Source of the DNA: Candidatus Heimdallarchaeota archaeon
GTDB taxonomy: Archaea; Asgardarchaeota; Heimdallarchaeia; Hodarchaeales; Hodarchaeaceae
Length of the DNA: 64,000 bases
NCBI GenBank assembly: GCA_020353515.1
Contig: CP070695.1
Location: 1,570,100 to 1,634,099, forward strand
Direction: 5' to 3'
In this document: positions 1 through 64,000 of the stretch, piece after piece
Position numbering within the stretch: position 1 is the stretch's first letter
Layout of the letters: each line of letters opens with the position of its first letter
Made by a program: the position numbers and the translations under genes
Notes under the pieces: generated by a model
Seen by the model: the letters and a program-made list of their open reading frames with translations, nothing else
The model's database searches: none
What the model was told of the DNA's origin: nothing

Positions 1-126
1 CTTATGAGACTAGCGATAGAATTAAAAACTTACGATACTATTCTCCTACATTGGAACATAGACACTGAAAGCTTAAGAAATCTCTATCCGATTTTTGATG
101 AACTATTTCTCCCATTCAACAGGTGA
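1..126 (+). CDS. 3' end of an unidentified gene (partial)
   Basis: Frame 1 is open from the window edge (LMRLAIELK...LFLPFNR) to TGA at 124-126. Confidence 0.5.
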   Translation, partial: LMRLAIELKTYDTILLHWNIDTESLRNLYPIFDELFLPFNR

Positions 127-303
127 GAAATCTCCTAAGTTACATTTATAGTAAACTAAACGAACAAAAGTCGCATTATCTTATCAAATAATCATTGAAA
201 TTATCATTCTCAAAATATATCCTGAAGGGGAGGCTCCTTAAAGTTTTGTGCAAATGCACAAAATATATATAATAGTTTTGTGCAATAGCTCATAGGTGAT
301 ATA

Positions 304-660
304 ATGCCTAGAGGAGATAAAACTGGACCAAGAGGTCTTGGAACGAAAACTGGCCGAGGTTTAGGATATTGTAGTGGATATTCTTCTCCTGGATATACCA
401 AAGGTCCAGGTATGGGCATGGCTTGGGGAGGAGGTCGGGGTCATGGACGGATAAGAGGAGGAGGTTGGGGGCGCGATCCTAATTTCATGCCACATCCCAT
501 TCAATATACAGGAGTTGTTCCTCCATATCCAATAAGCCCTGATAGACTTGACCCAGAGGAAGAGTCAAAATATCTAGAACAGACACTGACCAATCTAAAA
601 AATGAGATTAAATATATAGAGAATAGATTAGAAGAATTGGCTAGCGAAGAGAAAGAATAG
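304..660 (+). CDS. DUF5320 family protein
   Basis: MPRGDKTGPRG...TGRGLGYC N-terminus, Gly/Arg-rich middle, C-terminal coiled coil; GGTGA RBS. Confidence 0.85.
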   Translation: MPRGDKTGPRGLGTKTGRGLGYCSGYSSPGYTKGPGMGMAWGGGRGHGRIRGGGWGRDPNFMPHPIQYTGVVPPYPISPDRLDPEEESKYLEQTLTNLKNEIKYIENRLEELASEEKE

Positions 661-743
661 TTACTTCTTCATAGCTAATTCTTACTCCTTTTTACTGATT
701 ACGTCGTAAAAGTAGGCTTTGACGACCTATTATGAAAGATTTT

Positions 744-1304
744 CTAAGCAGCATCACGGAATATTTCGTGGTAGAGGGCTTTACCAATCTGGAAGGTTCG
801 AATATTATTCTCGCTATTTCGCATATTATTGAAAACTTGGATGTACTGATCCTCTGTTAGGTCAATGGCCTTTTTCTTTTTCAGATGTTCAGAGAGGAAT
901 CCTAGAGAAAGAATGTTGACAGCTCCAGTCACTTTGTTCTCATCAGCTCGTTTAGTAATGGGAACTCGATGAAACGGGGTCTTGATAATTTTTTCAGCTG
1001 TTTCATCAATTGAGTCAGAATCGATAAAACAGGTTGTTGTATCACTCACACATTCTGTAGCTCGTTCGAATCCTTTTTGGTCAATTGCAACAAAAAAATC
1101 GGCGTCTGCATCACAATATGGATAAGCAATTGGTTCAGTGCTTAGGACAACATCACAAAAGATGGGTCCACCACGAACTGAAGGGGTATAATCAACAGAG
1201 AGCGTAGCGTGGTATTTGGCAACCATAGCAACTCGGACCAATGCGCTTCCTAAAAATTTAATACCCTGCCCACCACGTCCACTGAATCGGAATTTTACCT
1301 TCAT
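744..1304 (-). CDS. 2-oxoacid:ferredoxin oxidoreductase gamma subunit (stand-alone here)
   Basis: SGRGGQG, YTPSVRGG and NILSLG motifs of the PorC/KorC family. Confidence 0.85.
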   Translation of the reverse strand: MKVKFRFSGRGGQGIKFLGSALVRVAMVAKYHATLSVDYTPSVRGGPIFCDVVLSTEPIAYPYCDADADFFVAIDQKGFERATECVSDTTTCFIDSDSIDETAEKIIKTPFHRVPITKRADENKVTGAVNILSLGFLSEHLKKKKAIDLTEDQYIQVFNNMRNSENNIRTFQIGKALYHEIFRDAA

Positions 1305-1432
1305 GATTTTATCCCTTATTAATTTTCTGGATTTTTAAAAGGGATAATTCTCCCTCCCTACTTAAATATTTTGGGGATTGAACTAGACACGAATAGTTAT
1401 TTGTAGGATACAAAGTGAAATTGAGAGGGAGT

Positions 1433-1888
1433 TCAGGAAAGATGATCGTAGATCTTTTGCTCTTTAATAAGAACTTCGATATCTTCGATTCCTGAGAACT
1501 TCCTTAATTCACTAACGAAGTAATCTAGGTCTTGTTTACTCTTACTGAGAACTTCGAGAATGAATGAACTTTCTCCATTGGATCTATACAGAGACATTAA
1601 CTTACAATCCTCCGTTTTACAGAGAAAAGGAAGTTGATCGATTTGGGCGTAGGATTCGTAACTAGGTTCTAAATGGAACTTTATAATGGCTTGGCCATTA
1701 AAGCCAAGATTCTCTGGGTCAGTAACAACACGAAAACCTTGAATTATTCCCTCCTCTCGTAATCGACGAACTCTATTACGAACAGTTCCTTCAGTTCGTT
1801 TTATTTTCTTTGCAATAGTAGTAAATTTGGTTCTTCCATCCCGATTGAGGATTTCGAGTATTTCTCGATCAATTTCATCATAAATCAT
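1433..1888 (-). CDS. Lrp/AsnC family transcriptional regulator
   Basis: DEIDREILEIL...DGR...TVRNRVRRLREEGII HTH plus RAM domain. Confidence 0.92.
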   Translation of the reverse strand: MIYDEIDREILEILNRDGRTKFTTIAKKIKRTEGTVRNRVRRLREEGIIQGFRVVTDPENLGFNGQAIIKFHLEPSYESYAQIDQLPFLCKTEDCKLMSLYRSNGESSFILEVLSKSKQDLDYFVSELRKFSGIEDIEVLIKEQKIYDHLS

Positions 1889-1911
1889 CTTTTATCACCG
1901 TATTTAATTTG

Positions 1912-1937
1912 TAATTAACAATAGTTAATTAACAATA
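1912..1937. promoter_or_regulatory. Overlapping inverted/direct repeat upstream of the Lrp gene
   Basis: TAATTAAC-aata-GTTAATTA perfect IR (1912-1931); TAATTAACAATA occurs twice (1912, 1926). Confidence 0.35.
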
Positions 1938-1971
1938 TTTAAGTTTTTCGTAATTTTCCTCCTTTCGCATT

Positions 1972-1988
1972 TTTACGATTTTCGTAAA
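1972..1988. promoter_or_regulatory. Candidate Lrp (Ptr2-like) operator
   Basis: TTTACGA-TTT-TCGTAAA palindrome; core ACGATTTTCGT matches the Ptr2 consensus core as I recall it. Confidence 0.5.
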
Positions 1989-2006
1989 TAGTGGTGGCCT
2001 AATACA

Positions 2007-2966
2007 TTAGAAAAACAAGGAGGACACAACAATTCCGAAAAATAACCAAAGAAAAGCAAACCCCATAAACATTGAGGCAATTTTAAAGATCCTGAATGTT
2101 CGTTGTTCAGATGGTCTCTTAAAATTGATTCCAGTATGGTAGAGAATATAAAAACAGAAAATTAACAAAGGAAGCATTGGAAGGAAGTGAATTCCAAGAA
2201 TAAAACCTGTGAATACAACAGTGATTCCGCTCAGGACAGCAGAAATAGTGATTACTCTGATAGTTTGGTTTTTATTCGTTACTACGGGCCACATGGGGAT
2301 CTTAGCATTCCTATAATCTTCTAGATTCTTTGGGATTAATGCGAGAGTCAGAATGTGTAAGGGGATCCAGGCAAGGACAAAAAAACCAATCAATAGTGCT
2401 ATCATATCAATTGTTCCTGTCACTGCAGTTCGACCAGCTATTGCAGGTAAGCCTCCTGCAATTCCTCCAAAAACGATTGAAAATCTTGTTCGTCGTTTTA
2501 ACAAGAGTGAATAAACTATAACATCAAAGAAAAATCCCATAAAAACAATAAGCATGGTAATGAAATTGAATAAAGCGCCAGAGAGAATGATCCCTACTAT
2601 AACGAAAAGAATTCCATGTTTCAATGCTGTAGATGGATGAATTTTCCCACTAGGAAGTGGACGATCCTTTGTTCGCTCCATAAGGGCGTCGATATCTTGA
2701 TCAATGTACATATTAAGCAAAGTGGAACCAGAGACAGCAAAAAAAAGAGACGTTGTAATCCAGATTAAATCCCAGATTTGAAGACCACCAGGTGTGCTCC
2801 ATGCACTGATTAAATAAGTAAATATTGTAGTATAAACCAGTAAAAAGGTTTGTTTACTCTTGATTAACTCACTATAAGTAGATAAAGTTAAAGGCGGATA
2901 TTTTGTAATTTCCATTTTTCCATATATATAAGGAAAAGATGGCTTTTCTTGAGATATTTCTTTCAT
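2007..2966 (-). CDS. cyoE: Protoheme IX farnesyltransferase (heme o synthase), paralog 1
   Basis: LNMYIDQDIDALMERTKDRPLPSG, YSLLLKRRT, GGIAGGLP, WIPLH, DYRNAKIPMWP. Confidence 0.92.
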   Translation of the reverse strand: MKEISQEKPSFPYIYGKMEITKYPPLTLSTYSELIKSKQTFLLVYTTIFTYLISAWSTPGGLQIWDLIWITTSLFFAVSGSTLLNMYIDQDIDALMERTKDRPLPSGKIHPSTALKHGILFVIVGIILSGALFNFITMLIVFMGFFFDVIVYSLLLKRRTRFSIVFGGIAGGLPAIAGRTAVTGTIDMIALLIGFFVLAWIPLHILTLALIPKNLEDYRNAKIPMWPVVTNKNQTIRVITISAVLSGITVVFTGFILGIHFLPMLPLLIFCFYILYHTGINFKRPSEQRTFRIFKIASMFMGFAFLWLFFGIVVSSLFF

Positions 2967-3000
2967 TTTGTCACATCAAGGTCTTTCGATGTATTTTTCT

Positions 3001-3843
3001 TCATCCCAAATTTAGTTTGATAGCATCATGAGGACAAATATCTATGCAACGATTGCAGTAGTAGCATTCTCCCTTTTTACTGTCTCTTGCAGCTTCTTGA
3101 GTCGGGCAAATCTTTTCACAAAGTCCACAATCTGTACAATCTTCCGTACGTCGATATTTACTTCTAGTTACCTGACCACAGAGACATGAACCTGCCCCAA
3201 AGGGACATAAGAACCTGCACCAGGGACGATACAGAAAAATACTAGCTACACAAACTACAATCAAAACAATGAAAGAGATAATTATCGTAGTTACAGAGGG
3301 AGTCTTAAGTACCGAAAATCCTGGGAAAGGATTAAAAATAGGGAGAATTTGGATACTCAAAAGAGCTAAGAGGATTACAATACCCAAAAATATCCAGCGT
3401 ATTTTTTTAGAGAAAGACGAGACGACTTTAATTTGATATTTAGCTTCATTTTGTTCTTTCAAATCTGATTTAAAATTGACTGTTGAGATTAGTTCTTGCA
3501 AGACACCTAAAGGGCATGCAAATCCACAGAAAATCCTCCCAACGAAAAGTGATGAAGCTAATAACACAATTAGTATTATGATTGCTGGAAGGAGATAGCT
3601 TGACTCACTTCTCAGACTTATTGTTGTCAAAAATTGTTGAATAGGCATTACTGCATTGGGTACTCCGCCTATTATAATACCACCCCATATTATTGTGACT
3701 ACATAGATTCCGTTTCTTATCTTTCGATCCATCAATTCAGCATCAATTAAGATAATGCAGAACAGAAATGTCACAATCCAAGAAATGAGCATTGGTACGC
3801 CGTAGATAGCTTCAAAGGGAAGGGATTCATTTTGAACAACCAA
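3001..3843 (-). CDS. NapH/MauN-type membrane polyferredoxin (4Fe-4S binding protein)
   Basis: GRIFCGFACPLG and RPWCRFLCPFG CX3CP motifs plus two CxxCxxCxxxCP motifs. Confidence 0.9.
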   Translation of the reverse strand: MVVQNESLPFEAIYGVPMLISWIVTFLFCIILIDAELMDRKIRNGIYVVTIIWGGIIIGGVPNAVMPIQQFLTTISLRSESSYLLPAIIILIVLLASSLFVGRIFCGFACPLGVLQELISTVNFKSDLKEQNEAKYQIKVVSSFSKKIRWIFLGIVILLALLSIQILPIFNPFPGFSVLKTPSVTTIIISFIVLIVVCVASIFLYRPWCRFLCPFGAGSCLCGQVTRSKYRRTEDCTDCGLCEKICPTQEAARDSKKGECYYCNRCIDICPHDAIKLNLG

Positions 3844-3933
3844 ATTATCACCATTGTTACAATTTCTATTTAATTAACTAAGGAGTCATGCTGATAAGAA
3901 AAAAAAGTAGGGAACCAAAAAGAGGTTTTAGTA

Positions 3934-4764
3934 TCACACAGTTAAACTCTCTTTGGTAACAACAAACCGGTTCCATATGCTTGGAACTAATGGTACAAAC
4001 ACTAACAGGGTTGAGAGCATCGGCGCCATAAAGAACATAGAAAATTTCCCAAAACTTAGCGAGGATGCAAAAGCAACGGGATATCCAGTGAAAATTGCTA
4101 AAATACCTGATCCAAGAGCAACAATTCTTACCCAATCTTTATCAGGACGACGAAGGATTCCAATAGTGGTTATACCCCAACCAATAGCAGCAGCCCAACT
4201 CACACGTTGTAAAGCTCGGAAAATTGCGTGTATAGTTGGTTCTGTAGCAACACTAGCGGGAAAAAGTTTCATACGGTTGGTACTAGCTACTCCATTTAAA
4301 AAACACATGACATAAGCGATTCCTGTTAATAAAGCGAATATTACAGTGATCCACGGAATACCTTCAACATAGTGTGTCAAAGCTAAAAAAATAACCAAAT
4401 TTGGTAGGAAAATTATTCCCCAAATTGGGATTAATCCCATTTGCATTGCAGGGATCGTTGGCCAGAAACCAGCCAATAAACAAAGAACATTACCGACTAT
4501 TGCTACTGATACTGACCACTCTTCTTCAGTATAAAATCCATAAGCACTTACCGCAAATAATAACCCGCCTATGATACTTAAGTCAGAAATAATTGGAAGG
4601 ATCTCCTCGATAATGACTTTACATCCTTCTTCTGCTATAGGACTATTAGCCTCCCACCATATGTATGGTTCATATGTTAAAACAAAAATCACCATACCAC
4701 CTAGCATACCTATCACAGCTCCAATTAAAGAAAGTACAAATCCTAAAAGTTGATTCCTTTCCAT
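3934..4764 (-). CDS. Uncharacterised ~8-TM membrane protein heading the cyoE-1 operon
   Basis: Hydrophobic helices; apparent internal duplication. Confidence 0.8.
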   Translation of the reverse strand: MERNQLLGFVLSLIGAVIGMLGGMVIFVLTYEPYIWWEANSPIAEEGCKVIIEEILPIISDLSIIGGLLFAVSAYGFYTEEEWSVSVAIVGNVLCLLAGFWPTIPAMQMGLIPIWGIIFLPNLVIFLALTHYVEGIPWITVIFALLTGIAYVMCFLNGVASTNRMKLFPASVATEPTIHAIFRALQRVSWAAAIGWGITTIGILRRPDKDWVRIVALGSGILAIFTGYPVAFASSLSFGKFSMFFMAPMLSTLLVFVPLVPSIWNRFVVTKESLTV

Positions 4765-4782
4765 AAGTAATTTTCTCCAAAC

Positions 4783-4795
4783 TACGATTCTCGTA
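4783..4795. promoter_or_regulatory. Second candidate Lrp (Ptr2-like) operator
   Basis: TACGA-TTC-TCGTA, 19 nt upstream of the 4764 start. Confidence 0.45.
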
Positions 4796-4811
4796 ATACA
4801 AAACTAATATA

Positions 4812-4868
4812 ACAACTCTTAGTGGTGTATTAATATATTTCACTCAGTTTTTCACAACAATCAGTTGT
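4812..4868. promoter_or_regulatory. Two ACAAC-N5-GT(T/G)GT sites, candidate TrmB operator
   Basis: ACAACtcttaGTGGT (4812-4826) and ACAACaatcaGTTGT (4854-4868) in the divergent promoter, just before a TATATAAA box. Confidence 0.4.
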
Positions 4869-4904
4869 AAACTATATAAAGGTCTGATTTCATTATTTAC
4901 CTAG

Positions 4905-5744
4905 GTGGATACAATTAGCGATTTTGAAGAAATAACTCCTCAGGAACTTGAAATGCTAGGTTTGTCAAATTATGAATCGCGGGCTTATCTTACTTTACTC
5001 TCAACTGGAATTAGAACGGCAAAAGAAATAGCAAATGAATCAAAAATCCCATTTGGAAGAGTATATGACGTTTTAAGTTCCTTAGAGGACAAAGGTCTTG
5101 CTGATAAACAAGAATCTAGACCAAAAAAATTTGTAGCAAAAGAACCTAAAATCGCTTTAAATAACCTCTTGAATTTGAAAACGGCAGAACTTCAAACTTT
5201 AACGATAAAGGCAGCTGTGATTGAAGAGAAATTAAGTAATTTACATACTACAAAGCCAGAAGATACCCTATTTTGGAGTGTAGCGCTTGGTGAAAAAGCA
5301 ATCAGCCGCTATATTGAAAAAATTAGTGAGACTGAAAAGGAATTACAAACAATACTTAACATCAGAGTTGCTGCACGTATTCCTCAGAAGGAGATAATTG
5401 AAAATTTAATTACCACGCTCAAATTATTAACTGAAAATGGGGTCTCTGTTCAAATCCTGCTAAGTGGTGTCACTCCAGGCAGCCTAGAAGAGACTTTTTT
5501 GGCTTCAGTAGCACACTTTTTCGTGCTTTTGGACAGAGCTGAAGTAAAACGTACACAACTGACACCAACAGCATTTGATATTATTGATGATGAGAAAATC
5601 CTATTGAAGGTCATGAATCCAGTAAACCCTGATGAGTTTTTTGCTTGGATTTTCGTTTGGCAGAAGAAATTAGCTATAAATTTAAAACCAAAATTTCAAG
5701 AGCTCTGGAAAGATGCTACAGATTTGAAGATTGAAATTAGTTGA
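4905..5744 (+). CDS. TrmB family transcriptional regulator
   Basis: LGLSNYESRAYLTLL...SKIPFGRVYDVLSSLEDKGL wHTH plus effector domain. Confidence 0.9.
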   Translation: MDTISDFEEITPQELEMLGLSNYESRAYLTLLSTGIRTAKEIANESKIPFGRVYDVLSSLEDKGLADKQESRPKKFVAKEPKIALNNLLNLKTAELQTLTIKAAVIEEKLSNLHTTKPEDTLFWSVALGEKAISRYIEKISETEKELQTILNIRVAARIPQKEIIENLITTLKLLTENGVSVQILLSGVTPGSLEETFLASVAHFFVLLDRAEVKRTQLTPTAFDIIDDEKILLKVMNPVNPDEFFAWIFVWQKKLAINLKPKFQELWKDATDLKIEIS

Positions 5745-5762
5745 AAAATCCTAGCTATGCTC

Positions 5763-6722
5763 TTAGATTATAAAAAAAGGAGAAATGACTACTCCCAAAT
5801 ACAACCATAAAAAGGCAAACGCCATGTAAATTGATGCCAGTTTGAAAATTTTAAAAGTCAAATGGTCGGAAGGGTGTTTAAGGTTCACCAGCGATTTATA
5901 AACAATGAAAGCACTGAATCCGAGAAGGGGAAGCATTGGAATAAGATGTATTTGTAGAGTTACACCAGTTAGGATAATTAAGAGGGCACTTAACAAAGCA
6001 GAGAGTGTAATGACTCGAATGGTCTCGATTTTGCTGCTAGTAACAGGCCACATTGGTACATTGGCATTCTTATATCCTTCCAGGTTTTTAGGGATGAGAG
6101 CAAGTGTGAGGATATGTAACGGGATCCAGCATAACACAAATGCCCCCATCAAAATCGCAGCGATGTCAATATAGCCAATAACCGCAACTCGACCAGCCAC
6201 GGCTGGGAGGCCTCCTGCTATACCTCCAAAAATAATTGATAGTCGTGTTCTTCGCTTTAACAACAGCGAATAAACCACAACATCAAAGAAGAAGCCTAAA
6301 AAGACAATAAACATCGTAATTAGGTTGGTGAATATTCCTACTGCTAAAATTCCTGCAACCGTAAAGAGGACACCGTGCTTTAATACTGTGGAGGGGGGGA
6401 TTCTCTTACTCGGTAAGGGACGATCTTTTGTTCTTTCCATAAGTGCATCAATATCGCGATCAATATACATGTTTAGTAAGGTTGAGCCTGAAACAGCGAA
6501 GAAAAGTCCAACTAAAAACAAAATGAAATGATACAATTCAAAATTTGTATTCCAAGAACTGATTAGATAAGCAAAAATCGCTGTGTAAAGAAGGAGGAAA
6601 GTTTGTTTGCTTTTAATCAATTCACTGTATAAGGATAAAGATAGAGGGGGATAAATATATGTCGTTACATCTTCATAAACTTGGGTACTCTGAGAGTCCA
6701 GTGGTGACTTGGTTCTTGACAT
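5763..6722 (-). CDS. cyoE: Protoheme IX farnesyltransferase (heme o synthase), paralog 2
   Basis: NMYIDRDIDALMERTKDRPLPS, LKRRT, WIPLH motifs. Confidence 0.92.
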   Translation of the reverse strand: MSRTKSPLDSQSTQVYEDVTTYIYPPLSLSLYSELIKSKQTFLLLYTAIFAYLISSWNTNFELYHFILFLVGLFFAVSGSTLLNMYIDRDIDALMERTKDRPLPSKRIPPSTVLKHGVLFTVAGILAVGIFTNLITMFIVFLGFFFDVVVYSLLLKRRTRLSIIFGGIAGGLPAVAGRVAVIGYIDIAAILMGAFVLCWIPLHILTLALIPKNLEGYKNANVPMWPVTSSKIETIRVITLSALLSALLIILTGVTLQIHLIPMLPLLGFSAFIVYKSLVNLKHPSDHLTFKIFKLASIYMAFAFLWLYLGVVISPFFII

Positions 6723-6783
6723 TTAGATTCACTTGTTTTAAGTTAGGATTTTTTTACGTATAAAAAGAGAAAGGGGTAGTTTG

Positions 6784-7470
6784 TTAAAATAACCCGCTAA
6801 TAACAGGGATTTCAACTTTCCACTTTGTAGGTAGACCTATTCCTAACATAAAAAGTACTCCAACAATAAGCAATAGGAAAGGAAGTACTTTGAAAATATC
6901 AGCTAAAGGCAAAATAGCCCTCATTCCTTCTACTGTTGCGAATGCTAGTAGTACTCCACCGAAGGATATTAATAACCCGCCGACGCCAAAGAACGCGCTA
7001 GTCCATTCAGTTTCCTTAGAACCAAATGCTGTGTAGAGGGGGAGAAATGAAATAATCAACCCAGATGGAATGTGAGACGCCATCACCGCCATGGATGCCA
7101 TATCTGGCAGAAAGACTTCAAGTTTCATTAAAGTTAATACTGCGATTACAATGAGAACGTAGATGGTATAAATTAGTCCGTACTTAGTATCAGGCCATAC
7201 AGCAAACACAAGGCCGATTGCCAGGCATGCGGGTATAAATGCTGCGACTGGGGGAACAAGTGCAAATCCTAAGGTATCTTCCCAGCCAAGAAGAATAATT
7301 AATACTCCAGAAATAAACAGTACTAAAAAACTTACCCCCCATGCTAGATGGTAGGGTTTTTTTGTTGCCATATACTCTTTAAAAAGTAATAAGGCTAAAA
7401 CTACGGCTACAACGCCAATTACTAGAAGCACTAATGCTCCTATCATATCAGTTTCTAATAATGAAGCCAT
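6784..7470 (-). CDS. Uncharacterised membrane protein upstream of cyoE-2
   Basis: About 7 hydrophobic helices; two His (PYHLAW, ASHIPSG). Confidence 0.8.
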   Translation of the reverse strand: MASLLETDMIGALVLLVIGVVAVVLALLLFKEYMATKKPYHLAWGVSFLVLFISGVLIILLGWEDTLGFALVPPVAAFIPACLAIGLVFAVWPDTKYGLIYTIYVLIVIAVLTLMKLEVFLPDMASMAVMASHIPSGLIISFLPLYTAFGSKETEWTSAFFGVGGLLISFGGVLLAFATVEGMRAILPLADIFKVLPFLLLIVGVLFMLGIGLPTKWKVEIPVISGLF

Positions 7471-7635
7471 TTTATTCCACTCATTCTGAATTTACTAGAA
7501 ATCGTGTAACAAATAATCACTTAGTTGAGAGTTAGTAACAATTGTTTATCCAAAAAAAAACCCCATATTAAAATTAATAATGTTTGCTAAGGTTTTTCGC
7601 ATTAAGTATCTTTTTCAACAGCAGGTTATAATGAG

Positions 7636-7648
7636 GTAATTAGGTTAC
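7636..7648. promoter_or_regulatory. GTAA-N-TAG-N-TTAC palindrome, candidate HxlR operator
   Basis: GTAATTAGGTTAC in the divergent promoter next to the HxlR gene; related copies at 21490 and 23425. Confidence 0.35.
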
Positions 7649-7798
7649 TCTCGGGTCATAAGGCATTTATACTAAAATAACTAAAGCGAAAGCAGAAAAA
7701 AAACCATGTCTTAGAGTTTAACTTTGGGAACCATTGTTATTTTTCAACGATGTTTTGAGAAAAAATGATTCTCTATTCGAAAATAAGGAGTCAAAATT

Positions 7799-8263
7799 AT
7801 GGCACAAGATTTAGAGGAAGAATGTTCAGCATTACTTGCAATTAAAATTCTTGGTCGGAAGTGGATTCCTTGGATATTGTGTGAGCTCTTATCGCACAGA
7901 GAATCCTATTTTTCTGATCTCCTGAAAAGAATTGAAGGAAATTATGGGGAAAAAATATCCGCACGAGTTCTTTCCGAGTCATTAACTATGCTAGAAGAGA
8001 ACAATCTCCTCGAACGTACCGTCGTTAGTGAAACTATGCCTGTTAGAGTGAAATATTCTCTAACAGAAAAAGGAGCAGATTTGGAAGTTATTTTTGGTAT
8101 TCTAAAAGGTTGGGGGATCAGATGGGGTTCGATTAAGCAAAAGAAATGTAAATCCTTTAGCTGTATTCACAACTGTGTTCCTATGATAAATATCAATAAA
8201 GCAAAAGAACTGTTGGAAATAGGAGAACCATTACCAGTTGAAGAAATCGAGGATACCACTTAA
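7799..8263 (+). CDS. HxlR family winged-helix regulator (Cys-containing)
   Basis: ECSALLAIKILGRKW...ISARVLSESL...PVRVKYSLTEKG; C-terminal C-x3-C-x3-C. Confidence 0.9.
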   Translation: MAQDLEEECSALLAIKILGRKWIPWILCELLSHRESYFSDLLKRIEGNYGEKISARVLSESLTMLEENNLLERTVVSETMPVRVKYSLTEKGADLEVIFGILKGWGIRWGSIKQKKCKSFSCIHNCVPMININKAKELLEIGEPLPVEEIEDTT

Positions 8264-8322
8264 AATGAAATCACTGAAGAAAGGATACAAAAGAACACCT
8301 TTCTTTGACAAGGTGAAATTAA

Positions 8323-8709
8323 ATGAATAAATTTCCCTTTAAAAAGGATTCCATCTATTTTCAGTACAATGTAAAGGATATCGATCGTGCTAAGAAGTTT
8401 TATTCCGAGATATTTGGATTTGAGATCACCTGGGATGGTGGGTCGGAAGTAGGATGGTGTGAACTAGCTCTTCCTGTTCATGGGGTAAAACTCGGATTGA
8501 ATTTAAAACGGGAAGGTGAAATAACCCCAGGTTCGGGAACTCTCACCTTTGATGTAACTGATCTGGATGCTGCTAAGTCGTATTTAGAAGAACAAGATGT
8601 GAAAACAGCTGATATTACTGATATTCCAGATATGGTTTCTTATTTTGATATATTTGATTCTGAAGGAAATCGAATTCAGATTGTGGCTGAACCGAGAGTT
8701 AAAAGCTAG
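8323..8709 (+). CDS. VOC/glyoxalase family protein
   Basis: VKDIDRAKKFYSEIFG...FDSEGNRIQI. Confidence 0.9.
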   Translation: MNKFPFKKDSIYFQYNVKDIDRAKKFYSEIFGFEITWDGGSEVGWCELALPVHGVKLGLNLKREGEITPGSGTLTFDVTDLDAAKSYLEEQDVKTADITDIPDMVSYFDIFDSEGNRIQIVAEPRVKS

Positions 8710-8725
8710 ATCCAGTTTTAGCTAA

Positions 8726-10120
8726 TTAATCTTGCCAACTAAGAAGACGCTGTTCACCTTCAAGCTCACGTATAGTAGTGACATCTTGTGTTACTTCTAA
8801 CGTTCCCCGATAATTTTTATCCTTATCCCGAACTGCAAAATAACGAATATGGATAAATCTATCATTTGATTTAATCCAAAATTCCGCACTATCTTTCTGT
8901 CCACTTTTAAAGGCATCTAAAATACGATTTACAATATGAACACTCTTTTTCGGATGACAATTCTGGACTTTCCTGCCTATCACCCCAGGACTACGGGGAA
9001 AAGTTCTCTCTGGAGTATCAGAATAAAAGCGAACTGTATCATTTTCATCAATGTAAGATATTTCAATAGGGAGATGGGTTAATAGTAGTGATACTTGTGA
9101 AAGATTTAATTGTCCCGTCCTTAATTGTAAAAGGTCATGTCCCGTAATATCAGTTTTATGGATTGTTTCAGGTGTAATAGGCACCCATTCCGAACCTGGA
9201 GTTACCCAAGCGTATCCTATCTCCTCCTCTCCATTTCTGACTCCTGCCCATTCTTTTGACCCTAATAAATCAAGGGCTGTTGGAAAAAGAATTGTTTCTT
9301 CTTTAAAGATTAAATCTTCAATTTGGGTTATTAATTCTTTAATATTAAGCTCTTCTTGTCGAAATAACTCTCGTACTTCATCATGTTTTGCCCACATAAC
9401 TTGAGATGGACCTGTGAAACCAGCATGTTCTAACTTTGGAAAAAGTTGATTCTCCAATCGTGTGTAATGGATCTCGATTTCTTGGAGTTTCTTAATTGTT
9501 TCTGGATTAGAGGTTTGACGGATCTCGGAAATCAGAGTTCTTGCCACTTGATTTTCTTGCATGTACGTATGAATAGGATGACCTGGGAGGGTTTCAGGAC
9601 GCGTGTGTTGATCTAGTGAATATTCAAAAATCCCAACATGAAGATCACATAATTTAGTAATCTGTTCTGCTGTCAATGATCCTTCATCAATAAGTGCCTG
9701 TTCCATAGCTGCAATTTCCGATGCATCAACATCACCTAATAGCTCATTGAATCGCTTTTGAAGATCATCTAATTCTCCTCCTTCATGTAACTCCAAAATC
9801 AGGGCTTTAAGCATCTCTTGTCTTCTTGCACGTTCACTCTGCCAACCGCTTTTAGCTTGCTCTGAAATTTCAACTTGGACTTTTTCCGTGGTATTTTTTT
9901 CAATACTTGTTGCGATGGCTTGAACTAACTGTGAAATAGTGCTTCCACTCATTTGTGAGACGTCAGTTAAGGTTGCTCGTCTTCCCACAGTCTTCCGAAG
10001 GAAAGGATTCCTTAATCGTTTTAATTTAGGATTTAACTTCATTAAAGTATCTATGACAAATGGGTACTCTTCAATTAGATCATTAATTTTGGTAGACTCA
10101 GTTATTTTAATGATTGACAT
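8726..10120 (-). CDS. DUF438 protein (DUF1858 + DUF438 + hemerythrin-like + PAS)
   Basis: EIAAMEQAL, LCDLH, GHPIHTYMQEN, HYTRLENQLFP, VMWAKHDE, IGRKVQNCHP. Confidence 0.9.
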   Translation of the reverse strand: MSIIKITESTKINDLIEEYPFVIDTLMKLNPKLKRLRNPFLRKTVGRRATLTDVSQMSGSTISQLVQAIATSIEKNTTEKVQVEISEQAKSGWQSERARRQEMLKALILELHEGGELDDLQKRFNELLGDVDASEIAAMEQALIDEGSLTAEQITKLCDLHVGIFEYSLDQHTRPETLPGHPIHTYMQENQVARTLISEIRQTSNPETIKKLQEIEIHYTRLENQLFPKLEHAGFTGPSQVMWAKHDEVRELFRQEELNIKELITQIEDLIFKEETILFPTALDLLGSKEWAGVRNGEEEIGYAWVTPGSEWVPITPETIHKTDITGHDLLQLRTGQLNLSQVSLLLTHLPIEISYIDENDTVRFYSDTPERTFPRSPGVIGRKVQNCHPKKSVHIVNRILDAFKSGQKDSAEFWIKSNDRFIHIRYFAVRDKDKNYRGTLEVTQDVTTIRELEGEQRLLSWQD

Positions 10121-10564
10121 CTACTCATCACCCTTCAAGGTTTTAACCATGCATATTGCCGATTCAGGACATACTGTGGTAAATTCAGAAGACTGCTTGA
10201 CCCTACTATTAACCTCATTTCTTGGAATAACAATATAATTCAGTTTTAAGAAGAATTTTTCAGCAGTTTCAGTTAGTAGATAAATTTCCTTCAATCCCTT
10301 TTCAGTGGAGAATTTTTGAATTGTCTCAACTAGTTTTCGACCCAATCCATGACTCTGAAAAGAAGGATGAACGGCAACTGAGCGAATAAGACCTACATCC
10401 TCATAAACTTCGACACCAGCACAACCTTGAAGCTGATTTCTTTCCCAAGCAACGAAAAAATTGTGAAAATTATCAGCAACACCGTCTATAGGAAGATCCA
10501 CTAATTTTAGCAATGAGTACACGCTTTCTAGATCTTTTTCGCTAGCTTTAGTTATTTCTACCAT
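10121..10564 (-). CDS. GNAT N-acetyltransferase, ArsN2-like
   Basis: GLIRSVAVHP..QSHGLG, YLLTETAEKFF, SSEFTTVCPESA. Confidence 0.8.
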   Translation of the reverse strand: MVEITKASEKDLESVYSLLKLVDLPIDGVADNFHNFFVAWERNQLQGCAGVEVYEDVGLIRSVAVHPSFQSHGLGRKLVETIQKFSTEKGLKEIYLLTETAEKFFLKLNYIVIPRNEVNSRVKQSSEFTTVCPESAICMVKTLKGDE

Positions 10565-10665
10565 ACATTCATGTCCTAAATATTCTCTGGGTTCCCAATT
10601 TTGGACAGATACAGTTTTAGTTTGAAATTTTATATATATTAATCGTAAAACAAACTACTTAACTA

Positions 10666-11355
10666 TTGTTAATGGTTTGTTATATGATGTCATGTCCTCA
10701 ATGTAATGGAATAGAAACGACTTTTAACCATAAAAGTGCGCTAAAAGAGCTTAAAAACTATCACAAAAAAGGACCTAACAAATCTACCCGTTTTTTAATC
10801 AACTATCTTGTATCTAAAGGAATCGAAGACAAAACACTGTTAGACATTGGTGGTGGAGTTGGAGCTATCCAACACGAGCTCATAAAGAATGGATTGGCTA
10901 GCGTTGTAAGTGTTGAGGCCTCCAAAGCATACTCTGAAGCATCGAAAGACGAGGCGAAGCATCAAGGACACGCTGATAAAATTAACTACTTCCACGGTGA
11001 TTTTGTAGATTTATCTCCAGAAATTCCGATGACCGATGTAGTGACTCTTGACCGAGTCATCTGTTGCTATGTTAATATGGAAAAGTTAGTTAATAGCAGC
11101 TTAAACCATGCCAGAGATTATTATGCAGTGATTTACCCTCATGATAAATGGTGGATGAAACTAGGTATAACCGTAGGGAATTTCCTACAATGGTTAAAGC
11201 GGAGTAAATATCGTGGATTCATTCATTCAAAGAAGGAATTTCATAGGGTTGTAGAAGCGCATAACTTTAAGAGGTGTTTTTTTCAAAAGACGATGTTTTG
11301 GCGGATTGAGATATTTCAACGGATGCAGAAAATTAATGACCAACCGAATTCTTAA
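10666..11355 (+). CDS. Class I SAM-dependent methyltransferase
   Basis: LLDIGGGVG motif I; LDRVICCY. Confidence 0.85.
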   Translation: MLMVCYMMSCPQCNGIETTFNHKSALKELKNYHKKGPNKSTRFLINYLVSKGIEDKTLLDIGGGVGAIQHELIKNGLASVVSVEASKAYSEASKDEAKHQGHADKINYFHGDFVDLSPEIPMTDVVTLDRVICCYVNMEKLVNSSLNHARDYYAVIYPHDKWWMKLGITVGNFLQWLKRSKYRGFIHSKKEFHRVVEAHNFKRCFFQKTMFWRIEIFQRMQKINDQPNS

Positions 11356-11368
11356 GGAGTGACGACAT

Positions 11369-12334
11369 TTGGCATTTGAAATTTTAGGAAGTGTAATTTT
11401 TAGTTTTGTAACCTCATTACGTGAAGTTTTAGAGGCAGCTTTGATCATTGGAATAATTGCGAGCTATTTAACGATAATAGATAGGAAGGATTTGTTTCGT
11501 GATATTCTCTACGGTGTTTTTGCAGCTGTTATTTTCAGTCTTGGGATGGCTTGGGTGTTTCTAACTTTCTTCACAGATTTGGCTGAATACCAAAAACTAT
11601 TCGAAGGAATTGCTATGTTTCTGGCCGCGGTAGTTCTCTCATGGATGATTGTATGGATGACACGCCAATCCAAAAAAATTCGTTCAGATATCCAAGAAAA
11701 AGTTGACAAAATAATAACAAATCAAGAAAAAGCTGGTATTGCATTTTTAGTTTTCATTTCAGTAGCAAGAGAAGGAGCTGAATTAGTTTTATTCTTATAT
11801 GCTAGTTATATTGGCAGTGTGGGTGAAGTGGGGGCCGTTACAGCTTTCTCTGCAATTAGCCTCGGATTCCTAACTGGTCTGTTACTTGCTGCAATAATGG
11901 CAATAGTGCTTTTTACAACGACACGAAGATTAGACATCAAGAAATTCTTTCAAGTAACTAGTGTAATACTTATTATTTTTGCCGCGGGGTTGTTGGCACA
12001 TGGTATTCATGAAATTTATGAATTTTTAGAGATATCAGGCTCATCGTTAATTAATAATGTAATCTGGATTGAAGTTTGGAACATTAACAACACTGTACTT
12101 GGTGATGTACTGCAATTCCTATTTGGGTGGAGTTATGATCCACTTAATCCTGCGAGATTTGAAAAAAGTGTTGTTGGTGGAATCATCGTTGGATTATTCG
12201 GCTGGAATGATAACCCAGCTCTTATTGAAGTTCTAGCATATGGGTTATATTATGTATTCATAGCTATTGCTATCAAACGATTTACAAATTTCTCGGAAAT
12301 GAGGGAAAAAGCACCTCAGCCAATTACCGATTAA
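11369..12334 (+). CDS. FTR1/EfeU family iron permease
   Basis: Two RExxE motifs (LREVLEA, AREGAEL). Confidence 0.92.
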   Translation: MAFEILGSVIFSFVTSLREVLEAALIIGIIASYLTIIDRKDLFRDILYGVFAAVIFSLGMAWVFLTFFTDLAEYQKLFEGIAMFLAAVVLSWMIVWMTRQSKKIRSDIQEKVDKIITNQEKAGIAFLVFISVAREGAELVLFLYASYIGSVGEVGAVTAFSAISLGFLTGLLLAAIMAIVLFTTTRRLDIKKFFQVTSVILIIFAAGLLAHGIHEIYEFLEISGSSLINNVIWIEVWNINNTVLGDVLQFLFGWSYDPLNPARFEKSVVGGIIVGLFGWNDNPALIEVLAYGLYYVFIAIAIKRFTNFSEMREKAPQPITD

Positions 12335-12361
12335 AGAAGTGTCAATCTCTAGGAAAAGTAA

Positions 12362-13057
12362 CTATTCTCCTATGAGTTCATCTGTGACCAATAAAGCAAT
12401 GGTTAGTAGGATTATAGCGTGAATGAAAAGAAGTAACGTATTGTTTAGGACATAAGCTGGATCCTCAAAAAGGACTATGTTCGTTGTTACTTGGGTCGCT
12501 ATTAAAATGGAGGGGAGAATCAAAGGAAAAAATAAAATCGGGATTGCTAATGTTTTAGACCTTGCATAAACTGTTAGAAAGGAAACAATACAACCTGCAA
12601 CACAGAGATCAATCGTACCAATAGTTAACACAATACATAACAAAAGAAAATCAGCTTGAATGTTTAATCTTAGAAATACAATAGCAAGGATTAATGTGAT
12701 AAGCTCGATTAGGGCTAAAATAACAATCAGATAGGCAAGTTTAGCCAAGAAAATTACCTGGGGTTTTATTGGTAAAGAAAGTAGTGAATAAATAGAATTC
12801 TTTCTGAGCTCACGAGAGAAGACTGATGTTAAACCTAACATGACTGTAAAAGTAATAATAAACCATAAACATGCTGCAGAAATGGCTTGTTTAGTCTCTA
12901 AGGAAATACTTCCTAAAAGATTAAAGAGAGTGGAAAAAATGAGGATGGATGCGAAGGAGAAAAGGCCCATTGAAAAAAGAGTTTCTCTTTTTCTAAACTC
13001 TAGCAGAATATCTTTTCTTGCTAAAAGGTAAATTTCACTAATCAAGGACATTTCCAA
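12362..13057 (-). CDS. ccmB: Heme exporter permease CcmB
   Basis: ARKDILLEFR start, PILFFPLILP; position in the ccm operon. Confidence 0.88.
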   Translation of the reverse strand: MEMSLISEIYLLARKDILLEFRKRETLFSMGLFSFASILIFSTLFNLLGSISLETKQAISAACLWFIITFTVMLGLTSVFSRELRKNSIYSLLSLPIKPQVIFLAKLAYLIVILALIELITLILAIVFLRLNIQADFLLLCIVLTIGTIDLCVAGCIVSFLTVYARSKTLAIPILFFPLILPSILIATQVTTNIVLFEDPAYVLNNTLLLFIHAIILLTIALLVTDELIGE

Positions 13058-13066
13058 CCTCCCAAA

Positions 13067-13765
13067 TTAATTTTGTTTATTTAGAAAAAAATCAAACTCA
13101 GAGGGTTCTAGAACTTTTTCAATTCTTCCTTTTTCAAGATAATAGACTTTTGAACAAACTTGTGATATAGAATGGAAATCATGAGAACATATGATGACTG
13201 TTGTGCCAACTTTTCTATTTGAGATAATGTTTTTTATAAACTGTCTATTTTCAACATCTAATCCAGTAAATGGTTCATCTAGCAATACTAATCGGGGAAG
13301 GTTTGGTAAAGTGATTTTTAAGAGCTGAAGCTTCTTAGCCATGCCTGTTGAAAGTTCATGAGTCGGTCGGTCTATAAAAAACTTTAATTTATACTGCTTA
13401 ACCGCATTGTTAATAATATTTCCAGGATTCTTTGTTTTTCCATTTATCTTGAGATAAAACTCAAGATTTTCACGTCCTGTTAGATCCTCATAGAAAAATG
13501 AGTGACTCAACAGTGTTCCGATCTCCTTTTTTAGAATGTGTTGATTATCTTTGACTACATTCCCAAATAGCTCTACTTTACCAGTCGTTGGCTTAATTAA
13601 AAGAGAGATTATCTTCAAAAGGGTGCTTTTTCCCACACCATTATTTCCCAATAAGCCAATTGTTTCCCCTTCCTTTATTGTCAGATCTATATTCTTTAAC
13701 GCCTTAATAAACCCGTAAACCTTTGAAACATTACTAAGCTTCACGATAGGATTCAGAACTGACAT
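13067..13765 (-). CDS. ccmA: Heme exporter ABC ATPase CcmA
   Basis: GNNGVGKST Walker A, LSTGM signature, LLDEPFTGLD; ATG at 13765 preferred over 13816. Confidence 0.85.
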   Translation of the reverse strand: MSVLNPIVKLSNVSKVYGFIKALKNIDLTIKEGETIGLLGNNGVGKSTLLKIISLLIKPTTGKVELFGNVVKDNQHILKKEIGTLLSHSFFYEDLTGRENLEFYLKINGKTKNPGNIINNAVKQYKLKFFIDRPTHELSTGMAKKLQLLKITLPNLPRLVLLDEPFTGLDVENRQFIKNIISNRKVGTTVIICSHDFHSISQVCSKVYYLEKGRIEKVLEPSEFDFFLNKQN

Positions 13766-13818
13766 TTTAATATCCTTGTTACAATTAGTCAAAGAGAATT
13801 GACAAGTGAGTTTCAATA

Positions 13819-13971
13819 TTAATCCTTTAAGCTATATAATTCCTTCTCTAATTTCTTTAATCTGTTATTCGTATAAAAAATGTAAATGAAAATTATTATC
13901 CAAACCGTTATAGATACGAAAAACATCAGACTCAATTCAGAACTAAGTAATTCATCAAAAAAATCTGCCAT
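13819..13971 (-). CDS. ccmD: CcmD-like small membrane protein (50 aa; not in ORF track)
   Basis: MADFFDELLSSELSLMFFVSITVWIIIFIYIFYTNNRLKKLEKELYSLKD: one TM plus a charged amphipathic tail, directly after ccmC, with a GAGGTGA RBS. Confidence 0.75.
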   Translation of the reverse strand: MADFFDELLSSELSLMFFVSITVWIIIFIYIFYTNNRLKKLEKELYSLKD

Positions 13972-14005
13972 ACCATTAATCACCTCTGATTTGTTAGCAA
14001 ATGTG

Positions 14006-14710
14006 TTAGGCTTCCTCCATCATGGTTTTTCTTACTTCTTTCAACTTTAAATCAATTTTATTAACTCGATATGCCATATAGATCAGTATTAATGTTAAGA
14101 TTCCAATTAAAAGAAAGTTTAGCATTAGATAAATTCCTACTCCTGGTCCGAGGGTCGTTTGTTGAGGAGCTGGATGTAAAGCACCAACAACGTAGTTTGA
14201 TAAAGGAACGGATGGAGAAGTCGCAATTCCGAATATCGCTGAAAGAGTGGCTTTTCTTTCGTGGTTTTCTTCCTCTATCATTTCTCTGAAAATCAATAAT
14301 CCGACATAAGCTAGCCACATAATTAATGTTACAGTCTGTCGGGCTTCCCATTGCCACCAATAACCCCATTCTGCTTTAGACCAGATTATACCCACAATAA
14401 TGGTGATTGCTCCAACAACAACTCCTGTTTGGGCACTCGAAAGTAGAAAAAAATCGAACTTCAAGTCTTTTCTCCATAAGTACATAATACCACTAATAAG
14501 TACAATGCCAAAACAGAAATATGTTGAAAAGGCAAACGGAACCATGTAGAAAATCGGGTGTCCGCTTACTGTGAAACCTTGAAAATGTTTAGTAGTTATA
14601 AACACGAAATAATAGTTCAGAATGGAAAAACAGATTAAAAATGCCAAAACTATCCAATTAAGATTCTCTTGAATTTTTTCATTTATCAAAGTGAGTTCCT
14701 CATGTTTCAT
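14006..14710 (-). CDS. ccmC: Cytochrome c biogenesis protein CcmC
   Basis: WWD motif WSKAEWGYWWQWEARQT; LHP His; the first His site reads IFYMVP. Confidence 0.9.
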   Translation of the reverse strand: MKHEELTLINEKIQENLNWIVLAFLICFSILNYYFVFITTKHFQGFTVSGHPIFYMVPFAFSTYFCFGIVLISGIMYLWRKDLKFDFFLLSSAQTGVVVGAITIIVGIIWSKAEWGYWWQWEARQTVTLIMWLAYVGLLIFREMIEEENHERKATLSAIFGIATSPSVPLSNYVVGALHPAPQQTTLGPGVGIYLMLNFLLIGILTLILIYMAYRVNKIDLKLKEVRKTMMEEA

Positions 14711-15110
14711 CTACATATTTTGATGGACATTTTGTACTAATCATTGAGGCCCGAAGTTTCCATATATTAGTTGTTGAAACAAGTTTACCTTCAATTAGTA
14801 CAGTTTTTCCAGATTCAAATCCTGCAGGCTTCTCAACATTAGTTGCATTGACAAAAATAGTCAAAGATGCGTTATTTACATCATCAGGATCAGTTACAAA
14901 GAATCCTGTGGTATTAGCCTGCTGAACAACACCTATTAGTTGAATATTACGGTTTATAAATGAATCTGGTCGTGATTCATCCATCAATTCTTTCACAGTA
15001 AACACTGGTACAGATGAACTTGTCAGCAGAATCAAGAAAGCTCCACCACAGATTATGATTATCACTGCAGCAATTCCAATATTTCTGGGTTTAATCATAT
15101 ATAACACCAT
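14700..15110 (-). CDS. ccmE: Heme chaperone CcmE, CxxxY (System I*) type
   Basis: N-terminal TM, OB-fold-like region, TKCPSKY. Confidence 0.92.
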   Translation of the reverse strand: MVLYMIKPRNIGIAAVIIIICGGAFLILLTSSSVPVFTVKELMDESRPDSFINRNIQLIGVVQQANTTGFFVTDPDDVNNASLTIFVNATNVEKPAGFESGKTVLIEGKLVSTTNIWKLRASMISTKCPSKYVDET

Positions 15111-17340
15111 CCACTTCGATTTTTTCTTCTGATATAAGATCTTTCTCTATTTCTCTTTTTCTTAATGAGGAAGCTTTTCTAAGAAGGATTAATCTCCCAA
15201 TGGTTAATGGAATGATAGCAAAATGGAGGAGAAGGCAGCCAGCCCAGACAATATTCACGTATGGAATTATTTTTATCTGAAGAATAGTACCTATAAGACT
15301 TCCTGAGATCGGGTTTTCTAAAATACCAGCAGTAACAATGTATATGTCAGCAAATAGATCACTAATTATTGTAACTTCATGATTCCAATTTTTTGGGTCT
15401 GTCCAGCGTTTATGAATGAGTACTCGGCTCACTCCAAAACCTATTGTTCGTGTTCCTGTGGATATCTGAAAAAACGTTTGGTATTCCATGAGATACAGAC
15501 CAGATTCGTGAACAACTTCATCCATGTCTAAAATTGAGATTGTTAATGAAGTTCCTTCAATGGTTTCAGATTGACCATCGTAAAGAAGAACTTCGTATGT
15601 ACTCGTCATATTAATACTCAATATCGCTCCTAAAATGATCACTAAGAAAGAGAAATGCAACATTATCTGAGAAGTCTTACGAATAAGGTTTTTTTCTTCT
15701 TTCAGTGCCACATTTATAAATTCTGCAATTAAACCAGCTAAGCCAAGAATTATAAGAGGAAGGACTAAGTCTGCTTTTTCACTAGTAGTCCAGAAGTTAC
15801 TAAGGAAAGATAAAATGGGATTTCCTTGTCCTAGAAATGAGGAAAGAACGCCTTCTTTATATAAGAAACCACTTATTGCAAATACAATCCCTGTAATTAT
15901 TCCACCAATTGCTAATCCAGTCTTCCGTTTAATGCTGAGTCTTGGGTAAAATGTACAGAAAAATTGTGCTATCAGCATAATTCCTCCAAAAACAGTTAAA
16001 ACTGTATTATAGAACAATTTCCCCACACTAATGCTTGGTCCGAATCCTTCTGAGCTAAAGGTGATTAAATAACCAAGAATATTATAGATAACGGGTGCTA
16101 TCAAACCTAGAATTATGGCATAAGTACCTAAAATGCCAGAAATGAATGAAATTTTCAATGCAGTTACACGGGACTTTGATGCCTGAAAATCTTCCTTATT
16201 TAGCGAAAGGGGTACATGAAAGATTTCCCTATTCTTAAAACCATAGATATGCGGAAGCAAAAAATTAACAACTAGCACAATAAAAAGGAAAAACATCCTT
16301 TCATTAGGAATAACTGATAATATTATTTGCATAATGAAGCTATTTTCAGGAATGAAAATCCTGAGAATATCGGCAAGCGTACTATCCAAGGGAAATGTAT
16401 GTACACTAGATATGATACCACTTCTAGTTACATACGTGGCAAATAGTGTACCAATATAACTCATACTTACAATGTAATTACCAAAGTATTCTCTTTTATT
16501 AAAGAATCTTTTTCCATGAAAATAAAAGGTAATAAAGAGCCATGGTACTAGAGACGCTGTTTCAACGGGATCCCATGCCCAGAAACCACCCCAACCCAGA
16601 GTAATATAAGCCCAGTATCCTCCAATTATTATTCCAGAGCTTAAAACAAGCCAAGCCAGTGAAATAATAAATTCAAAGAAATTATCTAGTTTCTCTTTTC
16701 CCTCAAAGTTGGGAACCTTCCCATCTTCAAGAACTGAAATTCTTGCTATTCCAATGACCATGGGAATTATGCATAAAGCGTAACCAATGAAAATGATTGA
16801 AGGATGAATAACATTCCAGATGTTCATTAAAACGGGATTTAATCCTATACCATCAGAGGTTGCCCCTAAATTCAACTTGAATGGTTCATGTAGTATTGAT
16901 AATGCCACTAAAAAGGCTACTTGGAGAGCAAAAATTACAAATGAGCGCCAAAAGATGGGTTCATGAGCGAAATCCCTGAAAAGCGCCCTGAAGACAATGT
17001 AAAGAATTACAGCTAGAAAAGCCCAGAAGAAAAATGAACCTGCTTGTCCTGACCAAATAGCAGATAATCTCAAGAAAAAATCCATGTCATTATTAACGTA
17101 ACGACTCACATATATGAAATTATAATCAGCAGTTATGATAGAATAACTAAAATAAATAAATGAGACGAGAAATGCAGAACTACCGATAAATAGACTAATC
17201 TCAGAGTAAATTTCCCACTTTTCAATATACTTTCCAGATATTACAAGAAATATGTCGAAAAGTAACGCTATTAAGCTTATTAATAACAATAACATTCCTA
17301 CATCCATACCAAATATTCCCAGATCTAAATAAAACATCAT
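15091..17340 (-). CDS. ccmF: Cytochrome c heme lyase CcmF (unsplit)
   Basis: WSGQAGS, GLNPVL, IHPS, WGGFWAWDPVET, FHG, SVHTF, MLHFS. Confidence 0.95.
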   Translation of the reverse strand: MMFYLDLGIFGMDVGMLLLLISLIALLFDIFLVISGKYIEKWEIYSEISLFIGSSAFLVSFIYFSYSIITADYNFIYVSRYVNNDMDFFLRLSAIWSGQAGSFFFWAFLAVILYIVFRALFRDFAHEPIFWRSFVIFALQVAFLVALSILHEPFKLNLGATSDGIGLNPVLMNIWNVIHPSIIFIGYALCIIPMVIGIARISVLEDGKVPNFEGKEKLDNFFEFIISLAWLVLSSGIIIGGYWAYITLGWGGFWAWDPVETASLVPWLFITFYFHGKRFFNKREYFGNYIVSMSYIGTLFATYVTRSGIISSVHTFPLDSTLADILRIFIPENSFIMQIILSVIPNERMFFLFIVLVVNFLLPHIYGFKNREIFHVPLSLNKEDFQASKSRVTALKISFISGILGTYAIILGLIAPVIYNILGYLITFSSEGFGPSISVGKLFYNTVLTVFGGIMLIAQFFCTFYPRLSIKRKTGLAIGGIITGIVFAISGFLYKEGVLSSFLGQGNPILSFLSNFWTTSEKADLVLPLIILGLAGLIAEFINVALKEEKNLIRKTSQIMLHFSFLVIILGAILSINMTSTYEVLLYDGQSETIEGTSLTISILDMDEVVHESGLYLMEYQTFFQISTGTRTIGFGVSRVLIHKRWTDPKNWNHEVTIISDLFADIYIVTAGILENPISGSLIGTILQIKIIPYVNIVWAGCLLLHFAIIPLTIGRLILLRKASSLRKREIEKDLISEEKIEVDGVIYD

Positions 17341-17348
17341 TCATTCAC

Positions 17349-19571
17349 CTAAGTATTACGTCTTGTTCCTCTTTTTCTTTTCACGTTATGTGTTCTTTTC
17401 ATACTCTTCAAAGTTTTACGAGCGCTTCTTCCTTTATATTCCACATAAGTGTAGAGGCCTAAAGGAACTAAAATCAATACAACAAAGAGTATTCCAATGA
17501 CAAATGACATTGGTATCGTTTCAAGATGACCTAGTATTTCCATATAGTTCGCAGGACTATATGCAAAATTTCCCCAATTATCTATGGCTTCAAAGTAGTA
17601 GGCATAGATACCAGGTTCAGGAAGTCCTTCTGGGAAGGTTACAGTCCAAAGATAATCACCAATCTTCTCTAAAGCGATGGATTTCTGAACTTCACCTGGG
17701 AGATGATAATACATCCTAACAAATTCAACCTCCCCTTGCAAAGGTACATCTTGAGCGATGACATTGATTGAAAAATTGCTGTTAACTGGAACTTCACTCG
17801 CAGGATCGATTCCAATTTCCAAAATGTATGGTGCCCACTCATCTCTCTGCCACAGGAAAAAATAGGATCCACGTACAATCTCGTTACCTAAAGTGTCGTT
17901 TACTATGATTTGAAAATTGATCGTGGTTTCATGTGGTTGGGCATCAAAGCTGAAATTAAACATATTTCCAACATGAGAAAGAGGGATCATATTTCCCAGT
18001 TGATAATCCCCGTTATTTATTGAATAATTAATCATAACTCTAGATATGCCGTCAGAGTCAAATGCTGCAACTAAAATTGTCACTGGATCCCCTATGAAGT
18101 CTATATCTTTCGATCGGGGCGTTGATGGAGACCAAACGGCGTTGAGTACGCCTGGTTTACTATATAACCACAGATTTGCCAAGGAAAAAACAGCTAAGGA
18201 TTGAGTAATAGAATACTTATTATTCCAAGCAGGATCCCCAGGAGTACCATCATTATTGGTCAACTGGTAATATCCTATATGATCATTGTCATAGAGTTTA
18301 TTGTTGAGAAATTCAATTGTATCTAAAATAAGATTGTAGAATAGACTGTTATTTGTAAGTTTGTAGGCCTCATCAAGGGCTTGAATGCAATAAAACTGTC
18401 GTTCTGTATATTTCTTTGTGTCTCTTGATTCAGGATTGTTATATGAATAAGTAGCGAAAAATCCCCCATAACGATTGTCCCAAAAGTTAAGTAATACTGC
18501 TTTTAGTAAGATAAAGAAATCATCATAGTATTTTTGTTTTAAGATCTCATCCGTTGTAGCACTATAGAGATGCGCTAAGAATTGAAGAACAAGTGCGTTT
18601 ATAAAAACATCAGCTGTGCCTGAATCTACAACCTCATTCTGTTTACTCAATCCAGTATAAAACAATCCAGTAGAGGAATTTCGACATGTGGTATTAAAGA
18701 AATTATAAATCTTCTGAGCATTTAATAGATAGCTTTCATCTCCCTTCAGAGTATAAAGATCGAGTAAAGCACGCCCCATTAAAACATTATGGTCGACTCT
18801 TTTTGACTCAGGTTCATATGGATCGTTTGAATCAGTATTTAAGGAGGCAATTAATCCAGAGTGAGACAATAAATAAACGTAATAACCATTTTGATCATCA
18901 ATATTCTTCCACGCATATTTATCAAGGAAGTTAAACGTGTCTATTGCTATTTCGTGATAAGTATCATTACCAGTGACACCATAAAGAGAAAGAAGAGCCT
19001 GAATTGCTATTGCTTGAACTCCGGGTTTTTTCAACCGATTTAATCGTCGAATATAGAACCCATCAAATTGCTTATCATATAAAGTATTAACCAAGTAATT
19101 TCCTGTTTTCTCAGCAACTTTTTGAGCAAAATTCCGTTCTGTTTCGTTTATTACAGCATCGGAAAGCTTCAATAATGCTAAAATTGCTTGAGCGTTATCA
19201 TAAGTTCGAGTATCGTTATTTAAACTTGATTCACTCCATACTTCATCACGAGAGATGGAAAAACCACCAGAAACGTTGTTGTATAGATAATCGATAAGAG
19301 CATTAGCAATTTCAATAGAATAATAGAGGAAATTTGGAAAGTATGCCTCTGGGTCGTCTTCTACTTGAACATTTGCTTTAAGAGGGATTAGAGATCTGGT
19401 GTAGAGCTCATCAAGCGAGGAGGATAATTTTTTGCTGTCCCTCTCCACAACGCTTGATTGTCTTCCAGTGACATCCATGAAATTAGGTAGAATTACAGCT
19501 AACACTATAATAGGCAAAAATAGATTTTTTGCCCATCTCTTTGTCTTTGCGTTTATTTTTCCTTTTGCCAT
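17349..19571 (-). CDS. Secreted, membrane-anchored (alpha/alpha)6-barrel protein (AGE/YyaL-like) with Ig-like domains
   Basis: Signal peptide, repeated helical units (YDNAQAILAL, WDNRYGGFF, LYDNDHIGYY), beta-rich C-half, C-terminal TM and basic tail. Confidence 0.7.
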   Translation of the reverse strand: MAKGKINAKTKRWAKNLFLPIIVLAVILPNFMDVTGRQSSVVERDSKKLSSSLDELYTRSLIPLKANVQVEDDPEAYFPNFLYYSIEIANALIDYLYNNVSGGFSISRDEVWSESSLNNDTRTYDNAQAILALLKLSDAVINETERNFAQKVAEKTGNYLVNTLYDKQFDGFYIRRLNRLKKPGVQAIAIQALLSLYGVTGNDTYHEIAIDTFNFLDKYAWKNIDDQNGYYVYLLSHSGLIASLNTDSNDPYEPESKRVDHNVLMGRALLDLYTLKGDESYLLNAQKIYNFFNTTCRNSSTGLFYTGLSKQNEVVDSGTADVFINALVLQFLAHLYSATTDEILKQKYYDDFFILLKAVLLNFWDNRYGGFFATYSYNNPESRDTKKYTERQFYCIQALDEAYKLTNNSLFYNLILDTIEFLNNKLYDNDHIGYYQLTNNDGTPGDPAWNNKYSITQSLAVFSLANLWLYSKPGVLNAVWSPSTPRSKDIDFIGDPVTILVAAFDSDGISRVMINYSINNGDYQLGNMIPLSHVGNMFNFSFDAQPHETTINFQIIVNDTLGNEIVRGSYFFLWQRDEWAPYILEIGIDPASEVPVNSNFSINVIAQDVPLQGEVEFVRMYYHLPGEVQKSIALEKIGDYLWTVTFPEGLPEPGIYAYYFEAIDNWGNFAYSPANYMEILGHLETIPMSFVIGILFVVLILVPLGLYTYVEYKGRSARKTLKSMKRTHNVKRKRGTRRNT

Positions 19572-19745
19572 TATTCATTAATCCGTTTCTTTTATTTCTG
19601 CTATTACCTGATGAGAAAGCGGGATATTAACAATCAAAGCATTCACAATTCGATAAAAAGCAATTTAGATCAATTGCTTTAGATGTAACCAAATTATTCA
19701 ACGATACCTATCTCAGCTCCCGACCAATGGAAAAAAAACAAAAGA

Positions 19746-19769
19746 AACAGCAGATAGATACCTGCTGTT
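19746..19769 (-). terminator. Hairpin plus T-tract downstream of the multiheme cytochrome gene
   Basis: AACAGCAG-N8-CTGCTGTT stem followed on the minus strand by TCTTTTGTTTTTTTT. Confidence 0.5.
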
Positions 19770-19819
19770 CTTGTTTTAGAGATTCGGATGAAACAGAAAC
19801 CAAATTCTGCTAGTTCGGC

Positions 19820-21280
19820 TTAGCGTCTTTTACGTAAAAGAACAACCACACCGAGAATGCTTAGGACAGCTAGGAGGCCAATCGCGGGAGTACCAGCACC
19901 ATCAGGTGCCTCACTTGATTCAGTAGTTTCACTAGTTTCTTCTGCGAGTAGAGCTTCTGCAGCTATTTGGGCCCAGTCCAGTTTGGATAAAGCCAGCGCG
20001 AGTTTTTGTTTGGCAAGATCGGGGTTGTGGAACCCACCACTTGGATCATCTGCTACAAATTCTGCTAAGGCCTCAGCTTCCTCGATTAAAGCATCGATAT
20101 GGGCGATCTCGTCCTTATCAACACCTGAAACAGCTCTAGCTTCATCTGCTTTAGCTTTGACAGCCGTCAATTTAGTGTCGAATGAAGATAGTAGATCAGC
20201 GACCTCTGTTTGGACATCTTCCAAGTAATCAGTTCTATCTGACACATCAGGCATGGTAGTCTGATTAAAGTAAAAGTCCCAGTGACATCGAGCGCAGGCA
20301 TCGGGAACAGAGATTGCAAAACTGTGATTTAGTGAGAAGCTAGCATTTTGCCAACTTGTTCCAAATCTACCAGCTCGCTCTCCTGCAGGTGTAAAGTAGT
20401 AACCATGACAATCTGTACAATCTGTACTGTTGGTAATCGTTGTTGGGGTGGTAGTGTCGGTAATCATTTCATAAGGTGTTCCGTGACATTCTCCACATAA
20501 TTCTGGGATACTGTCTCCTCTTAAATTGGCTTTATTGTCCTTGTATGTTACTGTTTTTGATACAGCGTGAGGATCGTGGCATGTAAAGCACTGAATGTTG
20601 AAAAGTGAACTGTCATTCACAGGAGTCTCTGAAAGATCTGTGTAAAGTCCTTGTCCTGCCATACAGTGTAGACAACGGCTTGCTGCATGATCACTAGCAA
20701 GTAGATCGTCAAGTGATTCTGCGTGAGCACTCGCAGCCATGTCTGTAAAGGTAACACCTGCTGGCATATGACATGTCATACCACATGGGTCATTAGCTGG
20801 AAAGAATGGAGGATAACCTGTTGGCCATTTTGTTCCAGGAGTCTTATGACATTCTGCACAAGCTACTCCGAAGTCCCAAACGGTTCCGTTTCCGGACGGG
20901 ATGACGGAGGTATCGTTTTCCCATCTTGTTACATGACAGCAACCTTCTGAATCGTTTAAGATATAATCATACGAATAGTAGTCGCCGTTCCAATGTACCA
21001 AATGGGTTTCATTGTACGGAGTCAATAGCCGAGAGTGGAGGGTCTCGTTCCAACCAAGATATTCTTCTTCATGGCATTCCATACAATCCTCAGGATGCCA
21101 TGGGTCTGAGATACCGCTATGGTCGTACTTGTTGAATGTGTATTTTGGATTCAAAACACCAGCTCCTAAACCAGCTGCCGCAGCGGTTCCGACGAACACA
21201 ATTGCAAACCAGTAAAGTAGTACAACTCTACGACCGTTCCACTTGCTCTGGCGTATTAACACTTCTTTTTCTTCAGTCAT
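19820..21280 (-). CDS. Surface-anchored multiheme cytochrome c with an NrfA/c552-like C-terminal helical domain
   Basis: Six CxxCH plus CGMTCH, GCCH and CLHCM; DDPSGGFHNP; S/T/E linker, TM, RKRR tail; ATG 21280 preferred over 21337. Confidence 0.9.
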   Translation of the reverse strand: MTEEKEVLIRQSKWNGRRVVLLYWFAIVFVGTAAAAGLGAGVLNPKYTFNKYDHSGISDPWHPEDCMECHEEEYLGWNETLHSRLLTPYNETHLVHWNGDYYSYDYILNDSEGCCHVTRWENDTSVIPSGNGTVWDFGVACAECHKTPGTKWPTGYPPFFPANDPCGMTCHMPAGVTFTDMAASAHAESLDDLLASDHAASRCLHCMAGQGLYTDLSETPVNDSSLFNIQCFTCHDPHAVSKTVTYKDNKANLRGDSIPELCGECHGTPYEMITDTTTPTTITNSTDCTDCHGYYFTPAGERAGRFGTSWQNASFSLNHSFAISVPDACARCHWDFYFNQTTMPDVSDRTDYLEDVQTEVADLLSSFDTKLTAVKAKADEARAVSGVDKDEIAHIDALIEEAEALAEFVADDPSGGFHNPDLAKQKLALALSKLDWAQIAAEALLAEETSETTESSEAPDGAGTPAIGLLAVLSILGVVVLLRKRR

Positions 21281-21728
21281 TATTATACCGCCATAACAAA
21301 TATTCTTTGTAGTTACATCAAGTAACTGGTTTCTCATCAGGGTTTGTTGTTATTCTATTCCCATAGAACTTCTTCTGTTTGAAATTTCGATCAAGAGTTA
21401 GAATGATCACTGAAATTCCAAGTCTTGTAATTCTTGGCTTCCATCAATAAGAACGTTTTCTAAGGTTTTAATAATCAAGTATCATTGATGTAAGCTAGTA
21501 ACTTCGATGTAATCATCTATGAACTCAATTTCATAGAAGATACATCAGAAAAATCTAAGTATAACTTTTATAGTTTTCGTTATTAAAAAATTTTAAAACT
21601 TGTAAAACTGTAATAATTTGTAACTTAGGATGAGCTCTCCCATTGGCAATCAATTTCCTTAAATCAATGATTATCAAGATTACAGATCGCAAAGCTGTTT
21701 AATGATTGAAAAGTAGTGCGAATTACTT

Positions 21729-22322
21729 TTATTCCTGCTTAACGCCCTTTTTATGGGAAATGAAGAATAAAATACTTGTAATATTAAATACTAACAAAAC
21801 AACTACCCAATCAAATCCTGATGTTGATTCGGATTTAGTTGTTTGCTGTGTTGTTGTGACTTCTGTAATTGTTGTTTGAAAGGAAGGAACAGTAAAAATA
21901 AATTTAGCTGAAGCCCAATTTCCATTACTATCTTCTGAGTAAACTAATAGAACATGTAAACCAGTTTGATTTGGGATTATGACATCATAAGGAAAATCTA
22001 GTGTTACATTCGTCTGGTCCTTTTCCCAATGGTATAGGACTTGGTTTACACTGCTGTCTGCATCAATAACATTTAGATCGATAACAGTCCCTTCAGTTAC
22101 GCTAGAATTATTGAGAGGAGAAATAAGCGTTACTGAAGGAGGGGTTACATCAATATGACCACAACATTCCTCCTCTTGATTAATATCCTTGAATTTCGAA
22201 TTTAAATCATGATCAATATGATATAGAGGAGTAATTACTTTAGCTGCAAATGTACCTCCGATATAAGCCGAAATAGTAATTATGCCAATTAGTAATAATG
22301 AACGACTTAGTTTTTGATTCAA
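21729..22322 (-). CDS. Surface Ig-like protein with CCGH motif and C-terminal sorting signal
   Basis: Signal TM, FKDINQEEECCGHIDVTPP, one Ig-like repeat, T-rich linker, SGF-TM-basic tail. Confidence 0.8.
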   Translation of the reverse strand: MNQKLSRSLLLIGIITISAYIGGTFAAKVITPLYHIDHDLNSKFKDINQEEECCGHIDVTPPSVTLISPLNNSSVTEGTVIDLNVIDADSSVNQVLYHWEKDQTNVTLDFPYDVIIPNQTGLHVLLVYSEDSNGNWASAKFIFTVPSFQTTITEVTTTQQTTKSESTSGFDWVVVLLVFNITSILFFISHKKGVKQE

Positions 22323-22422
22323 CTAACAATCTCCTCTGCTTCGAATAGTCTACCATTGCATTTACGAGTCTAACAGAAGGTTAAGACAAATATACAATAT
22401 AGTGTCTCTGTCTTTTTCTATA

Positions 22423-23340
22423 CTAAACTCCACGCCTTCTTTTTCTCCAAGAAATTAGCGTCAATGAACTGAAAAGTGCCAAGATAACTGGTAATACTAG
22501 AAAACCTGAAGACCGTCGGGGTTGAACATAAGACGTTTCAGACGGTGCTGGTGGTTCACTAACAGCACTTGGATCACTTGTTACAGTGTAATGGAATTTA
22601 GCCGAAGTCCAATTACCTGCACCATTTTCTACATTAATATAAAGCACATGTTCCCCAATTTCATCAGGTAGAACCACATCATAAGGAGAGGAAAGGGTTG
22701 AATTACTTTGATCGTCATCCCAGCGGTAAAGGGCTTGATTTATACCACTTTCCTCATCAATGATGATTAGATCAATATTCGTCCCTCCTAGCATAACGGA
22801 GTTATTTCTTGGGGAATTAGCTTTAATAAATGGAGGAGGAATACCAACAGTAATATGAAAATTGACTGAATCCTCATTTCGTTCGCTATCTCTCGCAAAA
22901 ACATAGAGAATGTGAAGTCCTTTTTCATCAGGTAAAATCACATTATAAGGGAAGTCTAGCTCTGTATCAACTTCATTATCCCAATGGTATCGGACTATAG
23001 TTGGTAAGAAATCATCCATGGGATTATCATCAGTAATACTTAGATCGATCGTTGTTCCCCCAAGATTGACGGAATGATTGTAAAAATGGTTCCAAGCTCT
23101 GGTTGAATTGAGTGTTATTTTAGGAGGAGTCACATCAGTATGCCCACAACACGCATCTTGATTTATATCCCTAAAGCCTACTTCTGTAACATTATGAGGA
23201 AGAACGATTTTCTCATTTTTTGTCATCTCTGAACTAAACCCAGAAATAGAAGTCATATTAAATAAGAAACTTCCGCCTACAAAAGCAGAAATACTTACAA
23301 TGATTAATAAGAGTATTGTACGAACAAATTTTCTACTCAA
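22423..23340 (-). CDS. Surface Ig-like protein with CCGH motif (paralog, two Ig repeats)
   Basis: FRDINQDACCGHTDVTPP, two Ig-like repeats, SGF-TM-RKRRR tail. Confidence 0.8.
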   Translation of the reverse strand: MSRKFVRTILLLIIVSISAFVGGSFLFNMTSISGFSSEMTKNEKIVLPHNVTEVGFRDINQDACCGHTDVTPPKITLNSTRAWNHFYNHSVNLGGTTIDLSITDDNPMDDFLPTIVRYHWDNEVDTELDFPYNVILPDEKGLHILYVFARDSERNEDSVNFHITVGIPPPFIKANSPRNNSVMLGGTNIDLIIIDEESGINQALYRWDDDQSNSTLSSPYDVVLPDEIGEHVLYINVENGAGNWTSAKFHYTVTSDPSAVSEPPAPSETSYVQPRRSSGFLVLPVILALFSSLTLISWRKRRRGV

Positions 23341-23424
23341 TTTTACGTCTCCTCATATTTGGTATTGATCCAATTCATTTTTTCACGTTTCTGAAACGAT
23401 TTTAAAACAGAGCTTTACTTTTTG

Positions 23425-23437
23425 GTAAGTAGCTTAC
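23425..23437. promoter_or_regulatory. GTAAG-TAG-CTTAC palindrome in the divergent promoter of the cyoE-3 operon
   Basis: Perfect arms, flanked by extra TTACTT half-sites (23415-23450). Confidence 0.4.
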
Positions 23438-23591
23438 TTTCTGCTTACTTGATTATTCTTATCTTAGGAAATATTCATAATCTATAAATTATAGAAAATT
23501 AGACAAACTCTATAAAATTTACACATGAAACACATATTATTCTGACTGTTTCTCTCATCATGACTTCAGTAAATGGTCTTCTGAAGATTCG

Positions 23592-24389
23592 ATGTGTAAG
23601 AATAGGAATGTAGAGAAAATGAGTAAAATAATCAGTAAACTGAAAGAATTTCCAAGAACAATAGCAATTCTCTATATATTAATTGGTGCTGCAGCTGCTA
23701 TAGGGATTGTTAGTGGAATTGGAAGTACCTGTACCACCTTTTTTCCCATATGGTGGGAACTCGGAAGCCCTGAAGAGGGGTACCCATTCGCAATCATAGG
23801 GGACACTCAAATAGCTTTCATCCTCGCCTACATAGTGACTTGGCTTGTAGCTTTAGTCTGGGGAGCGCTATTCTGGGCACTTGGTGTGAAAAAAACATGG
23901 TTCTACAAGGTGGCCATTATTACAAGTGCTGCGGGATTCTTGAGTGGATTTATTCCAGTAGCGATTTTGTTTTACGAGTGGTATATGAGTTTCGGACTTA
24001 ATGGGATGTTATTTACACCCTCCTGGTTCCGAACAATCATTAATTTAGTTATATTAGTCATGCTTCTAATTCCTGTTGTTAAACGAGGTATTACAGGTTA
24101 TATAGAAGAAACAGGTGTTTCTGCTGGCGGCAGTGTTGGATCACAAGTTACTCAATTTTCTTTGGTGTTATTCGGTTTCAGTGTAGTAATGATGGTTCAA
24201 CCTCTCATTATGCCCACGCACATCATTGGTGGAGTAAATGTTGGTTCTTCTATGAGTTACCTCCTAGCCTCAGGCACACTCCAATTCTTTTTTGGATTTA
24301 CTTGTATTTTCCTAGGGGTGGTCATACTTATAGCAGGACAGGTGCTAAATATCATCTATTCCTCAAAACCAACACCTTTGAGAGCTTAG
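23592..24389 (+). CDS. Uncharacterised membrane protein, probably related to 3934..4764
   Basis: About 6 TM; shares a W-x3-A(I/L)-x8-G(F/Y)-x0/1-P pattern. Confidence 0.75.
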   Translation: MCKNRNVEKMSKIISKLKEFPRTIAILYILIGAAAAIGIVSGIGSTCTTFFPIWWELGSPEEGYPFAIIGDTQIAFILAYIVTWLVALVWGALFWALGVKKTWFYKVAIITSAAGFLSGFIPVAILFYEWYMSFGLNGMLFTPSWFRTIINLVILVMLLIPVVKRGITGYIEETGVSAGGSVGSQVTQFSLVLFGFSVVMMVQPLIMPTHIIGGVNVGSSMSYLLASGTLQFFFGFTCIFLGVVILIAGQVLNIIYSSKPTPLRA

Positions 24390-24414
24390 GCCAACGCAAA
24401 AGAATGATTACATA

Positions 24415-26031
24415 TTGAGCAGGAAATCATTGAGGTTACAATCTATGAACACTATAGAAAAAGAAGAAGGAATTCTCCCTTGGTTCAAATATAAAATTCA
24501 TTATGGTCTAACCTTTAAAGGAATGATAACTTTCACAATCGTGTGGGAGTTCTGTATTATTCTCTTTTTATCAACCTTTTCTGAACCAATAAAGCTTGTA
24601 CTTGGGCAACCATTGTTTCCCATAACGTTAGATCCCGACCCTATCGAGAAAGCTGGCCGTCTTATTATGGTTTATCACGGAATCGCGGTTCCATTCATAG
24701 CAACCTGTGCTTATTTTGTATTGGAATACATGGATGTACGAGAGAAGTTTAAATCCCGCGTAAAATATCCACTATTTTTTGGGAGTATTTTAGCTTCTGC
24801 AAATGCACTATTATTCGCTTATGTTTTCCCAGAAGGCTGGATTTTACACGGATTGTACTTAGTGGGATTATCTCTTTGTTTTTATGGTGGAGTCATGCTT
24901 CTTATCGGTGTTTTTCCAACGAAGAGTTTTCCAGAACGAGGCCCAGAAAACAGCCGTAATGTTCTTGTTGGACAACTTGCATTAACACTGCTTGCTATTT
25001 GTATTTTGATTAGTGTTATACTTGGAGCAGCAGTTGGCGCCTTTTTTGGCCAATCTGGTTTGACAGTAATGCTGGCAGAGTATTTCCTTAGGCATGATCT
25101 CTATCCGTATTTTGTTGAAGAGCTTTTCATAGACGCCATTAAAGCTCATTTACATGTTATGCTGGCATTAATTGATGTCATAATCCTACTAGTTGTCTAT
25201 CGATATACTGTTCCTGACCAAAAGGGAAAGTGGTATCTTATTTCTATGATCCTTGCTATTCCAGGAATGCTCATTCTTTCATTGGGAGCTTGGTTTGTAA
25301 CACTTAACTCCATAGTCACTTGGCCCTTTGATATGCATTATCTCATTTATGCTGGTGCAGCGATTCTCGTAACTGTTGGCATAATATTGGCGTTTACGGG
25401 TTGGAATAAAGCAAGTAAAGAAGTTCTTGGCGATTCTTATGACTCTGCGTCCTGGTTTACTCGTGTTAAAGCTGTTTTCAAAGTTCCTGTGAAATTCGCC
25501 TTATATTTCCAATTTATCTGGGTGAATATCGTAATGACTATTGGAGGTATATTCCTTGCCCTTAGTCTTCGAGGTGAAACTGATCCTGAGGGTGCTTCTC
25601 CACTCACAAATGTGTTAGGTCTGGTTTCATTTCGAGATGGTCCTCTAGCAATTGAAACTACAGTCGCTCGTGGTCATTGGCACGTTCTAGCTACATTATC
25701 GGCAATTATTTTACTTCTCCTAGTTATAGATGTACTAGATATTCAAGGTATTTGGCGTAAGGTAATAGCTTGGCTGTTATTTGCTGGAAGTGTTATTGCA
25801 TTTGGATTGGCAACAATTTTTTTGTATTTCCCACATTTAGACCAAACATGGGCGACAAATTTGACTAAATATGTAGACGTACAGGAATTCTGGAATGAAA
25901 CAGCATTTTGGTTACCGCTTGTCATTGACTTTGGAATCATGCTATTCGTCGTAGCAATTACAATATTCTGTTTCCATCAGCTCATTGAGATTCTCAAAGG
26001 AAGAAAAGATGTTAAAGAATTCCCAGAATAA
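24415..26031 (+). CDS. 12-TM His-rich membrane protein, putative divergent heme-copper oxidase subunit I-like fold
   Basis: His in TM2 (VYHG), HxH in TM6 (AHLH) and TM10 (GHWH); directly upstream of cyoE-3; probable start ATG 24445. Confidence 0.55.
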   Translation: MSRKSLRLQSMNTIEKEEGILPWFKYKIHYGLTFKGMITFTIVWEFCIILFLSTFSEPIKLVLGQPLFPITLDPDPIEKAGRLIMVYHGIAVPFIATCAYFVLEYMDVREKFKSRVKYPLFFGSILASANALLFAYVFPEGWILHGLYLVGLSLCFYGGVMLLIGVFPTKSFPERGPENSRNVLVGQLALTLLAICILISVILGAAVGAFFGQSGLTVMLAEYFLRHDLYPYFVEELFIDAIKAHLHVMLALIDVIILLVVYRYTVPDQKGKWYLISMILAIPGMLILSLGAWFVTLNSIVTWPFDMHYLIYAGAAILVTVGIILAFTGWNKASKEVLGDSYDSASWFTRVKAVFKVPVKFALYFQFIWVNIVMTIGGIFLALSLRGETDPEGASPLTNVLGLVSFRDGPLAIETTVARGHWHVLATLSAIILLLLVIDVLDIQGIWRKVIAWLLFAGSVIAFGLATIFLYFPHLDQTWATNLTKYVDVQEFWNETAFWLPLVIDFGIMLFVVAITIFCFHQLIEILKGRKDVKEFPE

Positions 26032-26058
26032 TTGACTTAACTCTGTAAGCTTTGAATC

Positions 26059-27024
26059 GTGGAATGGCTAAAGATTATGAAAGAAGTGGAAATTTCCCTC
26101 CAACCACAGGAATATGAAAGCGTGACGTCCTATACATATCCCCCTCTCTCTTTTTCAACCTATAGTGAACTAATTAAAAGTAAACAAACCTTTCTCCTTC
26201 TCTATACTTCAGTTTTTGCTTATCTGATCAGCGCCTGGGGAACAGGAATCTTCCTATTTCATTTTATTTGGTTCACTATAGGTCTCTTCTTCGCAATTAC
26301 AGGGTCAACCCTTCTGAATATGTATATCGATCGTGATATTGATGCGCTCATGGACAGAACAAAAGATCGTCCATTACCAAGCCGAAGAATTCCCCCTTCA
26401 ACTGTTTTAAAGCATGGTGCTCTTTTCACAGTAGCAGGTATTTTAGCAGTAGGAATATTCACCAACCTAGTTACAATGTTTGTTGTCTTCTTGGGTTTCT
26501 TTTTTGATGTCGTGGTTTACTCGCTGTTGTTAAAGCGACGTACAAGATTGTCAATTATTTTTGGAGGCGTTGCAGGAGGACTCCCAGCCATCGCTGGTCG
26601 GGCAGCAGTTATAGGGTATGTTGACATCGCTAGTATTTTGATGGGGGCATTTGTGTTATGCTGGATCCCGTTACATATCCTCACACTTGCTCTTATTCCT
26701 AAAAATTTAGAAGGATATAAGAATGCTAATGTACCAATGTGGCCTGTTGTCAGTAGTCCAACCCAGACAATATATATTGTGACCTTATCAGCAATTTTTA
26801 GTGCCTTGACTGTTGTTCTAACTGGAATAGTATTACAAATTAATATACTCGCACTCCTTCCATTATTTCTTTTTTGTGCATTTATTCTCTTTCAAGCATT
26901 CGTAAATCTTAGAGAACCCTCTCATGAGAGAACATTTCAGATTTTTAAGCTTGCCTCAATTTTCATGGCTTTCGCGTTCCTTTGGTTGTTCGTGGGAGTA
27001 ATTATAACTTCATTTCTTCCTTGA
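26059..27024 (+). CDS. cyoE: Protoheme IX farnesyltransferase (heme o synthase), paralog 3
   Basis: NMYIDRDIDALMDRTKDRPLPS, LKRRT, WIPLH; close to paralog 2. Confidence 0.92.
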   Translation: MEWLKIMKEVEISLQPQEYESVTSYTYPPLSFSTYSELIKSKQTFLLLYTSVFAYLISAWGTGIFLFHFIWFTIGLFFAITGSTLLNMYIDRDIDALMDRTKDRPLPSRRIPPSTVLKHGALFTVAGILAVGIFTNLVTMFVVFLGFFFDVVVYSLLLKRRTRLSIIFGGVAGGLPAIAGRAAVIGYVDIASILMGAFVLCWIPLHILTLALIPKNLEGYKNANVPMWPVVSSPTQTIYIVTLSAIFSALTVVLTGIVLQINILALLPLFLFCAFILFQAFVNLREPSHERTFQIFKLASIFMAFAFLWLFVGVIITSFLP

Positions 27025-27078
27025 AAAACATTCGACATAATAGTTTCAAAATGGAAAATAAATTTCAGTAAATGATGA

Positions 27079-28302
27079 TTGATGACTAATAATGACAATC
27101 TAGATTCCCAAAGTGACCCAGAACCATTATCACAAATCATTATTCTGGGTATCTTGGTACTAGTGACCATATTAGCACCAGCGCTCTTACACACAAATCA
27201 ATACGAATTTTTAATCGAGCGATTCGAATTAAATCTGTTAAAAGCTTCGTATTTTGACACAGCCCTTTATACTTCCTATTTGATTGCTGGTATTCTAACT
27301 GCAATAATAGCAAATCAAATTGGTAAACGAAAGATATTCATCTTACTGGGGAGTTCGGGATCTTCAGTATTTTATCTTGCGATGACTACAACCTTGAACT
27401 TTCCCTTACTACTGATTTTTCGTTTTCTACAGGGGAGTTTTACAGTATTATGTTGGCAAATACTGATGACTATAGTGTTAGATTTGTCAACAGCCCAGAA
27501 TCGGGGAAGAAACTTGGGAATTTTTGGGATGTTTCTAGCATTGGCAATGGGAAGTGGTCCTGTCCTAGGAGGGATACTTGCAGGTTTAGGAGTTCTTGTA
27601 CCATATTATGCAGCATCATTATTGAGCTTTTTTGTCTTTTTATTAGCATTGGTATTCCTTAAAGAACCACGACAACTAATACCTAAACCATCATTCTTAA
27701 AAAATGTAGGAATTGTCTTTAGAAAGCCTCGCTTGATTATTCCAGCCATCTTTAACTTTGTTGATCGATTCCACATTGGTTTCATATTGTTTATACTACC
27801 ACTCTTTTTACCCATTGTCTTACAAGTTGAACCTGAGCTCCGAGGTATGGTTCTAGGTCTTTTTGCTCTTCCTTTCATTATTTTACAGTATCCTGTGGGG
27901 AAGTGGTCTGACAAGATCGGCCGTTATAAACCTTTAATCATTGGAAGTATTACTGTAGGAGTCATGCTAACGATAATGGGTTACTTAGGATCCTTTGGCT
28001 TATTTGCCGTAATTATCGGTTTTATCATCTTGGGTATAGGTAACGGGTTTACTGGACCAACTGCAATGGCTCTCGTTGGAGATACAGTTGAAGCGGATGA
28101 TAATGCAGTTGGAATGGGTTTCTTTAACTTGTTAGGAAACATTGGAATCGTAATGGGCCCATTTATCGGAGGTTTTTTAGCGTATTCAGAAACACAGACT
28201 GCCTTTGTGACCGCATTCGTAGTAGCAGGATTAATTGAATTTATTTCTCTCACTGGAGTCATTCTTTTAATTTTGTTCGTTTTTAAAAGAAATAAAGGAT
28301 AA
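27079..28302 (+). CDS. MFS transporter
   Basis: About 12 TM; GKWSDKIGR motif A; RFLQG. Confidence 0.9.
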   Translation: MMTNNDNLDSQSDPEPLSQIIILGILVLVTILAPALLHTNQYEFLIERFELNLLKASYFDTALYTSYLIAGILTAIIANQIGKRKIFILLGSSGSSVFYLAMTTTLNFPLLLIFRFLQGSFTVLCWQILMTIVLDLSTAQNRGRNLGIFGMFLALAMGSGPVLGGILAGLGVLVPYYAASLLSFFVFLLALVFLKEPRQLIPKPSFLKNVGIVFRKPRLIIPAIFNFVDRFHIGFILFILPLFLPIVLQVEPELRGMVLGLFALPFIILQYPVGKWSDKIGRYKPLIIGSITVGVMLTIMGYLGSFGLFAVIIGFIILGIGNGFTGPTAMALVGDTVEADDNAVGMGFFNLLGNIGIVMGPFIGGFLAYSETQTAFVTAFVVAGLIEFISLTGVILLILFVFKRNKG

Positions 28303-28474
28303 ATTCCTGATTTTTTACGAACTCGGGTGAAGATCCGAAAATATATCTAACAATGTTATCTGTAGTGAAAATTTATAAAGAGAATTTACGATTATCTTAT
28401 TAAATAATTTAAATAATTGAAAAAATGTGTAATCTCAAAAAATCTCTGTGAACTTGTAAGATAAGATTTAGAAA

Positions 28475-29173
28475 GTGTTTGTTTTGGGAATACAAGAAGA
28501 AAGTGGGTATTACTTATCAACTCGAGATAAAATTCTGCAGTATTTATTGCAGCACCGTCCATCAGAAAACGCAAGTACGATAAAAGAAATCGCAGATGAA
28601 TTGGATATCAGTATAAATGCTACCAGACAATATTTGATTGTACTAGAGAAGGAAGGGTTCGTTGCTAAATCCCAAAAAAAGGGATCTAGTGGTCGTCCTG
28701 CAATGGGCTACACCATTACTGAAGAAGCATTGAGCGCCTTCCCGAAGACTTATGCAGATTTTTCGGTGAAATTGATTACTGAACTCAAAGATCATATTGG
28801 TGTACAAGAAACAAATGAAATCCTGAAAAAGGTCGGAAAACGAATCGCTGATGAAGTACGTGATGAAGTAGAGGCTGAAATAAAACCAGATAAAGATCTA
28901 GATCCTTTACGGAATAGATTAGAAGCAGTAACTAAGATATATCTGAAATATGGAAAATATCCTGAACTTGTTGAAGATGAAGATTCCTTTGCATTAAAAA
29001 ACTTGAATTGTTTAATCTATGAAATTGCAAAGGCTGATCCATTGGTTTGTACTGTTGATGAGACTATTGTGAGCGAACTTGTTGGAAAGAAAGCAATAAA
29101 GGAAAAATGTTTGAGGCAAGGCGACGAGTGTTGCCTTTATAGGATTAAGAAATCCCAAAAATCCAAAAGTTGA
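28475..29173 (+). CDS. SufR/ArsR-like (COG2345-type) HTH regulator, copy 1
   Basis: ISINATRQYL..LEKEG, GRPAMGY, FPKTY, NC...C...C...CC. Confidence 0.85.
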   Translation: MFVLGIQEESGYYLSTRDKILQYLLQHRPSENASTIKEIADELDISINATRQYLIVLEKEGFVAKSQKKGSSGRPAMGYTITEEALSAFPKTYADFSVKLITELKDHIGVQETNEILKKVGKRIADEVRDEVEAEIKPDKDLDPLRNRLEAVTKIYLKYGKYPELVEDEDSFALKNLNCLIYEIAKADPLVCTVDETIVSELVGKKAIKEKCLRQGDECCLYRIKKSQKSKS

Positions 29174-29490
29174 ACTTACAATTTCAAAATTTCTCCAGTT
29201 TTTCTTAATACACTAAATAACGATTTTTTTTCTCCGATCTTTTTTCTATTGCGAAGTTTGTATTTCATTTCTTATTCTATCAAGTTTCCTTTCAGAATTT
29301 ACTCTAATTTCCGATTTCTTTTTTTAACTTTTTTTGGAAAAAAATGAAAAAAATGTAAAAAGATATATTTATTAATTAAATTAAATAATTTCTGATTTAG
29401 ATGAAATCACAACTAAAATGAACTTTCACGGTTGAAAAAACGATTTTGTCTCAATAATTTGCGTTTTACTCTCTATATGAGGTTGAAAAG

Positions 29491-30360
29491 ATGAAGATCA
29501 TGAAAAAGACCTTGAAAATCAGTCTTTTTATTGTTGTTTTCAGTCTAATCAGTTTAACTGTTTTAACTGTTGTAGGAGAGGTTGCTGATGATCAAGTAGG
29601 TTTTGTCTCACCAAAAATAAAAGGTGGAATAGATTTAAATGATGGAGAAATCACATCATTTTGGACAAACATCACCGACTATCAGAATGTCACTGAATTT
29701 GGAGAACATGGTTATGTAAAATTTGCTAACAATGAAACTCACTTATATACGCTCATTGTCAGCTCAACAGAAAATGTTTGGATTTCAATCGAATTTGAAC
29801 CAGATCCCTCTCTTTGCATGAAAAATTTAAACGATGGTTGGTCATTTTACATTGATGAGGAGGAAGAAACAGTACTAGCGAAAGATATTATGTTTATCGG
29901 TACTGTTATTCCAGAAGATGACGTAAAAAACGACTTACAAATCGAAAGTGTTTTTTCCGAAGGATTAGTCTACATTGAAGTAGTTAGATCTTTTGATACT
30001 TCAGACCCAGATGGTTTTGATATTGCCTTCGAGAATGGTAGTACAAATTTACTCCAATTTGCGTCTAAGAAGAAACATTTCGGGGATCATAACAAATACT
30101 ATCTTTATGTCCTTGTTAGTGACAAAACAGAGGGAAATCCTATAATTCCTGATATTCCAGAAATAGTAGATCTCAATCAGGTGAAATTTCTATTATTAGG
30201 TGTCACCCCTGTTGGTGTTTTTGGTTTTATAGGTATTCATATGATTCGGAGAGTTCTTTACAGTCCTATAAAGCATGATCATGATAGGATTGTTTCAAGT
30301 TCATGGAAACCTCCAACCCTTGTTGAACGGTTCAAAGATACCTTCCTTTCCAAGGAATAA
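29491..30360 (+). CDS. Extracellular DOMON/EbdC-like putative heme b binding protein with C-terminal TM
   Basis: Signal peptide, WISIEF..SLCMKNL (Met), EVVRSFDT..D, KKHFGDH (His); precedes a cytochrome b gene. Confidence 0.6.
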   Translation: MKIMKKTLKISLFIVVFSLISLTVLTVVGEVADDQVGFVSPKIKGGIDLNDGEITSFWTNITDYQNVTEFGEHGYVKFANNETHLYTLIVSSTENVWISIEFEPDPSLCMKNLNDGWSFYIDEEEETVLAKDIMFIGTVIPEDDVKNDLQIESVFSEGLVYIEVVRSFDTSDPDGFDIAFENGSTNLLQFASKKKHFGDHNKYYLYVLVSDKTEGNPIIPDIPEIVDLNQVKFLLLGVTPVGVFGFIGIHMIRRVLYSPIKHDHDRIVSSSWKPPTLVERFKDTFLSKE

Positions 30361-30379
30361 TCAGACAATTTTTTTCTAA

Positions 30380-31117
30380 ATGCAAATGGTGTTAAAAATG
30401 GTAACAGTTCACAAAGTTGATAGTAAAAAACCAGTTGAAAAAGCAACTGATGTTGATGGATCTATTACTGTCGTGCGATATAATAATCTACAAAGGTTTC
30501 ATCATTGGGTTCATGTTATTGTGATGATTCTTTTCTTCCTCACTGGGTTTGAGTTATTCATTAAAGTCTATTTCTTAGGAGATTATTTCTTTACTCGATC
30601 GCTTCATCTAGTTTTAGGAATTTTCGCTGGATTCTGGGATATAATCTTCTTTGGTGCGATCACTATTGGATATAGAAAGGTAAATGAGATTGTTCCCTAT
30701 CCTCGGGATTTTCTTGATATTGCTATAATCGTTCTTTGTGCGATAGGAATTCTTCCTGACGAAAAGTATCCAAAGTATGATTTTTATTTGCGGGAGAAAA
30801 AGAAATATGTAATGAAATACCATCCCCTTCAAAAACTTCTGACCGTTAGTAATGTTTTTATGATCTTTCTTATGGGAGTGACTGGTATAGCTCTAGCGGA
30901 AGAACTCGTTCCAGGATCTACAGGAATATTAAGTATTTTAGGATTGTTGGTATTTCCTTTTCAAATTTTTGAATTGGATATTCGCTTCATCCACTTTGGA
31001 ATATATGTCTACTTCCTCTTTACCACATTGGTTCATTTCTATTTTGCAGTAATTCCCCAAAATCGTCACCGGTTAAAAGGCATGGTGACTGGTAAGGAAA
31101 AGATCCGAGTCTCGTAA
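30380..31117 (+). CDS. Di-heme cytochrome b (FdnI/HyaC-like)
   Basis: QRFHHW...LTG, LHLVLG, KYHPLQK, RFIH...LVHFY, MVTG. Confidence 0.85.
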   Translation: MQMVLKMVTVHKVDSKKPVEKATDVDGSITVVRYNNLQRFHHWVHVIVMILFFLTGFELFIKVYFLGDYFFTRSLHLVLGIFAGFWDIIFFGAITIGYRKVNEIVPYPRDFLDIAIIVLCAIGILPDEKYPKYDFYLREKKKYVMKYHPLQKLLTVSNVFMIFLMGVTGIALAEELVPGSTGILSILGLLVFPFQIFELDIRFIHFGIYVYFLFTTLVHFYFAVIPQNRHRLKGMVTGKEKIRVS

Positions 31118-31410
31118 AGGGTTCAAATAGTATTATTGAAACTACCAGACCATATTTTTCCTTCTACCTTTTTTTTCTTTTCTAGTATTATTCTATCCAA
31201 TACTAAATTCAAAAGTAGTCGCTAACCAGTTTCTTCTTTAATTAATTGGATTTTGTTTTGGAATTTTGAATAATTTCAAACCTAATGAATTTTACTATTT
31301 TTGTAATTTTAGCAATAAAAATATGTTAAAAGAATTTAATATGTTTAAAACGAAGATAAATTAATAAATACCTTTTAATACACCTTTAGAATACTCTCTA
31401 CACGATAAGA

Positions 31411-32088
31411 GTGTATCCAACGTACGAAAGTGACGTACTTCCCAAACAACAGTCCAACTTCCTGTTTTCATTTATCTTTGCGATTAGTTTTCTTGTCCTG
31501 ATACAACTTTTCTCGATATTCACACTTATCTATAATTTGATAATCTTCCCATTTACCGTAATTCATGAATTAAGTCACTTTTTCGCGCTTGGCTGCTTCT
31601 TTCCAGGGAAAGAAGCCCAAATTGAGTTCCATTTGTTTGATAATGGGGTTACCTGTGCTAATGTCAAGTTTGAGAGCCTACCCCTCTCTTTAGGATCTGT
31701 AGTATCTTTTCTTGTTGGTCCATTTTCAGTTGTGGCATTTTCTGCAATAGGCATAATCGCGCTTAAAAAATTCCCTACATCAAATTTCAGGAAGATTGGT
31801 TCTCAATTCTTTAAATTCGTTTTGTTATGTGATATTCCAAATCTGTTTCCGATTCATCCTCCTATGGTTAACGCTGTCACTGATGGATATGCGGCAAGCG
31901 TGTACCTATTCCAAATGGGATATACCCCCTTCGTTTCAACGGATTTGTCAATATTTCTATATTCGATAGCTGCAATAATTTCATTTGCAGCATTTTTCTA
32001 TCTTGGAGCTGCAGTCTATTTTCTTTTACAGCAAGTAAAAGGATTTGTTTTAAAAGATAATAAGAGTCTCCACCCTCAAGTGGCTTGA
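31411..32088 (+). CDS. M50-like membrane metalloprotease
   Basis: FTVIHELSH (HExxH), VGP, NLFP..TDG. Confidence 0.65.
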   Translation: MYPTYESDVLPKQQSNFLFSFIFAISFLVLIQLFSIFTLIYNLIIFPFTVIHELSHFFALGCFFPGKEAQIEFHLFDNGVTCANVKFESLPLSLGSVVSFLVGPFSVVAFSAIGIIALKKFPTSNFRKIGSQFFKFVLLCDIPNLFPIHPPMVNAVTDGYAASVYLFQMGYTPFVSTDLSIFLYSIAAIISFAAFFYLGAAVYFLLQQVKGFVLKDNKSLHPQVA

Positions 32089-32094
32089 ATACTC

Positions 32095-32793
32095 TCAGAT
32101 TTTAGCTTTCTCAGACTTATTTATTCTATATACACAAAGCATATCTCCCTCGGACAGACACTGAACCTTATCTGCTTTTTCCCCAACGAGTTCACTGACC
32201 AAAGTTTCATCAACAACACATGCTGCGGGAAAGTTCTGAACAATATCATAAATTAAACAATTATGATTTTTTATTATGAAGGATTCTTCATCTTCAATAA
32301 TTTTAGGAAAACTTCCGTAATCATGGAAAACTTCACTTATTGCGTCTATTTTATCTTTTAAAGAATGAGAATTCGTATTTTTCTCATTTAATTTTGAAGT
32401 GAGTTTTATTTTCATCTCTTCGGCTTTTTCTTTACCCATTTCAATCAGAAGATTTCGTGCTTCTTCCTCTCCATAATTTTTTAACACACGTTTTAACAGT
32501 CGAATGGAAAAATCCGCATAGGCTTTGGGAAAAATGGTTAAAGCGTTCTTATGCAGGAAATAGGTCATTGCTGGGCGACCTGTTTTTCCCTTCTTTTTTT
32601 TTCTAATTACTAGGTTATCTTTCTCTAATTCTATCAAGTATTGGCGTATCGCGTTGGGACTTAAATCAAAAGTCTTTGCCATATCTTTTATCGAACATCC
32701 CTTAGACTCGTCTTGAATATTACTATTTACAAGTAAGAAGCTAAGTATTTCTAACCGAGTAGATGAAAGTTGTTCACTAGCTACTTGAAGCAT
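32095..32793 (-). CDS. SufR/ArsR-like (COG2345-type) HTH regulator, copy 2
   Basis: Paralog of 28475: AIRQYLIELE, GRPAMTY, FPKAYADFS, NCLIY, CVVDETLVSELVG. Confidence 0.85.
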   Translation of the reverse strand: MLQVASEQLSSTRLEILSFLLVNSNIQDESKGCSIKDMAKTFDLSPNAIRQYLIELEKDNLVIRKKKKGKTGRPAMTYFLHKNALTIFPKAYADFSIRLLKRVLKNYGEEEARNLLIEMGKEKAEEMKIKLTSKLNEKNTNSHSLKDKIDAISEVFHDYGSFPKIIEDEESFIIKNHNCLIYDIVQNFPAACVVDETLVSELVGEKADKVQCLSEGDMLCVYRINKSEKAKI

Positions 32794-33165
32794 ATATTTT
32801 TCGCCTAATAGAGCATAATGTAGACTATTTTATTCTTTATGAAGTATGTATTTTTTAACTTTTTTAAATGTTTTTACATAAAATTATAATAAACTTTCAT
32901 TAAAAAGAATTCATGCTAAGATTAAATTAAATAAATACAAAAGGTATTTCAAATATTAAAAAGTGTGGTATCAAGTATTAAGAATTTTTATTCCTTTTTT
33001 TTAATAAAAATAGACGTCATTATTCTTATTTCAACGATGACAATCCTTGAAGGAGCTCAAGAATTAGACAGCAATGTGTCTCCGACCTTCCCATTATCCA
33101 AAAAAGGATTAAATATAGTAATACAATTTTCGTTCGTATTGGTATTGATAGGGAGAATCCCACTA

Positions 33166-33888
33166 ATGGAAAATGATCAAGCGTTTATTCCAATCCCTCA
33201 AACTTATCTCGACATCATTGAAAAAGATAAGGATCATAAATGCCCCCCACCAATGGATCACTTCTGCGTCAAAGTCACTTCCGCAGCCAAACTTCCTTCA
33301 CGTTTTGGGAATTTTATTGCAATCGGATTTCATCAAACAAGTGATGATAAAGAGCATGCAGCGTTTGTTAAAGGAGATGTAGTTAATAAGGAAAATGTGT
33401 TAGTCCGATTACATTCTGAGTGCTTGACTGGTGATACAATCGGGAGTTTAAGATGTGATTGCCGTGATCAATTAGAAGGCGCCCTGAGAAAAATCGAGGA
33501 TGAAGGTGAGGGTATTGTTCTATATCTACGTCAAGAAGGTCGTGGTATTGGATTAACAAACAAATTAAAAGCTTACGCGCTTCAGGATCAGGGTATGGAC
33601 ACCGTTGATGCGAATTTAGCATTAGGATTTGAGGATGACCTCCGTGATTACCATTTGGCAGGGCATATACTCAAAAGTCTTAGAGTTAAATCTGTTAGAC
33701 TTCTTACAAATAATCCCAAAAAACTCCTTGAGCTTCAAAAATGGCAGATTAATACTACTGAACGTGTTAAGCATATTTTCCCTGAAAATCCTTTCAACAT
33801 TCAATATCTTGAGACGAAGAAGAAGCGAAGTGGGCATCTTTTAGATCCAGAAATGACTGCTGATGAATTACTTCATCAAAAACATTAA
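33166..33888 (+). CDS. ribA: GTP cyclohydrolase II
   Basis: VRLHSECLTGD..GSLRCDC, YLRQEGRGIGL, LLTNNP; probable start ATG 33166. Confidence 0.95.
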   Translation: MENDQAFIPIPQTYLDIIEKDKDHKCPPPMDHFCVKVTSAAKLPSRFGNFIAIGFHQTSDDKEHAAFVKGDVVNKENVLVRLHSECLTGDTIGSLRCDCRDQLEGALRKIEDEGEGIVLYLRQEGRGIGLTNKLKAYALQDQGMDTVDANLALGFEDDLRDYHLAGHILKSLRVKSVRLLTNNPKKLLELQKWQINTTERVKHIFPENPFNIQYLETKKKRSGHLLDPEMTADELLHQKH

Positions 33889-33960
33889 ACTCCGATCAAT
33901 TTTAGAAAAAATTGATATTTAATCTATTTTATTAATACCTACTAGAGAAGTAAGGAATTT

Positions 33961-34428
33961 TTACCTCTTAAAGCGACTCTTTAACCTTTTCCAAAGAGAT
34001 TCTTTTTTCTTTCTTGGTGAAATGTTTCCCATTGCTTGACTACGGACAATATTTAGGTTGAGTAAATCACCTTCGAACTCCTGAAAAGTATCTTCTTTGA
34101 CAATATCTCCAACTTTAGAGCCATATTTCTCAAGAAAAATGATCATTGCTTGATTTAACCGATCTTCAACCATCTCAGTACCTAGGGGATTTGCAAAAAC
34201 CATTATGATTTCTTTTTCTTTATCAATTTTGAAATCTAACCTAATATCATTAAAGATCACTGATTTCAATTCATCTTGTCCAAAGGATTCTTCTGCAAAA
34301 GAATACATAGCTGCTAAGAATCCTGTTTGTAAAGCATGATCAGGGTGTAATTTGCAATAATCTCCGCCATAACACTTAGCAAAGAGTGGAACTCCAGAGG
34401 TTTGAAGAATAAACACATCATCAGCCAT
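33961..34428 (-). CDS. Longin-like domain protein (Asgard type)
   Basis: VFIL..SGVPLF...D..LQTGFLAAMYSFAEE pattern typical of Asgard longin-like proteins. Confidence 0.65.
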   Translation of the reverse strand: MADDVFILQTSGVPLFAKCYGGDYCKLHPDHALQTGFLAAMYSFAEESFGQDELKSVIFNDIRLDFKIDKEKEIIMVFANPLGTEMVEDRLNQAMIIFLEKYGSKVGDIVKEDTFQEFEGDLLNLNIVRSQAMGNISPRKKKESLWKRLKSRFKR

Positions 34429-34544
34429 ATTTTAAACTCCTTAGGATCATTCGATATTGAATGCTGCGAATATTTCTTTTTTCCAAAGTATCCTTTAAAT
34501 TATTTATCTTATATATAAAAGATTACCATTCAATAAAAGAATCG

Positions 34545-35369
34545 TTATAAATTGAATGTTATAGGTATCGTTACTAGTATAAGGATTCCAAATACGAACA
34601 ATCTTAGTAATAACTGAATACCTACTGTTTTGATCGGCTTCTTTGAGACTTTTAACAATTCTTTCTTCCATGCTTGATGTACACTAAGAAAAGTTGGTTC
34701 AATGACCGCAATTAGGGAGATCGGATGGAGCCATTGAACTAGTATTAAAGGAATGAAAGATACAAGGAAGAAACTCCAAACTACCAAAGGACTATTTGTT
34801 GGAACTTTCCCTCGTAAACTCTCGACATATAAAATCATCAATGATGTAACACCGATATTGATCCAACTAATGGTAAAAGCTTTGAATGAGATTTCAATAG
34901 GAATATGAATTGTTGAAACAATAAAAATGAATGGGGTCATCATCGTAAAAGCAATTGAACCAAAAATTAGTTCATAAGGAGAGAGTTGTCGTGATTGAAG
35001 AGCAAATACGAACCAACCACTTGTTAATAATCCCAAAATAGCTAAAACAAGTAATATTTCCCATACTGGTTTCCAGATTATTATCAGAAAGACTATTATG
35101 AAGATAGAGAGTAATGGAATCCAAGATATTCCTGTTGATTTTCTTTTAATTGTTTCAATTATTGAATTAGAGCTGAGTATTACTAGTATAGAAAAAGTGA
35201 GAGATAATAGTAATCCTTCTAGGTGAAATTTTCCTGTTAACGACAATCCTACTCCTAATAGAACTGAAATTAGCCAGATTCCAGTCAAACCATGTTCTCG
35301 GGGAAGTTTGTATCCAAGCTTGGATAACCTACTCGAATTTCTCTCCCGGTTTTTAGATTGATTCTTCAA
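34545..35369 (-). CDS. YwiC-like membrane protein
   Basis: LPREHG near the N-terminus, K.VG near the C-terminus; TTG 35369 preferred start. Confidence 0.65.
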   Translation of the reverse strand: MKNQSKNRERNSSRLSKLGYKLPREHGLTGIWLISVLLGVGLSLTGKFHLEGLLLSLTFSILVILSSNSIIETIKRKSTGISWIPLLSIFIIVFLIIIWKPVWEILLVLAILGLLTSGWFVFALQSRQLSPYELIFGSIAFTMMTPFIFIVSTIHIPIEISFKAFTISWINIGVTSLMILYVESLRGKVPTNSPLVVWSFFLVSFIPLILVQWLHPISLIAVIEPTFLSVHQAWKKELLKVSKKPIKTVGIQLLLRLFVFGILILVTIPITFNL

Positions 35370-35370
35370 T

Positions 35371-35844
35371 TTATTCCCAATCTGAAAGTATGAAGGTAGC
35401 ATCCCAACCGGTTTCACGCTGCTCTATTTTCCCTTTTTGAGACAACAATAAAAGAACATTAAGATAATTGCCAATCAGTTCTTCTGTGAGATCAGGAATA
35501 GATTTTTTTATTTCTATAGGAGTTTTATGTCCATTCAGGAGAGCTTCTAGGATTTCAGCAGCGTCTGAGATCAATTTAAACCTATATGGTTTCTCTGCTG
35601 GTTTTTCTCCTCTAGGATAAAGAGTCCATTCACCTTCTTTATTACTGACTCGTCCAAAAGTATGCAAATAAGTTAGGAAACCTAATGAATAATATGTATC
35701 ACTTATGCAAAGATCTGTGCCTGGAGATATCTCATATGGAGAAGACTCCTCGTTAAGGTATTCCATTTTATCAACTACTTGCATAAATGTCTTAAAAGGA
35801 AAGCTGTCAAAAGGTGGATTATCAAAATACGATTTAGAAATCAT
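35371..35844 (-). CDS. Hypothetical protein, possible winged helix
   Basis: 157 aa ORF with an HTH-like C-half. Confidence 0.6.
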   Translation of the reverse strand: MISKSYFDNPPFDSFPFKTFMQVVDKMEYLNEESSPYEISPGTDLCISDTYYSLGFLTYLHTFGRVSNKEGEWTLYPRGEKPAEKPYRFKLISDAAEILEALLNGHKTPIEIKKSIPDLTEELIGNYLNVLLLLSQKGKIEQRETGWDATFILSDWE

Positions 35845-35967
35845 TTCTGACCCTCTATATTATTCAAAGAGTAATGTTCCAATTAAACTCGAATTGGATT
35901 GGCATTAAAGATGATTATTGAAACTTTTTCAGATCATATGAAAGAAATCTGATACTACTTCGATAAT

Positions 35968-36897
35968 TTAGAGAATCAAAAAGACCATTGCTAATGCTAA
36001 TGGAATAAAAAAGGAAAGAATGGGACTAAGTTTCACAAGATAAGCAATATAGATAAGATTTGGTGACTCTGAGAATCGATTTTCAATGTAGTTAACCTTC
36101 TCATACCCCTTATCTTTATAATAGCCAATAAAAGCTTCTTCGACCTCTTCCATGAATTTTTCCTCTTCTTTTTTGGTAAAAAATTCATAAATCACTTCTC
36201 TTTCTCCTCTTATTACTAAAAATAATGAAATAAAAAAAGAAACTAGAAAAAGAAAAACTGCTATCTCTGTGAAACTTAAATTAAATTTCATTTGAAAGTC
36301 AGACGCAAAAAAATCTGCTGCTGAAGGTATATTAGAAAGATCAGCTAGTGGATCTTCATAATATTCATCATGTATAATTTCGGTCGAATTTAGAATATAC
36401 ATTATTGTCATGTACACCAAAAATGGATTAAAAGTGGCTGCAATCTGCATGAGGAATTTGATTATCGGTTCAGCCCAAGCAAATATAGTTAGAAAGGACT
36501 GAATTGATTTAATCATATCCTCTATAATATCTGCCAGAAAAGGCGGTATCAATGCCATTATATCAGGCATCACAAATTCAAATAACCAAGGAAAAGTGAT
36601 TGGAGCTGTAATAGCAATAGAGATGCCAACTGATAGAAGCAGTGACCGAAGTGAGAAATAAGAAAATCGTACTCGAAATTGCTTTTCTTTAATGTCTATT
36701 ATTGTTTTTTTAGGAAAATGTTCCAAATTAATGTCTTCTAAAGGTTCAGTTCCATTTAATTGTTCTTCATCCCACTCTAATCCTCTTTTATAATTGGAGA
36801 TTGTAGATTTAAGTTGTTGTTTCTTAACTTTCTCTTTTACCCAGTTGAAGGCTTGTTGTAGTTGTTCCTCATCAGAGGGAGTAGTATCAAGAGTCAT
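35968..36897 (-). CDS. Hypothetical membrane protein
   Basis: 309 aa ORF with about 4 TM. Confidence 0.65.
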   Translation of the reverse strand: MTLDTTPSDEEQLQQAFNWVKEKVKKQQLKSTISNYKRGLEWDEEQLNGTEPLEDINLEHFPKKTIIDIKEKQFRVRFSYFSLRSLLLSVGISIAITAPITFPWLFEFVMPDIMALIPPFLADIIEDMIKSIQSFLTIFAWAEPIIKFLMQIAATFNPFLVYMTIMYILNSTEIIHDEYYEDPLADLSNIPSAADFFASDFQMKFNLSFTEIAVFLFLVSFFISLFLVIRGEREVIYEFFTKKEEEKFMEEVEEAFIGYYKDKGYEKVNYIENRFSESPNLIYIAYLVKLSPILSFFIPLALAMVFLIL

Positions 36898-37039
36898 TAT
36901 ACATCAATTCTGAATTGCATGAGATTGAATATTTACATTTAAAAATTCCATCTTCTAGTTCATCCTATATTGATAATCGTATGAAAAGTGATCATTAAAA
37001 GTGTCATGCGCAAAAAATAGATGAATTATGATCATTTTT

Positions 37040-37744
37040 TTACCTGATTTCTGTCTGGTAATAGAATTTGTATGCAAGAAAAGCGAGTACCATATAAGCC
37101 ATCGTTTTTGGTATCATTAGCATACCAATCAGTGGGAATGTTTGAACTGAGAGAATTACTGGGATGTAAAAGGCAAAAGAGATGACAATACAGTATCCGA
37201 AATTTTTGTATCTAGGATCGTGATATTTAAATCCATCACGAAGCATTAAAAACGCAGTTGCTAATCCAATTATTGTCAATGGTACATTGCGTATCAAAGC
37301 CCAGTCGTATGGTGCAATAAGGTTTCCCCATTCATTTTGTGGGAATATCATAATAATAAAACGAGTAAAACCAATCAGCATTAATCCATAATAGAATAAA
37401 TCCTTGTCTTTGGGAAATTGTATTCGCCAAATATCTAGTAGTATCATATAGAAAAACGTTATCGTTATTGATGTTGATAGAGCTCCCAATCCTACAAGTG
37501 TAGAATTCGTTTCTAATCCTCCACTAATATAAGCTAGGATTCTAAATCCAACGTGACCAGTATCTCCTAAGGCTAGTAGAAAAAAAGCTAATAGAAATCT
37601 CTGAACTATACTTCTTTCTTCAGGTACAATTTTTCCTATTTTTATTGTCATTAAGACAACAACTATCCAGATGAACGTTAAGTAGAACAGATTGAATATG
37701 ATTTCCATAACCGTTTGTATGTCACTATCCATTTTATCTGTCAC
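37040..37744 (-). CDS. Conserved ~7-TM membrane protein of unknown function
   Basis: LALGDTGHVGFR, PQNEW, RNVP, LMIPKT..Y motifs. Confidence 0.75.
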   Translation of the reverse strand: MTDKMDSDIQTVMEIIFNLFYLTFIWIVVVLMTIKIGKIVPEERSIVQRFLLAFFLLALGDTGHVGFRILAYISGGLETNSTLVGLGALSTSITITFFYMILLDIWRIQFPKDKDLFYYGLMLIGFTRFIIMIFPQNEWGNLIAPYDWALIRNVPLTIIGLATAFLMLRDGFKYHDPRYKNFGYCIVISFAFYIPVILSVQTFPLIGMLMIPKTMAYMVLAFLAYKFYYQTEIR

Positions 37745-37778
37745 TATCCAATTTCTAAATTTTGCATGACATATTAGT

Positions 37779-38237
37779 TTACAGGTTCTGCTTCAGGTTC
37801 AGAGCAAACTCTTCCGCATGTTTCAAGTCTTCAGCATTAGGTCTACCCTTATTCATTCCCCCAATTAGTTTGAGAAAACTATTCGTGTTAAAACCTTTAC
37901 AGTTAAATTCATCAACAACAATGTAACCCTTAGATTGTAATTTTTCTCTAAGCGCCGAGTGAGCTTTGGCGGTTTCTCTGGTCATTCCACTAGTTGAGAA
38001 AATGAATGCTTTCTTGTTAGTGATTTGTGGTAGTTTATCAGCAAGGTTAAGTAGAGTTTTATGATGTTTTTCATCATATATTCCTGAACCAAAGCCAATT
38101 AGACTATAATCTTGAAGCTCTTCAAGATTTATTTGCCGTGGTGTTTTTATTTGTGCATCAAGAACTTTTGCGAAGACATTAGCGATTTTCTCAGTATTTT
38201 TGTGATGAAATGAAAACAAAACCAATAAATTTTTCAT
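37779..38237 (-). CDS. Flavodoxin family protein
   Basis: SFHHKNTEKIA, IGFGSGIY, FIFSTSG, NKGRPN. Confidence 0.9.
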   Translation of the reverse strand: MKNLLVLFSFHHKNTEKIANVFAKVLDAQIKTPRQINLEELQDYSLIGFGSGIYDEKHHKTLLNLADKLPQITNKKAFIFSTSGMTRETAKAHSALREKLQSKGYIVVDEFNCKGFNTNSFLKLIGGMNKGRPNAEDLKHAEEFALNLKQNL

Positions 38238-38459
38238 AAATGAAACACCTCATTTTTCTATTTTTATCCTTTTAGTCTTAAAAAGCATTCTTCCATGAAA
38301 GCGTATGTTGGGCAAACTCTTAATCTCACATAAAGAAGTGTTCCTGCCAGAATTCCTATAAATCCAACTAAGGAGATTAAAGCGAATGGAGAGAAATTGC
38401 ATAAGAACGAAATAGGGATTCTTTCTTATCAGTTATAACTTACAAAGCTTCAAGAAGCT

Positions 38460-39224
38460 TTATTTCATTCTTTTAACGAGAAATCGGAAACCTTGAGAGC
38501 CGTGTTCCTCAGAGACTAACAGTTCCTGGCCAGTAACACGAGCCCAGGCTGGAATGTCACGCCGACTCCCTGGATCAGTGGTTAGAATTTCTAATACCTG
38601 ACCTACGTTTAAAGTTTTCAAGATTTTCTTAGATTTTAAGACAGGTTGAGGACAGCTTAAACCACGGGCATCTACAGTATGATGGACTTCACCTCTATAT
38701 TTTTTATCTAAAGGAGGTATTTCTTCGATTTTTTTAGATCCTTCATCGAAAGAACCAAGTTTAATCTCTTCAATGGGAAGTTCTGCTTCAGTTGTTTTGA
38801 TTAGAGGGTATCCTTTTTTGTGCCACTGTTTTATACCCCCCTTTAGACTTTTTACATCTTGAAAGTCGGCCTCAATCATAATTTCGACTGCTACCAAAGA
38901 CATTCCACCACCCTGACAAATTGTGACAATTTCTTTGTCTTTAAATTCTTGAAGATCCTCGAAATGAGATGAAAGTTCCATTAGGCGGATCCACTTTGAA
39001 TTCGGGATATGTCCATATTTTTCATATTTGTATTCTCCATCACCATAAAATTCTACTAAATCTCGTAGATCAAGTAATATAGGTAGGCTATTAGAATTTA
39101 ACCGATCGTATACTTCATCAACAGTAATTTCAGAAATCTCTGGTAAATACCACCCCCGTTTTATAATGGACCACAGCCATAATCTCAAAAGTTTGAGGAA
39201 CATCCTACGCTTACTTATTTTCAT
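38460..39224 (-). CDS. Rhodanese-TusA fusion sulfurtransferase
   Basis: GHIPNS, ICQGGGMS, LKGGIKQW; C-terminal DARGLSCPQP...DIPAW. Confidence 0.9.
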   Translation of the reverse strand: MKISKRRMFLKLLRLWLWSIIKRGWYLPEISEITVDEVYDRLNSNSLPILLDLRDLVEFYGDGEYKYEKYGHIPNSKWIRLMELSSHFEDLQEFKDKEIVTICQGGGMSLVAVEIMIEADFQDVKSLKGGIKQWHKKGYPLIKTTEAELPIEEIKLGSFDEGSKKIEEIPPLDKKYRGEVHHTVDARGLSCPQPVLKSKKILKTLNVGQVLEILTTDPGSRRDIPAWARVTGQELLVSEEHGSQGFRFLVKRMK

Positions 39225-39462
39225 TTCTAATACCCAAAGAATTCAAATTAAGTCTGGATAAGTTCCATCTATATATGTTCCACAGGTGACTACTGTTCAT
39301 TTTGTAGCTTTAGCAAAAATACGTAATAATGAATGAAAAGATGAGATAAGAAAATTAAGACATATTCCAAGTTTATAAATCACATAACAATAGTTAAGAG
39401 CAGAGAGTGATTATCCTCATTTGAGTAAATAACTGCTAATAAGTAATTTAAAGTGACTAAAA

Positions 39463-39963
39463 ATGGCCGATAAAGTTATTCAAGGCGAAACAAAGTTAAA
39501 AATTGGAGATATAGCTCCAGAATTTGCGCTTCCAGCTCAAGATGGGAAAAAAATCCGCTTATCAGATTATAAAGGCAAGAAGAATGTAATGCTTGCGTTT
39601 TATCCACAGGATTTCACACCTGTCTGTTCTCATCAGCTCCCCTCATACAGTAAGCAAGTTGAAAAATTCGAAAAACTCAATACTCAGGTACTAGCGATCG
39701 GAGTGGCCTCAATTCCAGTCCATATTGCTTGGATTGATAGTCTTGGAGGCCTGGATTATCCTCTTCTTGCTGATTGGGTTCCGTATGCCGAAGTAAGTAA
39801 GAAATACGACGCTTTCATCCCCCGAATTGGTTTTGGGAAGCGAGCTATCTTTATTATCGATAAACAAGGAATCATTCGTTATATTGATATTCCCCACGAA
39901 TTGAATCAAGGTCCCCCAGACGAAGATAAAATTTTCAAGGCTCTTGAAGAGCTACAGGATTAG
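39463..39963 (+). CDS. Peroxiredoxin (AhpE-like, 1-Cys)
   Basis: FYPQDFTPVC (PxxxTxxC), RAIFIIDKQG. Confidence 0.92.
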   Translation: MADKVIQGETKLKIGDIAPEFALPAQDGKKIRLSDYKGKKNVMLAFYPQDFTPVCSHQLPSYSKQVEKFEKLNTQVLAIGVASIPVHIAWIDSLGGLDYPLLADWVPYAEVSKKYDAFIPRIGFGKRAIFIIDKQGIIRYIDIPHELNQGPPDEDKIFKALEELQD

Positions 39964-40001
39964 TTTTTTCCTTTCTTCCTTTTTTATCTCAAAGAGGGTT
40001 G

Positions 40002-41225
40002 CTAGTCAGAACTTAGTATCGATCTTGCTATTTTTTGCCCTAATTCCTCTCCTTTTTTCAAATCTTCCTCAGATGGACCACCAATAAAATCGAACGCTTT
40101 TAGGACTGACCATTTTAACTTTTCAGCAATTTTCTCAAAATCCCTTTTTGCGCCGTCATTCCATCCGTAAGAGCCGAAAAAGGCTGTTTTTTTATTGTAA
40201 ACTCTTTTTCGCAAGGCTATATCCAGAATATATGCAATTGGAGGAAATAGATTAACCTCATAGGTTGGAGCTCCAATGATAACTCCTTTATATCTCCAAA
40301 GATAGGGTAGAATGAAAGAGACATGTGTTCGTGCAGCATCGAAGATTTTTAGAGGTATTCCAGTTTTTCCAATTCCTTGGGCAATAGCATTCATCATTTT
40401 ATTTGTATTACCATACATAGAGGCATAAATGAGTGTGATCCCTGCTTCACCACCAGTGGGGTCATCTGCATACTCAGCCCACCGTTTATAGAGTTCGACT
40501 ATACGATCAGGGTTTCTCCTCCATATCAGGCCATGACTAGGTGCGATCATTGAGATTTCTAATCCTTCTAATGAATTAATAGCCTTAATTACGAATCTGG
40601 AAAACTTAGCTACAATGTTTGTATAATAACGTAAAGCTTCTTCTTCATAGAAGTTTTGGTCAACACCTACGTCATCATCAAAAATTTTTCCACTTAATGC
40701 TCCGTAACTTCCGAATGCATCGCAAGAGAATAATATCTGAGAGTTCTTCTCATAAGTAACCATTGTTTCTGGCCAATGTACAAATGGGGCATCATAGAAC
40801 ACCAGTTCATGATTTCCTAAGTTAATTTCGTCACCATTGGAGACTACATTCCATTTAATATTCTTTGTATCCTCCAGCTGATAGAAATCTGCAATCATCT
40901 TTCTAGCTTTTTCAGTACCCACAAATATAGCATTAGGAGCTAATTTTGACATTATTTTGATTAATCCAGTATGATCAGGTTCTACATGGTTGATGATGAT
41001 ATAATCAATTTGGGAAGGTTCTACAACTTCTTCAACTTGGCTTAGGTAATCATCCGTTTTTATCCCTTTAGCCAAATCTATTAATGCGATCTTCTCTCCT
41101 TTAATGATATAGCTATTATATGAGACTCCAACATCATTTATTGGCCATAGGCCTTCAAAAAGATCTGTTGTCCGATCATTCACTCCAATCCAAAAAATTG
41201 TCTCATTTAGCTTAATCGCTGGCAA
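40002..41225 (-). CDS. fprA: Flavodiiron protein (O2/NO reductase)
   Basis: HVEPDH, HWPETM, SCDAFG, PSHG, SMYGNT. Confidence 0.95.
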   Translation of the reverse strand: MPAIKLNETIFWIGVNDRTTDLFEGLWPINDVGVSYNSYIIKGEKIALIDLAKGIKTDDYLSQVEEVVEPSQIDYIIINHVEPDHTGLIKIMSKLAPNAIFVGTEKARKMIADFYQLEDTKNIKWNVVSNGDEINLGNHELVFYDAPFVHWPETMVTYEKNSQILFSCDAFGSYGALSGKIFDDDVGVDQNFYEEEALRYYTNIVAKFSRFVIKAINSLEGLEISMIAPSHGLIWRRNPDRIVELYKRWAEYADDPTGGEAGITLIYASMYGNTNKMMNAIAQGIGKTGIPLKIFDAARTHVSFILPYLWRYKGVIIGAPTYEVNLFPPIAYILDIALRKRVYNKKTAFFGSYGWNDGAKRDFEKIAEKLKWSVLKAFDFIGGPSEEDLKKGEELGQKIARSILSSD

Positions 41226-41314
41226 AATAAATATACTCCTTATCTATAATAATATTCTTTACACAAACATAAGAGAATTTGTGTTTAATGGATTTTTAGT
41301 AAGCTTTTGATCAA

Positions 41315-41452
41315 TTAATCTATTTTTGAAAAATCTTCCTTACCTACTCCACAATCAGGACAAGTCCAGTCATCTGGAAGTTCTAAAAATGGTAACCCTT
41401 CTTCTTCTTCATCATAAACATAACCACAAATGTCACATTCCCATTTAGCCAT
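41315..41452 (-). CDS. rub: Rubredoxin (45 aa; not in ORF track)
   Basis: [45 protein letters not shown]; AGGTGA RBS. Confidence 0.95.
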
Positions 41453-41751
41453 AATAATCACCTTTGATTAACAATCGATTTATTTTTCCGAGTTTAACCG
41501 TCTTTTATATTAAATAGGAGGATTTAGAAAAGCCTCGTTGGGTGACCTCATTATTCAAGTTCTTTTAATAATAATTTCGGTTGAATGTCTAAGAGATTTA
41601 ATTATTTTCCAGAACATCTTTTTGACCTTAATTTATTCGATGTATAACAAATAGATTATGGAAATTAAAACGGAACAGTTTTTTACTTATAGAGAATTCC
41701 ATTAAAACACTGAAAAACGCTTGTCTTTTATCTTCTGTTACGGCAAATAGT

Positions 41752-42078
41752 ATGAGTAGTTTGATAATGTCATTAGATTCGATTAAAATCCCTGATGAAA
41801 TTAAAACTGTTGAAGGTACTAAAGAACAATCCAGTGAGATCTTTCTTTTCGCAATCTCTACATGTATGTGGTGTAAAAAAGGTAAACGATGGCTGAACAA
41901 GCATGGATATCGCTACTCGTATCTTGATATCGATAAGATTCCCGTAAAGAAAAAGAATCAGTTGAAAAAAGATATCGAAAAAGTCTTTGGAGTTAAACCA
42001 AGATTTCCTTTTCTTATTGTTAATAAGATGCAATATGATTCAGGATATAATCCAGATATATGGGAGGACTTAATTTAA
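41752..42078 (+). CDS. Glutaredoxin-like protein
   Basis: STCMWCKK, FP cis-Pro; adjacent to FTR. Confidence 0.85.
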   Translation: MSSLIMSLDSIKIPDEIKTVEGTKEQSSEIFLFAISTCMWCKKGKRWLNKHGYRYSYLDIDKIPVKKKNQLKKDIEKVFGVKPRFPFLIVNKMQYDSGYNPDIWEDLI

Positions 42079-42407
42079 TGACCATGAAATCCATTGCGGA
42101 TGTTCAGAAATATGTGATGAAAATTTCTGAGCGTAATGGCTGGAATTTAAATTCTGACGAAGAAACCCTGAATGACTTGATCGAAGGATTAATGGAAAAC
42201 TTTAATCGGTTAGGATACTATAATTGCCCATGTCGGGATAGTCAAGAAGACCGTCAACTTGATAGAGATATTATTTGTCCTTGTAGATATGCTGAACCAG
42301 ATCTTGCAGAATTTGGTTATTGTTACTGCACACTTTATTCTAAAGCTGATTATGATCAAACCCAACCCATGAAAATGATTCCTGAAAGACGGCCTCCAGT
42401 TCTATAA
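42078..42407 (+). CDS. Ferredoxin:thioredoxin reductase catalytic subunit-like protein
   Basis: CPCR, ICPC, CYC motifs; ATG 42078 overlaps the upstream stop. Confidence 0.9.
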   Translation: MTMKSIADVQKYVMKISERNGWNLNSDEETLNDLIEGLMENFNRLGYYNCPCRDSQEDRQLDRDIICPCRYAEPDLAEFGYCYCTLYSKADYDQTQPMKMIPERRPPVL

Positions 42408-42414
42408 CTTTTAC

Positions 42415-43611
42415 TCAACTTAGCTCTGGTAGAACTTCTTTTATCTTGGTTTCATGATCAGAAACGGATTTTTCTTCAGTAAAAATGGTTTTAATTGTTG
42501 GGATAGCCTTTTTAACGCCTAATATAATTGCAGCTTTGATTTTATCATTGTGAATAAAGAGTTTAACATATTCCTCTTCATTGATGTATTTTCTTACACC
42601 ATAACCTAATTCGGATTCTTTACCTGTATAACCAAAAGAACTCAAAAACAAATCAGTTACTTTTAGAGTGGAAGAGATTTTCGAACCCTTATATCTAGTG
42701 TCCATATTAATCATATTGTGAGCCGCGATTCTTGCTTGCTGAATACTGGGCGGAATTAGACCATAAACAATTCCATTATGCTCTGCACAATCTCCTGCAG
42801 CGAAAATATCTTCTTGGGATGTTTCTAAGTAATCATTAACAATAATTCCCCTGTTAATTTCTAAAAAATCTCGTCCTAAATCTACTCTAGGTTTAATACC
42901 TGTACATACCATTACTATATCAGTTGATATCTCCACGCCGTCTTTGGTAATGACTGCTTGTACTTCTTCTTCTCCAATAACTCTCTGAACTTCCTTGTTC
43001 ACATGGATCGTGATACCACGTTTTTCTAGTATCCTTTTGAGGATGTTTCCTCCTTCCTCATCCAATTGTCTTGGCAGGAGATGAGGAAAGAATTCGATTA
43101 CAGTTGTATTTTGGCCCTGATTGGTAGCTGCATTGGCAATTTCAAGACCAAGAACTCCTCCTCCAATAATTATTGCTTTTTTACTTATTTTGAATCGCTT
43201 ACGAATTTCTAATGCATCGTTGAGACTTCTTACCGAGTAAAAGTGTTTCAAATGCCTTCCTTCAATAGGAGGACACCAACAATCTCCCCCAGTAGCAATT
43301 AACAATCGATCGAAAGGATAAGCTGCTTTGTTTGATAATACTTCATTCATTTCAAAATTAATTTTCTCTACTTTCTCTTGAATATGTAAATCTACATCTA
43401 ATTTCTTGTACCAATCAAGATTATAAGCAATGGTGTCTTCAATAGTCATTTCATTCTTTTCAATAAACGCTGGAATTTTTGGACGGTTATAAAATCCTGG
43501 AAAGGGTTCGTCAGTAAATTGGAGTACAGTCGAATTGGAGGGTTTCTCCTTCGACAATACTTGAATAGCAGAAACTCCAGCTACTCCATTGCCTATAACT
43601 ACGTATTTCAT
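42415..43611 (-). CDS. NAD(P)H:rubredoxin oxidoreductase-like FAD enzyme
   Basis: IGNGVAG, YNRP, ATG, IGGGVLGLE, FAAGDCAE. Confidence 0.85.
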   Translation of the reverse strand: MKYVVIGNGVAGVSAIQVLSKEKPSNSTVLQFTDEPFPGFYNRPKIPAFIEKNEMTIEDTIAYNLDWYKKLDVDLHIQEKVEKINFEMNEVLSNKAAYPFDRLLIATGGDCWCPPIEGRHLKHFYSVRSLNDALEIRKRFKISKKAIIIGGGVLGLEIANAATNQGQNTTVIEFFPHLLPRQLDEEGGNILKRILEKRGITIHVNKEVQRVIGEEEVQAVITKDGVEISTDIVMVCTGIKPRVDLGRDFLEINRGIIVNDYLETSQEDIFAAGDCAEHNGIVYGLIPPSIQQARIAAHNMINMDTRYKGSKISSTLKVTDLFLSSFGYTGKESELGYGVRKYINEEEYVKLFIHNDKIKAAIILGVKKAIPTIKTIFTEEKSVSDHETKIKEVLPELS

Positions 43612-43717
43612 TATAATCGTGATTTGATAGAGAATAAATTCCCCTTAATAAGTATATAGCCAGATAATCTAAGTGAAAAAAATAGGGGGTTCTCTAATAA
43701 TGACCTAAAAATCCTTA

Positions 43718-44068
43718 TTAGAGAGGTTGATCGTTTCTCCAGAAGCCATGAATATTGCAGAACGAGAACGCAATTAATGTTCCAGGCTTGTTTGTTTTAA
43801 TAGAAAAGAATCCCTTAGGTTCAGTTTGGCCAGCTTCACCGTGGGAGTTAAATTCAATCTTCCCGATTTCGACAGGAAATTTTTCCCCTTCAGGATGGAA
43901 AAGGAGTTGGATCCATCGAATGTGATGTTCGACGGTGTTAGGATGTTCAATTTCCTTTCCCACACTGACTTCAACCAATACTGGATCTCTACTCTTCACT
44001 TCAATGACTGGAGCGTGTTTTTCCTTCTTCCAATCAGCTGATTGAAAAAGTTCGTTATAATCTACCAT
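43718..44068 (-). CDS. sor: Superoxide reductase (1Fe, neelaredoxin type)
   Basis: KEKHAP, HPNTVEHHIRWI, FCNIHG. Confidence 0.93.
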   Translation of the reverse strand: MVDYNELFQSADWKKEKHAPVIEVKSRDPVLVEVSVGKEIEHPNTVEHHIRWIQLLFHPEGEKFPVEIGKIEFNSHGEAGQTEPKGFFSIKTNKPGTLIAFSFCNIHGFWRNDQPL

Positions 44069-44125
44069 ATTACACACCTTTAAAGCATTTTGAATTTGTT
44101 TTGTATCTACAAGTTTTTGAAGGAT

Positions 44126-44611
44126 CTATTCTTCGTTTCTTACGGTATGTTGATCAAAAAGCATATCATTCTTGAAAGCAGCTTGTCTCTCCACTAATTC
44201 GGAGGCGCTAGCCTCTTCTTCGATCTGTTCTGTAACAAACCACTGTAGTAGTTCTCTGGGATTATAGTCTTTCAACTCTTCTGCCAGAGTCACTAACTCA
44301 TGTATTTTCCCTGTTATATACTGTTCGTGTGCATAGCCAGTTTCTAAAATTTCTTTAACTGATTCCCAATCAGATTTGGGTTCAGGAATCGCAGGAATTT
44401 TAGCGGTTCCGCCTACATCAATGATATAATTAATAAATTTGTAAGCATGGGAAAGTTCTTCATTGTATTGGGTAAAATACCAGCTAGACAGTTTGTTATA
44501 TGAATGTTCTTTCAACCAAATACTCGCACTCAAATAGATGTAAGCAGAATTCAGTTCTTCTCCAATTTGGGCATTTAAAGCTTCATTAAATTTTTCACTA
44601 ATCAGAGCCAT
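44126..44611 (-). CDS. ftnA: Ferritin
   Basis: ELNSAYIY, EELSHA, HEQYIT, QWFVTEQIEEE. Confidence 0.93.
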   Translation of the reverse strand: MALISEKFNEALNAQIGEELNSAYIYLSASIWLKEHSYNKLSSWYFTQYNEELSHAYKFINYIIDVGGTAKIPAIPEPKSDWESVKEILETGYAHEQYITGKIHELVTLAEELKDYNPRELLQWFVTEQIEEEASASELVERQAAFKNDMLFDQHTVRNEE

Positions 44612-44896
44612 ATTTTTTCGCCTCTCGTTATTTCTTCGACGTTTTTCTTCTATAAATTCTTGACTTACTCAAGACTTAATATAGAATTAGGTGATGAATT
44701 CGAATATTCCTATTTTATCAAACTCTTATTGTTCTAAGTCCATTTTATACAATTTTCCTAGAAAATATAATGAGTACTGGTTCGATAAAAATTAACCAAG
44801 AAATAGAAAAAGAGGCCTTCGAATCGAATGCTGATAGATAACAAAGTTCGATCTTTGAATTTTTAAATAAAAACCTTTCAAAATCTTAAAGGAAAC

Positions 44897-45128
44897 GTGT
44901 TGCAAGTGACTATGGATGATTATGACATTTTGACTGCTCTACAAAATGCCTCTGACATATCCTATGTAGAATTAGGTCAGAAATTTAATGTTTCAGACGT
45001 TGCTATCAGGAAAAGGGTAAAGAAGCTCCGAAAACAAGCGATAATGATGATTTAACATCACCAAATTAGAAGGATTGCATGGCGTTACCAGAGTATGTCC
45101 TGCTACAGTCATTCAAAGAATTAAATGA
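44897..45128 (+). pseudogene. LrpA-like regulator pseudogene with internal deletion and frameshift
   Basis: HTH (DYDILTAL...SYVELGQKFNVSDVAIRKRVKKL) ends at TAA 45053-45055; the C-terminal KLEGLHGVTRVCPATVIQRIK follows in another frame to 45128. Confidence 0.75.
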
Positions 45129-45316
45129 TTAATATCTCATTATTTGGATCATAAATAAATTAGGTCAAATAAAAATTGAATTACAATAATAATTCAGGAG
45201 TTTTTAGTCAATAGTTTTATTTCCTTTGGGTAATAAGATTTTGATAAAAACAAAGAACAATTTAAGAATTAATAGAGGAAAAATTGATCTAACCCATCTA
45301 TAGAGGAGACTTAATT

Positions 45317-45793
45317 ATGAACACTCAAGAACGTGTTGAATTTTATAAAAATCAGATCAAATTAGAGGAAAAGATAGTAGAATCAGCTGAAACGTCAGTT
45401 AGAGATGTATCAAATGTTATGGTCAAAGAACTGATTCTGGGGATTGCCATGGATTCTAATAAACATTCTTCTTTATTGAATGCACTCATTGCTTTAAACA
45501 CAGGGACAACTCCTTTGATTTCAGAAGAAATAACAGATCACCTTAAAGCGAATATTGAAAAGCATATTGAGTTGGAACAGCAAGCCATAGACACCTATAA
45601 GGCGTTTTGGAAAGAATTGGATGATGAGAAAGAAAAAGTGGTTGTTAAGGCGATCTTAAACGACGAAATTCGTCATCATCAGCTCCTAAAACGACTTCAT
45701 GAAATGATAGTTGAAAAGGAAGCACTCACCGAGCAAGATATTTGGGATTGGACTTGGAAAGATTCTCTCTTCCACGGATCACCTGGCGGATAA
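45317..45793 (+). CDS. Ferritin-like (rubrerythrin-fold) di-iron protein
   Basis: DSNKH, HIELE, DEIRHH; WKDSLFHGSPGG end. Confidence 0.8.
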   Translation: MNTQERVEFYKNQIKLEEKIVESAETSVRDVSNVMVKELILGIAMDSNKHSSLLNALIALNTGTTPLISEEITDHLKANIEKHIELEQQAIDTYKAFWKELDDEKEKVVVKAILNDEIRHHQLLKRLHEMIVEKEALTEQDIWDWTWKDSLFHGSPGG

Positions 45794-45855
45794 ATCTGAT
45801 AATCTCATTTACATATTTACATCTCAAAATTGCATTAACACCGAGATGAGGTTTA

Positions 45856-47028
45856 ATGATCGATTTTAGTTTAACCGAGGAACAGAAAAAACTTCAGTTA
45901 AAGGCTCGAGAATTTGCGATAAATGAGATAATTCCCATCTCAAGAAAATATGATCAATCAGGGGAATTTCCTCAAGATGTTCTCCAAAAAGCCTTCGATC
46001 AAGGATTAATGAATACAATTTTTCCCAAAAAAATAGGAGGACCTGGATTAGGGATATTAGACACTTGTTTGATAGTAGAGGAAACAGCTGCAGCAGATCC
46101 AGGGATCACTACAAGTCTATTTGATAATTGTCTTGGTGCTGAACCCATTCTAATTGGAGGTACCAAAGAGCAGATTAATCGTTTTCTTAAACCGTTAACT
46201 GAAGAATTAAAATTTATTGCTTTTGCCACCAGTGAACCAGGAATGGGATCTGATGTCGCGGGTTTAACTGCGACCGCTCGCGTGGAAGGCGACGAGCTTA
46301 TCTTAAATGGTCGGAAAATGTGGGTCACGAACGGAGGAGTAGCTTCTCTACTAAGCACATTCTGTCGTTTAGAAGGAACAAAGAGACATGAAGGCATTAC
46401 TGGGATTGTTGTTCCGATGAATACCGAAGGAGTGAAGGTTGGAAAACCAATTCCAAAAATGGGTCATAGAGCTTCAAATACCGTAATGGTTCGATTTGAT
46501 GAAGCACGAGTTCCTTTAGAGAATATACTTGGAGAGCTAGGAAAAGGATTTCCTATAGCAATACAAACCTTCGCGCACACTCGTCCTACAATTGGTGCAT
46601 TTGCGTGTGGGATGGCTAGAGCAAGTATGGAGTACGCTATTGCATATGCAAAACGTAGAAAAGCTTTTGACTCTAAGATAGCCAATTTTCAAGCAATTCA
46701 ATTCATGATTGCAGATATGAAAATTAATGTGGATGCTGCACGTTTATTAACATGGAAGGCAGCTTGGGAGGCAGATCAAGGACGAGATAACACTATTTCA
46801 GCGAGTATAGCTAAAGCTTTCGCCACAGATTCTGGGATGAAGACTGCATCTGATGCTCTCCAAATTTTCGGAGGATATGGTTATACGACTAATTATTTAG
46901 TAGAGAAGCTATTTAGAGATGCAAAACTCTACCAGATATACGAGGGAACTAGTCAGATCCAACGAATGGTTATCGGAAGGTATATGCTCTCACGATATAC
47001 CCCTATATTCGATAAAACATTAACCTGA
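45856..47028 (+). CDS. Acyl-CoA dehydrogenase
   Basis: FATSEPGMGSD, LNGRKMWVTNG, QIFGGYGY, IYEGTSQIQR. Confidence 0.95.
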   Translation: MIDFSLTEEQKKLQLKAREFAINEIIPISRKYDQSGEFPQDVLQKAFDQGLMNTIFPKKIGGPGLGILDTCLIVEETAAADPGITTSLFDNCLGAEPILIGGTKEQINRFLKPLTEELKFIAFATSEPGMGSDVAGLTATARVEGDELILNGRKMWVTNGGVASLLSTFCRLEGTKRHEGITGIVVPMNTEGVKVGKPIPKMGHRASNTVMVRFDEARVPLENILGELGKGFPIAIQTFAHTRPTIGAFACGMARASMEYAIAYAKRRKAFDSKIANFQAIQFMIADMKINVDAARLLTWKAAWEADQGRDNTISASIAKAFATDSGMKTASDALQIFGGYGYTTNYLVEKLFRDAKLYQIYEGTSQIQRMVIGRYMLSRYTPIFDKTLT

Positions 47029-47043
47029 TGGAGAGTAACATTA

Positions 47044-47781
47044 ATGAATTTCATTCAAAAACGTCTTCTGATTTTTGTAGCCCTCTTGACAATATTCAGT
47101 TTTATTGGGCCAATTGAAACAAGTTTTTCTGTTAATGAGATCACTATTAGAAATCAAAAAACTTTGACACCCAATATTGATGGGATTATCGGTACAGATG
47201 AATATATTTCAGAGATTTCTCTCAGTGGTGGAGACTATAAACTTTATTGGCAAATTGAAGGGGATACCATATTCTTGGGTATGGTTGGGAAGACAACAGG
47301 TTGGGTTGCTATTGGGTTTGATCCCACACTGGCTATGCAGGATGCTGATATGATTTTTGGATGGGTTTTAAGTAATAGCTCAGTAATTATCATAGATGCT
47401 TTTTCAACTGGTCCAAACGGTCCTCACCCAGCTGATACAGATTTGGGAGGAAATTCTGATATTTCGGCGTATAATGGAACAGAAGAATCAGGGAACACCA
47501 TCATCGAATTTTCACGTCTTTTAACGACTGGAGACCAATACGATAATGATATTCCAAGCTCTGGAACTTATAATATTATTTGGGCATTGGGAAATACTGA
47601 TGATTTTGGACTAAAACATATACAGAGAGGATCCGCAACAATTAATCTTGGTGAAACTGAGGAATCTACGAAAACCGAGTCTTCATCTTCTCAAAGTGAA
47701 TCCACTACTGGATTTGCATTGACAACGATTTTATTCTTTATCTCCATGCTATTAATCTTACGGAAGACTAATGACTACTGA
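47044..47781 (+). CDS. Surface DOMON domain protein with C-terminal sorting signal
   Basis: GWVAIGF...AMQDADM (Met), LKHIQRG (His), TTGF-TM-RK tail. Confidence 0.88.
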   Translation: MNFIQKRLLIFVALLTIFSFIGPIETSFSVNEITIRNQKTLTPNIDGIIGTDEYISEISLSGGDYKLYWQIEGDTIFLGMVGKTTGWVAIGFDPTLAMQDADMIFGWVLSNSSVIIIDAFSTGPNGPHPADTDLGGNSDISAYNGTEESGNTIIEFSRLLTTGDQYDNDIPSSGTYNIIWALGNTDDFGLKHIQRGSATINLGETEESTKTESSSSQSESTTGFALTTILFFISMLLILRKTNDY

Positions 47782-47888
47782 AATTATGATTCGTGCTCTC
47801 AAGATATGCGTGAAACTTTGATTAACAAAAATTGAAATAAGGGATAATGACTTCTGAAAAGTTAAATATTCATGGAGAGAATTGAAAA

Positions 47889-48473
47889 GTGAATGAAACA
47901 ATACAAAATTTAGCAAAAGCATTTATTGGTGAGAGTCAAGCAAGAAATCGCTATTCTTTTTACTCTAAAATAGCAAAAAAAGAGGGTTATGAACAGATAG
48001 CTGATATTTTCCTTATCACAGCCGATAATGAAAGAGAACACGCAAAATGGTTATTTAGGATGATTAATCAGTTAAAAGAAAACCTTTCCGAGGATATCGA
48101 TGAACTTAATGTTGATGGTACTGTTCCTCTTACTTTAGATAATACTCTTAAAAATTTAGAAGCGGCAATTTCTGGGGAGCGTTACGAAAGGGAAACAATG
48201 TATCCAGAGTTTGCAGCTACAGCTGAACGAGAAGGCTTTTACGATATTGCAACCAGACTAAGAGCCATAGGCAAAGCCGAAGAACATCATGAAGAAAGAT
48301 ATACGAAGTTACTCAAAGAAATTGAGGGTGAAACAGTATTTAAAAAGGTTGGAAAGGTTCAATGGGTATGTAAAAAATGTGGTTATGTTCACGAAGGAGA
48401 AACTCCACCAACTTCCTGTCCTAGTTGTGATCATCCAAGAAACTATTTTGAAATGATGTGTGAACAATATTAG
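47889..48473 (+). CDS. rbr: Rubrerythrin
   Basis: AFIGESQARNRY, EREHA, EEHH, CKKCG..CPSCDH. Confidence 0.95.
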   Translation: MNETIQNLAKAFIGESQARNRYSFYSKIAKKEGYEQIADIFLITADNEREHAKWLFRMINQLKENLSEDIDELNVDGTVPLTLDNTLKNLEAAISGERYERETMYPEFAATAEREGFYDIATRLRAIGKAEEHHEERYTKLLKEIEGETVFKKVGKVQWVCKKCGYVHEGETPPTSCPSCDHPRNYFEMMCEQY

Positions 48474-48553
48474 ATGATCTATAGAAAGAATCGTCTTTCT
48501 TATTATTTCTTTTTTTAAAGAAAACTCTTAAAATAGATTAAATGTGAACTAGA

Positions 48554-49639
48554 ATGGCTTTGGTATTTGAACAATTAAATCCTCATGCCTGTTTGTCTTA
48601 TTTAGTGAAAAAAGAAGGATCAGATGAGTCCATCTTAATTGATCCTATCTTAGACCATGTCAAAGAATATCTAATAATATTAGAAGATCAAGGTTTGAAA
48701 TTAACACATATCATTGACACACATACCCATGCAGATCATATCTCTGGGGCAGCAGCTCTTAAAGACCGAACGGATTGCAAGATAATCATGCATGAAAACG
48801 CACCTGCTAGGTGCGTAGATATTCGTGTTAAGGAAGGAGACGAACTAGATCTTCTAGGAACGCCAACCAAAGTTATTCACACACCTGGCCATACTCAAGA
48901 TTCAATTTCTTTAGTATTTGAAGAATCCAATAGGATTTTCACTGGTGATGCCTTATTTTTAGACGATGGTGGAGCTGGTAGAGATGATTTACCTGGTGGG
49001 GATCCTAGTAAACATTATGATAGTATTCAAAAGTTTTTACGTCTACCTGACCATCTTGTTGTTTTTCCTGCTCATGAGTATCGTGGGCGTAAACCATCCA
49101 CTCTTGCTAAACAAAAGATAAACAATCCACACCTCAAACTACAAACTCGGGAAGAATTTATTCAGTATCTTGAAGATCTAAAGCTTGGTCCTGCAGATTG
49201 GATGCATGACGTTCTCAAATCAAATTATGCTTGTGCTCGTGATCCAAGTGGCATTTGGATACCTGTTGACTCGCCTGCATGTGAAGTAAAGGGTACCTTA
49301 GAAATAGGTGTTAATGAACAGGTTGTTTCTTCGATATCAGTCCAAGAGCTTAGGAATCGATTAGATGCTAGACAAACTCCTTTAATGATTGATGTACGAG
49401 AAGAAAATGAACTAAAAGGACCACTTGGTCATTTACAGGATATTAAACACATACCATTAGGTCTTTTAATCTCCAATCTTGAAAGACTCTCCAATCTTAA
49501 GGATCAAGAGATTATCTTAGTATGTCGTAGTGGAGCGAGAGCACATACCGCTGCACAAATTATGCAGAAAAAAGAATTCAGTAAAGTATTTGTTTTGGAG
49601 GGTGGTATGAAAGCCTGGAGAGATATGGCACCAAGTTAA
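48554..49639 (+). CDS. MBL-fold persulfide dioxygenase-like protein with rhodanese fusion
   Basis: DTHTHADHISG, HTPGHT, FTGD, PAHEY; C-terminal CRSGAR rhodanese. Confidence 0.9.
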   Translation: MALVFEQLNPHACLSYLVKKEGSDESILIDPILDHVKEYLIILEDQGLKLTHIIDTHTHADHISGAAALKDRTDCKIIMHENAPARCVDIRVKEGDELDLLGTPTKVIHTPGHTQDSISLVFEESNRIFTGDALFLDDGGAGRDDLPGGDPSKHYDSIQKFLRLPDHLVVFPAHEYRGRKPSTLAKQKINNPHLKLQTREEFIQYLEDLKLGPADWMHDVLKSNYACARDPSGIWIPVDSPACEVKGTLEIGVNEQVVSSISVQELRNRLDARQTPLMIDVREENELKGPLGHLQDIKHIPLGLLISNLERLSNLKDQEIILVCRSGARAHTAAQIMQKKEFSKVFVLEGGMKAWRDMAPS

Positions 49640-49663
49640 TCCCATCGAAAGGGCGAATAATCT

Positions 49664-50623
49664 ATGAATGACCGAAAAAAGTACCCCACTCAAGAGGTTG
49701 AACCAGAGAATTTCTTAGATAATGACGAGGTTATGAGACTCTTAGAAACATGTGAGAATTATGAATTCAAACAAGAGGATTATCTTAAATTGTTAAATTG
49801 TGTTCATTGTAATGCATGTGGAACTTCAGAGGAGAGATGTCAGCTAAATTCTAAATTTTTAAAAGATGGAAATGAAATTGAGGGCCTTGCTGAAATGATT
49901 TCCAGTTTTGAAAAGTATGGTACTCCATATTCTACAGATAAAATGCGTATTAGAAGGCCTGAAGGCATTCCTGAAGAGAGTAAGACTCTTTATTACATGG
50001 GTTGTTTGTCAACAATCAGAGTCCCACGCTATACTGATAATTCATTGAAATATCTACTAAAACAGAATGTCGATTTTACAATACTAGATAAAGAAATGTG
50101 CTGTGGATACCCGCTATATGTCTCTGGTGCTTTTGAGGAATATGAAAAATGCAAAAAAGAGAATGTAGAAATATTCAAATCCTACGAGAAGATCATTTGC
50201 GCTTGTCCTGCATGTTATCATGTGTTCAAAGCCCAATATCAGGAAAATGTTGATGCAGAGATTTCATTTGTCGTAGATTATTTAAGACCAGCAGATACAA
50301 AGAAAACAGGTCAGGTTGCTGTTCAACATCTCTGCCAATTAATGAATCGTGGATATCCTGAAGTAACAAAGTTTGTAAATGATGTTCTCCAAGAATCGGG
50401 GTATGAGATTCTTGATGTTCCTCATTGGTGTTGTGGAGGTGGGATTGGATATATGCACAGACTTGATATTATTGATAAAATAGTACAAAAAAGAATGGGT
50501 GATTTCAACGAAGGAGATTATAGTACCACATATTGTGTTTCGTGCTGGTGGATTCTCTCCAGGTTTGGTAGAAAATATAAGATCAAACCAAAACCTAAAG
50601 ACATTTTTGAGTTATTGTTATAA
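49664..50623 (+). CDS. CCG-domain Fe-S oxidoreductase (HdrD/GlcF-like)
   Basis: CVHCNAC; YMGC, EMCCG, CPAC, HLC, WCCGGG, CVSC. Confidence 0.85.
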   Translation: MNDRKKYPTQEVEPENFLDNDEVMRLLETCENYEFKQEDYLKLLNCVHCNACGTSEERCQLNSKFLKDGNEIEGLAEMISSFEKYGTPYSTDKMRIRRPEGIPEESKTLYYMGCLSTIRVPRYTDNSLKYLLKQNVDFTILDKEMCCGYPLYVSGAFEEYEKCKKENVEIFKSYEKIICACPACYHVFKAQYQENVDAEISFVVDYLRPADTKKTGQVAVQHLCQLMNRGYPEVTKFVNDVLQESGYEILDVPHWCCGGGIGYMHRLDIIDKIVQKRMGDFNEGDYSTTYCVSCWWILSRFGRKYKIKPKPKDIFELLL

Positions 50624-50647
50624 TTTCCTGGTAATGGGTTAACAACA

Positions 50648-51715
50648 ATGGAAATTCCAATTCTAGTATTTACTTTAGTTGTTGGAATTTTTACTGGAGT
50701 TATACTTCAGAGAGGACGAGTATGTACTAATTCAGCGTTTAGAAATTTGCTATTTGCACGAAATACTGAACTTATGATGATTGTTGTATTAACTGTAACA
50801 GTTGAGCTTATTGGTTATCAAATCCTAGAAATTTTCTCGCTTCCTGGGTTCACCTTTGAATCGAATCCAATTCCTCTTTCAATAATTTTGTTACCGATTG
50901 GTGGTTTCTTATTTGGATTAGGTACGGTATTCGCCGGAGGATGTGCCGGAGGGATTTGCTATCGGATTGGTGAAGGCTCGTTCAAAGCACTCTTAGCATT
51001 TCTAGGGTTTGCCACTGGGATAGGAATTCTTTCTATTGGACCTTTAAGTGAAATAACAATTAATTTTCGTGCTTCCACATCTTGGTTAATAGATGGTAGA
51101 GTTCCTTCTTTGGAGATGATTTTTCCTCGTTGGATCTGGACCATAGTTGCATTAGTTTTAGCTCTTAGCGGAATAATGTATTATTATAAGAAGGAAACAA
51201 AACAATTGACGCATTTACTACCACACTGGACACCTCTAGTTTCTGGAATATTATTAGGTTTTTTAGGAGTAGCCTCACGGTATTTATCAACATTAAGTGG
51301 GCGAGCTTTTGGTTTTTCGACAACTGATGGCATAGGTGAAATTTTTCAGGTTATTGCTTCTTTTCTTGGTTTTTTCTCTCCCATACAAATTGGTTGGGCT
51401 GGATTATTCATTCTCGGTCTTATTTTTGGAGCTGCTGTATCTTCGATTCAGATTCATGAATTCAAACTAAAATTTCCTAATCAATTGGATATTATACAGT
51501 TCTTTGGAGGGGGTCTCTTAATGGGATTTGGTGCCATGCTAGCACTAGGTTGTAATTTCGGCCATGTCTTTGGTGGTATTCCTGAATTAGGACTTTCTTC
51601 ATTCTTAGCCTTAATTTTTATGATTACTGGTAATTGGGTTGGTTCCTATATCTACTATTCTGTAATGGCCAAAGAACTACCTGAATCAACCCCAATAAAC
51701 TTATCAGTAGAGTAG
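50648..51715 (+). CDS. YeeE/YedE (TsuA-like) thiosulfate/sulfur transporter
   Basis: QRGRVC, GGCAGG, ALGCNFGH. Confidence 0.9.
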   Translation: MEIPILVFTLVVGIFTGVILQRGRVCTNSAFRNLLFARNTELMMIVVLTVTVELIGYQILEIFSLPGFTFESNPIPLSIILLPIGGFLFGLGTVFAGGCAGGICYRIGEGSFKALLAFLGFATGIGILSIGPLSEITINFRASTSWLIDGRVPSLEMIFPRWIWTIVALVLALSGIMYYYKKETKQLTHLLPHWTPLVSGILLGFLGVASRYLSTLSGRAFGFSTTDGIGEIFQVIASFLGFFSPIQIGWAGLFILGLIFGAAVSSIQIHEFKLKFPNQLDIIQFFGGGLLMGFGAMLALGCNFGHVFGGIPELGLSSFLALIFMITGNWVGSYIYYSVMAKELPESTPINLSVE

Positions 51716-51739
51716 AAGTTTAATTATTGAGAATTAACA

Positions 51740-52498
51740 ATGAGCAAAGATTCAGAATCAACTCACATGTCTTCAAATCTAACCGATTTGATTGTAATTA
51801 TTCCAGCCAGAAATGAAGAAGAAGCATTATCTGAGTTAATTCCAAAGGTTATTTCTTCAATCACGAAAAAAGTAATTGTCATTGATAATAGATCAACTGA
51901 TCGAACAGCAGAAGTTGCTCAAAATGCAGGAGCGATTGTGGTACACCAAAAACGATTGGGATATGGTTCTGCATGTCTTTCAGGGATGAAATTCATCGAA
52001 ACAAATTATAAAACACCAAAATTTGTCTGTTTTTTCGATGGAGATGGTCAGAGTTCTGTCGAAGACATCATTGGAGTAGCCTATCCTGTATTATCAGGTA
52101 AAAGTCAATACTGTCAAGGTACTCGCATGATTTACGAGTCTTCAATTCGAGCACTAACTTCAATGGCTCGAATTGCGAATCGATTCTTTTCTAAGATATT
52201 AACACTACTTTGGCACCAAACAATTAGTGATCTTGGGCCCTTAAGAGTTATGACTTGGAAAGAACTGTGCGCGCTTAATATGAAATCTTCTGGGTATGGG
52301 TGGACGATTGAGATGTCATCAAAAATATTGAAATCTAGAAAAACTCACTGTGAAATTCCAGTACAATATAAACACAGAAAAACAGGAACAAGCAAGATTT
52401 CAGGTAACTTTTTCACTGCTATTCGAGCTGCTTTTGTAATGAGTCTCACACTACTGCAAGTGATGATATTCTGGAGGCCTAAATTTGAAATCTGTTAA
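51740..52498 (+). CDS. GT2 glycosyltransferase (DPM1-like)
   Basis: IIPARNEE, DNRSTD, GYGSAC, FDGDG, DLGPLR, YGWTIEM. Confidence 0.9.
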   Translation: MSKDSESTHMSSNLTDLIVIIPARNEEEALSELIPKVISSITKKVIVIDNRSTDRTAEVAQNAGAIVVHQKRLGYGSACLSGMKFIETNYKTPKFVCFFDGDGQSSVEDIIGVAYPVLSGKSQYCQGTRMIYESSIRALTSMARIANRFFSKILTLLWHQTISDLGPLRVMTWKELCALNMKSSGYGWTIEMSSKILKSRKTHCEIPVQYKHRKTGTSKISGNFFTAIRAAFVMSLTLLQVMIFWRPKFEIC

Positions 52499-53255
52499 TG
52501 AAATAGGTGTCATTGTATTTACCAAAGTACCAAAAGTTAGTTTTGTTAAAACACGTTTATATCATCCACAGCTTGATCGAAATTATGTTTCTAAACTTCA
52601 AACAGCCATGTTAAAAGATACATTATTGATGCTGGGGAAGATTCCTATCAATTTTGTACCAATACTGTCATTTTTCCCTAAAGAGGATATCCAAACATTA
52701 GAACGACTTATCATCAAGCCCTTGAAGCCTTTAATATCTAAATCTCTTGAAAAATACCATGTTGTTCCTCAGAAAGGCGAAACTATAGTTGACCGATTTA
52801 CGAATGTATTTTCTTATGCTTTTAACGAATTGAACCTTGGATCAGTAATTATTATTGGATCCGACACCCCACATTTACAACCAAATTTGATAATGCAAAG
52901 CTTTAAGCTTTTGAGACAAAATATTAATGCTGCAGTCTTGGGGCCATCACAAAATGGAGGTTTTTACTTACTAGGTCATAATAGGCCGTTTATAGAAAAT
53001 ATCGGAGACATTTTTCAAAAACAATCCTCTTTACATGAACTCGGGAGTTGTATGGACTTATTAAATTCGAAAGGTCATCTGGTACATATAATACCAGAAG
53101 TAACTGATATTGACACTTTCGAAAATCTGAAAAGTGTCCGAATAATTATTAATATTTTATCACTTACGTCTTCCGAATCAATAAATTCATATTATCCTCG
53201 ATTTACATATCAATTACTTAACTCACTTGAAGAATCATTTTGGGTTAGCCATTAA
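52485..53255 (+). CDS. DUF2064/TIGR04282 family (CofC-like) transferase
   Basis: FTKVP...VKTRL, QKGE, IGSDTP, LGPSQNGGFYL, DIDT. Confidence 0.85.
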   Translation: MKSVNEIGVIVFTKVPKVSFVKTRLYHPQLDRNYVSKLQTAMLKDTLLMLGKIPINFVPILSFFPKEDIQTLERLIIKPLKPLISKSLEKYHVVPQKGETIVDRFTNVFSYAFNELNLGSVIIIGSDTPHLQPNLIMQSFKLLRQNINAAVLGPSQNGGFYLLGHNRPFIENIGDIFQKQSSLHELGSCMDLLNSKGHLVHIIPEVTDIDTFENLKSVRIIINILSLTSSESINSYYPRFTYQLLNSLEESFWVSH

Positions 53256-53287
53256 CCATTTTTAACACGCCCAACAGCTGTTTCATT

Positions 53288-54727
53288 TTGGAGGATTATA
53301 ACATGACAATTCACCTAGGAATGCTAATTTGGCTGGTAGGTGGTTCCTTCTTTCTCTTATGTGCTTTATATTACATTTTTGAGCTTATGCCCGCATATTT
53401 TAGGCACCGACGGAGTTACCTCAATCCAAATGTTCCTTCAGATGAAGAAATCCTGTCTCTTCTACGAATGAAAAACCAAAAGTTTCCTCGAATCAAATTT
53501 CAGATTACCACACGGGGAAAAGAAGTTGAAGTGGTACAACGAAGTATTGATAGCATTGTTCTACTTGCAGATGTCAGTCCTTTATTTGAACAGTATATTG
53601 AATTGCTAATTGTAACAGAGGAATCACTAGAAAGGGATATTTTCTCAGATTACTTCAAATCAAAGGGAATCACCTTTCCTGCAGAAGTTATTTGTGTTCC
53701 AAAAGAGTATCAAACCCGTAATGAAACTATGTTTAAAGCTAGGAGTCTGCATTATTCTCTTGAATATCGAAAAGCTAATGGAAATGATTCTAAGCATAAT
53801 TCTCCCTCATACATCTATTATTTCGATTCAGAGTCTACTATTACTGAAACAGACTTTCGGAGAGTTATACATTCCTTAATATCGTCTCCTGAAAAGAGGA
53901 TTTTTGAAGGAGCAATAATCTATCCTCATAAATATTTTGATGCAAACATCATCAGTCGCCAAATGGAATCAGTAAGACCTTTCAATTGTCACCACTGTGC
54001 GGAAGTTATGAAAAAACCTCCCCCACTTCATTTGCATGGTTCAAACTTATTAGTTGAAGAAAAATTAGTTGATTCTATTGGGTGGGACTTTGGAAAAGTC
54101 TATAACCAACCATTACTTGCTGAAGATATCGTTTTTGGTTTGAAAGTATATGCAAAATATGGCTCACAACCGTTTGGGTGGCATGGTGGGAGAATTTATG
54201 AACAACCACCTCTCTCTGTTCGTGCTTCATTTCATGCACGTTTGAGATGGGTTACTGGCACATGGCAAGCTCTCTCTTTCATGAAAATTCAACCAGAATA
54301 TCAAAATCTCCCATGGCGAACAAGAACATGGATTCAATTTAGAATGCGTATCAGACTTCTCGCTCACTCTCTAAGTTTTCTTACTGTATTCTTCTTATTA
54401 TTTAGCCTACTATTGTTTCTATTCCCTTCGATATTCGCTGTGTTTGATACTGATCTGGCTTCACCAGAATTTAGAACACTCCAATATGTGGTTTCTAGAT
54501 TTTTTTTACTACCAGCAACATTCTTTTGGCTATTTACTATTTTGAATGGGGCTTCGAAGAATATTGAGCCATTGAATCTCTCAAGAAAACATCAGTTACT
54601 AGAAGCCTGTAAAATGCTAGTTGTAACACCTATCGCTGGTGTTATTGATTCGTTTTGTGCTTTCTATGCATCCTTTAGGTGGATTTTAGGAAAACCATAT
54701 AACTCTTGGAATGTGACGTTAAAATAG
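53288..54727 (+). CDS. Membrane GT2 glycosyltransferase, egghead-like
   Basis: FKARSLHY, FDSES, HGSNLL, LAED, RLRW. Confidence 0.8.
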   Translation: MEDYNMTIHLGMLIWLVGGSFFLLCALYYIFELMPAYFRHRRSYLNPNVPSDEEILSLLRMKNQKFPRIKFQITTRGKEVEVVQRSIDSIVLLADVSPLFEQYIELLIVTEESLERDIFSDYFKSKGITFPAEVICVPKEYQTRNETMFKARSLHYSLEYRKANGNDSKHNSPSYIYYFDSESTITETDFRRVIHSLISSPEKRIFEGAIIYPHKYFDANIISRQMESVRPFNCHHCAEVMKKPPPLHLHGSNLLVEEKLVDSIGWDFGKVYNQPLLAEDIVFGLKVYAKYGSQPFGWHGGRIYEQPPLSVRASFHARLRWVTGTWQALSFMKIQPEYQNLPWRTRTWIQFRMRIRLLAHSLSFLTVFFLLFSLLLFLFPSIFAVFDTDLASPEFRTLQYVVSRFFLLPATFFWLFTILNGASKNIEPLNLSRKHQLLEACKMLVVTPIAGVIDSFCAFYASFRWILGKPYNSWNVTLK

Positions 54728-54832
54728 GATAGTGATGAAATTATAGAAGATCACAAGGTTAGTGGACCATTAGGGATAATTTATACAGTTAAACAGCATT
54801 CCTCTGAAATAATTCTAATTCTTACAGGCTTT

Positions 54833-56167
54833 GTGCTATTACTTTCCTTAGAAATACTTATACTCACTACTAATCTAAATCGTTCGATTTTTTTCTTTGA
54901 AATGATTTTTTTCTTACCTTTTCTCAGTTACCTCTTAGCAATTTTACTGTTTAAGAACGAAAATTCAGAATTTTCTAGAAATAAGTTAATCATCGTTATT
55001 GGATTTGCATTCATTTTTCAGGTAATCATTCTATCCACCAGTATCTCGTTGTCAGATGATATTTATCGGTTTTACTATGAAGGAAAAGCGATCATAAATG
55101 GGGTAAATCCATATGTTACTCCAATTGAAGAGTTTCCTGAAAATCTCAAGGACCAATATTTTGATAAAGTGAATAATCTACATGTAACATCTCCATATCC
55201 TCTTGTAGCGACGTTTCTATTTGCCTGTCTCTATTTAATTTATCCAAATCCCTTTATTTATCGAATTTTTTTCTCCTTTGGTTTTCTTGTTTCAATACTA
55301 GCCTGTTATAAACTGATTTCACCACGAACCAAGGAGAAATTAATCATCTATGCTTGGAATCCACTTCTTCATATTGAGACAGCAAATGGATCACATTTTG
55401 AAGCATTAGTTGTATTAATTGTAATAATAGCTCTCTTATGTTTAGACTCAAAACATTATGCAATTTCTGGATTCTTTCTCATCTTAGGCTTTTTGTTGAA
55501 ATACTATCCAATTCTCCTCGTGTTTCCATTTTGGAAACAATTGGGTAGGAGAGGATTAGCTGTTATATTCACTGGGGTATTTTTATACGCTTTATTCGTT
55601 GTTTTAAACTCATTTTTGATTCATGGGTTATTGGTTTTCGCAAATGAGTGGTACTTCAATGCAAGTATTTTCTGGTTAGTATATGAGTTACTAGAGAATT
55701 TCTTCTTATCAAAGATTCTAGTTGGAATTGTTTTCTTAATCCTTCTTTTTATTATCGTGGTTAGAACTCAAATTGATAATAACACGTCTTATAAGTACGC
55801 TATTTTTACAATTGGTTCATTTTTACTACTTCAACCAGTCTTTCATCCATGGTATATTTTCTGGTTATTCCCCTTTTTGATTATTGATAATAGAATGAAT
55901 TTTAGCTGGATTATCTTATCTGGAACCTTGATTCTATCCTATCACGTGTATATCTTATATGATACTATTGGAATCTGGGTCGAATCAAATCCTTTTAGAA
56001 TGATTGAGTATATCCCTTTTTTTGGTATTCTTATTTTTGAAATTTGGGCTCTTAGGAGGAAAAACCAAGAATATTCTCCTTCTAAATTCAGTACATTGTC
56101 TAAAAAAGTTAAAATCTACTATAGAAAATTCGCAGGAATTAATAATGACAGGTATGAAACATCTTAG
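54833..56167 (+). CDS. GT-C fold (GT87/DUF2029-like) polyprenyl-phosphate-sugar transferase
   Basis: SDDIYR...G.NPY, YP, YAWNPL, GSHFE, KYYP, HPWY; true start probably upstream (~54740). Confidence 0.8.
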   Translation: MLLLSLEILILTTNLNRSIFFFEMIFFLPFLSYLLAILLFKNENSEFSRNKLIIVIGFAFIFQVIILSTSISLSDDIYRFYYEGKAIINGVNPYVTPIEEFPENLKDQYFDKVNNLHVTSPYPLVATFLFACLYLIYPNPFIYRIFFSFGFLVSILACYKLISPRTKEKLIIYAWNPLLHIETANGSHFEALVVLIVIIALLCLDSKHYAISGFFLILGFLLKYYPILLVFPFWKQLGRRGLAVIFTGVFLYALFVVLNSFLIHGLLVFANEWYFNASIFWLVYELLENFFLSKILVGIVFLILLFIIVVRTQIDNNTSYKYAIFTIGSFLLLQPVFHPWYIFWLFPFLIIDNRMNFSWIILSGTLILSYHVYILYDTIGIWVESNPFRMIEYIPFFGILIFEIWALRRKNQEYSPSKFSTLSKKVKIYYRKFAGINNDRYETS

Positions 56168-56462
56168 AATTAGTGTAATAAAGAAAAATGGGAAGTGTCC
56201 ACATTTAGTTGGAGATACTTGGGAAGTTCCTTATGCGTTAATGAAACCCGAAGGCTTGTGTGATGATGCTCACTATGTTTTAATTCCATATCTGAGTATG
56301 GCAGCTGGAGGAGGGACATCATGGGAGAAAGATGGAAAGTGGAGGATTCATTGTCCATCCAAAACAGGGATAATCTTTGAAATTGAAAGATTAAAAAAGG
56401 ATCATAAATGGCCCGAGGATTTCTCTTGGGCAAAAAAGAAAAAAATTGAAGAGATAAGTTAA
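56154..56462 (+). CDS. TIGR04076-like small Cys protein
   Basis: GKCPHLVGD, PEGLCDDA, HCP..IIFEIER. Confidence 0.75.
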   Translation: MKHLRISVIKKNGKCPHLVGDTWEVPYALMKPEGLCDDAHYVLIPYLSMAAGGGTSWEKDGKWRIHCPSKTGIIFEIERLKKDHKWPEDFSWAKKKKIEEIS

Positions 56463-56472
56463 TCCCATTTAA

Positions 56473-56988
56473 CTAAAGAAGGAAGTATGCAAATTTGTTG
56501 GGTATTTTTTCTTTTAACCAATAATCAATACCATACCAACGGCCTGCACCAACCAAAGCACAGGTAACGCATCCGATGAATAGTAACGCATAAGTCCAAG
56601 GCCAATCTACTCCTAAAGCACCAAGGCCTAGAATAATTGTAGAACCAGCACCAATAATTGATCCAAGGCGTGTAAATAAACCAAATGTAAGTGTGACAGA
56701 TATCAATAGTTCAGCTATCATCCATCCTAATGCAAAAATAATCCAATTTGGGAAAATAAATTCTACAATTAATGCATCTATAGGAGTGGAGATGTGATTA
56801 GGATCGTCAATAAAATATCGAATTGTACCCTCGAAACCATAATCAAACCCTGATGTGGTAAAAACTTCTTTAGTGAAATTACTTAACCATGTTGTGAAAA
56901 AGGCTAGTCCAAGAGTTATACGCAAAAGAACGAGATAGCCTCCAGAAATTTTCTGCTCATGCATTTCTTTTATTACTTCTCTTGCCAA
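56473..56988 (-). CDS. DoxX/DoxD (TQO small subunit-like) membrane protein
   Basis: LLRITLG, ELLI..FGLFTR, AGRWYGID. Confidence 0.85.
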   Translation of the reverse strand: MAREVIKEMHEQKISGGYLVLLRITLGLAFFTTWLSNFTKEVFTTSGFDYGFEGTIRYFIDDPNHISTPIDALIVEFIFPNWIIFALGWMIAELLISVTLTFGLFTRLGSIIGAGSTIILGLGALGVDWPWTYALLFIGCVTCALVGAGRWYGIDYWLKEKIPNKFAYFLL

Positions 56989-57100
56989 CGTTTACCATCC
57001 TATAATTTTGTAATGAAAACCAAATCAATGTTATAATTGATTATTCCTATTTTCTTATTAAATGTGTAATCATTCTTAAATCGTATAATCTGTCCTAGGA

Positions 57101-57583
57101 TTATATTAACATTTTAATCCATAAGGGAAGATTTTTCTTAGATAGCTTATCATCCACTCCAAAATATAATCCTGGGTGAGTGCAAAAGAATAAAAATAGT
57201 GAAATAGCTGCCATGGCCCAAGGGATGATTAGATCGATTATTCCTAAACCTAATCCAGCTAGTCCAATTAAGAAACCGTTTAAGCTTGCAATAAGGGCTC
57301 CTCCTCTAGCTAAAGTACCTGAAAGCAAACTTATAGAAGAAATTATTTCAAGAGAAATGATTACTAAGAATATTAAAAACCAATTTGTGATGGCAATTTC
57401 CATAATTTGATTTGGATATAATGCAGGTCCTTGAGCCATTTGAGTTATTCTTTCCTCGAAATTACCGAGATCAGGTGTTAATAAACGGCGTATAACAGTT
57501 CCTAACCAGATTAAACCGACAAAGATTCGCAAGGAGACAATTAATTTTTTCTGGTCTTCGATGCTAGTTTTAATAATAACCAT
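57101..57583 (-). CDS. DoxX-like membrane protein
   Basis: LRIFVGLIW, EII...GTLAR, FGVD. Confidence 0.75.
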   Translation of the reverse strand: MVIIKTSIEDQKKLIVSLRIFVGLIWLGTVIRRLLTPDLGNFEERITQMAQGPALYPNQIMEIAITNWFLIFLVIISLEIISSISLLSGTLARGGALIASLNGFLIGLAGLGLGIIDLIIPWAMAAISLFLFFCTHPGLYFGVDDKLSKKNLPLWIKMLI

Positions 57584-57706
57584 AGGTTAGAAAGTCCTAT
57601 GCTTTTAAAAGGTTACATCTTCGAAATTCGCTTATATTGTAATCTTTCGGAAAAGAAGTCTTTTATTATTTATGAATTGTTTGAGTTTTGACCAATTTAT
57701 CATGTT

Positions 57707-58516
57707 TTGGAGATATCAATGAAACTACATTATGATTTTTCTGTAAAAGATGTTTCTGATGCTTATGACGGACCTGTTGGATTACTCTGGGAGGTTCTTA
57801 TGGGAGACCATATTCATGTAGGTGGAGAAGCTGAAACAAAACGCCTGGCAGATAAACTTGGTGTTAATCAGAGTACCTATTTGCTAGATGTCTGTTCAGC
57901 ACTTGGTGGTCCAGCACGATATTTAGCAAAAAACTATAGAGCTAAAATTGTTGGTCTTGATATTACAGAAACAATGCTTAAAAAAGCTCAGGAACGTACT
58001 GAAGAGGAAAACTTATCGAATCTAATTGAGTATCGTAGAGGAAATGCCCTTGATATTCCTGAGAGAAGCAATATCTTTGATGTTGTCTGGGGACAAGATG
58101 CATGGTGTTATATTACCTCTAAGGAGAGGTTGATTGAAGAAGTTGTACGGGTATGTAAACCAGGTGGGAAAATTGGATTTACGGATTGGATTCTTGGATC
58201 TACCCCTATGAGTTCTCAAGAAGAAGCTGATTTTCTATTTGAGTTTATGATTTTTCCGAATATGGAAACGATAGAAGGATATAAGACTTTACTAGAGAAA
58301 AATAATTGTAAAATCATTGAAATTGAGGATCTCCAAGAAGATTTTACAAAACACCTGCATATATATTTAGAAAAAGTCCGAAGCATAAAGGAAGATATAA
58401 TCAAAGAGTTTGGAGAAGAAATATACCAGGCTGCTGAATCTGGGGTGAAAGCTTGGGTACAAGCTGCAGATAATAAAAAAGTTAGCAGAGGTTTATGGGT
58501 AGCTGAAAAATTATAA
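57707..58516 (+). CDS. Class I SAM-dependent methyltransferase (N-methyltransferase-like)
   Basis: HIHVGG, LDVCSALGGPAR, FDVVWGQDAW, KPGG. Confidence 0.88.
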   Translation: MEISMKLHYDFSVKDVSDAYDGPVGLLWEVLMGDHIHVGGEAETKRLADKLGVNQSTYLLDVCSALGGPARYLAKNYRAKIVGLDITETMLKKAQERTEEENLSNLIEYRRGNALDIPERSNIFDVVWGQDAWCYITSKERLIEEVVRVCKPGGKIGFTDWILGSTPMSSQEEADFLFEFMIFPNMETIEGYKTLLEKNNCKIIEIEDLQEDFTKHLHIYLEKVRSIKEDIIKEFGEEIYQAAESGVKAWVQAADNKKVSRGLWVAEKL

Positions 58517-58542
58517 AGCATATATACCAACTTGGTGTTTTT

Positions 58543-59607
58543 ATGGTTGATGAACGTAGTTCTGTGTACCTCCACGGAGGAATGTCTTCTGAAGCTAACA
58601 TCCAGAGGGACTATTATGAAAAAGGGTTAATATATACAGTCCAGATTGAATTGACATTGAGGTGTTCTCAGGGATGTTCCTATTGCTATGCCAATTCTAG
58701 GCCAGATAGTCCCAGTGGTTTTCCTATTGATGACATCAAGAGAATTTTAGATGATGCCTCGGAGATTAAGGTCCGATGTATTGATTGGTTAGGCGGGGAT
58801 CCCTTAGTTCGATCTGATTGGTATGATATTATGCAATATTCATATCATAAAGGCTTAATTAATAATATTTGGACTTCTGGTTTACCTTTGAAAAACAAAG
58901 AAATAGCCAAAAAAGCAGTTGAAGTGACTCAAAATGGGGGATTTATATCTGTTCATTTAGATTCTCTCAACCCTGAAATTTACAAACAAGTGCATAAAGC
59001 ACGTATTGAGGAGAATATCTCTGCTATTCTTCAAGGAGTGGACAATATCCTATCTTTAGGCAAATCTCCAGATGAAATATGGAATTGTATAACTCTTACA
59101 AAACCTGTAGCAAGTACGGATGTTTTTAAGACCATGGAATGGTTTTGGAATAAAAAACAAATTCGTACAGTTCTAACTCTCTTTAATCCAGTTGCTGACT
59201 CTGATTCTAGGGGTTTTGAACCTTCGATTGAATTGATTCAGAAGGCTTACAAAGGAAGAGATGAATTAATGTACCAAGATGATACTAGCTTTTCTACAAT
59301 GGACGTCAATAAGTTCTATTGTGGATCAATGATCTGTATTACGAGCGATGGTAATTATACTCCATGTTCTGTCATTCGGACAACAGAATTTGGGAATTAT
59401 AAGTCACTAAGTCTTAAAGATATCCTTAAAGAAAACCCTGGGGATATTCTAATGATGAAATTAAGAAATCCCGAAAATCTTCCAGCCCCGTGTTCTGATT
59501 GCGAGCAAAATGAGGTCTGTTTTGGGTGTCGGTCTTCAGCATTTTATTACTCTGGAGACATGTTTGGTTGTGACCCGAAATGTGCTAAATGTCACCCGAA
59601 CCTATAG
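58543..59607 (+). CDS. Radical SAM/SPASM domain protein
   Basis: CSQGCSYC, GGDP, C...DG..PC and CxxC-x5-C-x2-C SPASM cysteines. Confidence 0.92.
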   Translation: MVDERSSVYLHGGMSSEANIQRDYYEKGLIYTVQIELTLRCSQGCSYCYANSRPDSPSGFPIDDIKRILDDASEIKVRCIDWLGGDPLVRSDWYDIMQYSYHKGLINNIWTSGLPLKNKEIAKKAVEVTQNGGFISVHLDSLNPEIYKQVHKARIEENISAILQGVDNILSLGKSPDEIWNCITLTKPVASTDVFKTMEWFWNKKQIRTVLTLFNPVADSDSRGFEPSIELIQKAYKGRDELMYQDDTSFSTMDVNKFYCGSMICITSDGNYTPCSVIRTTEFGNYKSLSLKDILKENPGDILMMKLRNPENLPAPCSDCEQNEVCFGCRSSAFYYSGDMFGCDPKCAKCHPNL

Positions 59608-60273
59608 TAAAGATGGTTGTTTTATACATAAGAAAAAACCTAGGTCTCCCAAGAACTTAAATTCGCGAAGAATTAGAAAATTCGCAGCCAAAAGGCCTTT
59701 GGTGAACATATCCCAAGAAAATCGTCCTTTTTTTGGGTGCTTTATTTTCAAATATCGTTCGAACCAGCCCAAGGACCTGTCATTAATTTCATTAATAAAT
59801 AATAAACCTTTAGGTTTTAATACTCTGTTAATTTCTCTTAACGCGAATTGCCAACCTTCAACATGGTGGAGAACAGTGAAAATAAAGACTGCATCAAATC
59901 TATTTGAAGGAAGTTTAGTTTTCTTTACATCTCCTAAAAATAGATGAACTGGTAAATTTTTCTTTTTTACTTTAGCAGCTGAATGTAAGACCATTCTAGG
60001 ATTTTTATCAAAAACATAGTACTCTTTAGGTCGGAAATTTTTATAAATTTGTTCTATTCCATATCCAGCACCACATCCCACCTCTAAGATACTTTTCCCA
60101 CTCAAATCGATATTAATAGACTTTATAAAAGATTTAAAGACTTTTAATTCAAAAAAAGTAAGCATTAACTTCTTGAAAGGACTAACCATTAATTTTTCTT
60201 CTAAATAATGTAGATTAAAACTTTTTTTTTGGTTTTTGTTAAATTTTTTTTTATTAATGCCTTCAAAGTTCAA
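59602..60273 (-). CDS. Class I SAM-dependent methyltransferase (UbiE-like)
   Basis: LEVGCGAG, FDAVF, VLHH, RVLKPKG. Confidence 0.88.
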   Translation of the reverse strand: MNFEGINKKKFNKNQKKSFNLHYLEEKLMVSPFKKLMLTFFELKVFKSFIKSINIDLSGKSILEVGCGAGYGIEQIYKNFRPKEYYVFDKNPRMVLHSAAKVKKKNLPVHLFLGDVKKTKLPSNRFDAVFIFTVLHHVEGWQFALREINRVLKPKGLLFINEINDRSLGWFERYLKIKHPKKGRFSWDMFTKGLLAANFLILREFKFLGDLGFFLCIKQPSLL

Positions 60274-60488
60274 TTTGGGTTATTCTCCTGATAGAGAACA
60301 AAAAAATAGTTTGATCTATGTGGTTTAGGTTTCATTTTAATTCTTACTTGAGTGAAATAATGAGATTACGATTAAATGATCGAAAATGTGTAAAGATTAA
60401 AAGTGTTCCAAGAATCATGATTTTTCTAAAGAATACTAAAATTAACAGGTTTTTTTAAAATCGAAGTTATTATTCAAAGGTGTAATAA

Positions 60489-61250
60489 ATGGCTACTAAT
60501 TTAGAGAGCGTTAATACGGAAAAAGAAGTATCAACAAACCAAAAATTATTTGGTTTAGTAAGGCTAGCTAGGCCCCAATTTCTCTTGGCTTATCTGATTG
60601 TTGGAGTGGGCGGATTGGTTGTTGGAGCTCAGCAAGGATTTAACATTGATTTATTTATCGCTATATATTCTATAGTAATTGTTCTCATTTCAGCAGTTGG
60701 TGTACATTATCGTGATGAAGCAGGGGATTGGGCTGCAGGGTATGATATCGAATATGGTGGAATGGGAGTCATTCGAGAAGGGACATTGAATGAAAATACT
60801 GTTCGACTCTTGGGTCGAATCATCAGTGTTATTACTATAATATTGGCGATCATACAAGCCTCTTATCTCTTTTTATCAAAAGGTCAACCAGCGTTACTTA
60901 TTATTGGTGTACCCATATTTTTTATGATAGTCTTTGTTAATTACTTAACTGAGGAGATCCCTCTTGGACATGAAATCATCACAGCGGGTTCTTACCTTGC
61001 AACTTTTTATTGGATATACTTAGCTCAACAATGGAACATCATAACATCCGTGTTGTTTTTCTCCGTTTTTGTGTACTTGATTGTTTTCGCTCTAATCCCT
61101 TATCAAGACATTGGAGATATAGAAGTAGATACTAAAACTGGTAAGAAAACATTGACTCGAAAACTAGGAATTGATGGTGTTGGTCAACTGTCAATAATTA
61201 TAGGCTTAATCTCATTAGTGTTCCTATATCTTTCAATATTAAATAAGTAG
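60489..61250 (+). CDS. UbiA family prenyltransferase (MenA-like)
   Basis: LARP, HYRDEAGD, QDIGDIEVD..GKKTL. Confidence 0.8.
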   Translation: MATNLESVNTEKEVSTNQKLFGLVRLARPQFLLAYLIVGVGGLVVGAQQGFNIDLFIAIYSIVIVLISAVGVHYRDEAGDWAAGYDIEYGGMGVIREGTLNENTVRLLGRIISVITIILAIIQASYLFLSKGQPALLIIGVPIFFMIVFVNYLTEEIPLGHEIITAGSYLATFYWIYLAQQWNIITSVLFFSVFVYLIVFALIPYQDIGDIEVDTKTGKKTLTRKLGIDGVGQLSIIIGLISLVFLYLSILNK

Positions 61251-61291
61251 AACTCATCGAAATTGTTTATTCATTTTATGAGGACAAGACT

Positions 61292-61870
61292 ATGAATAAG
61301 GAAATAAAATACGAAATTTGTCGTGTATGCGGATATGTCCGTCCTGTTGGCAAAGGAGGAAGGTGCCCTGCTTGTGGTGTTCGTGATACAGCTTTTGTTC
61401 CGTTTCAGCATAAAGCCTCCTTTAATCGACGAACTTTTCTTAAGCTAGATGTACATCCTGTTGCAGTTCATTTTACAATAAGTTACACTGCTGTATCAGC
61501 TTTCCTATTCTTTCTAATGCTATTTACAGACGAATTGCTAGGGGTTTCTATTCAAGGTATTTTCGATCTTCAAATTACCTTTCTTCCATTATTAATTGCA
61601 TTTGGGGGAATTACTGGCCTTATTGATGGGAAGATTAGATTCAGAAAAATCAAAACACCATACCTCTTAAGAAAAATAGTACTGGGGTGCGTTCTCTTGG
61701 CGATTTCTATAATTCTATTACTTTTTCATATTATTAGTCAAGGGGAAGTTACTTTTCTTTTAATTGAAGGTATTTTAATATCAGTTGCTTTCATAATCGC
61801 AAGTTATCTCGGATGGATCGGTGCTGAGTTAATCTGTCCGATTGTACCAATGGGAAAAATAGAATCTTAG
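61292..61870 (+). CDS. Rubredoxin-like domain fused to a DUF2231-like membrane domain
   Basis: CRVCGY..CPACG; HPVAVHF; about 4 TM. Confidence 0.75.
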   Translation: MNKEIKYEICRVCGYVRPVGKGGRCPACGVRDTAFVPFQHKASFNRRTFLKLDVHPVAVHFTISYTAVSAFLFFLMLFTDELLGVSIQGIFDLQITFLPLLIAFGGITGLIDGKIRFRKIKTPYLLRKIVLGCVLLAISIILLLFHIISQGEVTFLLIEGILISVAFIIASYLGWIGAELICPIVPMGKIES

Positions 61871-61918
61871 TTAAAACGTCATTTTTTTCAGAGATCTGGC
61901 TTTAAGAGGTGGACATAT

Positions 61919-63166
61919 ATGAGTGAAAGTATAATTAACGTATATGGAGCGAATTGGTGTTCGGATTGTCGTCGCACAAAAAAATACTTAGGTGAGCAGC
62001 GTATTCATTACAGATGGTTCGACATAGAGCTTGAAACACCTGAAGGAAAAGCTAGCTATGATTTCGTATTATCCTCAAATGAAAAAGTTTCTGGAAAGCC
62101 AAAACGAAAAATTCCTGTGGTTGAAATCATTGAAGGAAATTCAAAAGACATTTTGATTGAGCCCAGTAATTATGAATTAGCAGAAAGATTGGACTTGGCA
62201 ACGAAAGCAACTAAAGACTTTTATCATGCAATAATCATTGGTGCTGGACCTGCTGGGTTAACTGCAGCTATTTATCTCGCGCGGGATGGGTATGATGTTC
62301 TGGTTATTGAACAATCCACCGTTGGTGGTCAGGCTTTCATCACAAATAAATTAGATAATTTCCCTGGATTTCCTGAGGGGATCACTGGATCTGAGTTTGC
62401 AACTAATGTCAGGAGACAAGCAGAACGATTTGGAGTTGAGATCCTTGTTCCTGAAAAAGTTATCAATATTACTCCTTGTCATGAAAACGGTTCTTTCGAA
62501 AAATGTACATATAAGATTGTGCGAACTAAAAGTGGGAAAGAATTCACATGTCTTGTGGCGTTAATAGCAACAGGTAGTAAGTACCGCAAGTTATCAAATA
62601 TTCCTGGATATGATAATCTTCTCGGAATAAATATACATTATTGTGCAACGTGTGATGGATTTTTCTATAAAGATAAACGAATTTTTGTTATCGGGGGAGG
62701 AAATTCTGCTTTTGAGGAGTCTTTATTTCTTAAGAGTAGATTTGTAAAAGAGGTCACGATATTAATTCGCAGGAATGAACCTAGTGCAACAAAGTTATTA
62801 CAGGAAAAGATTCAAGATGCAGAAGGAATTAATGTCTGGTTGAATAGTGAGATAGTTGAACTCATTGGTGAGAATAAACTAAAATCGGTTGTTGTACAAC
62901 ATACAGACCGAGGAGAAGTGAAAGAATATCATCCAGATGGAATTTTTGTTTTTATCGGTCTTTCTCCAAACACTGAATTCGTCGCAAAAGGATTAGAGCT
63001 TGATGAATCGAATTTTATTATTACTGATGGTCAGCTTCAATCCTCTGTTCATGGGATATTCGCAGCTGGAGACTGTCGCAAAGGGTCATTAAAACAAGCT
63101 GTTGCTTCTGCTGGTGAGGGTGCTACAGCTGCATTAATGATGAGAAATTATTTGGATGAGAACTGA
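61919..63166 (+). CDS. trxB: Thioredoxin reductase with N-terminal glutaredoxin-like domain
   Basis: WCSDC domain; IGAGPAG, YCATCDG, IGGGNSA, FAAGD. Confidence 0.9.
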   Translation: MSESIINVYGANWCSDCRRTKKYLGEQRIHYRWFDIELETPEGKASYDFVLSSNEKVSGKPKRKIPVVEIIEGNSKDILIEPSNYELAERLDLATKATKDFYHAIIIGAGPAGLTAAIYLARDGYDVLVIEQSTVGGQAFITNKLDNFPGFPEGITGSEFATNVRRQAERFGVEILVPEKVINITPCHENGSFEKCTYKIVRTKSGKEFTCLVALIATGSKYRKLSNIPGYDNLLGINIHYCATCDGFFYKDKRIFVIGGGNSAFEESLFLKSRFVKEVTILIRRNEPSATKLLQEKIQDAEGINVWLNSEIVELIGENKLKSVVVQHTDRGEVKEYHPDGIFVFIGLSPNTEFVAKGLELDESNFIITDGQLQSSVHGIFAAGDCRKGSLKQAVASAGEGATAALMMRNYLDEN

Positions 63167-63187
63167 CGTAAAAACATTCCTCAACTT

Positions 63188-64000
63188 TCATGTTATGTTT
63201 TGAGGAATTTCCCCAGAACGTTTGAGTGCTTGTTTTAATAATAAGGGGCCAAGGATTTCTGCAATTAGAACATTAACAGCAACAATATCTAAAATTAATA
63301 TTGCTACTTCTTCCATACCAACTGCCATGAGTCGAGTAAAAGCTAGCGCTGCTAGTCCTAGAGCCACGCCTGCTTGAGAAAGTAAGGCGAGAGGGATATT
63401 ATTTGTTACTTTCGCTGGCATTTTCGCGATATAAGCAGGACCATAAGAGCCAACTGTTTTTCCGATTGTTCTCAAGAAAAAATAGAGTAATATTACTACT
63501 AAGATAGGTGAGACTAATAATCCTAAATCCATTTCATAACCTACCAATATAAAGAATAAAGCTATTATCGGTACTGCTAATTGTTCTACCCCTCTAACAC
63601 ATTCTTTGTTTTCACATCTAGCCATTATTGTTAGTGTTAAACCAAAAACGATGCAGCTTAAAATGACAGAAAGATGCAATAGCCCAGATAGTGCAATACA
63701 AATTAAAACAGATGGAAAAACGAACTCTGCTGATTGATATGCTTCCACTCCTTCAATATGAAAAGGTTTCATAAATAAAGCAAGGATAATTCCTAATATG
63801 ACAGAACCCCCAATTTCAATTATCAAGGGTATCGATATCTCAATTAATGATAGGGTTACTCCAGAATATACAGACTCAGCAAAAGAAAGAGCAACACTGA
63901 AGAAAATAATGGTTAATATATCATCAAAAGCGATAAGAAATAGAATAGTTTGACTCAAAGAGCCATAGGATTTGTACTCACGAATCACTTCCGCTGTGGA
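63188..64000 (-). CDS. Cation:proton antiporter (CPA family), 5' partial
   Basis: AFDD motif, LLSQAGVALG, EILGP; frame open to the window edge. Confidence 0.85.
   Translation of the reverse strand, partial: STAEVIREYKSYGSLSQTILFLIAFDDILTIIFFSVALSFAESVYSGVTLSLIEISIPLIIEIGGSVILGIILALFMKPFHIEGVEAYQSAEFVFPSVLICIALSGLLHLSVILSCIVFGLTLTIMARCENKECVRGVEQLAVPIIALFFILVGYEMDLGLLVSPILVVILLYFFLRTIGKTVGSYGPAYIAKMPAKVTNNIPLALLSQAGVALGLAALAFTRLMAVGMEEVAILILDIVAVNVLIAEILGPLLLKQALKRSGEIPQNIT

Follow-up and report, generated by a model that had tools for sequence, protein, structure and literature searches.

Three haem O synthase paralogues and their probable client, a remote haem-copper oxidase homologue, in a Heimdallarchaeota genome

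Gene content of the locus and its haem O synthases

The window, i.e., the whole 64,000-nucleotide stretch that was analysed, lies on the single closed contig (4,943,496 bp) of a Hodarchaeales-like genome estimated from marker genes to be 96% complete. Open reading frame positions, PF01040 matches and TIGR01473 (haem O synthase) scores agree that three cyoE paralogues are present within 25 kb, as the earlier note had described, and the neighbours that it gave for each copy are also borne out. The features are as follows.

1433..1888 (-): Lrp/AsnC-family regulator, HTH_AsnC-type and AsnC_trans_reg domains, downstream of cyoE-1
2007-2966 (-): cyoE-1, TIGR01473 208.8 bits; putative third HCOL-type haem O synthase copy, behind the P4/NapH-like pair
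3001..3843 (-): NapH/MauN/CcoG-like membrane polyferredoxin, 280 aa, Fer4_5 and Fer4 domains
3934..4764 (-): P4, 276-aa polytopic membrane protein
4905..5744 (+): TrmB + DUF7436 regulator (PF01978, PF24217), divergent from P4
5763-6722 (-): cyoE-2, TIGR01473 215.9 bits; putative HCOL-type haem O synthase, a duplicate that remained beside P5 on splitting of the cluster
6784..7470 (-): P5, 228-aa 7-TM protein, His41 and His133 invariant (alignment A3)
7799..8263 (+): HxlR-family regulator (PF01638), divergent from P5
23592..24389 (+): P6, 265-aa polytopic membrane protein, Cys47 and His210 invariant; conserved member of the HCOL cluster
24415..26031 (+): HCOL, 538 aa (528 aa from Met11), 12 TM; divergent homologue of subunit I of the haem-copper oxidase (HCO) superfamily
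26059-27024 (+): cyoE-3, TIGR01473 209.8 bits; putative HCOL-type haem O synthase, directly 3' of HCOL (27-nt gap)
27079..28302 (+): MFS (DHA1-like) transporter (PF07690), downstream of cyoE-3

Each cyoE gene lies 27 to 61 nt behind a co-directional gene, a different one in each case, that encodes a membrane protein or a ferredoxin. The three products belong to the UbiA family (PF01040, 151 to 164 bits) and share 62 to 77% pairwise identity, with cyoE-2 and cyoE-3 the closest pair (77%). TIGR01473 is the top NCBIfam model for all three by a margin of >140 bits, with scores around its equivalog cut-off of 210.3 bits, two of them just below. Like CyoE/CtaB/COX10 (protohaem IX farnesyltransferase), they have the UbiA fold and retain 29 of the 39 positions at which the canonical clade is ≥90% conserved, including N87..D91.D93.D95..R100-T101..R104; the other 10 are changed (e.g., W to L208 and N to S300), and Q43 and T44 of the KSKQTFLL motif are specific to the HCOL-type clade. 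As the earlier note proposed, the products have the appearance of genuine haem O synthases. No other strong TIGR01473 match occurs in the genome, and chance is ruled out as the source of three paralogues in 25 kb with none elsewhere.

The organism has neither a haem synthesis pathway nor a recognisable respiratory oxidase, which sets these three copies apart from CyoE/CtaB/COX10. Profiles of COX1, COX2, COX3, CtaA and CydA gave no match across the entire genome, so that the lack of a canonical oxidase noted for the window holds genome-wide, and HemB, HemC and ferrochelatase were not found in a genome search. That haem is available to the organism is nonetheless shown by a multihaem cytochrome c and a Ccm system encoded in the same window.

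The 538-aa protein HCOL

HCOL is encoded by a single-copy gene. Searches of Pfam and NCBIfam at thresholds as loose as E ≤ 10 gave no match for it or for P4, P5 and P6, and HMMER matched HCOL neither to PF00115 nor to an oxidase sequence from the PDB. A literature search found no paper describing the HCOL family, in keeping with the view that the system is undescribed. Its AF2 model (pLDDT 90.5) nevertheless resembles HCO subunit I, most closely the minimal 12-TM proteins cbb3 CcoN (3mk7_A; VIA-align Z 20.3, 420 residues aligned) and cNOR NorB (4xyd_A; Z 20.0), with alignments to these two spanning 403 to 420 residues and the pseudo-three-fold arrangement of the 12-TM core shared. The top 10 structural matches are all HCO or NO reductases (NOR), whereas the next unrelated match reaches Z 12 over 134 residues. 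Every one of the 50 best Foldseek hits is an HCO or NOR.

Seven histidines (88, 145, 245, 247, 308, 421 and 423) are invariant among 38 HCOL sequences down to 31% identity. G-H421-W-H423 aligns with the G-H-F-H haem ligands in TM10 of COX1 (hhalign against Asgard COX1, E 6e-4, probability 28%), and HCOL thus keeps the TM2 histidine (His88) and the TM10 HxH (His421/His423) at the low-spin and high-spin haem ligand positions. Unlike HCO subunit I, HCOL lacks the TM7 histidine pair of the CuB/FeB site and has additional invariant histidines in TM4 (His145), TM6 (a second HxH, His245/His247) and TM8 (His308). A three-fold repeat is still detectable in its sequence, again unlike in subunit I: unit 1 matches unit 3 with 89% probability (E 2.5e-6), aligning His88 with His423, and unit 2 matches unit 3 with 74% probability, aligning H245-x-H247 with H421-x-H423. 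Judged by its model, HCOL belongs to the HCO/NOR superfamily at the fold level, though very remotely, and the idea that the 538-aa partner is unrelated to oxidases is contradicted by the fold matches and the TM10 alignment. No homologue of subunit II or III was found in the genome; the partners of HCOL are P5 and P6 instead.

An oxidase-like fold could also serve a non-redox function, HCOL being a haem handler (a transporter of haem O or haem, an insertase, or an enzyme that modifies haem in place of the missing haem A synthase) that works with CyoE in a haem scavenger. The absence of HemB, HemC and ferrochelatase, which makes haem import a requirement, fits this idea, as do the missing CtaA, the linked MFS transporter, the missing CuB ligand pair and a search of the genome that found no subunit II-like electron-entry protein. 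Yet HCOL keeps precisely the ligands that hold the electron-transfer and catalytic haems in subunit I, the fold match spans the entire 12-TM core, and HCOL is also present in genomes with full A-type oxidases. CtaA, moreover, is an 8-TM protein with an unrelated fold. A purely haem-handling role is consequently regarded as quite improbable.

Distribution, gene order and paralogue history

In a survey of 83 genomes of the class, mostly incomplete metagenome-assembled genomes whose relatives are not independent samples, cyoE was present in 40, HCOL in 36 and COX1 in 24. Every cyoE-positive genome has COX1 or HCOL: all 17 with cyoE and no COX1 have HCOL, and all seven with cyoE and no HCOL have COX1. 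In one family (f4), COX1 is found in none of 31 genomes and cyoE is restricted to the four with a full HCOL gene. Of the 33 genomes that carry HCOL together with cyoE, 26 have cyoE as the gene immediately 3' of HCOL. The expectation that the membrane partners are conserved neighbours of this cyoE clade therefore holds strongly for the 538-aa protein but not for the 276-aa P4, which is mostly found with no adjoining cyoE.

The consensus cluster in most relatives comprises P6, HxlR and P5-HCOL-cyoE with a single cyoE. P5 lies immediately upstream of HCOL on the same strand at 13 loci, often with gaps of 11 to 12 nt, and P6 homologues occur in the cluster at 17 loci, either as the gene just ahead of HCOL or on the far side of HxlR. 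HxlR, which weakly matches the redox regulator RrpB, is present at most loci examined and is the conserved regulator of the cluster. The MFS gene, whose NCBIfam matches are generic efflux families only, also follows cyoE at three other loci (L031, L037 and L040) and adjoins an Anaerolineae HCOL at L011. The AF2 model of P5 (pLDDT 88) is a 7-helix bundle with generic 7-TM matches only (Z ≤ 13.6). The window holds a split form of this cluster, with HxlR divergent from P5-cyoE-2 and with P6-HCOL-cyoE-3-MFS 16 kb away.

P4 homologues were found in Asgard archaea only, mainly Hodarchaeales. The language-model neighbours of both P4 and P6 are Chloroflexota hypothetical proteins, and hhalign matches P4 to the P6 family over 107 N-terminal columns (probability 60%, E 8.5e-5); P4 is possibly a distant P6 relative. 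P4, the NapH-like polyferredoxin that invariably follows it and the TrmB regulator (adjoining P4 in L013, L015, L062, L063 and L076) form a conserved unit, but this is followed by cyoE only in the source genome, L015 and L076 (G058), the latter two with the Lrp/AsnC regulator at the same position. The polyferredoxin resembles NapH/MauN/NosR/CcoG proteins in its Fer4_5 transmembrane region and two 4Fe-4S motifs (CcoG, E 7.5e-14). It differs in falling far under the subfamily cut-offs (NapH, 89.5 versus 213 bits), in the absence of Nap, Nos or cbb3 genes from its surroundings and in its constant pairing with P4 and the TrmB regulator.

In the cyoE tree, HCOL-type sequences form a clade of 41 rows (SH-aLRT 100). 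A branch of ~2.8 substitutions per site lies between it and the class's own COX1-linked CtaB clade, and identity between the two clades is 27 to 34%. All three window genes fall inside one 17-row genus-level clade, where cyoE-1 pairs with the L015 cyoE (SH-aLRT 100), cyoE-2 and cyoE-3 share a 9-row clade (SH-aLRT 95), and cyoE-3 sits in a 4-row clade of HCOL-adjacent genes (SH-aLRT 100). The tree indicates that the window genes are recent genus-level duplicates. In seven of the nine COX1-positive genomes of the genus there is no cyoE other than the HCOL type, which presumably serves an ordinary A-type oxidase as well.

The earlier note envisaged three modules, each with its own regulator and with a CyoE that supplies prenylated haem to a novel membrane protein particular to that module (P4 together with the NapH-like ferredoxin; P5; P6/HCOL). 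The spacing of each cyoE behind a different gene speaks for this, as do the two invariant intramembrane histidines of P5, the differing regulators (TrmB/Lrp in the first module, HxlR in the second, none seen in the third) and the recurrence of P5-cyoE in L015, L036 (G062) and L062 (G067) and of P4-NapH-cyoE in L015 and G058. Independence of the second and third modules is overturned by the relatives, most of which join P5, P6, HCOL, HxlR and one cyoE in a single cluster. The recent duplication of the paralogues, the rarity of cyoE beside P4 and the class-wide tracking of HCOL or COX1 rather than P4 also weigh against three independent systems, which we consider rather unlikely.

Alternatively, the CyoE-like enzymes might prenylate a non-haem substrate (a quinone or other aromatic compound), with the HCOL linkage reflecting a non-haem cofactor or lipid. 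TIGR01473 scores at or below the cut-off, the very long branch to canonical CtaB, the 10 altered positions and the lack of tetrapyrrole synthesis could be read in this way, but TIGR01473 leads all other UbiA subfamily models, the motif block of haem O synthases is preserved, HCOL retains haem ligands, haem is available, and the same lineage is the sole cyoE in seven COX1-positive genomes of the genus. This makes a non-haem substrate very hard to credit.

Proposed role of HCOL and its haem O synthases

The preferred reading, to which we assign a probability of roughly 0.6, is that the three cyoE genes arose by recent duplication within a distinct haem O synthase lineage dedicated to one client, HCOL, itself probably served by all of them. 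This reading draws on the HCOL fold, ligand conservation, synteny, genome co-occurrence and paralogue history, and from these we infer haem O as the cofactor, subunit roles for P5 and P6, and the chemistry. The earlier proposal that prenylated haem serves novel membrane proteins is right in that the client is novel and not a canonical oxidase, but the 538-aa client has an oxidase fold.

The unit taken as ancestral occurs across Heimdallarchaeia and in other Asgard archaea and comprises P6, divergent HxlR and P5-HCOL-cyoE, sometimes followed by MFS. Duplication of cyoE would then have split it in the source genome and a few close relatives, a third copy landing behind the otherwise separate P4/NapH-like/TrmB module. 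Oxidase operons with their own haem O synthase include E. coli cyoABCDE and Bacillus ctaB-ctaCDEF, and the adjacent, co-directional HCOL and cyoE likewise imply local cofactor supply. Unlike these operons, the HCOL cluster has no subunit II, III or IV genes, its regulator is of the HxlR type, and in the source genome it is split and the synthase triplicated.

As HemB, HemC and ferrochelatase are missing, the organism would scavenge haem B; CyoE would prenylate it, and the product would be placed in the high-spin site of HCOL, where His421 would be the proximal ligand. The spatial arrangement assumed for the seven histidines is one read from helix positions and repeat equivalence. A low-spin haem would lie between His88 and His423, as it does between the TM2 and TM10 histidines in all haem-copper oxidases. 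With the TM7 pair absent, the distal CuB/FeB site would have been rebuilt, and His245/His247, together with His145 and His308, would provide either an alternative site for a metal or a site for a third haem. P5 and P6 probably serve as accessory subunits or as assembly factors.

Supply alone does not account for three cyoE genes per HCOL, and the conservation of P5-cyoE and P4-NapH-cyoE in three to four genomes each leaves room for additional CyoE clients. Flavodiiron, DOMON/cytochrome b and hemerythrin genes lie in the neighbourhood. Given these and the HxlR-type redox regulator, the likeliest role of HCOL would be to reduce O2, NO or a related oxidant, protecting an anaerobe rather than supporting energy-conserving respiration.

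Three predicted haem O synthases and their history

The haem O synthase (cyoE) genes of the window and the membrane-protein genes that accompany them are as follows:

2007-2966, minus strand: cyoE-1
3934-4764, minus strand: P4, membrane protein of 276 aa
5763-6722, minus strand: cyoE-2
6784-7470, minus strand: P5, membrane protein of 228 aa
23592-24389, plus strand: P6, membrane protein of 265 aa
24415-26031, plus strand: HCOL, 12-TM protein of 538 aa
26059-27024, plus strand: cyoE-3

All open reading frames were found at the positions reported in the earlier note, and its identification of three cyoE genes, which belong to the UbiA family, is confirmed. The products (319 to 321 aa; 62 to 77% pairwise identity) match PF01040 at 151 to 164 bits and, as their best NCBIfam model, TIGR01473 (cut-off, 210.3 bits) at 208.8 (cyoE-1), 215.9 (cyoE-2), and 209.8 bits (cyoE-3), and score ≤69 bits with other UbiA subfamilies (UbiA, MqnP, GGGP transferase, and chlorophyll synthase). 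A scan of the whole genome gave no further strong match to haem O synthase.

A maximum-likelihood tree built with 60 CyoE sequences of the class places 41 rows in the HCOL-type clade (SH-aLRT, 100), which is separated from COX1-linked and CtaB-like sequences by a branch of ~2.8 substitutions per site, with 27 to 34% identity between the two. Of the 39 positions with ≥90% conservation among the COX1-linked CtaB sequences of the class, the HCOL-type clade retains 29, each in at least 90% of its members, including the block N..D.D.D..RT..R (N87, D91, D93, D95, R100, T101, and R104). The KSKQTFLL motif, put forward earlier as a signature of these enzymes, contributes Q43 and T44 to the markers that distinguish the clade in an alignment with the canonical one.

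All three window copies fall inside a single 17-row genus-level subclade (support, 95) and are therefore recent duplicates of an HCOL-linked gene. Within it, a nine-row clade (support, 95) unites cyoE-2 and cyoE-3, and cyoE-1 groups with its orthologue on contig L015 (support, 100). The gene has been duplicated independently in another species, G054 (L026:809-2859), where a tandem pair of HCOL-type cyoE genes directly follows HCOL. HCOL-type cyoE is the only form in seven of nine COX1-positive genomes of the genus, which are incomplete MAGs; judged from sequence, the lineage presumably makes a haem O that would also serve an ordinary A-type oxidase.

Fold and ligands of the 538-aa protein

HCOL has no Pfam or NCBIfam match, PF00115 included, even at an E value of ≤10, and an HMMER search of PDB sequences with a profile of 38 homologues (alignment A1) found no oxidases, only a spurious stretch of Mrp antiporter. 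The AlphaFold2 model on the 38-homologue alignment has twelve long helices (pLDDT, 90.5; pTM, 0.91). In an exhaustive structural comparison, its top 10 matches are catalytic subunits of haem-copper oxidoreductases (HCO) and NO reductases (NOR): cbb3 CcoN (3mk7_A; Z, 20.3; 420 residues aligned) and cNOR (4xyd_A; Z, 20.0) are followed in the ranking by bo3, aa3, ba3, caa3, and qNOR. Z is 18.1 with 1fft_A and 17.2 with 3eh3_A, compared with 12 over 134 residues for the best unrelated structure. The top 50 Foldseek matches are likewise all HCO or NOR chains.

Seven histidines are invariant across the 38 sequences, down to 31% identity: His88 (TM2), His145 (TM4), His245 and His247 (TM6), His308 (TM8), and His421 and His423 (TM10). 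A weak hhalign match to Asgard COX1 (probability, 28%; E, 6e-4) pairs G-H421-W-H423 exactly with the TM10 G-H-F-H of COX1, which provides the catalytic and low-spin haem ligands. The haem-ligand pattern of HCO subunit I, a TM2 histidine plus a TM10 HxH, is kept as His88, His421, and His423, with His88 assigned to TM2 from its helix position in the model and from repeat equivalence. The CuB/FeB ligand set (TM6 His plus TM7 His-His) is not kept. TM6 bears H245-x-H247, and TM7 (residues 272 to 299) of the window protein contains no histidine, so the His-His pair is missing; no histidine is conserved between 247 and 308 in the 38 sequences.

An internal repeat is visible in sequence when the HCOL alignment is cut into three four-helix units. 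Units 1 and 3 match with a probability of 89% (E, 2.5e-6) and place His88 opposite His423, units 2 and 3 match at 74% and place H245-x-H247 opposite H421-x-H423, and His145 lies opposite His308 in a weak match of units 1 and 2.

HCOL thus shares the 12-TM fold and haem ligands with HCO subunit I (PF00115) but differs in lacking a profile match and the CuB ligands, and a search of the genome for subunit II as PF00116 (COX2) found no match; the conserved neighbours, P5 and P6, are of no known family. Because of the absent profile match and CuB ligands, HCOL is not filed as an ordinary oxidase or NOR. It is a member of the superfamily at the level of fold, in which, according to the model, the haem sites appear to be kept and the distal metal site to be rebuilt. 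We put the probability of this fold assignment, together with the paralogue history of cyoE, at about 0.9.

The HCOL profile retrieved 268 cluster representatives at an E value of ≤0.001, and 80 at ≤1e-30, from 1.84 billion proteins, many of them fragments. The family is therefore small and is not bridged to canonical oxidases by HMMER. Some homologues (P0129, P0175, and P0229) carry a C-terminal FGE-sulfatase-type domain (785 aa) or PD40/beta-propeller repeats (777 and 858 aa); no COX1 domain is found in the fusions or in distant full-length relatives. Decay is also seen in the surveyed genomes. An HCOL gene in G061 has an in-frame TGA (C4:140444-142015), and a P5 pseudogene in G050 has four stop codons (C9:450601-451283).

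Genomic distribution, gene cluster, and haem supply

The survey of the class covered 83 species genomes, of which 24 have COX1, 36 have HCOL, and 40 have cyoE (called at an E value of ≤1e-30). All 17 genomes with cyoE and no COX1 carry HCOL, all seven with cyoE and no HCOL carry COX1, and none of the 83 has cyoE without either. In family f4, COX1 is found in none of 31 genomes, and cyoE is confined to the four that have a full HCOL gene; a fifth genome, G007, is closed, lacks cyoE, and holds a 100-aa HCOL remnant (C1:790950-791135). In 26 of the 33 genomes with both, the gene directly 3' of HCOL, on its strand, is cyoE; contig ends account for several of the exceptions. The pair also occurs on a contig labelled Thorarchaeota (L009) and on a more distant Asgard contig (L012; 43% identity). 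An Anaerolineae contig (L011) has HCOL without this pairing, and an MFS gene adjoins instead.

Large open reading frames beside unlinked cyoE genes were considered as further hidden oxidases and rejected, as they encode SdhA/FrdA, M14 peptidase, tRNA synthetase, and ABC/AAA ATPases. In genus g10 (L053:736-4166 and L055:2-4005), between a basal HCOL-type cyoE and a gene further 3' for an SdhA/FrdA-type flavoprotein lie genes for one small membrane protein (226 aa) or for two (176 plus 194 aa). A different client for prenylated haem is possible in this arrangement.

The neighbours in the window agree with the earlier description. The first group runs P4, a NapH/CcoG-like polyferredoxin, cyoE-1, Lrp and has TrmB divergent from it; in the second, HxlR diverges from P5 and cyoE-2; the third comprises P6, the 538-aa protein, cyoE-3, and an MFS transporter. 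The intervening stretches carry ccmABCEF together with genes for a multihaem cytochrome c and for two surface proteins. The proposal that the groups form three independent modules is largely not supported, because in 60 loci annotated by BLAST against the window proteins, P5, P6, HCOL, HxlR, and cyoE mostly form one cluster. The consensus order is P6, HxlR (divergent), P5, HCOL, and cyoE, sometimes with MFS next. P5 is immediately 5' of HCOL in 13 loci, often with a gap of 11 to 12 nt, P6 is within the cluster in 17, and HxlR is in most. The split layout of the window, with P5-cyoE-2 divergent from HxlR and P6-HCOL-cyoE-3-MFS apart, is repeated in the close relatives G062, G067, and L015 alone; L015 has P5-cyoE, P6, and HCOL and stops before any third cyoE.

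Conserved membrane partners of cyoE had been expected for each copy. The expectation is borne out for HCOL and fails for P4, as cyoE is 3' of the P4-NapH-like unit only in this genome, L015, and G058. P4, the NapH-like gene, and TrmB are conserved by themselves (L013, L063, and separate contigs in most of the genus). The NapH-like protein scores 89.5 bits with TIGR02163 (NapH/MauN; cut-off, 213.05), with which it shares Fer4_5/Fer4 domains only, and no nap genes are nearby. The Lrp protein beside cyoE-1 was rejected as an AhbA/B siroheme decarboxylase, given a weak NirDL-HTH match (E, 0.0015) in a genome without HemB and HemC, and a role of the MFS transporter as a CcoA-like copper importer found no support, as its matches are to generic DHA1/Tet-like efflux proteins only.

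P4, P5, and P6 have no meaningful Pfam match at an E value of ≤10. A distant relationship between P4 and P6 is possible, as suggested by a profile alignment of the N-terminal 107 columns (hhalign probability, 60%; E, 8.5e-5), and the language-model neighbours of both are unnamed Chloroflexota clusters; profile comparison found no relation of P5 to P6. The P5 model (pLDDT, 88) is a seven-helix bundle with invariant intramembrane His41 and His133. Its fold is not informative, because the structural matches listed are all to generic 7-TM bundles (GPCR, rhodopsin, and adiponectin-receptor-like; Z, ≤13.6) and include no COX3-like protein. P6 has invariant Cys47 and His210. Synteny suggests that P5 and P6 could act as a subunit, a haem O chaperone, or a metal site. 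Complex prediction for HCOL and P5 (alignments A1 and A3) gave a score of 0.00, which counts for neither side.

The window lies on a single closed contig of 4,943,496 bp, 96% complete by marker genes. The nearest proteins in the database bear the labels Hodarchaeales, Promethearchaeota, or Heimdallarchaeota, which places the organism among the Asgard archaea, in the Hodarchaeales lineage. The absence of a canonical oxidase, noted earlier for the window, extends to the whole genome, as six-frame profile searches found no COX1, CtaA, CydA, COX2, or COX3. HemB (porphobilinogen synthase), HemC (porphobilinogen deaminase), and ferrochelatase are also absent from the whole genome; URO-D-family matches are present and cannot restore tetrapyrrole synthesis, because HemB and HemC are lacking. 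The organism apparently has no tetrapyrrole synthesis of its own, yet its genes include those for CcmABCEF, for a multihaem cytochrome c, and for three CyoE proteins, and it is therefore predicted to be a haem auxotroph and scavenger. The sequencing runs containing this stretch are sediment metagenomes, with no RNA run among those listed.

Starting at P5 and continuing to the end of the window, every gene has its counterpart in the same order on a contig of the sister genome G062, which past this part (C1:43460-49714, L088) has an A-type oxidase operon (COX1 of 537 aa, proteins of 215 and 477 aa, and a DOMON protein). In the genome studied here (63188-63988 and beyond, L089), the flanking gene is truncated (266 aa versus 413 aa in G062) and is followed by unrelated, very large open reading frames (1280, 911, 846, and 1718 aa), which suggests that the oxidase operon was lost secondarily at a breakpoint. 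Directly 5' of ccmF, a 740-aa protein (17349-19571, minus strand) has weak GH76 and GlcNAc-2-epimerase-like matches. Its pairing with ccmF recurs in L009 and G062, and the protein is possibly a conserved component of the archaeal ccm cluster, as yet unexplained.

Proposed function and significance

In the proposed mechanism, CyoE would prenylate imported haem B, which would then enter HCOL at the His421 site; His88 and His423 would hold a second haem, and the distal site would be built from a new ligand set. The electron donor would probably be quinol, or else a ferredoxin or cytochrome partner in the membrane. Genes of an oxidant-response neighbourhood lie in the window:

8726-10120, minus strand: DUF1858/DUF438/hemerythrin/PAS sensor-like protein
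30380-31117, plus strand: cytochrome b561-type protein
40002-41225, minus strand: flavodiiron protein (ODP plus flavodoxin)
42415-43611, minus strand: rubredoxin-reductase-like flavoprotein
47044-47781, plus strand: DOMON protein

Together with a glyoxalase-fold gene and the HxlR-type regulator, which weakly matches the redox regulator RrpB, they favor a role in oxidant response. Scavenging of O2, NO, or peroxide in an anaerobe is a tentative assignment for the chemistry of HCOL, a little short of even odds. A bolder reading, which we consider unlikely, is that HCOL represents a functionally new oxidase branch, copper free and dependent on prenylated haem, removing O2, NO, or peroxide in a complex with P5 and P6. 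Such a branch would possibly be near-ancestral. The readable three-fold repeat would put equivalent histidines in all three pores, leaving room for as many as three haems or for a new His4-type metal site, and the HCOL-P5-P6 complex would be a previously unseen one in haem-scavenging, oxidase-less Asgard archaea. If this were true, the "haem O biosynthesis" scored as an aerobic trait in the archaea closest to eukaryotes would be largely a readout of HCOL, not of respiration.

Oxygen handling by eukaryotes' archaeal ancestor is actively debated. Genome surveys assign haem O synthase to the aerobic toolkit of Heimdallarchaeia (bioRxiv 10.1101/2024.07.04.601786, 10.1101/2025.02.26.640444), and the Asgard enzyme is handled together with A-type oxidases (bioRxiv 10.1101/2024.07.04.601786, 10.1101/2025.02.26.640444, 10.1101/2025.11.07.685452). 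These three reports do not mention a divergent oxidase-fold family, and no haem O synthase expression entry was found in the supplements of the HC1 paper (bioRxiv 10.1101/2025.02.26.640444).

The assignment of HCOL to the oxidase fold defines a small family, unseen by Pfam and NCBIfam, whose active site appears from the model to be rebuilt on an oxidase scaffold, which makes it amenable to studies of how the HCO superfamily evolved and of its chemistry. The present genome serves well as a test case, being closed, apparently without haem synthesis, and devoid of the ordinary oxidase operon that G062, a sister species, has at the syntenic site; it has kept one HCOL and three predicted dedicated haem O synthases. 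In 17 of the 40 cyoE-positive genomes of the class, COX1 is absent and cyoE belongs to this unannotated oxidase-fold protein. Metabolic reconstructions of those genomes therefore miss a putative membrane haem enzyme and may over-read or misread the "aerobic" signal.
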